From Amoebophrya sp. A120 (lineage: Eukaryota; Protista; Dinoflagellata): a stretch of 64,000 bases of DNA. The DNA lies in the NCBI GenBank assembly GCA_905178155.1, contig CAJINV010000022.1, forward strand, positions 62,001 through 126,000. Reading direction: 5' to 3'. Numbering within the stretch: the stretch's first letter is position 1; each line of letters starts with the position of its first letter. Positions 1-64,000 of this stretch are shown here, piece after piece. Under the pieces are notes generated by a model. It was not told where the DNA came from. It ran no database searches and was given only the letters and a program-made list of their open reading frames with translations. The position numbers and the translations under genes are program-made.

Positions 1-630
1 CTTGAGCCTGACATCGTCGCGCTGAGGGCCTGCGTTGAGTTTTTAATACCGTTAGTGAAAGAACGAGCACGCTTGTGTCACGCGCGATGAACTTTTTATT
101 CGAAAGTCAACGAGTTCCGAAGGTCATCTCCCATTCGTTATCTGACACGACGAGAGGTGGTCGTAAGAGTATCTAATTACAAGTGATGAGCAAGGTAGTA
201 CTAGTCCGTCGCCACAGTTTTTCTCGTTCTCGTCGACGTCGTCATGGGAAGGTAAATATTATGTGAATTATGTCGTCTGTTGTTTAGTTGCTTGTACTAC
301 ATCAGGACGATAATCTTTCAAATACATTTTTAATTTTAATATATATACGATTGCCAGGTCGTTGTCGTTGTCGTCTTCGTCGATGATATTATGGCCACAC
401 TATGTATAAGTTGAGAATCTACTAGTACTTCCACTACAATTATTTTCATCACATTTATTGGCCGGCTGTACCAGTTTGTTGCAGAAGGAAGGAGAAGTTA
501 GATTTGTTCCATCTTCCGTGGCATTTCAAACATCGAACAATCATGACTCGTCGTATCGTCCTGTGTAAAAACGTACCCCTTCCGCCAGGGTGAATTTGGG
601 TGTGCAAAAACGTACTGTATCGTAGCGTAC

Positions 631-1761
631 AGAAGGGTGAATTTGCAGTGAATTTGTATTGCATGACTTGCATTTACTTAAAAGAAAAGTGCGCTACGTA
701 TGGACACGAGCCCAAGCATCCCACAGAGCGTGAAGGGCTGCTCGTCGCGTGGTGGCGCTTGCAGCACCGAAAGAGGTGGTCTTGCGGGGGCTCGCCGGGC
801 TGTGTAGTGCGTATGGAACCAAAGAAGGTGGATCGGGTGGCTCTTTCTTACTCTTCTGCGCGTCTGCCTCAGAAGTTCCTCTTTGGAATTGTCAAAAGGG
901 AGGGCGACGCCTGAACACAGGGGCACTAGTTCAACGCGTATGCTCTCACGAGTTGTGGTTGGCTCGGCTTGGACTTGGATATCTGGGAGCAGCCTCGGGT
1001 GGAAGGGGAGGCACGATTCGGCCGCGGACGCTAGCTTGCTTCGCCTGCTGTGCTCTGCTCACAACTCCCCACGTGTTTTTTTGCCTCCGGAGCGAGGCCT
1101 TTTCGACGTGACCCCCAGGTCAGGAATTCTCTTGGTGAATTTTGGGGCTTTTTGTTTTGGCGACACTTTTTTGAAGCCCCAAAACCCGGAGTTTCTCGTG
1201 CGTTAGCGAATTTTGAATAGGCACCTTGGGCCAAAATTCACCCACGGCGTTTTCAAAATTCACCCCAAAATTCACCGGGCCCCCCTTTTCGACCGTGATA
1301 AGCAAACTTTAGCGCAGAAAAGTGCTCAAAAAAGTGCACAGGTAGGCCCTGGGGAGTGGGGCCGAGGAGAAAAGACAAGCGCCCTCTGTTGCCCTCAGCC
1401 CCTCTATATTCTGCCGAAAAGGCCTGGTGGGTTCACGCGCCTGCCGGATGGAGGCGCCAAAGCTCTCGGCTTGGTCCTTTCACCCTTGCTCTCGCGCCTT
1501 CTTGCCTAATTACATGCGCTTCGCAGCACTTTCTTTTTGGCGTCTTTGCCGCGGCTGCTGCAGTGCTCTTATGCGAGCACGGGGAGACGAATACACATGG
1601 CCAAAGAACGGCACCCAGGCCATGTCTCGAAGCTGCCCGCCGCATAAGCCTTGACTTCTGCGGTGTGCAGAACCCACTTCCCAGAAGGGCAAGAGGGGCA
1701 ATGTCCCGGCGGGCTCATCTGCAATTTGGCATGCAAAATTCACTACAAATTCACCACTTCT
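631..1761. mobile_element. Putative non-autonomous TIR DNA element (~1.1 kb), bracketed by a 36-bp direct repeat
   Basis: Imperfect inverted repeats AGAAGGGTGAATTTGCAGTGAATTT (631-) and AAATTCACTACAAATTCACCACTTCT (-1761). Many internal GGTGAATTT/AAATTCACC copies near 1134-1275. Exact repeat ATCATGACTCGTCGTATCGTCCTGTGTAAAAACGTA at 540-575 and 1788-1823. No credible ORF. Confidence 0.5.
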
Positions 1762-2192
1762 CATGCTAACGGGTGTTAAAGCTCTAGATCATGACTCGTC
1801 GTATCGTCCTGTGTAAAAACGTAGCCATCTTCCCACCAGGCTGAGGCTTGTCATTCAGATTTGCATGCGCAGCAAATGCAAATGTCGTGCTCTCATTGCT
1901 TATTTTCCACCTGGCAGCACGACCCACTTTCTAGTAGTCCGTCGAAAACATAATCATCTGGTCCGTTGTGTTTCAGAGTCTGTGTCATGACGCTCGTTTA
2001 AGCAGGATAGCAGCTTCAGACTGGGTCTGAGAAGATCATGCGGTTGGATAGTGTAGACAGCGCGAGGACTAGTACAGGGCACAAAGCCAAACTTGTAATG
2101 CCAGAGTGCTGTCGAGCAGATGTACTTCTTTTATTTCCGTGTAGTTGAGGCCTATGGGGTAGGTAGGTAGGTAGGTACTCGTTTTTCTACAG

Positions 2193-5100
2193 GATAATTA
2201 TCTCCGGGAAGTTGGTTCACGTCCACCACCTGTTGTCTAGCTTTGCTCGCGGTAGTACCTCGGCTAATGGCGAAGATAAAAATGCTGAACCGCCGCCGCC
2301 GTCTGGAGCAGCAGGAGCAGGACCACCCAGTGTTTATCAAGCTACGGTTGTGGCTGATGTGTCCACAGCACAGCAAAACGAACGACCTCCCGACGCCGCG
2401 CCTCCCACGAACCAACAAGTGGTTGATCCGCACCTGCTATGCATTGCAAAAGTACCGTACTCGTATTGCATTCATGCATTACAAATCTTTTTGTTAAGGT
2501 AAATCAGCATTGCAAAATTTATCTCTCATGCTGAGAAATGCATATAATATACGAGTGCGATACTTTTGCAATCCATACCTGCAGAGCCTGGACGAACAGG
2601 CACGGCGGGTGCGCTATGGCGTTCTCGAACGTTGCATTCTCAACTGTTACATGAACTTGTGATGCAAGAATGGGAAGAAAAGTGAAAGGGGAAGGTTGCA
2701 CCTGTAGCATTACAAATTCCGCGCAGATCATCTAGGCGCGGTTTAGCCCTTCGCAAATTTGTCATGCGGAGCAGCTTGATCGTGAGGATCATGCTGCTGC
2801 TTTTGCATGGCAAATCGTCCATGTAACAATTGAGAATGTAACGCTTGAGAACGCCATATGCGCACCTACTGTGATGAGGCCGGGGTGCCGAAATACGAAA
2901 TTCGTGTGATCCACGGGGGGCGTGGACTCCGTCGCTTGACGGATATGTATTGCAAAAGCGTCGTACTCGTATAAATGCATTACAAATTTTCTCAGCATGA
3001 AAAATGAAATTTGTAATGCGGGTCTTCCTTTAAGAAAAAGATTTGTAATGCATCATTGCAATACGATACTTTTGCAATGCATAACGGCTAGGTCCGAACA
3101 ATCCGGGAACGCGCGGCACCGCGGATGGCTCGGCGAAAAACAGTATGCATTGCAAAAGTATCGTATTCGTATAAATGCATTACAAATTCCCTCAGCATGA
3201 GAGATCAAATTTGTCATGCGGATTTACCTTAGGGAAAAAATTTGTAATGCATGACTGCAATAATTACTACGAGTACGATACTTTTGCACAGAATAAACAG
3301 TTCCGGTTGTTTGACTTGCAGCACAAGATGGTATCAACTGTAAATATGTCTGGGTCTGGAAGGATGCGAACTTGTCATGCTGTTTTTTGACTTTAAAAAG
3401 ATTTGTGTTGCACGACCAGCGAGAGGGGTGCGCTTTGTGCTACACGGACAGGGCATTTCTCATGCGGAAAGGGCATCAGGAAGGGTTCTAAAAACCTGTG
3501 ATGCTAGGGCATACATCACAGACAATCATGGGTCATGAGAAATATGCATGACAAATCTTGCATTCTTCCAGACCCAGACATTTTTGCAGTTGATAGATGG
3601 CCCCAGTAAACGATAACATTTTGTCCGACGTGGCGGACAGCCTCAAGGACCGGGTCCGGAAGTCTCGCTTTGATTACTTTCTGAACATGAAGTATCGCAA
3701 GAAAAAACTGTTTCACTGTAAACTTGTGATGCAGAAAGTGAAACACCAAAGTGTCTCTCTTGCTACACTTGCAAGACATTGGATTTCCAAGCGTGTTTTC
3801 CCCTGGGGAGCGCGCATGGCAAATATTCTCTGTCATGTGTAGCAAACTTGTGATGCAGATCTTGCAAAATCATCACAGTGAAGCAGTTTTTTCCTGTGAT
3901 ATGAAGCGCAAGAATACCGCCGAAGACTACGAAGAGCAGCAGCTGAGCACGCCGAGTTTCCAGCTGCAGAACTTTCCAGGCGATGAGGACCTCAGCTATT
4001 GTAAGAAAAAATCCCCCCTGCGGCCCATATCAAAAAGGTGCGCCACAGAAAATTTGTGATGCTGATTTGTGACCACAAATCTTTGTGTCTTGCAACAAGG
4101 CAGTTCTACAGTCTCCGCCGCATTATGCGGGCGCTTTGTAGTGTTGCCTTGGCTACAGAAAGACATCTGTGATGCCGAGCGCCCACGTCAGAATGTCGGC
4201 ACTCAGGCACGGCAGCCGCCTGCAGTCCTCTACTGCAAGACAGCTCTGATTTGTATACGTAAAAAATCCAGCATGAGAAGCTTCGTTTTGCTATGGGGAC
4301 GAGGGGAGATTTTTTCTTTTGGTATCAGCTTCGCGCGGTTTTCTCCGCAGTCCGAGGCGCTCGCTACGGTGGCCGACCGAAAAATCCACATTCGCGGCCT
4401 GAACGAGGCCGTGGGTGACGATAGCGGAACTGATCTACAAGGGGGAAGTAGTGACGTACATGCTTTGGGGAACATATGGATTGTAAAAATGTCTGGGTCT
4501 GGAATGTTGGAACTTGTAATGCTAGCTTTCCATACCGAGAAAATCTGTATTGCATATACCAACAAAAGTCGCAGCCTCTTTTGTCATGCAAAAACGCAGT
4601 TTCTCATGCGGATTGCCTATGAGAAAGCGTTTTGGGAAGTTGTCATGCCGGACTGCATTCGGAAGTGTTTTCATCATGCACATTTTAGCATCACAAGTTT
4701 CCAGACCCAGACATTTTTGCATTTGATAGAACAGCCCGATTGACGAAACCACCGGGTATCTGCCGTTTTATCCTGTGCAAAAGTATCGTACTCGTACTAA
4801 TTGCGTTTATGCATCACAAATCTTTTTCTTAAGGTAAATCCGCATTACAAATTTAATTTGTAATGCTAAACCAATTTGTAATGCAATTTGTACTAGTACG
4901 ATACTTTTGCACAGGATACATTTCCCTGCGAACCGACACGGGAGAAATTTGGGTTATGACAGTGCGCAACTCGACGTTCCCCTACATCCCCTCATTTCTA
5001 TAGCATGGTCGGCAATACAAGGTTCAGCAAGAATGCCAGTTTTGCATGACAAATTCGCACTGGAGGAGTATAGTGCAGCTAAGCTATTTTGGCTAGCAGA

Positions 5101-7716
5101 ACTTGTCATGCAAATAGTGCCAAGAGGCACAGACTGGATTTGGGATTTTGCATGACAAATGAAAATGAGGGGGACGTAGAGGGAGAGTTGTGCACTCTGA
5201 TATGGGTACTTTCACAGCTACAACCCCTTCACGGTGGCTTCGCAGGGCAAGAAGGCCTACATCTCGAATATGAACTGCAAAAGAATCGTACTCGTAGTAA
5301 TTGCAGTCATGTGAACCAGTACACGAAGGGCACCCAGTACGCGAAGGGTACCTACAACATACGAAAGGACCAGAATACATACGAAAGAGGAGAGGAGCAC
5401 CGAAATCCGCTATACAAAAAAGCAGTTTTTGTATGTACTGCCGGACGCATACAGATACAGCGGCGTTGTATGGTCCAAGAAAAGCGAGGAGAAAGCTGGT
5501 GGTGAGTGTGGCAGAGCAGCAAATTGCTACGCAAAGCAGGCCACAATCCACCGCGCGCGAAAAGATCGCTCCGCGGAACAACAGAAGAGCGCAAAGGGAG
5601 GCTGGCGGAGAGCGCACTGCGCTCAAGGAGCGACACAAGCGGAGAAAAAGGGCGCTAAACCAAAAAAACTAGCGGCGCGCGCGCGGTGAGGACCTATTGC
5701 GGATCGATATTTTGTTAGCAGGCGGCGGGGGCACGCTTGCAGGCGGCGCTTCGAAAACATACAAGGGCCGAGCTTGTTTCGTGTGCGCGCTTTGGTAGCT
5801 AGCAGAGTTCTCTCGCTCCTTAGCATTCTTGCTGCAGAGTCTACTGAAAGTGGAGAAGCCCGCGGCGTAGCTCTTTTTTCAATGTTTTTCACTCAGTGGC
5901 TGTTTTGTTTTGGCTACGCAGCCACGTATTGCGGTCGGACAAAACCAGGGCAATATAAAACGAGGGCGCAGGGGCATCGTAGGACCAGTTGCGTACGGGG
6001 CCCCCAGTAGTTACTGGGGGCCCCGTACTTGACGGCCGGGCCAGTGCTGGAAGGGTCCGGCGGGACCAGAAGGGGCCACACAAAATGGCCATTTTATATG
6101 CACTGGCGATTTGTATTCGGCGTTTGTTCTAGGACAGGAAGGGGCAGGGCCCTTCGTGTACTGGCATACAAATATATTATGGGGGTATCAGTAATTACTG
6201 TTTCACATGCATTACAAATCTTTTTCTTAAGGTAAATCCGCATGACAAATTTTATTTCTCATGCTGGGGAAATTTGTATATGCATTTATACGAGTGCGAT
6301 AATTTTACAGCGCATATCGAAAGGCAACCTGCAATCCTACCGGTGCCGACTCGCAAAACTTGGTACCGTGTGGAACACCCGTATTACAATGAAAAATGCC
6401 ACCTCCCCATATCAAAACGGAAATCTGTGATGCAGATTTGTGGTCACAAATCAGGTTTGTGATGCTAGAAGGGGAAAGATGCGGACTGTAGTGCTGCTTA
6501 GCGTGGGAGAGCGTTGCAGCTCCAGGATGACAGGAGGCAACTGGAAGTGGGAAACAGCACGACGGATTAACTGCAATTTATGCCGCAGCTTCGTCTCTTG
6601 GCCTTCTAGCAATACAAGTCGATTTGTGTACTCAAATACAGCATCACAAATTCGCGCATCTTCCGTTTCCGATATGGGGTGAGGGCCTTTTTCACTATGA
6701 TAGCCCGGCTGACGGCCTTTGAGAAAGGAAGACAGGGGAGGCCATGGGACGCAAAGTTGCAAATCGAAGAGCAAGGGGTCAATCCGGAGTACTGGCAAAA
6801 ATTTACCGAGGGAAATTGCTCCATGAAAAACGGTATCTTGCGCAAAAGTATCGTACTCGTATTGCAATCATGCATAAGTATAGATATCTTTTTCTTAAAG
6901 ATAAAGGTAAATCAGCACTACAAATTTTGTTATGGTTTCTCATGCTGAGCAGGAAATTTGTAATGCATTTATACGACGAGTGCGATACTTTTGCAATGCA
7001 TAAACGGCAAGGAGAATACCGACACTCTTTTGACGAATGCAGCGAACAAAAAAATATCAAATGCAAAAATGTCTGGGTCTGGAAGGTGGTAACTTGTGAT
7101 GCTGTCTTTGGATTCCAAAAAAATCTGTATTGCATGACTAGCAAAAAGAGTCCAGTTTGTGCTACACGGGGAGGGCATTTCTCATGCGGAAAAAGCATCA
7201 GGAAGCCTTCTAAAAATCTGGGATGCTGGGGCATGCATTACAGGCGTCATTGGTCATGCAAAATATGCATGACAAACCTGGCAAGCTTCCAGACCCAGAC
7301 ATTTTTGCATTTGATAAAAAACCCAGGTGTTCGATCACGAGTTGCGAACACACACGAAATATCAAATGCAAAAATGTCTCGGTCTGGAAACTTGTGATGC
7401 TGCGTTGGATGTAGTGAATGCTCTGCAATGCACAGGTAAGCATGAGAAATATCTGCGCTTTTTTGTGTTGCGTTTTTCGCATGCCAAACTGCGTTTTTGC
7501 ATGACAGGCAAAAGGGTCTCTTCTTGGCCACGCATCACAAACTTTTTGGTCATGCCAGACAAGCAGGACAAATCTCGCAATCTTCCAGACCCAGACATTT
7601 TTGCATTTGATACCAAAAACCAAGAGCCGCCACTGCATGCGGCCATGCCCTTCCGGTGCTACCCGCTCGCAACCATGAACCCCGCAGCTTTCGACAAGGA
7701 AAGATTTTTTCTGTGA
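2193..7716 (+). CDS. Hypothetical protein (>=421 aa, 5' end unresolved) split by 15 introners
   Basis: Removing elements 2438-2577, 2615-2858, 2944-3083, 3144-3295, 3332-3595, 3693-3901, 3997-4324, 4475-4728, 4769-4918, 4955-5202, 5269-6316, 6382-6702, 6834-7002, 7055-7316 and 7360-7612, each with one 5-bp repeat, gives one stop-free frame: ...VVDPHLQSLDEQARRVRTYCDEAG...FDKERFFL*. Possible upstream acceptor TTTTCTACAG at 2192. No family recognised. Confidence 0.75.
2438..2577. mobile_element. Introner family A (mostly ~140-175 bp; 30 copies in window); representative copy
   Basis: TIR TATnnnnTGCAAAAGTATCGTACTCGTA...TACGAGTGCGATACTTTTGCAnnnnATA; 5-bp direct repeat here CCTGC. Other copies: 2944-3083, 3144-3295, 4769-4918, 5269-6316, 6834-7002, 9052-9258 (divergent), 9303-9455, 11733-11887, 15701-15845, 16180-16329, 18580-18731, 21624-21773, 22713-22869, 23634-23797, 26870-27042, 29668-29830, 29908-30061, 30090-30249, 36479-36632, 40677-40829, 45887-46031, 46147-46299, 46720-46863, 48266-48410, 53837-53989, 54445-54603, 54956-55112, 58661-58809, 61474-61646. 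Confidence 0.93.
2615..2858. mobile_element. Introner family C (~235-245 bp; 3 copies); representative copy
   Basis: TIR of about 38 bp: TATGGCGTTCTCGAACGTTGCATTCTCAACTGTTACAT...ATGTAACAATTGAGAATGTAACGCTTGAGAACGCCATA; direct repeat TGCGC. Others: 18839-19073 (GACGA), 62782-63026 (AGTTT). Confidence 0.9.
3332..3595. mobile_element. Introner family B (~245-270 bp; 25 copies); representative copy
   Basis: Consensus TIR TATCAAATGCAAAAATGTCTGGGTCTGGAA...TTCCAGACCCAGACATTTTTGCATTTGATA; direct repeat here GATGG. Others: 4475-4728, 7055-7316, 7360-7612, 17239-17508, 19301-19544, 19943-20200, 20280-20542, 21239-21502, 21843-22105, 26474-26727, 27568-27824, 28145-28406, 28481-28743, 33623-33887, 34023-34289, 37488-37749, 38026-38286, 39451-39705, 40962-41227, 46390-46646, 46984-47242, 48453-48723, 48784-49045, 52954-53217. 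Confidence 0.93.
3693..3901. mobile_element. Introner family F (~210-230 bp; 6 divergent copies); representative copy
   Basis: TIR TATCGCAAGAAAAAACTGT...GCAGTTTTTTCCTGTGATA; direct repeat TGAAG. Others: 8776-8997 (CTGAC), 24129-24338 (AATCC), 29374-29602 (CGAAT), 50570-50778 (CGATG/CAATG), 54711-54921 (GTTTC). Confidence 0.85.
3997..4324. mobile_element. Introner family G (~325 bp; 2 copies); representative copy
   Basis: TIR TATTGTAAGAAAAAATCCCCC...CCCCATA / TATGGGG...GGGGAGATTTTTTCTTTTGGTA; direct repeat TCAGC. The related copy at 6382-6702 shares CCCCATATCAAAA and AATYTGTGATGC-GATTTGTG-YCACAAATC. Confidence 0.8.
4955..5202. mobile_element. Introner family D (~220-250 bp; 6 copies); representative copy
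   Basis: Consensus TIR TATGAGAGTGCACAACTCCCCCTCCCCCTCATTT...AAATGAGGGGGAGGGGGAGTTGTGCACTCTCATA; direct repeat here TGGGT. Others: 12261-12504 (divergent), 16635-17164 (with insertion), 19631-19860, 25490-25708, 51799-52017. Confidence 0.9.
5312..6205. mobile_element. 894-bp TG...CA element (solo-LTR-like or Ginger-like non-autonomous) nested inside a family A introner
   Basis: Ends TGAACCAGTA...TACTGTTTCA, flanked by CATG at 5308-5311 and 6206-6209. Removal restores the family A sequence GCAGTCATGCATTACAAAT. Internal perfect 17-bp hairpin at 5993-6028 and TATAAAA at about 5954. Confidence 0.8.
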
Positions 7717-8499
7717 ACAGGGAGGTACTATAAGTAACATCTCTCAACATCATCCTCTGAGATTTGGTTTAATACTCCTCTACTCCGCAAAAAACTTTTG
7801 CAGAGGATGAAGATGATGTATGACGTTGAACAGCAGCATGTGGAAGAATGATTCTACTTCGAACAGTAGACGAGGATAAGTCCTCGTGCTTGAGTGGTCA
7901 ACTGCTCTCGCGCCGTTCGTCCTGCGGCTGCGGTTCTGCTGCTGCGATCCATGATCGTCGACCTCCAGGGTTACTTATTTTTCGCCCCTGTATCTACCTT
8001 GTTCGGCTCTTGGTCGTGGCAACGTCGCGGCACGAAGTTGTTCTGATCGTACATACCTCCAGTAAACAAGTAACCTAGAAGCAGCACGGAGACATGCATT
8101 TTTTTCTCACAGGGAAGATCATGTGGTTGCGTTTTTTTCTTTGTCTTCTTGTACAAACTTTTTACGGATACTGTTGTGTCCATATTACATTGTAGCAGGC
8201 CCCGACGACGTTCTTGAAATTACTTATTACATTTTTTTTTCTCCTGCTTGTGCTAGTGCTTCTCGTGTTTTCACTTCTGGTAGTTCTGGTCGTCGGTCGT
8301 TTTTCGGTCGTATTAAGTAAACCTACTAAAAAACAAGTGCTTGTAAAGATGGTCTTTTTTTGTCTTTAATTCCGCAAAAGAATGAATAGCAGAGCACAAT
8401 CAACTGCAACGTAGTTGTCGGAGACCCGATGCCACCACTTTAGAAGATGAACCAAACTCGTCACGACCTTCTTCTTGTGTTGCGAGAAAATTATAAATC

Positions 8500-10122
8500 A
8501 TGGAAACAAGAAGCGCGATGCTGCACGAGGAAGATGTGCTGCTCGACTACGGGTATCAAACCTTCAGTCCTGCTAAAGACGAGCACAGCACTACGAACAA
8601 CACGAGGATATTAAGCAGCACTGCGAATACGAAATATGAGTATAACTTTCATGATCCGAACCACCTTGTTTCGCATCAGAGGGGCGGTTTTAATACCACT
8701 ACGCGACATAATGCGATGAACGCCTACCATGGAGGTGGTTCATCTTCGTCGTCCTCTTCTTTCGCGGTTACTGACTATCCAAGAAAAAAAGATTTTAGCT
8801 GTAACTTTCATCTTCGAGGAACAGCATTACAAATCTGTGTGGCATGATGAGAGCAAATAAACCTGTCATGCGCAGATAGTGCTGGAGATCGCAGCAGCTG
8901 AATGGACCCTACAACGCATTCCAAGCATGACAGACGCAATCACCTTGCACGTTGCGCATTACAAAGTTAGACTAGCAATGTTTTGTTTTCTTGGATACTG
9001 ACAAGCTGAACATCAGTACCGAGTATGTGGAAATTGGATTGGAAATCGTATTATGAGTCGCAAAAAGTAAAAGTATCGTAGTCGTACTACTAGTAGAAAT
9101 TTTTGCATTGCAAATTTTCTAATTTCTCCAGAAGGAGACGAGCTGAAATTTGTATCGCTGTCTGAGCTAAAACTAAATCTAAAAGAGAACGTTTGTCATG
9201 CAAGGTCGCACAAAAATCAGTATGTACGAGTGCGCTACAACTTTTCTTGCAAGGAATACGTGTTGTGGGCCAGCTCCTGGGGCATCGTGGACTGCGTTGT
9301 GGTATGCTCTGCAAAAGTATCGTACTCGTATAAATGCATTACAAATTTTCATCTCAGCATGAGAAATGAAATTTGTAATGCTGATTTACGTTAAGAAAAA
9401 AGGTTTGTAATGCATAATTTGCAATACATCAAGTTGATAACTTTTGCACAGGATATGTGGATCACTTCTCCAGCGCCTCGCTGGGCGCAGTAGCTGATCC
9501 GGCCAGAAGTTCAGCTAGCAGCACGACGACCGACAGCACCTCCATTCTGCTTCAAGAAAGGACGATGAACTACATTCCGGTAGTAGAAGAGGAGCTGCCA
9601 GGAGGAGAACAACTAGATCTGGCCGGCGCACAACTACAGTTACAACAAAAAACGCAGGAGCTGCCTGGAGACCTCGTTAGTAATATTTCACCTACTTCTT
9701 CCACACCCGCTTCAGCCACGAAAACAAACATCCCCAACGAAAATAATCTTCTTCCCCATGTTTTACTGTATCAGCAAAATTTGAAAAAGTACCAACTTCG
9801 CTTCCTCGGGTATTTCACTGTGTTACTACTCTTCCTCGCGTTGTGGTGTTGGGGGAAGATGAAAAGCAGAAAATCATCCACGTCTTCGGGAACTACAAGC
9901 ATGGGAGGCGGACGGCGCGGTCAGGGGATGATCAACCACGGTGGCGTGGGACAAGAACTGTCGCGCGGGATGATAAACACCAGTGGTACAGCAAATGCTG
10001 GCCATCTTCTTGGCCTGCCCAACGTCGTAGCTACGAAGAAGAATCAAATATGGAACTTTTTCCTCTCCGTTCTCTTCGTCAGCTCCTCTTGGGGCTGTTT
10101 TGACACGCTGGTATTATTTTAA
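8500..10122 (+). CDS. Hypothetical membrane protein (~341 aa), 3 introners
   Basis: Removing 8776-8997, 9052-9258 and 9303-9455 joins ORF 8500 to ORF 9457. Hydrophobic segments IGLEIVLWASSWGIVDCVV, FLGYFTVLLLFLALWCW and FFLSVLFVSSSWGCFDTLVLF. Confidence 0.75.
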
Positions 10123-11082
10123 GTAGAACTTGCGCTACAAATAGAACAAGCTCAACCAATTAGTTCAAAATGTACGCAAAATAGTATTTCAAAGACTTCT
10201 CGGGTCAAGGACGATAGAGATTAAGATTGTTCATCCCGCATCAGAATTTATGTTATAAGATACTCATTCTGTATAATTAAAAATCAATCCACAGGTCGCC
10301 ATTCTTGCCGGTTGCGTGGAGGACCCGCTGGCGACACTGCGCTGGTACCTCTTCGCGGCAGTCTTGGCGAGTGTGGGAATCTGTGTGCATCACAGCCGGC
10401 ACCCAGACGTCATTTTCAACCGGATTGGGGCGCAGATCGAATACAGATGAGGTGAAGAACAAGAAGATCAAACTTCAAGAGGAAATAAGATTAAGATACG
10501 AATCAACTACAGAACAGGACGAACTCGTCGTCAAGGAAGCTCCTCTACTTCTGGGCACATGCACATCCACGATCAAAGAGCAGGGAATCCACCTGCGTAG
10601 AAGTGCTGCCAGGCGGTGAAATAGATGGATCTTCTACGACACGAGAAAGCGCATTTCAACGTCGGAGACGAAGTAGATCTCCTTCTCAACCAGTTTACGA
10701 CTCGCACAACAACTTCCACACTCTCTACAACGAACTCAGGCGACTTGTTTAGACAGAGAATGAGAATAAACTAGCTACAACTTCTCTAAGCTGCGGACGT
10801 TCTTCTCCTCCAGCATGATAGAAGTACTAGATCATAAGCGGCTTTTTACGCTCGGAGGTACTGTATTTCACATGCGCATACGAGCCGGTCGTGCAGCCGG
10901 ACAGTTGTTGTAGTAAGTACTACGACCCGCATTGCGGAGGTTTGTGCATACCTAGTACTTCGTAAGTTTGTCGACGCCGGTGCGGGAGCGTGATAAAAAG
11001 CAGTCGGAGACAGCACGTTAACCCTAAGCCCTAAACTACTTCCCTCCCCGCCCACAAAAAAAAAGATTTTTATAATAACATC

Positions 11083-12946
11083 ATGCGTTCAAGTTCATGT
11101 TCATCCTCGTCAACCGCGACGTTTCGGACAGACGACGTCCACCACGGTCTAGAAAACCATTCCGCCACCATACCGGGGCTTTTCGTCGTCAGAAATGTGT
11201 TTGGTTCAGCAACTACATCCGGGAGAAAGAGGAAAAACATCGTTGAAAGTAATACGCCCTCATCTTCCGGTTCTCGTGCACCAGAAAATAAACAAGAAGA
11301 GCTGGAACAAGCAGGGGTAGGAACAAAAACAGCAGCATCTTCTTGTAATTCCACAGCTTTGAATGCTGCTTTGCGAGAGTGCCGGAAGCTGCTCCTGGAG
11401 ACCGAGAATTCAGATGCGTCGTTGTGGAGAGACAGTGAAGCGAACCAATGTGCTGATGTTCTCGAAAACAGGCACGACATTTTTGTGAGGGACCACTGCG
11501 ACAAAAAGGAGACGACCTCGCTCGTTTCCAGTAGGACATCAGCAACAGAGGCCCCCGACTGCACTGCGTCAACCGATAATTATATGAAAACCAGCTGCAA
11601 AAACGAAAAGAACCAGCAGTACATGCATTTTGGCACGCTGCCACCCTGGGTCACGCACGGGTTGATAGAAAACGGATTGATACGAAAAATCGAAGAATTT
11701 ACGAACGCCACTTTTTCCAGCGAGGCTACGCCTATGCATTACAAATCAGATTATTATCGTACTCGTATAGATGCATTACAAATTTCCTCAGCATGAGAAA
11801 TCAAATTTGTTATGCGAATGAGCCTTAAGATAAAAATTTGTAATGCATGACTGCAAGAATACGAGTACGATACTTTTGCACAGGATAACGCCCTGGGAGG
11901 AGCTGCTGACAGAGTTTTTCGACGGTGAAGAGAAAGTGGAAAGGTTCAACTCGATGATTGTCAACCAGTACCACCCGACAAAGGCTCAGATCCAGCACCT
12001 CGGAGGTGGCGCAGGAGAGCCTAGTGAAGATGGTTGTCATCATCTGGCGTCATCATCTTCCTCTGCTTCTTTTTCTCGGCAAGATTTGAACCACACGGGT
12101 CTACTTCGTAGTACAACTTGTGGTCGAGGACAAGTTCTCGTGGAGCAGCTTTGTGAAAATGCGGGAACTCGTAGTACACGAAGAGGTGGAGCAGGACGAG
12201 AAGAAGAAGACCGGTACGCCATTCGGCCACACGTGGACCTTTTGAAGTTTGGTCCCTGCGTATGAGAGTGGACAAGCACGACTCCCCCGCTTCCTCATTT
12301 GATGAATCATGCATCTGCACTAGAAGTTAGTCCAATGCATTGACTGTAGTACCATCGCGCGGGCTTGGTCCTCGGCAACTTGTCATGCAAACCCGGCCGA
12401 GATGAACAGAACAGAACAATAACTAACATGAAGCAACCGCTGCATGATTTTTCGGTCGTGTTTGCCTCACAATTAAACAGGGAGAGTCGTGCGCAACTCT
12501 CATACTGTGTCGTCGGCTTCAACATTTTAGATGACGAAGTAAATGGCAGTGTGCTACGGTTCCACGAGATTCTTCCGCGACGCCTGGAATCTGCCGCTGC
12601 TGTCGCATCGGGAATTAGTAGTTCTTGTACCAGCGACGGTTGTTGTACCAGTGCCGATCCTACTGTCGTGTGCGACGAAAAAGAAAATTATGCTAGTAGT
12701 TCCAACAGTCATGCTGCTACTGGTGAAGAGAACAATGGACCGCCGCTCCTGCAGTCCTGCCAAGTGCTTCCTGGAGAGGAGCAAAACCTGGTAGAACAGG
12801 GGCGCATTGGAAGCATACTACTGGACGTTTTTCTCAAGCCAGGAGACTGCTACATCCTCACGCGGGAAGCCAGATACGCATGCGCGCACTCCATTTTGCC
12901 GGTTATGGGTGAGAGAATCTCCGTAACCGTGCGGGCATGTTCTTGA
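11083..12946 (+). CDS. AlkB-family 2OG-Fe(II) dioxygenase (~484 aa), 2 introners
   Basis: After removing 11733-11887 and 12261-12504: PGLFVVRNVF, FNSMIVNQY, IRPHVD (HxD), LKPGDCYILTREARYACAHSI (distal His), RISVTVR (RxxxxxR). Confidence 0.9.
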
Positions 12947-14026
12947 CAGCCTTGCTTTTATTGCTTCTCCTGCTAGCACGGACGGAAATTGAGTAGTAAG
13001 AACCCAGGTTATTTTCGTTTTGATACGGGAAAGAAAAGACTAAGACAGATCGTCCCGCCGTGCAGTTGCATGGATCATGTAGTATGAAGACGGGCCTCCA
13101 TCTGACTCCCGCTGGTGAGGCGGACTGCTGTGTTCTCTGCGCCCTATTTGAAGATTCTCATACAAAAAAATCGGTCAACGAAGTTGGAATTCAATTTATC
13201 AACACGGAAGAGTAATGGTGTAAGCAGCCTGAAGCTGAAGTGCTGCTTCACATAGTATGTAAAGAGAGTAACACCTAGCACCAAAACAGTACTCAATCTC
13301 TGACCGGCGTCTGTGAACAGTTGGAGTTGACGTAGCTACCAATCGACAAAGCACTTCGGTTTAGGTTTGAACAAGCCAATGGACCTTTTCGAGCACTGGA
13401 AGTTGTACGTGATTACAAGTCTGCAATTTTCGCAGCTCGGTTGCAGTCCAGGAGAGAGCGGATGTATTGCTCAACATGTTGTGCCCTTGGTATACAGTAG
13501 GAACATGTCTCTTCATCTCGGTCGTGCCATGAAAATAATGCAATGCGGCTTTCGGTGCAGCTTGACGGCAAGTGATAGTAGAGGTGTAGAAGTATCATGA
13601 CAACTGTGTGTAAGTAGTGCTTTGCTCTGTTGCTGTAGTGTCTTGTCAAAATCATCCATCTCATCAGCGGGGCTCTTGCGTTCTTCAAGAAGGGCTAAAA
13701 TGTTTATCTCGAACCCGATAAAAAAAAGATTGTACGACCCCCAACGGTAGAGTTTCGATTCCTTTTACAGCTGAAAGATTGCTGTAAAAATGGACGATAT
13801 ATCAATATCTTTTGAGTAGCACTACCTAACTAGATCGCAAAAGCTTCACCTCTTTCGGTTTTAGAAATTTACTTGCAGAAAGTAAAAAGCTAATAACGTA
13901 CAACTTCTTTATCATCTGAATCGACTAAAAATTTTTTACAACACATTTAACAAAATCAAAATCCGCCTATACTACAGCTTTGACTTTATTGTAAAACTAC
14001 ACTTCTTCAAAAACAAAAACAGCAAC

Positions 14027-17000
14027 ATGTCTGGAACAACTTATAGTAGCTATTTTTCAAAGAGGATTATGTACTACTTTCCGCTCTTCCTCTTGATTTT
14101 TGTCACTTTTCTCTCCTGTTTGTCGTTGTGGCAAGTTCTGGGTGGCTCGGTGGTTGCTACAGCACCGGAAAATACTGCGGACCACAGTGCGGCGACGGGA
14201 GCTCTGAACAACATTTTTGTGGATGAAAGTACAACGAGAATAAAGCATGAACATGAAGCTTCCGCGCCGCTATGAAAGCCTCAGGTTGGAAATCCTCAAA
14301 CTGGAAATAATTTGTAATGCAAAAAAACGACGCCAGTTGAAGCGCCATTTGTACTTGGCGCATGACAAATTTCCCGGACACTTAGAGCATGTCTGTCATG
14401 CAGGTTAAGGCAAAGGAGTGCTCTTCTGTCGTGCTAATCAGCACCTCAATTCTTCGCCCCTAGCAGGACAATAGTCGGCCTCCATTGCGTTCTCTGCAAT
14501 ACAGTTTTTTTGGTGTAGCATTTCATGCATCACAAATCATTTCCACTTTGAGGATTTCCATTCTGAGGCTTCCATAGCCGCGGTCCGCAGAGGCCCGCCG
14601 GTTTTTGTGGGGCAACATTGACTGGAGTTCCTGGTGGGGGGGAGCAAGCGCAAGCACCAAACCATCTTCTTCGTCGGATGAACAAGAGAAAAAAGAAAAC
14701 GAGAAAGACTCGTCCTCCGACTGGTGGAACTGGGATTGGAGTAGGGAAAAGGATGATAACGCCAAATACGGTGATGAGGATCAGAAATTATCCTGGGACG
14801 ATTTTCACGCAGGTACAAGTTCATCTCTCGAAAACAAAGCCAAGGACTGGGCCGAGGATGTCGCGAAGGACACGCTGAAAGGTCATGCGGACAATTTGAA
14901 ATCGACCGTGGAGGAGAAGAAAAAAGACGTGAAGTCGACTATCGAAACCCACGTGGAAAACGCTAAGTCGAGTTTGAAGGAGCATTATGTTGACTCAGCG
15001 AATAAATCGAATGTCAAGACCCAGCTGCAAGAAAAGGAAAAGCTGCACGGGAGCGAAGGAAAGGATAACAAGGGAGGTCAAGGAGAGAAAGAGAACACGA
15101 AGCCGAAGGAAAACAATACTCCCACGACCTCCGCTAATGTGTCCACCCGAACTTCGTCAAATTGGAACGAAGACGGGCCCTACGCCGGGCAGGGGTACAA
15201 TCCCCCAGCAGACGTGCGGCAGAACAGCCTCTGCGTGGTTACCGCTTGTCAGGAATACGAGGCGGGAAGATGGGACTCCGATTGCTGCTCGCACCCCAGT
15301 TCTGCTTTTTGCGCGCCCGGACACCGGTACGAGGTCGGGGCGGAGGGATGTGGGTGGGGGTTGACAATGGGGCAGAGGTCCACGTGCTGTGTTATGGACA
15401 GTGCTTTTATGCAATACAAATTTTCTATTTATTCCCGTACACGTACAGCGAGTATGCACCGAGCATGACAAGTTTTTAGCTACTTCTTAGAAGCCGACAC
15501 TTGTGATGCTAAATAAACGATACCCAGAGGACCCACAGAGGATTTTTTTCTTCCAAGAATACGAATTTGTAGTTGTACGTGGAGTGTGGAAAGAAAATCC
15601 CTTTTACCATCGTGATAGCTTTTCCAAACGGAGACACGGGGAGGACGACGAGAGATCAATCCTCAACGTGGGCCTCGACGACTGATAAAGGTACCGGCAA
15701 TATGAACTGCAAAAGTATCGTACTCGTACAAATGCATGACAAATTCCCTCAGCATGAGAGATAAAATTTGTAATGCGGGTTTACCTTGAGAAAAAAATTT
15801 GTAATGCATGATCGCAATACGAGTGCGATACTTTTGCACAGGATAGGCAAAGGAAGTGAGCAACCTTCTGCAACTCCTGGAACTTCTAACGACCCAAACA
15901 GTCCGGCCGAGAACTTTTCAAACAAAGGCACTGGTAAAGGAAGTGCTCCTTCACCTTCTCAGCCAACAAGTAGTGGCAGTGCCACTTCTGGCACTCCACC
16001 TTCCGCGTCGTCGTCGTGTAAATGGGCGTACGGGACAACATCCACACCCGCACCGACCACGACGAATTCCATCGGTGTTGTCCGTATCATCGGCGACAGC
16101 TGTCTGGACGGACAGGGCGTGCAGCAGGGTCTGGCGGAAACGCTTGAAACCACCGTGGCGAACTGCGCCCGAGGCGGCGTATGCACGGCAAAAGTATACG
16201 TGTTTGTATAAATGCATTAGAAATTTCTTCAGCATGAGAAATAGAGTTTGTAATGCGAATTTACGTCAACAAGCAGACTTGTAATGCATGGCTGCAATTA
16301 CTACGAGTGCGATACTTCTGCAGTTCATACGGCGCGACGCTGGGCGACATTTACCATCGGCAAACCCCCTGCTCCGCGGACCCGAACTGTCCGACCTGGA
16401 GCATTGTGGGCGGTGGGCGAAACGGAGTGGGGAATAATTATAACATGGACGCTGTCACGGGAACCACGACTACATCCAAGCTCGCGGCCATGAGGCAGAT
16501 CGTGGATCGGGAAGTCCATAGCGGTAGGAAAGTGATCCTCTTCCTCTACCCCCCTGATAACGCGACTGTCGATCCGGATTCCCCCGTGAACTCGTTTCAG
16601 GATGAGTTTAAAGCGAATCTCGTCGACAATCAAATATGAGAGTGCGCAACTCCCCCTCCCCCTCATTTGTCATGCAAAATTCCAAATCCACCCTTCGCCT
16701 GTTGGCACTGTTTGCATGACAAGCAAGTACATTATATCTTGCCTCACTTTTTAAGAGGGGTTTTTTCGTAGTTGGGACTGTGCCATAGTAGATCCTTTAC
16801 CGCTTTTTTACTTTTCTTTTATCCCTTGGCGCTGGTGGGTCTGCCGGCAAAATTATCCCTACTCAGATAGCTACAAAGCTCATCCCGCAGCCGTCCCAGG
16901 AGCTTTTGTAGCTGTCTCTCGGTAGAGATCGCTTTGTCCGTGCTTATTCCGCTCAGAGTTTGCTGGGTAGGTGGTTACCGTTTGTAGCTTTTATAAAGAA

Positions 17001-20000
17001 ATGGGACGCCCTGCCCTTAGCCTTCCAACATGACAGACTCCGGAATCCAAAACAGCACTGCAGTCCCCTAGGAATTTGTCATGCAAAAGCTGCATCTTTG
17101 CCAGTGCTTGTGTTGCTGTTCATGCAACACAAATGAGGGGGAGGGGGAGTTGTGCACTCTCATATCAAAGCGTGTTCCTTTACGACCCGCGGGAAGACGT
17201 CCGATTCGCCTTCAACGACCCGGCCAGCCGACAGTACCTATGCATGGCAGAAGTGTCTCGGTCTGGAAGGTTGCAACATGTCATGCTATGTCTGGACTGT
17301 GAGAAAATCCTGTGTTGCATGGTTACCAAAAGTTGTCTATATATTTTTGACCACTCAGCGAGGAAGTTTCTCATGCGGGCTAGGCATGAGAAAGCTCATC
17401 TCACAGAATCTGTCATGCTATGTCCTGCACGCCAGACCTCATGGGTCATGGGAAACCTGCGTGACAAGTCTCCCAATCTCCCAGACCCGGACATATTTGC
17501 ATTTGATAGTACCGCGCGGCGGATAACTCGCACCCGAGCGAACTAGCGAGGTTGGAGATGGGCCGTGATGTGGGGAAAATGATTCGGAAATTGATGGATA
17601 CTTCGGGTGGAATTGTGGGCGGTGGCGAGGGTACTCCGTACGTGCCGCCAACTGGAGGAGCTCCTGCACTGGACGCAGCCAACCCGAGCACCGAGAAAGG
17701 CACGGGGAAGGGAGCTGATACGCAGATGCCCTCCAATACCGGCGGGAATGACATGCCACCAGCGGGTTCTGACGAGACAAATAAAGGCACGGGGAAGGGC
17801 GGTGACACGCAGATGATGCCACCCAGCACTGGTGGGAGTATGCCCCCTGCTACAGGCTCTGACCAATCTGACAAGGGCACCGGGAAGGGAGGTGACATGC
17901 AGATGCCGCCTAGCACCGGTGGAAATTACATGTCACCAGCAGGAAGTTCTACTGACCAGACAAACAAGGGCACTGGAAAAGGCGACACGCAGATGCCACC
18001 CAGCACCGGTGCTGGGAATGATTTGATGCCCCCAACAACCGGCTCCAATGATGGCCCTACAACTGACAAGGGCACGGGGAAAGGCGAAAGCCCTAGTAGC
18101 CCGCCCACCACTGGAACCATGCCGGGCACGGGTTCTGGTGACGCAAGCAAGGGAACGGGCAAAGGGGTACTTACTTATTTATTTTTCAACTACTTTGTCA
18201 TGCCTGCTGCTGCTACGGCTTTGCAAAACGAAACTTTCCGACTCTGTCATGTATGTTGATACAACTTGGCAAAAGAGAAATCGAAGATCTAAAACCCAAC
18301 CATCATTCACAATCAACAGTCCGCCCCCGGAGCAGGCGGACCCGGCGGCTCTTCCCCCGCGACCACTTGCACCAATCGTCCCTGCGCCGCCCCGCTTCTC
18401 GGTGACATTGCTTTCACAACCAGGAATGGAGTCGTGAATAACCAAGTTGTCCACCCGGCCGGGGAAAATATCTACGGCCCCTTTGAGGCCGGGTTCGGCG
18501 CGCAGCAGAATTTCATCCTGGAGCAGCTCGGTTGCGCAAACGGGAACGACGGGCATGTGGATGGGGGAATCGACACGCATATGGATTGCAAAAGTATCGT
18601 ACTAGTACAAATAGCATTACAAATTAACTCAGCATTACAAATGAAATTTGTAATGCTGTTTGACCTTGGGAGCGAGATTTGTCATGCATTGCAAAGCAAT
18701 TACTACAAGTGCGATACTTTTGCAGTTCATAACGCACTTGGCGGAGCAATTAGTTGCATTTCAATGCAACATTGACTTGCCCCGGTACGACCACAGTACA
18801 ACAAATTCTGCCGGCGAGTACATTTCTCTTCTCGACGATATGGCGTTCTCAAACGTTACATTCTGAATTGTTACACGTTTTGTCATGCAGATTTACAATC
18901 AGAATCGACACGATGAAGCTGCTTCGCATGACAAATTCTCGAAGAGCCAAACAGGCTGGGAATCTGTGCCAAATCTGTCATGCAAGACACGCAAGGCCAC
19001 CCCTTTCACTTTTGCCATTCCTGCATCACAAACTCATGTAACAGCTGAGAGTGTAACAGTTGAGAGCGCCATAGACGAGTGCGGCGGACACACGCGCGAA
19101 TACCACTTCCACGAGAGACTCAGCTGCTTGTACGAGTCGGGGTTTGGAACCAGTGGGGTCTACCATTCGGTAGCAATCGGTGCCGAGGCTGGTACTAGTT
19201 CCTCTGCTGGTGATGGTACAACTTCTAGTAGAAAGCAACTGTACGGCAAATTCGAAAACACAGAACAGGGTTTGTTACCGAACCTCGACGCCTGCAACGG
19301 TATGCACTGCAAATATGTCTGGGTCTGAAAACTTGTGATGCTAAAATGTGGATGATGGAAACACTTTCGAATGCAGCCCAGCATGACAACTTTCCAGAGC
19401 GCTTTCTCATAGGCAGTCCGCATGAGAAACTGCGTACAAAAGAGGCCGCGACTCTTGTTGGTTATGCAGTACAGATTTCCTAGCTATGAAAAGCTAGCAT
19501 TACAAATTCCAACTTTCCAGACCCAGACATATTTGCATTTGATAAACGGGCATTTCGGCACCACCCCGGATAGCAACAACGAAGTCGTTTATCATTATCA
19601 CGTGACGGAGCGTCCGCCTTTCACGATTGATATGACAGTGCACAACTCGTCTCCCTCCCCCCCATTTGTCATGCAAAACCCCAAATCCAAGTGCTTCCCT
19701 TTGGCACTGTTTGCATGACAGATTCGTCCAGAAGCCCAAACAGTACTACTTACACGAGGCGCGTCGCAAATTTGTCATGCACAGGCTCCACGTGTGCTGG
19801 TGTTTGTATTGCTGTTCATGCAATACAAATGAGGGGGAGGGGGAGTTGTGCAATCTCATAACTGGCTGCTACGGCCCGGAATACGGCACGGAGACCCTCG
19901 CAACCACGGGGGAAATCATCCAAGTCGAGAAGCTTGTGACGCTATGCATTGCAAATATGTCTGGTTCTGGAAACTTGTCATGCTGGGTGGCGTATCATGA

Positions 20001-23000
20001 GGAGGCCACAATTACTGGCTCAGCATGACAAGTTTCTGAGCTCCTTCTAGGTGTTGCCTATTCTGCATGACAAACTGCGTCTCTACTGCATAACAGAAAA
20101 GTGGGGCTCTTGGGCAATGTGCGTGACAGATTTAAGAGTCATGCCAGACAAGCATGACGAACGTGCATTCTTCCAGACCCAGACATATTTGCACTTGATA
20201 GACGCTGGAAAAGTGTCGCAGCTTGTACAGTGGGTGCGGGTCGACTCCGGTGACGCTGACGGTTCGAAATGCGGCTGGGTATCAAATGCAAATATGTCAT
20301 CTGGCTCTGGAATGTTGCAGGACTTGTCATGCAGGTTTTCCATGACCCATCAGGTCTGGAATGCGAGACCCAGCATGACAGATTCTCTGAGGTCTCTATC
20401 ATGCCTTTCCTGCACGAGAAACTCCCTCTCAACTTGGTCAAAAGCGGACAGCTTTTGGCACTCACGCAGCACAGATTTTTGCATCATTCAGATTTAGCAT
20501 GACAAGTTTTAATCTTCCAGACCCAGACATTTGCAATGCATACTGGGACTGCGGAGCGGATTCCTTACCGGAAGTGGTGTCCGTGTTACGACCAGAACGG
20601 ATCGAACGTTGGGAATGCAGAGTTGAAAGTCTTTGCTGGAGCTGACGTGACGCAGATGAAAAGTGTTGCAGCAGTGCCCGGCGCTCCGATTTATGCGACA
20701 CTGCCGCCGGCACCTGCAACGACTGCTGTTCCCCCAGCAACGACTGCTGTTCCCCCAGCGGCGCCTCCGGTCGCCACAGCAGCGCCACCAGTCGCCACAG
20801 CGGCACCACCAGTCGCCACAGCAGCGCCTCCGATCGTGGTAACGACAGCCGCTCCACCCTCCCCACCGATTCTGCCGCCGCCGTCCATTAAGGGCTTCGT
20901 CACTGTCGCCGGGAATAACAAGTGGGGCGGGGTGCATCCGAGTATGTGCATGCGGGCGGCGTTCGGAGGGGACGTCACGACTAACTCCCACGAGCTGATT
21001 GCCGACAAAGCGAATGTGCGGTGTTGCTCGGTCGATGAGAAAGGCAAGATCAAGATGGACAAGTATGGTGGGACTAGACACGGAAGGGACGTCTGCGAAG
21101 ATTTGAAAGACATGCCGTTTGAAAAAGCCCGGCACCACTGCGTTTCGCACGGCTTCCGGCTCTGCACACAGGAGGAACTGGAGGAAAACCGAGCCGCCGG
21201 CACCGGCTGTTTGTTCGACCGGACCCGCGTCTGGTCCTTATGCATTGCAGATATGTCTGGGCCTGGAAGAGTGCAAACTTGTGATGCGCATTTCACAACA
21301 CATAAAAATCTCTCATGCATAGGCAGCAAAACCAAAAGAAGTTACCCACTTTCTGTCACGAAAGTCGGGCATTTGTCATGCGGATTCGGCATTGCGGAGG
21401 CTTGTCGAAACCTGTGATGCGAGAGCTTCCATGCCAGCCCTCCTGTGTCATGCAAAAGCAGCATGACTCTTACAGACCCAGACGACATATTTGCAATTCA
21501 TAGTCCTCGACTCAGTGCGATTTGTCCAAGGACTGCGGTTGCGACGTGACCAGCGACACCCAGCCGGTTTGCGGCAAAAATGGACAGACGTTCAAAAACC
21601 GGTGTCTCGCGATGTGCAAGCAGTATCCAGTGCAAAAGTATCGTACTAGTATAAATCGCATTACAAATCAGCTCAGCATTACAAATCAAACCTGTAATGC
21701 TGTTTTACCTCAGGAGAGAGATTTGTCATGCATAACAGCAATTACTACGAGTGCGATACTTTTGCAATTCATAAGCAAGTCGAGGTGGCGAGCCTCGGGC
21801 CCTGTGCGTTCGCCGGGGAGCGGGTTGTCACCGTGGTCGGGATATCAAATGCAAAAATGTCTGCGTCTGTGAGGATGCGAACTTGTAATGCTGCACCTGG
21901 ATTCTACAAAAATCTGTGTTGCGTGAACAGCAAAAGAGGTCCAATTTTTGCCACTGCGAGAGGGCATTTCTCATGCGGTATACGCATCAGGAAGCCCTCA
22001 CAAAATCTGTGATGCTAGGGCATGCACCACAGACATCTGGACCCATGCTAAATGTGCATGACAAACCTTGCCTCCTTCCAGACCCAGACATATTTGCATC
22101 TGATAGGGGAATAAAAAGTTCAACGAACTAATCCCCTCGTATTGCACCGTCGCGCAGGAGAAGGCTAATGTCCGTTGCTGCAGCAAGGACGGGAGCGGAA
22201 AGATCAAGATGGGGGAGTACGGCGGGGTGAGCCAGGGACGGGATGTCTGCGATGATTTGAAAGACATGACATTCCCCGAGGCGGAGCAACACTGCGAGGC
22301 ACACGGGTTCCGGCTCTGTAAGCAAGATGAGCTTGAGTCGAACCGTGCGGCGGGCACGGGGTGCATGTTTGATGTCACCCGAGTTTGGTCCAAGACCAAG
22401 TGCGGCGGACCGGAAGAGTGCTACTGTTCGTTGGATGAAACAGAGTACGGCCCGGTCTGCGGGTCGGACAACAACACGGACAAAAACGAGTGTTTGGCAA
22501 AGTGTAAAAATGCCAAAGTGCAGCATCTCGGGTCTTGCTCCGCTAGTCTGCCGAAATTAGTCACCTTGGCCGGCAACAAGCGGTGGAGCAACAGAAACCC
22601 GAAAATGTGCGCCGCCGCGGACGCGAAAGCGAACATTCGGTGCTGCGGGGAAAAGAAAATCACCATGGACAAGTATGGCGGGACTAAGAAGGGCAGGGAT
22701 GTCTGCGATGATTATGAACTGCAAAAGTATCGTACCTACTAGTATAAATCGCATGACAAATAATTTCCTCAGCATGAGAAATTAAGTTTGTGATGCGGGT
22801 TTACGTAAAGAAAACAATTTGTAATGCATGTCTGCGATTACTACTAGTACGATACTTTTGCAATGCATAACGATCTGAAGCAAGCGACGTTTTTCGAAGC
22901 CGAGAAGCATTGTACTGATCACGGGTTCCGACTCTGCTCCGAGGAAGAATTGGAAACGAACCGTGCGGCAGGAACCGGGTGCCTTTTTGACCGGACGAGG

Positions 23001-26000
23001 GTATGGTCGAGCAGTACCTGTGACAGTACCGAAGATCCGCCGGTGGCTACTACTTCTCTTCCGCCGCCCCCAGTAACGACCAAAGAACCCCCGGCGCTGT
23101 GTCACTGCACAAAAGAGTACAACCCTGTGTGTGGACTTGACGGCACCACCTACGGCAACCCGTGCATGGCAACGTGTGCCAACGCAGAGATCGCTTACGA
23201 AGGGGAATGTAAGGACGACGACGAGGAGCCGATCTTCACGGGCCCGCCGCCTTGTTACTGCACGGAGGAATATGCACCCGTTTGCGGCCACGATGGGAAG
23301 ACGTACGGTAACTCCTGCAAGGCGGACGGCTGCGGATATGGTCCGGGGGTGGATTTTGTTGGGGAATGCGAAGATGAAAATAACCAAAATAACAACCTCC
23401 CCCCACCCTCCTGGTCGAAGATGCTGCTCGGCGCGAGAGCGCACCTCTCTTCCACGCTCGCGCACTACGAGGCGCAGGCGTGCTTCGACGGGAGACGGAC
23501 GACACTGGATCCGCGAGAGCCGAATTCGGTTTGGGACAAAGCGGCTATGCCGGAAAACGCCCCGAACATCCGGAATTGGGTCCACGACGTTTTCCCGAAC
23601 GTCGCGCACTACGAATCGGGGCTGCCGTGTCGGTATGCACTGCAAAAACATCGTACTCGTACTAAAATGGCGTTTATGCATTACAAATTTTTTTCTTAAG
23701 GCAAATCCGCATTACAAAATTAATTTGTAATGCTACGTCAATTTGTCATGCAATTTGTGCTAGTACAAGTACGACTACGACACTTTTGCAGTTCATACTC
23801 CTTCCGGTTGGGGCCGAAACACCTACATCTTCGCGGAGTACCCCCAAAGAATCGAGGTGACAAACTTCGAAGTGTATCCCTTTATCGAACGGCCGTACCG
23901 GTTAGTCGCGCCGGGGCAGCACCCGATGTGCGACCCGCGACCGAAGATGTTGGAGGTTTCTTCCGGGAGTAGTACAGAAGTAGTTCCGGGATTGGGAACA
24001 ACTTCTACTCCCCCCCTCCGTTTCGGCACCGAGAACCTGCCGAGAGAGTGTCAGTGCGAGATTGGGAAGGACCCGTGCGGAGCGTTAGTTGGCGTCTCCG
24101 ACCGCGTTCCTTGCAACCACCAGAATCCTATCGCAGGAAACAAGTGCTACAGTTACACATTTTGTTGCAGGCCGAGCAAGACAGACCAGCTCTGTCATGC
24201 CGCATATGCATAGGAGTCTTGTTTCATAGGTGTTTTCCTGTAGGATTCCTGCATTGCAAGTTTTCTATCTCATGCAGAGAAATTTGTGTTGCTGAATTGA
24301 CAACAAATGTGTAACTGAAACACTTTTTTCTTGCGATAAATCCTGACGGCTGCAGAGTATCCAACAAGGATGTGACAATTTGCGGGAAAATCGATGTTGT
24401 GGATGTGCAGAAATCGCTGTGGGAGTGGGAAACATTACCAGATGGGACGAAAACTTTAAAAAGACGACGGTGGCCGAAGGGGATTCCGGTCAAGTGTGAC
24501 AAAAATGTCAAGGGGAGATTTGCGTTTCTTTTACTCCCCTCTGGGGAGGTGGAGCGGATGCAGTCTTACCCCGGGCCGACGGGGTTGCGGATTCTGTCCA
24601 TGACAGAATTGTCGGTTTATGGGCGGTTTTTGAACACGACAAGCACGACGACTTTGGCACCTGTTACGACGACGACTTTAGCGCCGACGACAACGACGCC
24701 GGAACCGACGACCACAACACTCGTGCCTACCACTACAACACTGGCGCCTACCACCACGACAACACCCCCGCCAACCACAACCCTGACAAGTACAACCACG
24801 CTGACCAGCACGACGCAAACTTTCACCACGACAAGCACGGTGACGGAAACTAGTACGTCCACGGTGACGACGACTTCTACGGTGACGGAAACGACGACTT
24901 CTACGGTCACGCAAACTACAACCAGTACTGTGACGGAAACAACAACGAGTACCGTGACGCAGACAACAACTTTGCCTGTCACGTACACCACAACGGTGAC
25001 TTCAACGAGCACACAGACCACAACCAGCACCCAGACGACCACCGTGACACAAACGACAACTTCAACCGTGACGCAGACTACGACGGTGACCACAACTACT
25101 CCGGAGCCAACTACGACGACAGTAAAGCCGACGACTACGACTCTTCAGCCGACTACCACAACAGCTGAGCCACCGACGAGCACGATAGTTCCTGAGGAAA
25201 CGACGGCGAAGCCAGTTGTGACTAGTAGTACAAGTACTGCTGCGCCGACTTCTACTACGACTTTGGCGCCGACTTCTACTACGACTTTGGCGCCGACGAC
25301 GACGACGCTGGCGCCGACGACGACGACGTTGACCAGCACCACAACTATCACGACGACGATCACCTTCACCACTACCAGTACGATGACGCAGACCACCACT
25401 TCCACGGTAACGGAGACTACGACCGCTACGGTGACGCAGACCACCACTTCTACGGCCACGCAAACGACGACAATTACGCAGACAACCACTACGAGAGTGC
25501 ACAACTTTCCCTCCCTCTCATTTGCGTTGCATGAACAGCAACACAAGTGCTGGCAAAGATGCAGCTTTTGCATGACAAGTTCCTAGAGGACTGTAGTGCT
25601 GTTTTGGATTCATCCCGAATCTGTCATGCAAGCAGTGCTAACAGGCAAAGGGTGGATTTGGACTTTTGCATGACAAATGAGCGGGAGGGGGAGTTGTGCA
25701 CATTCATAACCACGTCTACCGTGACTCAAACGACAACGTCGACAATGACGCAAACTACAACTAGCACGGCTACGCAAACCACAACCAGCACGGCTACCCA
25801 GACCACAACCAGCACAGTGACTCAGACCACAACCAGCACAGCAACTCAGACCACAACCAGTACAATGACGCAAACGACGACTAGCACAGTGACTCAGACC
25901 ACGACTAGTACGGTTACCCAAACCACGACCCAGACCACAACGCAGACCACAACGCAGACCACAACTCAAACCACAACGCAAACCACGACCCAAACCACCA

Positions 26001-29000
26001 CCACCACGGTTTTGGTCCTGCCTTTCGCGCCCCCGGATACAGAGGAGGTCTTTGACGAGGAGGTGCAGCAGGTTTCTGGTTCTGCGACAGTGGGTATGGC
26101 GTTACCGGCCGGGACGAGTGGGGAGGATCTCTTAAACAACCAAGAAGTGGTCACCTCCTTTCAGCAGACCTTCGCGGATCAGTACTCTGTTCCCGCTGAT
26201 AACGTTGTGGTCACCGGATTTCAGGTCAACGGAGTTCTTGTCAGACGCGGTCGTGCCCGGGTTCTCATGCAGGACCAGCGGAAGCTGCAAGAAGCTCCTC
26301 AACAAAGCACCTCCACATCCGCCGAAGTAACCTGTAATTACGACATTCAGGTGCAGGACGCGCAAGACATCGAGCGGATCCAGGAGAAGGCGCAGTTAAT
26401 TCAGCCGGAGCAGTTGAAACAAACTCTCACTACCTCGATCGCGGCGCACGTGAAATCGTTGGAGCTGGTGATTTATGAACTGCAAAAATGTCTGGGTCTC
26501 GAAGGATGTGAACTTGTGATGCGCATTTCACAACACAGACAAATCTCTCACGCCTAGGTAGCAAAAGATGTCCATTTCCTGTCACCAAAGTGGGGGATTT
26601 GTCATGCGGATTAGCAATGCGGAAGCTTCTCGGAATCTGTGATACTGGGGCTTCCATGATAGACATCCTGCGTCATGCAAAAACAGCATGACTCGTCTTC
26701 CAGACCGAGACGTTTTTGCATTTGATATGATTAATGAGGTCAAGAAGCTGGTCAGCTTGTTGAACTGCAACACGGTGATTGCGAACGGGCAGTGTGTGGA
26801 GCAGATGCAGCAAAACTTTTGTGTCCACCAGTGTCAAGTCCACGAGGCTTTGAAGAACGCGATGGTGGGTATGCAAAGCAAAAGTATCTATCGTGCAACT
26901 GGTAATTTGCATTATACAATTTTTTTCAGAAGGAAAAACAAAAAGTGAGTTTGTAATGCTGAATTAGATTGTAGGAGCGAGACCATGTTGTCTGTCATGC
27001 TGTGCCACAATTCCTACGAGTGCGATACTTTTGCAGTGGATAGTGGGCTTACAAGGGCTGGCCGACGTTTTGGACGATCAGGAGGACAATTCAGACGATG
27101 AACCTGAAGAGGACATCAGCGATGAAGAGGAGGGTGCAGACGGGGATGAAAGCATCCCGACCGCCACCACGGCCTTGAAGATCAAGGAGCGAGCGGATGG
27201 AGAGAAGGTGTCTACTTCCTCTGCCGGGGGTTCTGGTGACGACGGCACGCAGTTTATCTTTTACATCGCTCTGGGCGCGGGGATTCCGTTTACTTGCATT
27301 TTTTTGTACTTGCTGCAGAAAAAGTGCGAGAAGAACAAGAAGAAATCTCTCGCTTCGAAGATGGACATGTACGAGAAGCAAAGCAACACCAGTTCCACCG
27401 CAACGGGGACCAATAATCGCAATGGAACAAATGTAGACGATTTGATCGAGGTCCAGTCCATCTCTACCGGTGTTGACAGCAACTTTGTCGTCGGCCAGCC
27501 GCTGGCAGGCGAGACCACCCAGAACGCGACGACCGCGATGCAAGAAAAGTCGAATTCCGCGACATTGTATGCATTGCAAATACGGCTGGGTCTGGAAGAA
27601 TGCAAGTTTGTCATGCTTGTGTCACATGACTCGTAAATCTGTAATGCATGAGCAGGAAAATAAAAGGCTCTCTCATCTGTTATGCAAATATGCAGTTTGT
27701 CATGCGGAAAGCGAAACACACAGGAGCCCAAAAACTTGTCATGCGTGGCTGCATATTGCAATGCGCCCACCATTCAAAAAGTAGCATCACGAGTTTCCAG
27801 ACCCAGAAATATTTGCATTTGATACATTGGTGATCCCGACCGGCTACGTGAAGGAGGGGCAGGAGAAGTATGACAAAACGCAAGTGATGAAGTTTGAGAC
27901 GAAGCAAAACAAAATGAAGATGAAGACGAAAAAATCTTCGAGTAACAATGATAATCGTATGAATTTCGAGGAGGAGTTTAACTTTGACGACTTTGTCATC
28001 CCGGATGAGGAGGAGGAACTTGGTCGTGGGAACCAGCATCACAAAAATGGTACTACTGCTGCTCAGCAGCATAACAGTAACAGTAACCTCTCCACGAGCG
28101 AACAAATTAACCCAGGTCAGGCCATCAATGTGGAACTCACCCCGTAACAAATGTGAAAATGTCTGGGTCTGGAAGAATGCAACTTGTGATGCTAAATCAG
28201 AAGCATGCAAAAATCTGTGTTGCATGATTACCGAAAGTCGTCCAGTTGTGACCAAGTCGGGAGGGCGTTTCTCATGCAGGATAGACATGAGAGAGATCGC
28301 TCAGATTCTGTCATGCTAGGTCCTGCATTACAGACTTCATGGGTCATGGAAAAGCTGCATGACAAATCGCGCACTCTTCCAGACCCAGACACTTTTGCAT
28401 TTGAGACCCCGCCCAAAGTGCCGAAAGGTGCTCGCTTGGCCCGGAAGGTGGAGGAAGAGGACGATGGTGGAGCTGCCAAGTATCAAATGAAAAAATGTCT
28501 GGGTCTGGAAGGTGGCAACTTGTCATGGTAAATCTGAATCATGTAAAAATCTGTGTTGCATGATTACCAAAAGCTGTCCACTTTTGCGAAGTTGATTGGA
28601 GTTTCTCATGCAGGAATTGCATGGCAGAGACCTCCTCGCGGAGTCTGTCATGCTAAGTGCCGCATTCCAGACCTCATGGGTCATCGAAAATCTGCATGAC
28701 AAGTTATACACTTTTCCAGACCCAGACACTTTTGCACTTGATACGAAGGTGCACATGCCGATCCCCGGGATGCGGAAATCGTCTGGGAGGCTGTCGAAGC
28801 CCAATGTAGCTCCTTCCGATGAACAGCAGGCTCCTACTTCGCAGACTTCTCAAAGTCCGAAGAAGAAGTCCCAAAAGATTGCGGACCCCCTCGGGCCCTA
28901 CATGGGCACTGAGGAAATTCTGGCCCCGCAAGACGGGGTCGGGGAGGGAAGCGGAAATCATTTTCATGCAGGAGACCACGCGCCGATGTCGCCGGGGGCG

Positions 29001-30332
29001 TTGCGGCGGATGAAACAAGCCGCTGCTGCTGGTACAACTGGACATCATGGGGTTCAGCCTCAATACGCTGATGTGGAAAATAAATCCAACACCAGCTACA
29101 CGGTGAATTACACCGCCAGAGAATCGATGCTGGCGCCGGAGAGCGAGGCCCCCTCTACCGGTCGAACTTCCCACGGGTCGTTGACTTCGAGAAGCTCGTT
29201 GTCCTCGATCACCAGCCGCACGAACAACCTAGACGAACAGGTGGAGACGCCGCGGCAGCGGATGGCGAGCAACCGGATTCCGCAACCCGGAGGTCGTGGG
29301 TTCAGACCGGCCGAGCGGGAAAACAGCTTTGGGGAGAACAATCAGCCGACTATGGTGAACGTTGGCGGCGAATTATGGAACGAAAGAACTGTGTTGGTGT
29401 AGGTCTTTATTGGAGCGATAGCATGACAAATTTGCAGCTCCGCATGACAGAGAACAAAGTTTGTCATGCGCAGCTACTAGTACGGGAAAAAGACATCAAC
29501 AGAGGACTTCTTCATGGGTGTCTGGCATGACAAGTGTATACTGTTTTGCATTTTTTGCATCACAGACTGTGACTGACACACACACAGTTTTTTTCTTGCA
29601 TACGAATCGGATAATCCCGCTTCGTGGCAGTGGTCCACGCCGCCGCACAGTGGGGAGATGGAATTTGTATGCATTGCAAATGTATCGTACTAAGTGCAAA
29701 TAGCATCACAAATTTGATACCCAGAAGAAAAAATGGAATTTGTGATGCTGAATCATCTCGGAAACCAGATCTCTCATGCTGTGCTGCAATTACTAGTACG
29801 AGTGCGATACAACTTTTGCAATGCAGCATAGTTTGCTGGGACGAGAAACAATCCGCCCTCCTCCGCTCGGTCCATTCGCTCGGTTTCCTCCTCCGCGTCG
29901 CGTTTCATATGAAATGCAAAACAAAGTATCGCATTAGTGGTAATCGCATTACAAATTTGCTCTGCGTGACAAATGGAATTTGTAATGCTGCTTTTTGTTG
30001 AGAAAGAGACTTGTCATGCATGATTGCGATTACTACGAGTGCGATACGTTTGCGCAGGATATTTCAGCACGGACAGCGATGACACCTCGTATCCTGTGCA
30101 AAAGCATCGCACTCGTACGTAGTAATTGCAATCATCCATCACAAATCTCCATCCCAAGGCAAAACAGCATGACAAATTCCTTTTGTCATGCCGAGCTAAT
30201 TTGTATTGCAATTACTACTAGAACTAGTACGATACTTTTGCAGTGCATACTTCGACGCCGTTTACGATGAATGCGGCTGGCGGGAACAAGGGAAAGAAGT
30301 TTGAAACGATCGCGGAGGAGCAGGAAGTGTAA
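14027..30332 (+). CDS. Giant type-I membrane/surface protein (~3,220 aa): signal peptide, SGNH hydrolase, YHYH-like domain, Cys-rich repeats, 4 Kazal domains, lectin-like domain, Thr-rich mucin stalk, TM helix, long cytoplasmic tail
   Basis: 28 introners (one degenerate, about 15393-15608) plus GT-AG intron 18167-18319. The spliced frame gives FPLFLLIFVTFLSCLSLW; IIGDS...NCARGGAT...GGGRN...DNSHPS; LDECGGHTREYHFH and LDACNGHFG...VYHYHVTERPPFTIGCYG; three C..HGFRLC..EELE.NRAAGTGC.FD.TRVWS repeats; PVCG.DG.TY.N.C; TM FIFYIALGAGIPFTCIFLYLL; ends IAEEQEV*. Confidence 0.82.
14271..14576. mobile_element. Introner family E (~305-315 bp; 3 copies); representative copy
   Basis: TIR TATGAAAGCCTCAGGTTGGAAATCCTCAAA...TTTGAGGATTTCCATTCTGAGGCTTCCATA; direct repeat GCCGC. 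Related copies 38382-38687 (ACACT) and 52589-52902 (TTCTC), of the form TATGGGAGTGTCAGGAT...CCTGACGCWTCCATA. Confidence 0.88.
16722..17028. mobile_element. 307-bp insertion with a 7-bp target duplication inside a family D introner
   Basis: CATGACA at 16715-16721 and 17029-17035. The host copy is 530 bp versus about 230 bp for other D copies. No TIR; internal hairpin AGATAGCTACAAAGCTC...GAGCTTTTGTAGCTGTCT. Confidence 0.72.
17690..18166 (+). repeat. Coding tandem repeat, ~60-bp unit encoding (D/N/E/S)KGTGKG-GDTQMPPSTGG
   Basis: Seven KGTGKG units in ORF 17552..18259, plus two more near 15690 and 15925. Confidence 0.85.
24633..26007 (+). repeat. Thr-rich mucin-like coding repeats (TTTLAP, TVTQTTTS, TTTQ)
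   Basis: ORFs 24372 and 25547, interrupted by introner D 25490-25708 (direct repeat ACCAC). Confidence 0.9.
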
Positions 30333-33300
30333 AAAGTTTAAGAGAATGATAATCGAAGCGGAACCTTCTATGTAATATCTCGAGGACTACGTCACAAATT
30401 CTAAGGCGAAAATAAGAATGTCTAGTACTGCATACTCGATTTACATCAAAATGAAAAAAGTACGACAAGCTCTACTGAGGAAGCGTGTAAAGCATAGGAT
30501 GGGATGCAAAAACCTAAATATGCTAGACCATAGGCGATGGTCGTGTATAACATAAAAATTGGAAATCTCATGTACGATGTACCTTAGCTCTACAACTTGT
30601 ACGAAGAAGACTACTTAGTTGGAGGATATACCTATTTGCAGTACACCAGAACTACAACTACTTTGACAATGCGGCCAATCTTCAGGCCTTGTTATTATCT
30701 AAGAAACGATATTACCTACGACCACAACTTGAAATTGCTTTTGCCACTTACTTTTACAAAGTCCCGAGCACAGCACTCTATACCAGCTTCGGCGTGGTTG
30801 CGGCCAGATGGAAGGGACGGGCGGAGAAACATGCAGTTCAAGTAAGAAGGGCAGGGCGATAAGTTTACAAATTCTCTCGAAGTATTCATAAGCTACCCGC
30901 TCCCTACGTAAAACTTGCGAATAAACAAATTTTGTGTCACTTACAGAAAAAAACTTGAATTAGCAACCGCGTGTAGAAGCGAAAAGACAATCTACAGATA
31001 CAAGCGACACGCGATTTGCTTTTGTCTAAAGCTGTAAAAGTAGAAGATTCACTATCACTGAGAACAAACCTAAGCTTCAACCTTCTGTGTAGTTCCTACT
31101 TACAACCGCCAGCGGGTCTGTAGTTGCGGACCACGCCTTCTGAAGAGAAGCATGAGGATTCTGAGACGAGTCCTTTTTGCCGGTGGGGGTGAGGGACTGA
31201 CAGTTTGGTCGTTGACAACGCCGTCGTATCAAATTGCATGGTAAAACATGTTTCATCTTCGAGCGGTGAGTCTGAAATCCGCGTCTTCATGTGCACATAA
31301 ATTGCTTTGCTGCTGATTCGGTGAAGAAGACGACATTGGCCTCGTGCCCTCAGAATATTTTACCAATGCACGACTGGAAGGGTGATAGTTGAATAGAAAG
31401 CTCAATATAAATATGATTAAACGAAAGCTCTTACACCGAAACGGCATACTTACGTTTGCCCATTGACGCATATCCGTTTGGTGTTCGCTTTTATGCAAGG
31501 CCTTGCATCTGAGTTTGCCTTCCGAGGATCACGAGGCGGTGGAGCGGGAGAGAACGAGCAAAAGCTTCTGTGTGTGTGAGTCGAAGATGAGACCAAGAGA
31601 AGTGCAGTACTAGCAGCCATGTCTCCCCGTTCATCATCTGAAGTGGAGTGTAGTCCGAGGCCTTGAGCAAGTTGAGCTGGACGGGCGAACACTAGCCCTG
31701 GAGTGTTGGGCACGAGAAATGTAGGCTGCAACCTGTACTAGACGAGTGAGAGAGAATGGCTCTGAGCACGACCAGCAGGGGAACAAGCTATGGGCGTGAC
31801 AATATGCCTTCCACCAAAGCAAGTGCAAGGAAGCGCCCCGCATTGAGGGCACAACCTTCGCGGCGGGGCCGGGGGAGGGTGGCGGCCGATTTATGGCCGA
31901 TTTATGCTGCGTGAAGCGCCGACGGCGTCGGAGAATGCCCCAGCGCCGCGCTATTGACCGGGCGCGCGGGCCGGCGATATTTATATATGCTCCTGTGACG
32001 GCTTGCCCACATCGACATCGCTGAGAATCAGGTGGACGTGGAAGGCAGCGGGCCAACGCCGTGCCGCAGCCCCCCAGGCACTGCCCGCGCGACAGCTGGA
32101 GAAGGATGCCAAGGCGATCGGTGGCCCGCGCGCCGGATTTTGTGGAGGCGTGGGCCTCCGCCGCCCCCTCCGCGTTTTTGCTTCTGCGCCGCGCCCTGCG
32201 CTGCCGGCCAGCCGGAGCCAGCGGGCGCGCGGGCGCCCCCAGGCTTGGGCGCCCACAAGATTCCCCGCCAAGTGGCGGCACTGCGGCCCAGCTAGGGCCA
32301 GCGGCTTCGCCCCCCAGGCATGTGGGTGGCCAGCGACGTGCGCCCGCCAATAGGCGAGCCGCCTCGGTCCACCTGCCGGCCCCGACCGGGAATTTTAGTT
32401 GCGTGTGGGCGTGGCAGAGTTGTCACATGGCCGTCTAATGTGATTGCCGTAACAATGTCAAAGTACCTACGGCTACGCCGAGCGCCCCCGGATCGCGTCC
32501 AGGTGCGCCAGGACTTGCGTTTGCGGGTTCGGCAGCCAATCAAAAATATCGAGCGCCCTGGCGGCGGCAGGGTTGGGCCAGCGTGCAGATTGAAGAAGCA
32601 ACCAGCCCTAGTAGGAGAGATTCCAACAAGTCGGAAGACTGTATTTCGTGCCACCGCCGCGCGGTCTGGGCTACTCAGTTCCCACTGCTGTGAAATCGCC
32701 ATGACCACCACCACATGTTGTGAAATGCAGAAACTCGGCCTTGACGTTGATGTGAAGATCGGTAAGAGTGTCTGCTTGGCAGCGATTCCGTATTTTTGGA
32801 GAGATCATGTTGTAATAAAGACATTTGGATTTGCCCTGTGCCTATAGCCTGACTCGGACTTGTTCCAGATCCCGATCTTTCTTCTCTGTGCAATCAATTT
32901 TCTACGTAGCAGGCGGGCTCTTGTACATGAGATCGTCTAGTACTTGCACATCGGTCATCATCATGAAAACATTGTTTGTCCATCTCGAGGTTGAAGGCTG
33001 AAGGAGAATTATCTCGATCACAACGGTATCCGTGCCAGTGCCTACGGCAGCCCCCTATTCACAAGTTATGGAAACGGAAAGCAGATTGGCTTCAGGAAAT
33101 TAAGTATAAAAGAGTTTTACGTCGCACCTCGCTGTTGCTGACCAAGCGTCTGTATGTAGAGTCGTAGTTTTTTTTCTTTTTGGCTTTTTTCAAGCAATGC
33201 TTGTACTCTAAGCACCTGCACCGCCTTTTTGTTTTTGTTCTTGCCCCCTGTACTAGCCAGAAAGCAATACCTCTTGAAAAAACTCTTCATTCTTCACCAG

Positions 33301-33388
33301 CGCAACTAGTTCTTCATACCGTTACCGTCTGCTTACCTGGAATCCAATACTCGATTATCTTTTGCACCCTCTCGTCCAGATCTCGAAG

Positions 33389-34305
33389 ATGTCCGCTCCC
33401 GAACAGGAAATCCAAAAAGTCCGCCAAGCAGCCGAAGACTACGCTTTCGGCTGGTACTTGAAACAACCAGAGAGGATCGGCAACGCCCTGCACGACAAGC
33501 TGGTGAAGCGAACTCTTGAGCAGCCGAACGACCAACTGAAGGAGATCACTAAGCAGGATTTGGTTCGGTTAACCGAAGAAAAAGAGGGAATCGACGCGGA
33601 GGATATGCAGCAGTGCGACATTTATCAAATGCAAAAATGTCTGGGTTTGGAAGATTTCTAGATTTGTCATGCATATTTTCCATGAGCCATGACGTCTGTG
33701 ATGCATGCCGTAGCATCACAGATTTTTAGAGGGCTTTGTGATACGTCTACCGCATGAGAAATGCCCTCTCCCCGTAGGAGAAACTGGAGTCCTCTTGCTG
33801 GTCATGCAATACAATTTTTTTTTTAGAATCCAAATACAGCATCACAAATTTAGAATCTTCCAGACCCAGACATTTTTGCATTGGATAACATTAAGGTGGA
33901 TTTCGTTGGCGGGCCGGGAAACGGTTGCGCGATGTTGGAATTGGAAATGAAGCATTGGTTTGACTTCATGCAGCTGGTGAAAATGGAAAACGGAGAGTGG
34001 AAAATTGTGAACGTGCTGTGGATATCAAATGCAAAAATGTCTAGGTCTGGAAGGATCCGAGCTTGTGATGCGAGTTGCGGATCGTACGTAGAAAGATCTG
34101 TGTTGCATGACTGGCAAAAGGTGCTCCCTTCTGGCCATGCTGACAGGGTAATACTAAATAGGCATCACCATCACGAAGGGGCTGCAGAACCTGTGATGCT
34201 AGGCCACGCATTCCAGACTTCCGGGAGCTTGGAAAAACTGCATGACAAATCCCGGAATCTTCCAGACCCAGACATTTTTGCAATGCATAGTGGAAGGCGA
34301 AGTAA
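33389..34305 (+). CDS. NTF2/SnoaL-fold protein, lumazine-binding-2-like (~124 aa), 2 introners
   Basis: After removing 33623-33887 and 34023-34289: MSAPEQEIQKVRQAAEDYAFGWY...ERIGNALHDKLVKR...WFDFMQLVKMENGEWKIVNVLWKAK*. The DY..GWY, ALH..L.KR and G.WKIVNVLW pattern is typical of this family. Confidence 0.8.
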
Positions 34306-36374
34306 GGAGGGCCGGAAGTAGATCGTTTGGCCTTGTTTTAGCCGAGATGATGATATATTTTCGCAGAGAGATGGAAATAGTAAATATATAAAGTCAAGTC
34401 CATCATCAAACCACTTTGATTTTTTTTTTGATTTTTACCGTGCCATTTTTCGTAACAGCTGGAAAACGAAACGCGAAAGCCGTGTGCAGCACGTAGAACC
34501 AAAACCAGCTTGAGATTGAAAACGAAGGACGAGTTTTCACATACAGCCCAAGTCATTCCGTGGGCGAGTTTGAAGAATCTCGATCTCGAACATGAGAAGG
34601 ACATGATGAGATCGCGGTATAATTCAAAGCAGTGCGTGGCGCTTGTGCATACGCTCAGGCCACCGCTTCGTCGTGGTTGTACTTGAATCTGTTCTTCCTT
34701 CTACAAAAATGTTGTCGCCGCGACAGCTATTTGCATCTCGACCGGGACCGGGTGTTCCTCTAACCTTCGTGCGGGTTTATGTCCGTTCGTTGTGAAGCGT
34801 GTCGTCTTCACCGTATAGAGCCATACATTTGGCGCGTCGCGTGCGCAGTTTCCAGCGCGCAGCAATGCGGCGCGCACCTGCTCCGCCCGGCTCGGGCGGG
34901 TGCACGCGCGCCGGCCCAGTCCGTCGCACGTTGCCAGGCGCCTGGCTCGCTTTGGCCTTCAAGGCCGCTGCGGCCCTTGCCCCCCTGCCCCCCGCCGGGC
35001 GCATTTGTTATTGCCAGGCCCGGCAAAGCCTATCGGCGCTGGCCGCCTACAAGATGCGGCACGCACTCCGGCGGCCGTATGAAAAGGAGGAAGCAGGAGG
35101 CTCCTCGCCTCGAGCGTGCGCCCTTTGGGGGCAGGCAGCTCGCACCTGCCGAAGCGGAGACGCTGCTGCGTCTCGATGCACTATCCGCCAAAGCTTATGG
35201 GCTTAGCTTTGTCAAGTGGCGCCAGCGTTTTGGCGAGAGGATCGGCGTCGCGTATGGCAGGCGCGCCCATCCATGAATGACCCGGCCCGTTGCTTGCCAA
35301 GGTTGGCAGGGTGCGCAGCTGGCCAGCGGGCTGCTCGAGCCGGGGCAGGGGGGGCAGGACCCCACCGAGTTCCTGACCAAAGAGCCGGCGGCCGCCCGCG
35401 GACCGAGGTTGGTAGAACCGGCGTTGACATTTCTATCGTCGCTGAGGCTTTCAACGTGTGGGAGCTTGGGTCTTACTCTCTCGTCTGCCCAGCCCGAGTT
35501 GCGCCCTTCTTCAATCGGTTTCCGGTCAAATTGGAAGGCAAGGCGGGCGCCTTTCTTGTTTTCGCCCTGCCCCGCAGGGGTTCTGCCTGCCTGTCGTTCA
35601 GCTTGTTGCCTCGCCCCCTTCGGTAGCAACTAGGCCGGGCGCCCCTGTTCCGGCCCTGTTTGTTACAGGTGTGCACACTGCCTCGCGGCACGCCGGGGTG
35701 GGGCCGGGCCCCCTCCCTCGGCGAATCTAGCTCCCCATGCAAGGGGCCCGGACTCGTTTGCTCGCTTGGCCTTGGAAGTGGGGGCCACCCAGCCGCGTGC
35801 GCAGGCGCAGGCAGCGAAGGTTGGGGCCGGCCCCGTCTACCCTGCGGCCCGTCTTCCATGGCGCCACATTCTATTTGTTGGCAGCCTGCCGCCGGCCCTG
35901 TCGGCAGACTGGCTGCCTGGCTGTCACTGTGGGTGTGTGGGCACGCGGCCACGAATATGAGAAAAAGTGTGGGCGTTGCATCCCGGCTGCCGATGTTTGC
36001 ACCTGATGCCTTACCCGCAAAACGAAGCTGGGCCCTCTCGCAGAGTTACTTACCTTCATGTGCGTGCGCGGGCGCGCGGTGGCGGGCGTGGCCCGCCCGT
36101 GCCCTTTTTTGTATCTATGTTCTTCCCGGCTGCCGATGTTTGCACCTGGATGCAGCTCTCTCTCTGCTGCGTGTTTATTTGTCATTGCGCTCTTGCTCTT
36201 TGCCGGAGTCCGGTGTAGTTACAAAGTAGCGCCTTTCCCCGCTAGCTCGCGTTCAGTTTCGCAGAAAAAGAAATCAGTCGAGGACCAGCACACATGAGCA
36301 AAGAGAGTAAGCCCGCTGACTAAAAAGATGCACTGCAAAAAGGACTTCAGAGACAGATTTGATCACCTCCAACC

Positions 36375-36755
36375 ATGCCTCGCCCACCATTGCTGCAACT
36401 GTGGAAACAGTTTTGCTGGACCTGCCGCCAATTGCCCGACAACGTACGGCGACGGGAAATTAGGATTGCTAGAGGGTATATGCACTGCAAAAGTGTCGCA
36501 CTTACTAGTATAAATCGCAATACAAATTTTTCCAGAAAGATAGATGGAATTTGTAATGCTGATTATGCTAAGAAACAAGATTTGTCATGCGTGATTGCAA
36601 TTAGTACGAGTGCGATACTTTTGCACAGGATAGGGCATTTGAAAAACCTAGACGAACCAAAACGGGTCCCGGCAATACGCTACCAGCTGAGAAATATGGA
36701 GCAGGTTGTCCAAATGATCAAGTACAGAAGCATCAAAAGGAGGTATGATTTGTAA
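36375..36755 (+). CDS. Small LYR-motif-like protein (~73 aa), 1 introner
   Basis: Removing 36479-36632 gives MPRPPLLQLWKQFCWTCRQLPDNVRRREIRIARG(Y/H)LKNLDEPKRVPAIRYQLRNMEQVVQMIKYRSIKRRYDL*. Size, basic composition and the L.LWK...R.LP pattern resemble Complex1_LYR proteins. Confidence 0.55.
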   Translation: MPRPPLLQLWKQFCWTCRQLPDNVRRREIRIARGYMHCKSVALTSINRNTNFSRKIDGICNADYAKKQDLSCVIAISTSAILLHRIGHLKNLDEPKRVPAIRYQLRNMEQVVQMIKYRSIKRRYDL

Positions 36756-37384
36756 AAACGAACAAGAAACTGGAACTGTGCCTGTTTTATTGCATCAGGA
36801 TTCACAAGATTCTATCGCAGAATGGATGTTGGCTTCGGTGGGCCGATTGAAAAGCTTTGTCGGCGTTCAAGGGTCTGCTATTATGCAGATGAAGGGAGAG
36901 CCAGAACGTTCCAAGAAGGTTTGTTCAGTCTTGTTTTCCGCATTTTTCGAAAACCAGGCTCAACATTTACCATCCATCGTTGTAAACATTGCGCATGCGA
37001 GCTCATGAGGCGTGCATTCGCTTGTCGTCGTTTGTGAGAGTGACATTTAGTCGATGTTTGTGCCCGGTTGTAACGAGAGACACAGGGCTCGTCTAGCTGC
37101 AGCTCTTCCATTTCGTCGTGTCACTACAACTACCAACTAAATTCGTACCATTCTAATTTCCGCACCTCGTAATTTTTCGATTTCTTCATGATGTTCATGT
37201 TTCCTTGGACTGAATTCATTGTATTTGTATATTGTTCACAATAAAACCAGATCGTAAAAATCGTATAAAAGCGAGAGAGGGTGGTGCGAAACCATGACAC
37301 CAGCCTCTTTCGCGGTTGAAGCAAGAAGTCAAAGAAATCTAACGAGATAGAAGTCCGACACGAAAACCTCCGCGCAACTACAGC

Positions 37385-40300
37385 ATGGCCGCTGCGAAAG
37401 TCTGGATGGAACCCACCTCCAGGCCGAGCCGGCCGTTGAGCGCTCTACCGGTCCGGGGCGGGACGCCTTTGACAGGCGGGTACGGAATATGGATTGCAAA
37501 AATGTCTGGGTCTGGAAGAAAGCAACTTGTGATGCTATTTTTGGAATCTAAAAAAATCTGTATTGCATGAGCAGAAAGAGGCGTCCAGTTTTTGCTCCGG
37601 GGAGAGAGCATTTGTCATGCGTGATAGGCATCAAGATACCCGCAAAAAATTTGTGATGCTGGTGCATACATCGCAGACATCACGGGTCATGCAAAATGTG
37701 CATGACAAACCTTGCAATCTTCCAGACCCAGACATTTTTGCATTTGATACGGAAACTGGGGCGTGCCGAGGTACTCACTTTTCTTGCTCATATGATGTGT
37801 TTCCGCATGACAAAGTCGCTGCTCATCGCAAAATGAAAATTTCCTTCCTAGTATCCTCTACCGAAGGCCGCGAAATTTGTTTTAAAATCCCACACACAGC
37901 ACGCACCCCTCCGGCCCGACCGGGATAGGCGGCGGGGCAGTGAGTTCCTCTTCCGGGAAGAATCACTCCAACCCCAACTCCCAGCAGTTCCCGACGAACA
38001 AACCCAATAGCACGGCAAACCAGCTTATCAAATGCAAAAATGTCTGGGTCTGGAAACTTGTGATGCAAGCCCGTGAACAGTAACTTAACTTTTCTGTAAT
38101 GCACCGCCAAGCATGACAAGTTTTTTCGTGCTCTTGTGCTGCGTATTTCGCATGAGAAATAACTGCGCTTTTGCATGACAGCCAAGAGGGCCCCTTGGTG
38201 GCCACGCAATACAGAGTGCAGAATCATGCCAGACTAGCATGACAAATCTTGCAATCTTCCAGACCCAGACACTTTTGCATTTGATACAGCTGAAACAGCG
38301 ACCTAAATCCGCTTTGACTCGCCCAGGCCGGCACATGAAGAGATCAGGGTCGGCGCACGGAAACACAACTTTGGATACACTTATGGGAGTGTCAGGATCG
38401 AAATCGACAAAGTCGAAAAATTTGTAATGCATAAAATGTAGGGCCCATAAGGCCTGTGTTGGAGAGGAGGGAAATGAGACCGATTGCAAGCCTGTTTAGC
38501 CCTAAACATTTACTGCCAGAGTAGCATGACAGGCGCAGTCTTGTTTGCCTAAACAGCATGACAGACTGGGTTTTGGTGCTCCCAAAATTTGTCATGCGCC
38601 ACTTGGAAACTGAGTCCCCAACTGGTATCGATTTTATGCGTCACAAATTATTTCGATTTTGTTGATTTCGATCCTGACGCTTCCATAACACTGCTTTTCG
38701 ACGGACTCTTCGCACCCCACCAGTATGCGAAACACGGCGGTGGTGGAACAACAGCTGCAAACGGAACCCATCACAACTCCGGCGGTGCGAACGGTTTTAT
38801 CTCCGCGTCGGCGAATAACATAGCAGCGGTGAAAATGAACCCATATGGATACCAGTTAGGGAAAACAGCCGGGGGGAATAATTACTCAAATCTGGACAAG
38901 AGAAAAAACCCGATCCGTGGCGGCATAAAGAACCGAGCGGTCAGTCCTGCGGGGTCTACCGGGAGCGGCGCTGGGGGGATCATAAGAGAGAACAGCAATA
39001 CAGGCGGGATAAACAACAACGGGTCTAGAGAACAAAAAAAGCGCACTTCCGCAGAGCACTTTCTCGCGACCATGAATATTCCCGGAAATCCGCATAGCAA
39101 GCCGGGGAGTAGAGCCGGATCGAAGCCCAACGCCGGAATGATAACGACGCAGCAGCAGAACCAAGCGAATGTACAGTCGGATCTGACGAAGACTTTACAG
39201 ACAATCAAACAGCAGATAGAGCGGGAGAAGATGCGGTTAGCCGCGCCAAACAAGTTCAACAAATACGACACAAGGATGAACTGGCAGCAGACGCCGACGA
39301 GCGGAGCGTCTGGTGGGATGAAACAGCGCCCGCAGACTGCCGGTATGTACCGGACGAGGACGTCTGGTAGTGGTGGCTCCAACACAAACGTCATCTCCCC
39401 CGGCGCCTCCAAGCAAAACAACAATAACTCCAGCGACCGAATGCTAAGGGTATCAAATGCAAATATGTCTGGGTCTGGAAGAATGCAAGTTTGTCATGCT
39501 TGTCTGGAATGAGTGTTAAATCTGTGATGCATGAGCAGGAAAAGGACCTCTTGTCTGTCATGCAAAAACGCAGTTTGTCATGCGAAAAACGAAACACACA
39601 GCAGCGCAAAAACTACTTGTCATGCTGGGCTGCATATTTTAGTGCGCCCACAATTCGTAGATTTGCATCACAAGTTTCCAGACCCAGACATTTTTGCATT
39701 TGATAAGGGGAGCTGAACGACCACACAGCTGCAGCTCCGAAACAACGGCAGCGACCAACGACCGCGCATGTGGACCGGCTGAGAACGGTTGCGGCGAGCG
39801 ACCCGCGGTTAAATCTTCACAACCGGGCAGGAGCTTTGGGGAACAACCACACGAGACCAACCTCCGCGCACCCCGCGTCTGCCGCCCATCACGCGGCACA
39901 CGACCTGCAGTATGTGTTGCATCACGAGCGGCCGAAGTCGGCGTCGGCGGCCTCGAGTAGTCGGCAGGTCAAGGCGGACATGGTGGATAGAAGCGGGAAG
40001 ACAATACCTTCGACGTTGCTGGAGGGGGGAAGCTATGTGACCGGGAAAACGATTGGACAGGGGGCTTACGCGGTATAAGGAAGTGGTGGTTTTGAATTTG
40101 CATTTGGCTTTTTGTGATGCGAGAACTGCATAAGAAGCGGTGTTTGTCATGCACCATTCCGTACACATTAATATCAAACAGTCCGTCCGCGTCTGCACCC
40201 ACCACCCCTCGGAGAAGAACTACGCGGTGAAAATTTTCGACAAGACCCGGTCGCACTGGGAAAACCGGAAGAAACTGGTTTACCGAGAGGTGAAATTGAT

Positions 40301-42126
40301 GGAAAAGATCTGCCGGGATAATGAGCACATTTGCAAATTTCTCGAATACGTGGACTGTTCCAATTTTCTGCACTTGTTCCAGGAGCTCGTCAACGGGGGG
40401 AATTTGCGACAAGAGCTCAACAAAAAGCAACTACGGAGAATAAGCGAGGGGACGGTATGATAAATAGCTATTTGAATGATGTCAACAGGCATTTCTGACA
40501 AACCGCATTTCGGCTGTCATGCGGAGTTGGCAAATAAAATTGAGAACATGAATTTTGTGTACTACCAGGTCCGCAACTACTTTTGGCAAATCTGCGACGG
40601 GATAGAATACCTCCATCACAACCTCGTGGTCCACCGGGATATAAAATTGGAAAACCTTCTGCTCCACCACAACTCCTATGCATTGCAAAAGTATCGTGCT
40701 CGTACTAATCGCAGTCATGCAATGCAAGTTTGTTTCTCAAGCCAAATCCGCATTACAAATTTCATTTTTCACTTTGAGCAAACTTGTCCTGCGGTTTATA
40801 CAACTAGTGCGATGCTTTTGCATTGCATAACTCCCACGGCGTGACGATAAAAATCGTTGATTTTGGCTTCGCGGTGAAGCTCCAGACGCCGACGCAGAAG
40901 CTGAAAGTCTTCTGCGGGACGCCCAGTTACATGTCGCCCGAAATCGTAGCCGGAAAGGAGTTATGCACTGCAAATATGTCTGGGTCTGGAAGAATCCACG
41001 ACTTGTCATGCAGGTTTCCCTTGACCCAGGAGGTCTGCAATGCACGCCGTAGCATCACAAGTTTTACAAGAGCTTTGCAATGCCCAGTCTGCATGAGAAA
41101 TCCCAGTCAACAGAGGTTGCTAAAAATGAACAGCTTTTGCATCTCATGCATGACAGATTTATGTGTGATTGGCAGGGAGCATCACAAACCTGAACCATTC
41201 CAGACCCAGACATATTTGCATTTGATGGGAGTACAGCGGGTTCCAGAGCGACGTGTGGGCGCTGGGTGTGGTACTTCTTGTTGTTCACAACTTTCTCTTC
41301 GTAGAATGTAATATGCGAAGTGCGTTAACTCGAAAACTCGATTGCATGATCACCACGACCACGCATGACAAACAGGAGCTGTCATGCATAATTGCAATAT
41401 AAAAGGTTCTCTATGTGCTCCTCTGCGGCCGCTTCCCGTTTAAGGCGAACCAGGAACACGAGCTTTACCACAAAATCCGGCGGGGGCAGTTCTCCCTAGC
41501 GGATAACCACGTATCTTCCACTGCAAAAAGAGTGATCAAGGGCATCCTCCGCGTAGACGGCAACCTCCGACCGGTGGTGTCGCAAGTGGTCAACCACGCG
41601 TGGGTGTTGTCCGGATCCACCGCGGCTATGGCGGGGCGGCACTCAGAACACGCACAGCAGGAGAGGTCGTCGCAGAATATCAGCACGTCATCGTCGAAAG
41701 AGATAGATTTGGGCATTATCGCAGACAACAGCACGCACAGCAACGGAGTAGTTGCTGGCACCACGGGAGGGGGTTTTACAGAAGGGATAACTTTGAGTAG
41801 ACCCAGCAGTGCGGCCGGAGGAGCAAGCACATCGGGAGCTGGGCCGGGGAGGGTATCTTTCACAAGAGTCTGAATTTTGTTTTGCGGAGTTACCTAATAT
41901 GAAGTTTCATCGTCATTCTGTCATGCATGCTTGCAATTCTAACTTGTGTATGCTGTAATAAGTCCACGAACTACAACTTCTCCAGGTCGACAGTGCCAGT
42001 TTTGTCGGTGTCGCTCCGGACACTATCGAGGGCGAAACACCCCGGCACTACACAAATAGCCTGTCAAACAGCCAAACGGGGGTCTACGCAGCCACGACGC
42101 TCGATAAGCTATCCACCGGGGAGTAG
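37385..42126 (+). CDS. CAMK-group (MARK/SNF1-like) Ser/Thr protein kinase with long low-complexity N-terminus (~862 aa)
   Basis: IGQGAYASV, YAVKIF, HRDIKLEN, IVDFGFA, FCGTPSYMSPE, SDVWALGVVLY. Six introners plus GT-AG introns 37771-37899, 40073-40181, 40455-40568, 41271-41405 and 41853-41985. Confidence 0.92.
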
Positions 42127-43728
42127 GAGGAGGGAGACGCCCTGTTCGACTGCTAAGCAAGCGGGAAGCTGCTTCTGGTCCTGCTGCAGAACCGGAAACG
42201 AGAAATCAAAACTTTTTAGAAAAATCGCAATCTAATACCATATCAAAACCGAAGTCATCTGTTAATGTTACTAGAGTTACCAAGCTTAATATCCAGTTTC
42301 AATGTTACTAGAATTTTTCGCAAAAATACAATCTGCTACTCAACAGCTAAGGCCGCACGGCAATGGCTCGTTGTAGCAAGTAATCATCCTTCAGAACTTT
42401 CTGATTCTGACCAGAACTTTTTACTCTTCATTACTTCCTTTTGTGGTGCTGGTTGCAAGTAGAGCGATGAATTAGTGATTCATTCAGACGTAGATCATGA
42501 CAGTAGCAACTGTATCTTGAAGTTTGGCCTATGAATATTTGCTACAGGGAGCGGGTGGACGAAGGGAACAAACGGTTAATACAGCGCCAGCACCATGCCA
42601 CTTTTAGAGACCACAGTTTTACGACCAGAAAGAAAAGCACGATATTAAGCTTCAGCAACCAGGCAGTCGTCTGGAACCACGAAATTTATGTCGACCTCCT
42701 GCGCTCGCTGCGCCAGGGGGTAGATGAAAATAGAAGATGAAATAGAACTCCAGTATAGCTCGGCCAGCTATAATTCTTGGGGTAAATAAGATTTCATCGT
42801 GAACAACCCAAAACTTTATGATCTGTAGGACACGCTGCACACGAGAACTTCAACTTTGAAGTCTCGTCTATCGAAATAAGAAATCTTCAAAAATGAACAT
42901 GTACTTACTTTCTTCACAAGAAACTATCAACTCCCACGACGTTCCTCATGTATTATTTTGACCTTTATCCTCAAGCCCATTTTATTCTCTCGAAAAAACG
43001 CTATCATGGGCAGACCTCGGCAGAAGTAGCTAGTTATGAAAAGAGTTTTCTTCTCTACTTGTCATAGGTGGGGAGATAGAAATTTCGTATGAACTACTAC
43101 CAAAAAATGAACAATGCTACTGATGAAAGAACCGTAAGATGTCAATTCAAAACGAGGTCGGAAATATTGCTAGGAATTGCTACTGGCATGGGCGGCAGGA
43201 GTGCTAGTAGCTACCTGCGCTGTTTTCTGCTCGTGCATTCTTGCAAACTTTTGATGCATTTTTCTACCTGTTCCAACCGATCCGGAGCAATTTACTTACG
43301 AGAAACCGCAAGAACAAAGCGAGTCCGGCTGCGTGTATCGATCCCTGTATTTCACGCGATCTAAAGCAAGATCCATGCTATCGTGCGTGGTTGTTTTTTC
43401 TCCCGATTTTCAGAGGATCTCCATCTCCATCTCCTTCATATAGGATCCTTTTCGTGTTACCAACATGTCTCAGCGACAACTAAAAGAAGTAGAGTCCTAA
43501 TTAAACAACATCTGAACGTTTTTTAGAGCGGGTCGAATACCTTCAGCTTGATTGAGAGATATTACCTGTACATACTTCATAGGTCACTCATCAAGTAGTC
43601 CATCAAGTTCGAGTGTAGCTAGTTCATCGGCCGGAGTCTTTTTGTTTCCCATTCCCCCTATTTGCAAAGGCCCAAACTTTTCACACAGAAGGGGTTCTGC
43701 GAAAGATATACGAAAACTTTGCCAAATT

Positions 43729-44371
43729 ATGTCGTCCAAAAAGTGGGACTTCAAGCTGGAGTCCAGCTCGAACGTGCTGGTTGCGCAAGAGAAATCCACC
43801 GCGCTGGACAAGATCGACCCAAGTCTGGGCTGGAAAGCGGATGACAGCACAATATCAACGGTAACGGGCCAACCAAAGAAGGCAGCGGTGGACAAAACGT
43901 TTTTAGATAGGAAAGCCTGGGAAGCGGTCATGCAGCCATGTCAAGCGGTATATTGATGGTTTGATTCTTCTTATTGCATGCGCGTGCATTTTTACAGATC
44001 GAGTCCTGATGGTGCAATGACGTGCATGGCAAATGAAAATGATCTGATACATCTACTAACCCTCACAGGTTTTCATGAACATGTTCATGCTCTGGATGAT
44101 GGGCAGCAACCCGGGGATTTTCGGAATTATGATGCTCGCGTACGCGTACAGCAGCGGTATCGCGCAGTTGAAAAACGTCAACAACGTCTTCCTGCCCTTC
44201 TCCCAGCAGGGCGTAGACTGCAGTTTCCAGAAAATTGCTTACGTCGTGATCTGCGTCGCGGTGCTTGGGTACTTGACGTATAGTGCCAGTGGGATGGGTT
44301 TATTGCCGACGCAGACGGGGGACTGGATCTCGAAAATCCCCTACGTGCCGATACAGGAGCGGATCATTTAA
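43729..44371 (+). CDS. EMC4: ER membrane protein complex subunit 4 (~173 aa)
   Basis: KAWEAVMQP..AVFMNMFMLWMMGSNPGIFGIMM and MGLLPTQTGDWI. One GT-AG intron 43948-44068 with a TACTAAC branch point. Confidence 0.9.
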
Positions 44372-45458
44372 CTGTAGTGCAAGAAGAGCAAAAACGCTTT
44401 CGATGTACTTTGGCGACAACAAACCGCACCGTAATGAAAACGACATTTCCACCACGGCAAAAAATATGACCTTTATTACTCCACGACGGAGATGGGGTGC
44501 TAGAGATCATCAGACCTCTCCATTCCAACGGGTCTTGTTTCATCGTTGCTGATATTGCAGCGTCTGAAAAGGACTTGTGTTTGTCTTTGATCATCTCGAC
44601 GAGAAAGTAGATCCATTGCTATCTGGTTCTTTGTTCCACGAAAAAGATCCTATTCATGATGAGTAGGCACCCGCACCTGATGCAGCTTCACCCGCTCTTC
44701 ATGCGCACACGCAGCACATCAGATTTTCAATGAGTACATTGCCTAGTACTACCCGCGAGATCTCCTTGATATTTTTGTCGATCCAATAGTCAGCTCGCAA
44801 GGATCTCTACCATGATGCCCAATATCGTCTCTAGCTCTGCACGGAACCGAAGTAGATCACCTTTTCGACGACGCTTGTTTGATTTAAGTTTTTATCTTGT
44901 CTTCTTTCGCGGAAGCTTTTGCCATGTTGCGCTAGGGTAGACTAGATCTTAGTCTTACTTTTGGTGTCTTCGCAGCTTACCTTAGCTCATATCGTGTAGA
45001 GCAGTAACGAGCTTGTTCAGTCTGACCGATCGACTAGAAGATCTACGAAGCTATCCAACCTAAAAAATATTTCGCTGTTGACGACTAGTAGATCTATCAG
45101 TGTTGCCGCATTCATTGCGTATAATAGCCATTGCGCATGTAGTTCAAATACCTTTAGATCCATACACGTAACTCAACAATTATTTTCTTCGCGCACCTTG
45201 TGTTGCAAATTCCTTTCCCAAATAAACAACAGCGGTAAAGGAATTTCTTGGTTGAGAGTTTCTCTCAAGTTGTCAAGAAATTCGATCTATTATTCTAGAT
45301 CACTAGACTAAGTCGTTGCTAGCTACAACAGCACGGCTTCAGGAGTCAGTAGTTGTTTTAACGAACAGGTTCGATAGTTTGTTCTTACCCTACAACTTAT
45401 TCGCACAATAATTCATTTTCAGTTTTTCACTAGATTTCTGTACCCAAAATCCAATAAA

Positions 45459-48400
45459 ATGTCGCAACAAGAGATGAACAAAATTAAGCAGGAGATTGTC
45501 TCCAACCCGGGATCGCCTCTGGAGGAGGAAAAGTCCAGTCCGGCGGAGGAAAAGAAGAACAGCAGTTCGCAAAAAAGCGACAAAAACACCCCATCGAAGT
45601 CCGAGCCCAGCCCGGCAAAATCGGATAGGTCGGCCGGAAGTGAAGATGTGCACGCTCAGGGAGAGGATGGTATACATTATTTTCACTTGAAGATGTTCTT
45701 GGTCTCCTATTCTAAGTTCTATTTGATAGCACCCTGAAGATGATGACCCTGTGCAGCACCGCTCTTCACATTCGCATGATGTTCTTGACAAAACAGTTTT
45801 CAAATTCGCCAAAAAATCTCCAGTCGCGGCCCTGAACGAGGAAGCGGAGGATGGAGAGGAACAGCAACCTGAGCTGATGGAAGACTTATCCTGTGCAAAA
45901 GCATCGTACTCGTATTGCAATCATGCATTACAAATCTTTTTGCTGAGGTAGATCCGCATTACAAATTTTATTTCTCATGCTGAGGAAATTTGTAATGCAT
46001 TCATACGAGTGCGATACTTTTGCAGTTCATAAGATTCCGAGGATGACGATGACGAAGACATGGACGACGAAATTCCGGCCGACAGCGGCATTGCCGCGCT
46101 GATGCAGCAGCACGACAAGTTCAAGACCGCCAAGGAAGACAAGACCTATCCTGTGCAAAAGTATCGTACTCGTAGTAATCGCAGTCATGCTTTACAAATC
46201 TCCATCCCAAGGCAAATCAGCATGACAAATTGCATTTCTCATGCTCTTGCGCTAATTTGTCATGCGATTCATACTAGTACGATACTTTTGCAATGCATAA
46301 GACCATGAAGAATACGAAACTAATGTCAGAGAACAAATCTAAGCCCGCGAAGATGGGCGGGGGAGATCTACTTGACGATGGCTACATGATATGGATTGCA
46401 AATTATATGTCTGGGTCTGGAAACTTGTAATGCTAAAAGTGAATGATAGACGCACTGCAATTATACGCAGCTACGCATGACAAATTTTTTGGCTGACATG
46501 TCTTACGTATTCCGCATGTCAAAGTGCGTTTTTGCATGACAGGCAAGAGGGCCTTTTCGTGCCTATGCAACACAGATTCGCGTGTCATGCCAGACAAGCA
46601 TGACAAACTTGTATTCTTCCAGACCCAGACGTATTTGCATTTGATACATGAGCCACCTGTACAACGCGAATGGCGAGATGATGCACGATCCGAAGGACAA
46701 GATGTCCTTCGCGGACGAGTATCCTGTGCAAAAGTATCGTACTCGTAATGCAGCATTACAAATTTTTTTCCGAAGCCAAATCCGCATGACAAATCCTATC
46801 TTTCATGCTGAGGAAATTTGTAATGCATTTATATATACGAAAGCGATACTTTTGCAATGCATAACGAAGACAGGCCAGAATTTAACTCCCCCTACGAGAA
46901 GTTTGACGGGAGTCCGTTTGACGATTTCAAGAACAAGGACGTGGGCGGGATCTACGACAAGAGCAGTGGGAAGAAGGACAAGATATGGATTGCAAAAATC
47001 TTTGAGTCTGGAAGATTGTAATTGTCATGCTAAATCTGAATCATGCAGAAATCTTTTTTGCATGAGTGCCAAGCTGTCCATTTTCGACGAACTTTGGAGG
47101 GAGTTTCTCATGCAGGAAAGGTATGGCAGAGACGTCACAGACTCTGTCATGCTAGGTCCCGCATTCCAGACCTCGCAAGTCATGGAAAACCTGCATGACA
47201 AGTCTTGCATTCTTCCAGACCCAGACATTTTTGCATTTGATACAAGATTATGTTGGACGATTTGGAGCACTTTATGACCGGGAAGAAAAAGAAGGGGAAG
47301 AAGGGAAAGGTAGAAAGAGAAGAACTGCAGCTACATATATTGATTCTTCAGCATGACAGACTAGGTAGAGCTCAGCTAGACAAAACCAAAAGACCAACAC
47401 ATGTGTAGTTCAGCTAGACAAAAGAGAGACCAACACATGTGTAGTTCTTTCTCATGCAGCTGCACGACAGATCTTGTTTCAGTGTCCATACGAAGATACG
47501 CGCATGACAAATCGAAATCCGGACCTAGAATACGTGTGCAAAAAAAAATGCGTGAAAATCGAAATCAATCACAGAAAGCCGCCACGGTCGGATTCGGCGT
47601 GAAAAAATCGGGTAAGAAAAAAGGCGCCACTACCCGAGAGTCCTGGTCCAGCTACATCCACAAGGTTTTGAAAACGGTGCACGGCGAGAACTGCGGTATG
47701 AGCTCCAAGGGAATGGACATCGTTGATTGCTTTGCGCACGACATTTTCGAGCGGTTGGTGGACGAAGCGACGCGACTCATGCGGTTGAACAGCCGAAACA
47801 CCATGACCAGCAGGGAAATGCAGACCGCGTGCCGATTGATCTTGCCAGGTATAGGATTAAGTTTAGAATATCATGTTGTAGTATGAGTGACTGCATTACA
47901 GAAATGATATAGTCATGCTCGTTCTTGCTACACAAGTTGTAGTCCTTTTGCAGCTACTACACACGTTGCACTGATAGAAACATGTTGTTTGTCATGCATA
48001 ATTTATCCCCATCTTACAACTATCAGGTCAACTGGCACAGCACGCGATTCAGGACGGCACCCAGGCGGTGCGCAATTACGACGAAGCGTGTGGCAAGGTC
48101 CGAGACGACGATATTTTCCGAAATAACGAGGACGGTGGGCAGTCGGTGGCGTCTTCTAGAATGATGGGCGAGGATGATACGGACGACGAGGACAGCGAGG
48201 GGGATGATGACGATATGGCAGAGAAGTTTAACAAGCAGAAGCGGAAGGCGGCGGGAGATGACAAGTATGCATTGCAAAAGTATCGTACTCGTATAAATGC
48301 ATTACAAGTTTCCTTAGCATGAGGAATGAAATTTGTAATGCGGATTTGACTCAACAAAAAGATTTGTAATGCATGATTGCAATACGAATACGATACTTTT

Positions 48401-49144
48401 GCACAGGATAACAAGATGAAGCTGCCGAAGAACATGGACGAGGATATGATGATATGCATTGCAAATATGTCTGGGTCTGGAAAGCCTGGGATTTGTGATG
48501 CCAACTTTCGATGATACAAAAACCTGTATTGCATGAGCAGCAAACGGCACTGAGATTGTTGCCACCTCCCGAAGAGGGCATTTCTAATGCAGGATAGGCA
48601 CGGGGAAAGAACCTTCGTAAAAGCTGTGATGCTAGAGCATGCATCACAGACATCGCGGGTCATGCACTACTTGCCTGACAAATTCCCCCAATCTTCCAGA
48701 CCCAGACATATTTGCACTCCATAGATGATGTTTATGGACAAAACGGACAAGAGCATGGCAAACAAGGAATCTTTTTTTGACGATACCAAATGGAAATATG
48801 TCTGGGTCTGGAAAGTTGGAACTTGTAATGCTGGTCTTGCATTTTTCCTGTGAAATCTGTATTGCATGACCAAGATGAACAAAAGTGGTAGCCTCTCATG
48901 TCATACAAACACGCAGTTTCTCATGCGGAGTTCGTACGGGAAAGCGTTCTGCAAACTGGTCATGCTTTCCTGCAAAAGGAAGTGTTTTCCTCTTGCGCAT
49001 TTTAGCATCACAAATTTCCAGACCCAGACAAATTTGCATTTGATAGACGAGGCGGCCATGAAGAAGGAGAAAATTATGGCGCAGTACCATACGGACCAGA
49101 TGGGAGATATGATGGGAATGGAAAAAATGGAAATGCCGCAGTAA
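45459..49144 (+). CDS. Divergent histone H2B-fold protein with long acidic N- and C-terminal extensions (~479 aa)
   Basis: Core RESWSSYIHKVLKTVH..CGMSSKGMDIVDCFAHDIFERLVDEATRLMRLNSRNTMTSREMQTACRLILPGQLAQHAIQDGTQAVRNY aligns by eye with H2B. Eight introners plus GT-AG introns 45670-45796, 47310-47574 and 47849-48026; spliced length 1,440 nt. Confidence 0.82.
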
Positions 49145-50344
49145 AAATAACAGTTGGAGGTGGGTTCTTGAAACGCGCGGCGGGGGCGGATATTGAAAAA
49201 AAGCGAGGGAGACTAAAGCGAAAAGAGGACAGGAGTAGCGCAGCCGCAGGAACAAGAAGCAGTGTCAAAAAATAAAGAGTTTCACGTTCTTTTCTAAACC
49301 AAAAATCATATCGTTTTCATCGTACATCTTCTAAATCCTATTACAAATCTCAATGATTTATTTCCGTATCTTGTTATACAATCCTATGTCTCATTCTCTT
49401 CTAAACAACAATTCTTGAAATTAAAAAGCAGCTTCACCAATGTCCGTAATTGTGTCATAGTCATCCTCTAGGCGTCCAAAGTAGACAAGTTTCGCATTTT
49501 TCATCGTCTTTCATTGACCGCCCGAAAGCCGAGGCGTTTTCCCGTCCGGAGCAGGAGCAGAGACAGTCTGAAGTTTATGTCGTTCTCAGGAAAAACAGCA
49601 TGCTGTTTTGAAAACTACTTCTATTATTTCATATCAAAATTCATGATTTCCATCTTCAGACCAACTTGCCACTTTGCCTTCGCTACTTTCTTCTCCAACA
49701 AATGCGCAAGAAATTCTTGCGTGTTGACATTATCGAAGCTTCTTGTCTTCTGCATGCCCTGGAAGCAAATCACTTGCAAGGCGAAGTAAGTCCTCGAGAA
49801 CCGTCGAAGCCACTGACAGCTCCAGCAGAAAGCGAGAGGTGATCTGGTTTCTTTCACCAGTATGATAACGCACTGCAGATGAAAAACCAACGAGGCTAAG
49901 CAAATGGCGTCGGCCAAAATCTGAAGACTACGGAATTAAAATGAAATGTTGATGACACCAGCCGTCGGAAGTGCTTCGAGCGGTCATGTGGAGTTCTTTA
50001 ACAGCCGATTGTAATTATCCTGTTCGACTGCTCACAGCTTGCTTCAACGCTTCTCGCCGTAAATGCGTAGCTCAGATGGTGCGTGTTTGTTTTGGTCTTG
50101 AAGAAAGTTAAAGATCAGGTGCCCTGCAGCGATCGGATCCTTCGATAGTTGTCGCAGAACGTACAAGAATTTACTTTATCTGACTGTATGAGTTGTAGAT
50201 GTAGGTGTAGCTACACGTCGTACATCTTAGCAGGAGTTTGTTCACATCCGTGTGTCAAAATCTTTACCGCCGGCGCGTGCTGAAGAACCGACAGTGATTG
50301 AAGTGACGGCTTTTACTTTTTTGTCCGAATCAAAAACCGAAATC

Positions 50345-53300
50345 ATGGCGTCCCTCTGCACCTATGTTCTCCTGTTCGGAGTGTCTCTGGCTCTGATTCT
50401 GGTTTGCCCCTTTACCAAGACGGAGGAGTCCTTCAACATGCAGGCCATGTACGACTTGTATTACCGAGGGGACGAACTACATAGATACGATCACAAGCTC
50501 TTCCAGGGAGTGGTGCCCCGCACCTTTCTCGGCCCGAAATTTGTCCAGGTGTTTCTCTTCCGACCGATGTATCAAAGAAAAAAAGTTCGCCACGATCACT
50601 CATGCGCATTTTCGCAATACGAAATTTTCTGTCATGCGTAAAAATGCATCACGGCCACACTTCATAAGGGATTTCCCTAGTGTTTCTGCAATACAAGGAC
50701 TACAAGCTGTGACGCTAAAAAAATTTGTAATGCAAAACCTGCAAGGTATAGGTAATGACAAACTTTTTTCTCTCCATACAATGGAGTATGTCTTTAGTGA
50801 CGCTGGTGAAGACCTCAGCGATGCATTTTCCAGTACCTCCTCCGCGGGCACAGCTCCTGGAAAGACTATGGACAGCCACTTTAACAGCAAAATCTCCGGC
50901 TTTTCTCTTCTGCTCTCAATCCGCTGCTTCCTCGGTCTCTGCAGCTTGCTCGTGTTTCTCCATCTGGGGCGGAGCTTAGATCGAATTTTAAGGCGGGTGA
51001 AGAGCGTTCTGAAAACAACAGCACCCACGGGCGCGGGAGGGAAGCCGTTGCAAATTACCGATACAACCGGAAATAAACTGAGGAACAGCTCAACGACGTC
51101 CACAGCAGCTGCAGGTGATCTCAACAAAAGGGAAAGAAACGACAAGACACCTGTCGTCTCAACTCCGGTGAAGACGATCTTTTTTTTATTTCTGCTAACC
51201 CAATTTCACCTCATGTTTTACTCCAGCCGGTCGCTGCCAAACACTTTCGCGATGCAACTGTGCGGCTTGGCACTGAGCTACTGGATCCGGAAACACTGCT
51301 TCAAGACTGTGTTTTTGGTCACGTTAACCGCCGTCTGTTTCCGCTGCGAGATGGCGTCGATTTGGCTCGCTTTGTTCTTCGACAGTGCGATCAAAACCAG
51401 CTCGAGTAACAAGAAAACCCCGCGGACTTACAAGCGGAAATTTTGGTTCGCGACGGTAATTGGGGTTTTAATGGCGTTACCATTGACAGTGTTCGTCGAC
51501 AGCTTCTATTGGCGGAAAACGGAATACAGTTTGGATCTGTGTCGAGTGGAGATCGATGCAGGGGCGACGAGTACTGGTGCAAGCACAACTACCTCCTCCG
51601 CTGGAGGTGCATCTTCTGCGTCCTCTCCCTTCTACACGATCTCTGCGATGAAACGGAATCTGAAACACACCACGACTAGTCTTGCGTTAAAAGTCCGGAA
51701 AGCGGCGTGCGATACGAATCATCCGTATTTCCATAAACACACGCTGTTTGGGCGGACCATCCGGAACTTCACCTGGCCGGAATTTTTCGTGTTTTGGTTA
51801 TGAATGTGCATAACTCCCCCTCATTTGTCATGCAAAACACAAAATCCAGGCTGTGCCTCTTGGCACTGTTTATTGCATGACAAACTCCGGAAGCGGCCCA
51901 AATAGCACTGCAATTCTGTTCAAATTTGTCATGCAAAACCTGAATTCTCGCCGGCGCTTGTATGGCCGTTCATGCTATAGCTATACAAATAAGGGGGTGG
52001 AGTTGTGCACGCTCATATTGGTTCAACGGGTACGAGAACCGCAGTGGGGAGTACGGGGTGAACTCAAAGCACTGGTACTTCACCAGCGCGCTACCGAAGG
52101 CTTTGGGGGCTTTGTTATTGGTTCTGATTGTGGAAATCAACATTCTGATGGTGGTGAGTCAGCGGAACGCCAGCAAGAAGAACCAACAAAGTTCTTTGGA
52201 AGGCAAGAAAGCTGCTCTGTCTGCTGGTGCCGAGAGTGGAGGACAAGCGGGTGCTAGTACAACTTCCGGCAGCAAAACGACGAGTAACTCAATCCAGAAA
52301 GTGGACACGACTAGCGCAGGAGCATCCGTTGCACCAAGCCCAGTGCACTTCTACATCTTTCTCTTCCGTCTCTGCTGTATCTGGATTCTGACGCCGACTG
52401 TTGTGTTGTCCATCCTCCCGCATAAAGAGCTCCGCTTCATTTTCGTCCCCATCCTGGCCTCTGTCGCAGTGTTAGCCGCCCTAGCCGCGGTAAGGAGAGA
52501 ATCGTGCGCGATAAGCAGTACAACTACTCCTGGAAGTAGATCCTCTTCTTTCCTCAGCCAGAAATTTTTCTACGACTCCTTTCTTCTCTATGGGAGTGTC
52601 AGGATTGAAATCGACAGACTTGAAATAACTTGTAATGCATAAAATCGATACCAGTTGGAAGCCCAATTTCCAAGCGGCGCATGACAAATTTTCGGAGCAC
52701 TGGAATCCAATTTGTCATGCTGTTTGGGCACAGAAGAATGCTTTTGTCATGCTCCTTTAGCAACTCTATCCCAAACCCTAAATAGGCTATACAATACAAT
52801 CTGCCGCACTTGCCACCCCGGCAAGACAGGCACTTCATGCCTTGCATTTTATGCATGACAAATCATTTCAACTTTGTGGATTTCAAACCTGACGCATCCA
52901 TATTCTCGTTATCGTAGCGATCCAAGCGGGCATGTTCTACGGGCGGCTAATCGTATCAAATGTAAAAATGTCTGGGTCTGGAAGGTTGCAACTTGTGATG
53001 CTGTCTTTGGAAGGTAAAAAAAAATCTGTATTGCATGACCAACAAGAGGGGTGCAGTTTGTGCTACGCGGAGTGGGCGCTTCTCATGCGGAATACGCATC
53101 AGAAGGCCCTTCAAAAATCTGTGATTCTCGGCCATGCATTACAGGCATCATGGGTTATGCAAAATATGCATGACAAACCCGGCAATCTTCCAGACCCAGA
53201 CATTTTCACACTTGACAAATCGCTTCGATCTACAATTACCCCGCCGGCTGGGTTTTGCAGGAGATGCTGACAAACAGGTTTGCGGTAAACGTGCAAAATG

Positions 53301-55334
53301 TAGCCGCCCCCGGGCCCGTCGCGCTGCCCAGACAAGGAGCGACGGCGACGATGTCGGCGGAAGAGCCGACGCGATCCCTGCCGTTTTTGTCCCTGGACAT
53401 GTTTTGGTTCGTGCAAAACCTGGAAACGACGCTGAGTTTGGTTTTTCCGTTTTTGCCGGATTTGGTCAGACACGTGGAAACAAATTTCATCCCCGATCGA
53501 GACTACTTCAATGCAGTTATGGCTTTGAGTTTGGACTACGGCGAGCAGATATTTCACCGACTCAGCTGGGGAAAAACCAGTAAGACGGAAGCAGAGAAAG
53601 CAAGGGAAGTAGCTACAGCTACAGGGGAGAAATCTGCTGCCTCTTCTGGAAGGGACGGAAAACCAAGAAAAGAAACTATTGATTGGAAAGTGCAGGTGAC
53701 GGAATTTACGGAGAATCTACTGTACGGGCCGAAAAGCAACAAGGGAAAGAAGAAAAGTGGCGCAGAACAAGATAAACCGGCAAAAAGCGTGAAAATCGAC
53801 TTCCGCACGCTGGAAGAAATGTTAGTGATGGCGGACTATGCATTGCAAAGGTATCGTACTCGTACTAATCGCATTTATGCATTGAATTTTTTTTTGCCAA
53901 GTTAAATCCGCATTACAAATTGCATTTCTCATTCTGAGGAAATTTGGCATGCGATTTGTACTAGTACGGAGGTACTTTTTCAGTGCATACGGACGCAGCT
54001 GCAACCTCCACCACGACAGCACTACCGGAAGAAAAAAACCGCACGACAAACTCGACCGAGCTTGATGAAAACATAACCACAGCTGGAAAAAAGAAGCCAA
54101 CCGATAAAAATATCATTACCGAAGACGTGCTCCGCCACTCTCTCCACCTCCACCGGTGGCTCTCCACGGCGAAGAAATTTCTTGCCTCGAAAGTAAACCG
54201 AAAACTTTTCAAAACCACTTTGAATAAAGACAGTAGTTTGCAGCAGGTCTCCATTACGCAACTGCTCGTCAGCCCTTTTTTCTTCAAAACCGAGTTCAAC
54301 GACGAAGCGCTTTTGAAGAACAAAGACCGGCTGAAATTCTTCGATTTCGAGAAGGGGACGGAGCAGGTTTTCCGCCGGTTGGAAAAATTACTTTCTCTCC
54401 ACTCCACGACGTTTTCCCGGACCGATTTGCAGGACACGGATGAATATGCATGGCAAAAGTATCGTACTCGTAATAATCGCATTCATGCATTGCAAATATC
54501 TTTCTCGAGTTAGATCCGCATTACAAATTTCATTTCTCATGCTGAGGAAATTTGTCATGCGATTTATACTAGTACGATGCTTTTGCAGTGCTGGCACTGC
54601 ATAATGAAAGTGCAGTGACTGTCCTTGCCCCGAATCGCATCCCGTTGCACTTACATCTCGACCGTCTTGCGGTGAATTCCGGCATCACCCAGTACATCAC
54701 TCGGAGTTTCTATCGCAAGAAAAAAACTGTGTAACTGTAACTTTGTGTTGCAGAAAATGCAAAACTGTTACGCTTGTCATGCTGGACATGCGTCAGAGGC
54801 TATTTTCGTACGTGTTTATTTCAAGTACAAGTTTACGCAACATGACAGGTTGTTTCATGCAGAGCAAACTTGTGATGCTATTCCTCCAAGAAGCACAATT
54901 ACACAGTTTTTTTCTTGCATAGTTTCGCCGCCGTCACGAAGGAGGTTTTGCCGATTATGCATTGCAAAAGTATCGTACTAGCATATAGTCGCAGGACAAA
55001 TTGAAATTTCCTCCGCGTGAGAAATAAAATTTGTAATGCGGATTTACCTTGAGAATGAGAGTTGTAATGCGTGAATGCGATTAGTACGAGTACGATACTT
55101 TTGCACAGGATACCGATGGAGCGGAAGCAAAAGTCGAACTTGCCGGACATCATAATCGGGGAGTACGACGCGACGGCGAACACGGAAAGCCAGAAAAGCT
55201 TCGAGAAATTGCTGGAAAAGGGGAAGTATGAGGTCGTAGACGTGCACTACCAGTTTGCGCGGATGCGGTATAAGGAACTTGTGGTGGAGTTGGTGCCGAC
55301 GTTGTACACGTTCGTGAAGGGGCTTGAGGAGTAA
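50345..55334 (+). CDS. ALG12: Dol-P-Man alpha-1,6-mannosyltransferase (GT22), expanded to ~1,087 aa; 8 introners
   Basis: [66 protein letters not shown]...[47 protein letters not shown]. Confidence 0.92.
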
Positions 55335-57338
55335 AACGAATATAAAACTGCCGTAAAGTAGGGGGTTCGTGAAGAACTTCATTTAATCAACTTATCCGCT
55401 GTACAACTGGTAAAGAACTACATACCACGTTCAGCTCCTTCCAAGAACATTTGCTGACTGGAGCGCTTGCCAAAAGACCATAAGTTCAAGAACATTTAAT
55501 TCGCGCGTGCGTCACACTTGAGGTGTAAGTGCATGCATTTTCAAAGTCAGATGCTGTCAAGACGCCCCTGGCGTGAGGTAAATCGCTAGTACCTCGAGGA
55601 GGCAGAACGCCAGGTGTGCCTCCTGTGATTGGTACACGCACCACCAGCTGTGTTTATTGCGTCATTTTTTGTGGCTCCAAACATGGCGATCATGCACGCA
55701 TGCACCGAGGAGCTTCGCGAGCAAGAGAGAATTTGTCGTGTCTGTGGCGTTTCGGGTCGTTTTCAACGTCTTTTTACGAAACAAGTCGAAGTTGCGATCT
55801 ATGCAGTAGAGTCGTCGCACTCGTGTGAGAGAGTCGATGACGCTGTTTGCTTGCTTGCTTGCAAATCTATTCTTTGTCTTTCGTTGCACCAAATTTCCTT
55901 GTCGTGCTCGGTTTATGGTTGTTTCAACATCCTTCACATTCACAAACAGAAAATTTAACTGATCGGAGATTTAGAGCAGTGACTCGTGACTGCAAACAAG
56001 TTTTAGTGAAGAAGAGCTTAGTACTCCTGTACCTCCTCGAAGAGTCCAGGAGATCGAAGTAGTTCCTTTTTCTATTTTATCTGTTGAATGCACAAACGTA
56101 TTCATGACTCTTCGATGTTCATGTATCAGAAACTTTGCTAATTTGCGAGGAATAACAAAGAAAAATGCAGCAGTGCGTGCTGTTAATGTTTACACTTCTG
56201 AACGTAAACGTAAACTACGCCTGAATCAAGTACAAGAAGAGCCGACCACGGGCGGAACCAGGACAAGTGTGGTAAACCGAAATCCGCAATAGTATGTAGT
56301 GAGGTCACCGAACGGTTCTAACCAGGGAGTTTTTTTGACACCCAGACAGCAAAACGGCCGTCAGTTTTCAAGCGGCCGGAAGCGTTTTTTGACATAAAAA
56401 ATTTCCAATTATCAAGCGGGCGGGGCTTTGAAGTCAAACAAGCCCGGTCGAAAACTATCGATTCGCACTTGATAAAACGACGCAGGGGAGCCGGCAAAAG
56501 GGGCGCCCTTCTGAGGCGCCCGCCGCCTTGATTTCTGGCGGTTTGGGCCGCCAAAAAAGGGGCGCGCAAAAAACTCGCCCAAAATCAGAACAGCGAAACA
56601 GCATGGCACGGCCGCGATTTCGGAGCATTTTGGGCGGCCGCGAAAGCGGCCGCCTTTTCGCCGGTTTCAGAGCCTGGGAGGCTTTGCAAAAAGCGCCGGC
56701 GAGAAAAATAAAGACGCAAAAAAGAAAAAGCGCGCCAGACGCGCAGAGCCAATCCGCATGCTACGGGCCCGATTTTTCGTCGCTTTTTGGACGCCCCCCG
56801 TGGCGCCCGGATCGGCCCCATAGCATGGGGACTGGCTTTCGGAAAGGAATTTCGGAAATTTGCCAAAATTTGCGACGCTTACCAAGCGGCCGCCATACCG
56901 TGCGGCCTAACGTTACTCACGGCGGTATGGCGAGCCCAGAAAAAGCAAAGCCGCGGCCAAGGCGACGGCCGGCAAGAAAACGCCCACGACCTCACTACCC
57001 CCGCCCCGGCGGCTATATTTGGTACAGGAAAAATAACGTGCAGCTTTTGATCTCCTCCGCCTTTTCTTGCCTCCGGGTTTAGGCGAAATACCACTCTTCA
57101 GGGACCAGCAGCACAATAAAATCTGAACCACGACGAGGTCACAAAAAGGAGGCAAGCCTACCTGTAGCTGTACACGGCGTGCTGGTCTTCAAGAACCCAG
57201 TAGCAGTAGGAGCGGCGCCGTAGGAGACCAACCTCATTTCTTCGTAGGAGCAGCTCATAAGTAGCAGTCGGGTGCTGTCTTGCTGCCTAACAGTTGTCAC
57301 TGCTGCTTCTTCACCAGAGCAAGAAACAAAAACCGACC

Positions 57339-58852
57339 ATGACGATGTCCCAGCGCACGACGAAGCTGACCGTGCTGTCCCAGTGCGAATCCGCACCGAG
57401 AATATCGATAAAAGGAAGATTATCACACCAAAAAGTGTTAACGTTAACGGAATTTGGCATGCAGGAATGCACGAGAAATGATGCCCAAATTTGTATTGCA
57501 TAGCATGCACAATAGCGAAAATTTAACACGCATGAGTGCAATGCCCCAAAACCGTTCACGTTAGAACTTTTTTGCTTGATAAAGATGGAAGGACAGCAAG
57601 AAAGACGCGGAAGGACCGGGGCCAGGAGCGTACTATTTGTGACTATTGGAAGATGAACGTATCTTGCAAAACATAAGTAAACACATCATATGCCTTTTAC
57701 CTGAAATGCAAATGTCTACGGTAAGATGCGACATTTTTTTCTGTAATGGTCATGGTCAAGAAACACAGCAAACAGAAATACAAATCCCGCAATGACAAAA
57801 CTAAAACTATCAGGTACACCCCCCAGCCCGAGAAAATAAAATACCCCTCAAAGTCCGCACAAATCCAAGGCCGGTACTCCACACGCAGCAACACGCTCGG
57901 GCCAGGTCCCGGACAGTACTACCAGGGTGACAAGACCCTCGGTGGCAGCCAATTCAGCTTCGGATCGTCGAAACGGCTCTCCGGGAGACTGCACCATCAA
58001 TCACCTGGTCCGGGGAGCTACGCAGTAAAGGGTCTGAGCAAGGGACCAAGTGTCAAACTGGGGGAGAGAGGACGTACGTGTGTTGATTCGTGATTATGTG
58101 TAGGAATGTGTATGTGAATTTGTGTTGCAGTGTGTGGTGCATGATCTGCATGACGACAGCAGGTGCTTTATAGGCTGCCTAGTGTACTAACAAGTACCAT
58201 GGCATCAAAGCATAAACACTATCAGGCTCTTCTCTCGGAACTGTCGGCGGCCCAGGTCCGGGTACTTACATACCAACGGTGGCGAACAACCAGATCTTCG
58301 AGTCAGCACCGCAAGTTGGGTTTGGCACGTCGGTGAGATCATTGGTGAACAAAATGAAATCCCCGGGGCCAGGACAGTATTAATTTGATGAGTTGTTTTG
58401 ATTTTTCGCGTGAAGGATTTTTGCTTCGGAAGAACAAGAATGTTTTCGCATGCACGACGACGAACTTATATGGAATGGCAGTCGTCGGTGTTGTCGCACT
58501 CGCACTACTAACTTCTTTTGCAATTATACAAATTTTCCGTAAAAAAACATTGAAATTCTCAGCTACGGCAAGAACATCGGTTTCGAGTCCACCGCACCGA
58601 AATACAGCATGAAAGCCCGATACGACAAGAAGTCTACGGGGATAAGTTTGACGCCCGGCCTATGAACTGCAAAAGTATCGTACTCGTATAAATGCATGAC
58701 AAATTCCCTCAGCATGAGGAATGAAATTTGTAATGCGGATTTACCTTGAGGAAAAAACTTGTAATGCATGAGTGCAATTACTACGACTACGATACTTTTG
58801 CACAGGATACGGCCCTGGGACAACATTAGGGACGATATCGAGCTTTGGATAG
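57339..58852 (+). CDS. Sperm-tail PG-rich repeat (STPG/ODF3-like) axonemal protein (~223 aa)
   Basis: Six GPGPG.Y/PGPG repeats with SAPRISIKGR, FSFGSSKR and APKYSMKAR linkers. Introners 57421-57581 and 58661-58809; GT-AG introns 57630-57813, 58074-58225 and 58377-58562. Confidence 0.85.
57421..57581. mobile_element. Introner family H (single copy in window, 161 bp)
   Basis: TIR TATCACACCAAAAAGTGTTAACGTTAACGG...CCGTTCACGTTAGAACTTTTTTGCTTGATA; direct repeat AAGAT. Removal joins SIKGR to WKDSKKDAEGPGPGAY. Confidence 0.8.
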
Positions 58853-59751
58853 AGCAAGAACGATATCCAGCTTCGGGATATTGCCGTGCTGCACTCTTTT
58901 TCTTGCTGTTGCTCTTGCCGGTCGTGTCCTCAAACTAGGAAGTAGAATCCGAACAAAATGAACACAACTGAGCTGTCGTGCAGCGATTCATCATGTACTT
59001 TAGATGCAGCTTTTTCAAATGCGCGCTTGATATGCTGGAAATTGTAAAAACCCAACACGTAGTTGCAAGTACTAGGAACGGACTGTAACTGCATTTTCTG
59101 GTGCGTATATGCTAGAAATGAGAGCAGGTGGACAGCATCTTCGCAGACGATGAAATCTAGTACCTCTAATCTGAACAATTGATGAGGCGGCCGCGCCAGA
59201 AGTAGATTGTCTTCGCGCCGCAACGTAAGATAGAGAAGCACGTTCCGCTAGAAGATCACCTCTGTTTCTCATTCCAAACCACGGTGGTAGGTGTTCTGCA
59301 TCGGAAATTGAACTTTGTCAACAAGATCAAGAAAAAAGTGAAATACCAAAACGCTTCATCGGTCAGAGCCAGCTGTTGTACAATTGCAAAGCGAAAAATC
59401 ACAAAAGGATCCCTTATTTCTCTGCGCGAAAGGAAATCTACTTTTGTCAGATCAAATTCAAAGCGGTGGAGAATGTCTTGTTGCAAGCTGGAATTTGGTT
59501 CAGGATCTCTTCGTCGTAACGAAATGAGCCAGGACCTAGATTTTGGAGGTAGTTGTCCCTTGTGCAGCTTTTAGTTGCGAACACCAGAACTAACAGCAAG
59601 ATAAACAGCGAGCACCCGCCGATAAAGTTTTCTCATATCGTACCTTCTGCGACAAATTCGATTAGTCAAAAAAGTTGTTCTACCCAGCACCTGTAAACCA
59701 TTCCATACTTAGTTTGTTTCCTGACTAGATTATACCTCACCCAACATCAAA

Positions 59752-59973
59752 ATGATCGAGATTATCCTGAACGACCGAATCGGGAAGAAAATTCGGGTAA
59801 AGTGCAACCCCGACGACACCATTGGCGACATCAAGAAGCTGGTCGCCGCACAGTCCGGTGTCAGGCCAGAGAAGATCAGGCTGCAAAAGTGGTACCAGAT
59901 CTACAAGGACCACATCACGCTCCAGGACTACGAAATCAAGGACGGCATGGGCATTGAGTTGTATTACAACTAG
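59752..59973 (+). CDS. UBL5: Ubiquitin-like protein 5 / Hub1 (73 aa, intronless)
   Basis: [36 protein letters not shown]...[23 protein letters not shown], with the C-terminal YY. Confidence 0.97.
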
Positions 59974-60824
59974 ATCGACGACATCTTCATCGAGGGCTGT
60001 TATGATTTCTGCACTTCAAGCGACGAAGTTGTACCTTTGATGTAGTTGTATGAATATCACTCAGCATACGCACGGATATCAGGAGCCCGAGCCGGCGATT
60101 TGATTGCGTCGATTAAAACCTTCGCTTAATATCGGCATGTAGCAACTACGAACATAGCGAACAAATCAAGAAAAAGCGCTATCAGCGTTTTCTTGTCCAG
60201 CGAGAAACCATGGACGGAATTGGAATTCCATTCTATCTAATTTGCGTTTGTAGTAAGCCCAACAAACTCGCAGTGATGTGTTCAAGTGTAGTTGGCAAAC
60301 GCCTATTTTCGAATGAGCCAAATCGTGCTAATGATCGTTATCGTCAATAATTTTTTTTCATTCTTGGCACGGTTTTCAATGTGCTTTTCTCATGATATAG
60401 ATCTTCAAAGCGGGGCTTAGTTTTTTTTCAATCGTTCTCGTTTCGCAAAAATCGCAGCTATCGTTGTGTTGTGTTTTAGAAGGTTAGAGGACTCGACAGA
60501 GAGAGCAACACCGAGGGAATAGTGCGGGATGGATTATCGTTTCGGTTCTTCTACCTTTTTTTTTTCTCAGGTTTGGAAGATGCGGATTTATGAAGCTACC
60601 ACTGCTTACAAAAACAAAGTTTTACCGCCTGGCTTCGCAGTATAGAAAGGAGTTCAAGTTGTGCAAGATTCAGTCAGGATACGAATGTGACCCTGGGTCA
60701 CCTCGTGTCTTGTTCACTGCAGTCACTTATCTTCGCATCAAAACTTTCTGCTCATACGATTACGATTCAAATAAGCACACCTATTTTCCATTCCTGTGCA
60801 AAACGGAACTTGTATTAAAACACA

Positions 60825-63800
60825 ATGCCATCTTCGCCTGCGAGACCGCGGGCCGTGGCCGCCACTAGTTCTGCAGCAGCATTGCTAGCAGCTCCGAAGC
60901 AATTCAAATTTGAAGAGTTTTCCGCGGAACAAGATCAGCAACTCGGTAAGAAGCGAGCAAAGAAACAACATAGAGAGCAGCAGCTTCCGAAGCAGCAGGC
61001 GAAAAAGCAAGAATCGCTGCTGCCGGCGGAGGACGAAGATTTATTTGATGCGGGTCGAGAAGGTAAACTAAATGTCGAACAACAAGAAGAACTTCTCTCC
61101 GATTTCGACGACGACGAGTGCTCTTCTGATGCTTCTGATGAAGACTCCTCCTCTTCCTCTTCCGCCGCGGCCAAAAATCCCGTGCTGGACCAGTGGTTTT
61201 CCGAGGAAAATCCGTCCTTCGGGGGCAAGCGGGATTTTGTGCCAGGCGACAGTAATAAGGAGGAAGTAGTTTTCGAAATCTCCGACCCCACCGCAGCGGA
61301 GGAACTTCTGAACATCACAAGTAGGCACGAATACAGGAAAGTCGGGGAAGCAGGAAGCAGTAGTAGTAGTAGTGGCGACAGGAAGGACAAGAAAACCGAA
61401 AACAAGAACGACTGGGCGAATCACAAGCTGATCACGGGGAAAAAGAACATCAAAATGTCGGCAAGGGTCTTCATATCAAATGAAAAAGTGTCGTACAACT
61501 CGTACTAATCGTGATCATGACAGAACTGGTTTCTGAAGCAATATATTGAAGACCGTAACAAATTCCATTTGTCATGCTGCGATAGTGTGTAAAAATGTAG
61601 TGTACTACGTGCAATTAGTGGTACGATAGTACTTTTGCAATGCATACTTCAATCAGCTGCTCGAACACCAGATCCAAGCGACAACCTGGATGCTTGCGCT
61701 GTTGCAAGAGAATCAGGGCGGCATCCTCGCCGACGAGATGGGTATGGGCAAGACCGCATCTATTTGCGGTTACCTCCACGCCCTCCGACAGTCCAACATC
61801 CACAGCAAACACGTGCTAATCCTCGCCCCGAAATCCGTGCTGCCGATTTGGCTGGACCACGCGAAGTGGCTGCTGCCCGAGTGGAAAACGGTTGTCGAAG
61901 CGGCGGATACCGACCAAATTCAGACCAAGAAAACGCGGGACCGGGTCGCGGAGATCACGCGGTCGGTGTCGGGGGGAATTTTGATCGCCAGCTACGACCA
62001 GCTGGTCCGCAACTCGCCGCTCTTCAAGTACATCGCGTACGATTCTGCTTTGGACGACAACGTGATGAACCAGCACAACCAGACGGAGTTCCGCAACGCG
62101 AGCGCGTTCAACAAATTGGAAACCGTGGAGGACAAGGCGTTTCACAACCAGCCGAAGGTGGTGGTGGAAGTGGAGGAGGGCGGGGAGGAAAACGAGGAGC
62201 AGGGTGGGACGATCGGCGGGAGGTTGGTCATGCGGAAGAAGAATGAGCAGAAGATGAAGAAGCGGAAGCTTGTCACGCGGAAGGAGTGGGATTTGGTGGT
62301 ATGATGGATTTGTCGTAGAAGTTTACGGCTTTGTCGTCCTGATAGTGATGCAACATGCATCCAATGGGATTGGATTCATGCATAATTTGTTGCAGCAATT
62401 GATGTTCATCGTTAAGATGTTGATGATGCTATGTGAAACTTTTTCTTCTACGTCGTCATCGGCAAACAAAACATGCCTTCTAAACTCCACCAGGTACTCG
62501 ACGAGGGGCACGTGCTGAAGAACCCGCGCACCGCCAAACACTCCGCCGTCGCCTCCATCAAGGCAAAACAGAGAATAATGTGCTCTGGCACCCCTCTGCA
62601 GAACAAACTCACCGAACTGCATTCGCTCTTGTCTCTCGTGACCGAGGGCGCCGTGGTCGGCAGCCAAGCTGATTTTAATCGGCGCTTCCGTAAGCCGATG
62701 GAGAAGGGCTCGCTAGCGGACTCGACGGAGGAAGAGATCGAGGCGAAAACCAAGGCGGCCAAGCGGTTCAAGGAGGAGTTTTATGGCGTAGTCAAATGTT
62801 ACATTCTCAACTGGTACTTACATGATTTGTCATGCAAAAACACTATCACTCTTAACGCTATCAAGCCTTCTCCGCATGACAACTTCTCGACGCGCTAGAT
62901 AGCATTATAATAAATATGCTCCAAACCTGTAATGCAAAAGGCGCAACGTTTTCCCTTTCACTTTTGCCATTCTTGCATTACAAATTTTATGTAACAGTTG
63001 AGAATGTCACGTTTGAGAGAGCCATAAGTTTCTGAAGTCGTTTGTGATGCGGCGCAAGAAGGACAGCATCGAGAAGGACATTCCAACGGGGTTTGTCAAG
63101 CGCGAGTTGGAGTACAAGGCCGGCAAGGACCTGCTGGAGGGACACTTGTCGCAAGAGGATCCACAACTTCATGGAGGTGGTGCCGGTGGAAAGCTGAATG
63201 CTGATGCAACCTCTGGCGCTTCTGCTTCCGCGACCTCCTCTTCCTCTGCCGCGGTGAATTCAGTTGTCAAGATGAAAGTGGAAGTTCCGTCCTTGGATGC
63301 GAAAAAGACCGAGGTAGTTCTTTTGCTTGAAGGTTTTGGTATATTCCGAGCAACATTTTGATGATGGGACGATGCCATGCATGATGCAGCTAGTACTTCT
63401 ACTGCGTGACGTCCTTGATGTATGTCTGGTGTGTGGTTGCAATGAAAAACAAGATGTTTTACTCATAGTTTTTTACTCATCACAACTTGTCGAGATCCTC
63501 GTGTGGTGCCCGGTGGTCAAGGACTCCATTCAGGAGAAGATGTACAAAAAAGCTCTCAATACCCGGGATATGCGGCGGCTGTTGCGGGAATTGCAACAAC
63601 AGGGGGAGTTTGGGGAGAACTGGAAGAACGGAAACGCATTGGCGCAGATTGCTAAGCTGAAGCTGCTCTCCAACCACGCAGTGCTGGGACTGAGGAAGCG
63701 CGACCAGGTGCAACTTAGATAGGACTTTTCTTCTTACAGGCTGGCGCGGTCGCCTTCCTGTTATTTGTCGCACAGTCAGCAGTAGACGCTGGGTGAGGAT

Positions 63801-64000
63801 GTTTTGCGGAGTTGCAAAGTAAAATGCCGTTACTTGCCAAAACACTTACTCAGAAATGGAACACGGAACTGGGCCCGGATGACGAACTCGACGAGGATAA
63901 GCTGGATCAATCCCCAGAGGGCATTGTCGAGTCCAGCAGCAAGTTTCAGGTGATTCTCCATCTGGTCCAACAGTGGCGGAAAAACCGCGAGAAGTTCGTT
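60825..64000 (+). CDS. SNF2-family ATPase, ERCC6/Rad26/ERCC6L-like; 3'-truncated by the window
   Basis: LLEHQ...GGILADEMGMGKT, ILAPKSVL..W, VVLDEGHVLKN, SGTPLQNKLTEL, VMRRKK, LSNH, SSKF. Introners 61474-61646 and 62782-63026; GT-AG introns 62299-62493, 63314-63494 and 63708-63853. Confidence 0.9.

Follow-up and report, generated by a model that had tools for sequence, protein, structure and literature searches.

The locus described here, a 64,000-nucleotide stretch of the Amoebophrya sp. A120 genome (the window), bears on how the ~30,000 introners of Amoebophrya move and on how their borderless introns are recognized. In the portions of Farhat 2021 (PMC7789003) available to us, the inverted repeats of A120 introners are given as TAT, 7 nt and AAA, the direct repeats as 3–5 nt and the mode of mobilization as unknown; according to the same portions, A120 yielded no transposase, and TAT and the run of A were the only family-wide sequence. 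Gozashti 2025 (PMC12130899) described A120 inverted-end elements with integrase-like ORFs. Here, we followed up a short motif common to introner families and ordinary GT-AG introns. We propose, with about even confidence, that it is a conserved subterminal recognition site of an introner superfamily, probably that of an integrase-type transposase, and that the motif-bearing GT-AG introns are derivatives without the ends.

The exact motif occurs in the window as follows:

2094..63050, no strand assigned: 242 exact copies of TGTNATGC/GCATNACA

Dinucleotide shuffles of the window contained 10.4±2.9 copies (maximum 17). The observation of the earlier note was borne out and is stronger than claimed there (242 versus about 10 expected). 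Across the 115.5-Mb genome, TGTNATGC was found 183,871 times and the reversed word, used as a control, 7,978 times; the full word AAAYTTGTNATGC, a 13-mer, was found 32,140 times versus 17 for its control. At the N position of this extended consensus, the window copies carried C in 48%, A in 29%, G in 20% and T in 2%. Recognizable introner DNA (15.9 kb of the window) held 212 of the 242 matches, ~13 per kb. In the ~45 kb outside introns, where contexts were read by eye, ~4–7 matches were left, which is chance level and agrees with the scarcity in exons and intergenic DNA that had been reported; 'exon' sets drawn from long open frames turned out to include introns. No copy was present at 30.3–33.6 kb or at 42.1–45.9 kb, stretches of 3–4 kb each. 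We found no mention of the motif in the literature searched, and a full-text search with motif 8-mers returned unrelated papers only.

TAT...ATA elements flanked by 5-bp duplications numbered 58 in the window by strict definition and 160 in 278 kb. The elements referred to below are (motif positions counted within the element, with orientation; TSD, target duplication):

3693..3901, plus strand: family D introner, ends TATCGCAAGAAAAAACTGTTTCAC, TSD TGAAG, motif at 33+ and 157+
18839..19073, plus strand: family C introner, ends TATGGCGTTCTCAAACGTTACATTCT, TSD GACGA, motif at 43+, 88-, 138+ and 185-; rod fold, z-score -6.6
19631..19860, plus strand: family F introner, ends TATGACAGTGCACAACTCG, motif at 37+, 83- and 143+
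37488..37749, plus strand: family A introner of 262 bp, ends TAT..TGCAAAAATGTCTGGGTCTGGAA, TSD CGGAA, exact motif at 41+, 126+, 165+ and 213-; excised from the transcript along with one TSD copy, borders non-GT-AG
38382..38687, plus strand: family E introner, ends TATGGGAGTGTCAGGATCGAAATC, TSD ACACT, motif at 42+, 143-, 175- and 209+; transcript joint omits 311 nt
40677..40829, plus strand: family B introner, TSD ACTCC, single exact motif at 74-; transcript joint omits 158 nt (element plus 5)
40962..41227, plus strand: family A introner, four motif copies; transcript joint omits 271 nt
48266..48410, plus strand: family B introner of 145 bp, ends TAT..TGCAAAAGTATCGTACTCGTA, TSD ACAAG, motif at 34-, 69+ and 100+, the reverse of the family A orientation at equal end distance
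57421..57581, plus strand: introner without the exact motif, one-mismatch variants only

The motif was present in 156 of the 160 elements, with ~3 copies each and in both orientations. By end sequence, the elements fell into 13 clusters whose ends are unrelated to one another, and in all multi-copy clusters the outermost motif copy lay 33–47 nt from either element end. Even the introner at 57421..57581 has a variant, AATTTGGCATGC, at the usual place, ~31–43 nt from its left end. HSPs between family representatives measured 8–30 nt and nearly all were centred on the motif or a motif variant, which upholds the earlier observation that the families are otherwise unalignable. In several families, same-orientation copies are ~28–39 nt apart, resembling binding-site arrays. 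The copy closest to the 3′ end is in minus orientation in families A, C and E. In family B, the orientation at equal end distance is opposite to that in the other families, an observation that sits poorly with the reading we prefer. Introner elements occur in both orientations inside plus-strand genes.

These elements resemble the published A120 introners in their inverted repeats starting with TAT, followed by ~7 variable nt and AAA, in their 5-bp direct repeats, non-GT-AG borders and RNA hairpin, and in their thousands of copies (PMC7789003, in the portions available to us). Unlike our description, those portions of its text and supplement describe terminal repeats only, and mention no shared internal word, subterminal position or presence in GT-AG introns.

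Pairing of the inverted ends was found in 100% of elements at positions 1–3, was variable at positions 4–8 and ranged over ~75–97% at positions 9–29. Introner folds were rods with paired ends (z-scores -7.7 and -6.6), in which opposite-orientation motif copies were predicted to pair together. Such folds would be expected if the motif formed the inside of long palindromic arms whose role is to stabilize an RNA (or DNA) hairpin joining the exon ends, with selection acting on pairing and not on the word. We give this explanation a very slim chance, since the identical word recurs in families with unrelated paired arms, and copies that are single or in one orientation occur in unstructured GT-AG introns. 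Moreover, ~80% of mirrored outer motif pairs had N bases that were unable to pair with each other, which indicates that the sequence itself is conserved, beyond pairing.

Conservation was quantified in 30 young copies of a family A subfamily (91–96% identical). Substitution rates were 0.006 at the TAT tips, 0.029 at the motif, 0.026 at the variant motif, 0.039 in the inverted-end stem and 0.049 in the other interior (motif versus other interior, P=0.003). Singleton substitutions at the motif showed no significant depletion in this subfamily. Across 70 older copies, conservation of the motif columns was close to that of the inverted ends; the N column and the spacers were variable. The low rate at the motif could just as well be due to selection at the host level once the element had inserted.

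Several short sites of this kind are a familiar feature of DNA transposons. Multiple subterminal transposase sites are known from En/Spm, Ac, the P element, Mu and Tn7, of which Mu and Tn7 generate 5-bp duplications; En/Spm has 12-bp motifs for TnpA, Ac has AAACGG repeats and the P element has sites internal to its 31-bp inverted repeat. Like these, the A120 motif occurs as a set of short conserved sites, facing either way and located within tens to hundreds of bp of each end, which are separate from the terminal inverted repeat and kept in non-autonomous derivatives. We found multiple sites at both ends, a fixed position relative to the termini and conservation above that of the interior. Unlike in those systems, the A120 motif is a putative binding site, the terminal repeats differ wholly between families, and the motif is also present in an LTR and in introns without paired ends.

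We therefore favour a model in which AAAYTTGTNATGC would be the cis-element of one large non-autonomous DNA transposon superfamily, the published A120 introners, whose members have TAT...ATA ends, inverted ends of ~30 nt that are specific to each family, and a 5-bp target duplication. The mobilizing transposase would recognize AAAYTTGTNATGC rather than the family-specific inverted repeat, which could explain how ~2,000 families with unrelated arms share one motif. It may bind several copies per arm, the first 33–47 bp from the tip, draw both ends together and then cut at the invariant TAT tips. The inverted arms would serve mainly to fold the transcript for removal of the element plus one duplication. 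From the TSD length and published hints, we infer that the enzyme is most likely a DDE transposase of the retroviral integrase type. The 'family 38' elements of A120 (PMC12130899) and Ginger transposons are a candidate mobilizer class, with a DDE integrase-type enzyme, inverted ends and a 4–6-bp duplication.

A large element of 11.7 kb has TAT...ATA ends and a 5-bp TSD, and carries AAAWYTGTTYTAT, a half-matching variant of the motif, ~41 nt from both ends, the usual place of the introner motif. Unlike 'family 38' and Ginger, it has no recognizable integrase; its ORFs had no match in Pfam or the protein atlas. Genes within it contain GT-AG introns with motif copies. In this search, which covered one large element, no autonomous element with ends that contain the exact motif came to light. 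For the preferred reading, the place of the variant in the 11.7-kb element counts on the positive side, and its being only a half match on the negative side. Four identical rve matches were considered as a mobilizer and rejected, as they belong to an ordinary LTR retrotransposon of 7 kb in which motif copies are few. The motif should be useful for locating the autonomous element.

A young Ty3/gypsy retrotransposon has five motif copies per LTR. An LTR retrotransposon should need no site for a DNA transposase, so these copies do not fit the preferred reading. Since promoters lie in LTRs, they could point to a transcription- or silencing-factor site common to mobile elements; alternatively, the motif could be a landing site of site-specific retroelements (candidate GCATGACA). 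Either kind of site would leave the fixed distance from the element ends unexplained and would have to accommodate a window whose intergenic and upstream parts lack the motif. We regard such explanations as very improbable.

The remaining part of the question concerns the GT-AG introns. The following eight carry the motif (positions counted within the intron):

18167..18322, plus strand: GT-AG intron predicted by ORF continuity, motif at 30+
37771..37899, plus strand: GT-AG intron I1, transcript-confirmed, motif at 35-
40073..40181, plus strand: GT-AG intron I2, transcript-confirmed, motif at 41+ and 73+, the 32-nt spacing being as in introners; genome-unique, unstructured
40455..40568, plus strand: GT-AG intron I3, transcript-confirmed, motif at 61+; genome-unique
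41271..41405, plus strand: GT-AG intron I4, transcript-confirmed, inverted motif pair at 93- and 110+; genome-unique
41853..41985, plus strand: GT-AG intron I5, transcript-confirmed, motif at 67+; genome-unique
47310..47575, plus strand: GT-AG intron with the borders of the earlier note, 3′ end approximate, motif at 42- and 193-
47849..48026, plus strand: GT-AG intron with the borders of the earlier note, 3′ end fitting ORF logic, motif at 45- and 142+

All twelve copies listed for these introns were found where they had been claimed (18196, 37805, 40113, 40145, 40515, 41363, 41380, 41919, 47351, 47502, 47893 and 47990). Transcript contigs of one gene supported six non-GT-AG introner excisions and five GT-AG introns. 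Each of the six introner joints omitted the element plus 5 nt and had non-GT-AG ends. The motif was present in all 11 transcript-verified introns of this gene and in none of its exons (2,548 bp between the verified GT-AG introns). The five verified GT-AG introns had seven copies in 620 bp, which corresponds to 11 per kb (Poisson P=2e-11). This gene had no coverage in the 2026 RNA runs (X8 and X9), and an ORF-based predictor of GT-AG introns produced too many false positives for use.

All eight introns start with G|TA, as G|TA(C/T/G). In five of them the first motif copy lies 30–45 nt in, like in an introner arm. Their folding z-scores ranged from -1.75 to +0.72 without end pairing, and neither remnants of inverted ends nor similarity to any family were found in them. 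Relative to transcription, seven copies were in plus and five in minus orientation, so there was no strand bias. The distance from the motif to the 3′ splice site varied from 19 to about 120 nt, and no fixed distance to either splice site was seen.

We compared the transcript-verified gene with its reciprocal-best counterpart in a relative, using single exons as queries in the sequence searches. Introns I2, I3 and I4 as well as two introners (40677..40829 and 40962..41227) were missing in the relative's gene. The motif was absent from the relative's two GT-AG introns and from the entire 5.6-kb contig. Introns I2–I4 and these two introners are in this sense lineage-specific.

The earlier note had offered, as one alternative, that the motif defines introns. 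In its most developed form, a host factor, possibly transposase-derived and perhaps a domesticated transposase domain, would bind the motif in either orientation on DNA or pre-mRNA and mark the segment for removal by a spliceosome that would have lost U1. Any insertion with the motif would then be tolerated in genes, whether these are elements with inverted ends, LTRs or stretches that lack paired ends, and purifying selection would keep the motif in each intron. This would explain why unrelated mobile elements and ordinary GT-AG introns retain it. The presence of the motif in GT-AG and non-canonical introns of one gene but not in its exons, the exact copies kept in GT-AG introns despite the loss of ends and similarity, the copies in gypsy LTRs and in GT-AG introns within the 11.7-kb transposon, and the rarity of motif substitutions among young copies are all in line with it. 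So is the report, in the portions of PMC7789003 available to us, that U1 snRNA was undetected in A120. The alternative is weakened by the lack of strand bias, which together with several single-orientation introns is awkward for an RNA-binding factor, by the variable distance to the splice sites and by the motif-free GT-AG introns of the relative. Eight of 16 GT-AG introns have no exact copy by the earlier note's own count, and the introner at 57421..57581 has variants only. Furthermore, we know of no DNA-read intron mark in any organism, which also counts against it. Overall, we consider intron licensing by the motif possible but unlikely.

A branch point or another spliceosomal RNA signal is barely credible. 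The RNA form UGUNAUGC includes UNAY with a degenerate base before the A, the mammalian yUnAy consensus has its variable base at the same spot, and the last plus-strand copy of five GT-AG introns is 21–62 nt 5′ of the 3′ splice site. However, three of the eight introns have minus-orientation copies only, the distance to the 3′ splice site is not fixed, and families A, C and E have a minus-oriented copy closest to their 3′ end. The introns of the relative, whose spliceosome may differ, are motif-free. Unlike a spliceosomal signal, the A120 motif thus has no single orientation, no constrained distance to splice sites and no counterpart in the relative's introns. No U2 snRNA was found in the genome with the Rfam U2 model or with an approximate pattern of conserved U2 sequence. 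The nonconventional introns of euglenids and diplonemids (PMC3935182, PMC6221363) resemble the A120 introners in their non-canonical borders, RNA end pairing, TSD-like repeats and suspected MITE origin. They differ in belonging to another lineage, in having only three conserved paired nucleotides near the ends and in that no common internal word has been reported.

The other alternative raised earlier, a transposase-binding relic, fits best in its transposon part, given the subterminal place at 33–47 nt in 13 clusters, conservation close to that of the inverted ends and lineage-specific GT-AG introns. Its plain 'decayed relic' part does not fit, because pairing and family similarity are gone from the GT-AG introns and yet exact motifs are kept at about introner density. 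According to the transposon reading, the motif-bearing GT-AG introns would be insertions from the same lineage-specific wave that are conventionally spliced and whose paired ends were lost or never present. The motif could then serve as a sequence tag that separates transposon-derived from ancestral introns in the A120 genome. As a 13-nt word near both ends of nearly all families and in lineage-specific GT-AG introns, it also offers a target for mutation. Neutral decay would fade ends and motif together; the 11 copies per kb in GT-AG introns are at odds with it and count against our preferred reading.

The 64-kb window spans C22:62001-126000. The 8-mer TGTNATGC occurs 242 times on its two strands, where dinucleotide shuffles give 10.4±2.9 copies. 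Alignment of all window copies yielded the longer consensus AAAYTTGTNATGC, the N of which is C, A or G and almost never T. In the genome of strain A120 (115.5 Mb searched, 401 contigs), the 8-mer was found 183,871 times versus 7,978 times for the reversed word, and the 13-mer 32,140 times versus 17. Inside the window, 212 of the 242 copies fall within 15.9 kb of DNA assigned by BLAST to introner families. The other 30 were placed by eye: about 12 lie in the eight GT-AG introns named in an earlier, sequence-only note, whose twelve motif coordinates are all correct, about 11 in additional TAT-ended elements missed by the filter, and about 4–7 in exons or unclear places. The last number equals the chance expectation for about 45 kb and bears out the impression, formed by eye in that note, that the motif is scarce outside introns. 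Two stretches of 3–4 kb each (window 30250-33620 and 42100-45880), which are 3′ UTR or intergenic as judged from transcript length and ORF pattern, contain zero introners and zero motif copies; introner insertion appears to be confined to the coding parts of genes.

A structural search for TAT...ATA ends, at least 13–15 of 20 paired arm bases and a 4–5 of 5 match of the 5-bp flanking repeats detected 160 elements in 278 kb of readable sequence and none in shuffled sequence. These form 13 clusters with mutually unrelated arms, and 156 of them contain at least one exact motif copy (about three per element). In all multi-copy clusters the first copy starts 33–47 nt from either end, and same-orientation copies are typically spaced 28–39 nt apart; in most families the outermost copy points inward as AAAYTTGTNATGC, and in family B its orientation is the opposite. 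Nearly all BLAST matches between family representatives were 8–30 nt long and centred on the motif, so that the families are, as previously proposed, not otherwise alignable. A second recurrent variant in these matches was AAATCTGTATTGCATGAG. Otherwise unrelated families also have a second word in common, AAATCTGTATTGCATGAGCAG with the core TGTATTGC (for example at window 37554-37574; also in B, C, F and G). In one family-B element (window 5269-6316; 1,048 bp, TCGAA duplication), about 850 bp of GC-rich sequence, unrelated to the family and lacking an obvious ORF, take the place of the left-centre.

In-silico removal of each element with one duplication produced plus-strand open frames of up to 1,547 codons, and family copies are seemingly present in both orientations within plus-strand genes. 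The 1,547-codon frame includes 24-nt (8-codon) coding repeats that are rich in Thr and form long arrays (window 24675-26011) and, by eye, a Kazal-like stretch near 21560-21640. According to the searched text of Farhat et al. (2021; PMC7789003), A120 introners have inverted repeats that start with TAT, followed by about seven variable bases and then AAA; their borders carry short direct repeats, and the elements form a hairpin in RNA, from which they are removed without GT-AG. The window repeats match this description, and the introners themselves are therefore already known. An internal shared word is not mentioned in the searched text or supplement of that paper, and a term search found none in Gozashti et al. 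(2025; PMC12130899) or in a 2024 review (PMC11282704). All papers found in a full-text literature search with the 8-mers were unrelated.

Transcript contigs of two runs were aligned to window 37400-42100; both runs were labelled RNA by guess, and their contigs correspond exactly to the spliced form, in agreement with published RNA-seq work. Published RNA-seq data support 66,565 introns in A120; of the other strains, A25 has TTA-type introners and, like A120, lacks U1, and AT5 has canonical introns. At six joints the transcript jumps over one element and a further 5 nt, with non-GT-AG ends, and five joints are ordinary GT-AG introns (I1 to I5). Over these 4.7 kb, motif copies number 24 in the 1,533 bp of non-canonical introns, seven in the 620 bp of GT-AG introns (P=2×10−11) and none in the 2,548 bp of exons. 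The presence of at least one copy in 11 of 11 transcript-verified introns speaks for a host-level role of the motif, as a 'licence', a reading that we nevertheless consider rather unlikely. Strand bias is absent, the distance to splice sites is variable, and the GT-AG introns counted in the earlier note include some without a copy. The first two of these observations also weaken the intron-definition signal that had been offered there as one of two alternatives. At window 37716-37749, 87 raw RNA reads of the 2026 run X8 match only the right arm of a family-A element and run on into other sequence on both sides of it, which indicates that an unspliced copy, from another locus or another strain, is abundant in that RNA sample.

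None of the motif-bearing GT-AG introns can be recognised as an introner: their matches to the element library were only 12–26 nt long and lay around the motif. The genome search, within its sensitivity, detected no second copy of I2 to I5. Folding of the GT-AG introns was not better than that of shuffles (z from −1.75 to +0.72); the values for introners were −6.6 and −7.7. All eight motif-bearing introns start with G|TA(C/T/G), the expectation for a TAT- or TAC-ended insertion after a G, and in five of the eight the first copy lies 30–45 nt from the 5′ end.

Outside A120, the kinase gene interrupted by I2 to I4 has its closest relative on a metagenome contig (L043), with 61–100% amino-acid identity per exon; in the reverse search the A120 gene had 67% identity and the next paralogue only 48%. 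Where I2, I3, I4 and the two introners between them interrupt the A120 gene, the relative's coding sequence runs on without a break, its own two GT-AG introns are located elsewhere in the gene, and TGTNATGC is absent from the whole 5,555-bp contig. From this comparison the motif-bearing GT-AG introns are probably lineage-specific, like the introners, although, strictly, loss in the relative could have left the same pattern. That the relative's introns are motif-free also argues against a host-level licence. Upstream of its kinase gene, the contig has three copies of a 28–30-nt hairpin-forming repeat (ATTTGAAGGTGGAGCGAGCTC...; L043:45-354), which is unrelated to the A120 motif.

In a young family-A subfamily, of which 30 copies (91–96% identical) were compared, substitution rates were 0.006 in the TAT tips, 0.029 in exact motifs, 0.026 in variant motifs, 0.039 in the paired arm and 0.049 in the remaining interior (motif versus other interior, P=0.003). 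In this subfamily CpG sites had no elevated substitution rate, and singleton substitutions alone gave no significant motif depletion. A sample of 70 copies of family A, 34 of family B and 24 of a third family, very small relative to each family as a whole, shows motif columns that stand out as islands about as conserved as the arms, with a variable N column. The two N bases of mirrored outer motif pairs are usually unable to pair (e.g. G opposite G), which argues that the word itself is kept and not merely the pairing. Most mirrored outer pairs in the set of 160 elements (27 of 49) have G as the central N of one arm and C as that of the other, which interrupts an otherwise perfect helix at its centre with a G-G or C-C mismatch. 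The conservation is compatible with selection on master copies, for mobility, or on each inserted copy, by the host; the data do not separate the two.

Motif copies were also present in two other mobile elements of the same contig (C22 of the A120 genome, G000).
L002:292 to L008:2388 (G000 C22:615292-627388): young Ty3/gypsy LTR retrotransposon with RT, RNase H and integrase domains
L001:4161 to L007:5899 (G000 C22:664161-675899): 11.7-kb element with 24 of 24 paired TAT...ATA ends and a GTTCA duplication
The two 1,679-bp LTRs of the Ty3/gypsy element are 100% identical, and each has five GCATTACAAAT-type copies within about 330 bp. The 11.7-kb element shows only the half-matching AAAWYTGTTYTAT at about 41 nt from either end. 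It has 16 interior motif copies, several of which, judged from sequence, seem to sit within its minus-strand genes in short stretches that resemble GT-AG introns; its ORFs had no match in Pfam or the protein atlas.

A putative recognition site of the mobilising enzyme fits best with a subterminal position that stays fixed while the arms differ between families, with copies spaced like an array, with sequence conservation and with restriction to one lineage. This reading is closest to the other alternative of the earlier note, a transposase-binding relic. The GT-AG introns would then be insertions of the same wave as the introners that are spliced conventionally, and the family-specific arms would matter mainly for the RNA hairpin. 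Against a recognition site stand the LTR copies, which it leaves unexplained, and the failure to find an autonomous element whose ends contain the exact word. The GT-AG introns, moreover, retain exact motifs despite having lost every trace of paired ends, which would favour the licence. Internal transposase sites are known from the P element, TnpA motifs from En/Spm and end repeats from Mu and Tn7, the latter two also making 5-bp duplications; the A120 motif may be an analogue of these sites. Gozashti et al. (2025; PMC12130899) report, in the text that was searched, A120 elements with inverted ends and integrase-like ORFs, and such ORFs would suit the 5-bp duplication.

Positions 4–8 of the inverted ends (window 37491-37495 and 37742-37746; about position 1501 in the A120 loci L014-L042) form a dimorphic box of 5 nt, the length of the target-site duplication. 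In one young family-A subfamily, either end has GGATT or CAAAT in any combination, so that the two ends are often unable to pair there. The substitution rate of this box was 0.18 versus about 0.04 in the remaining arm.
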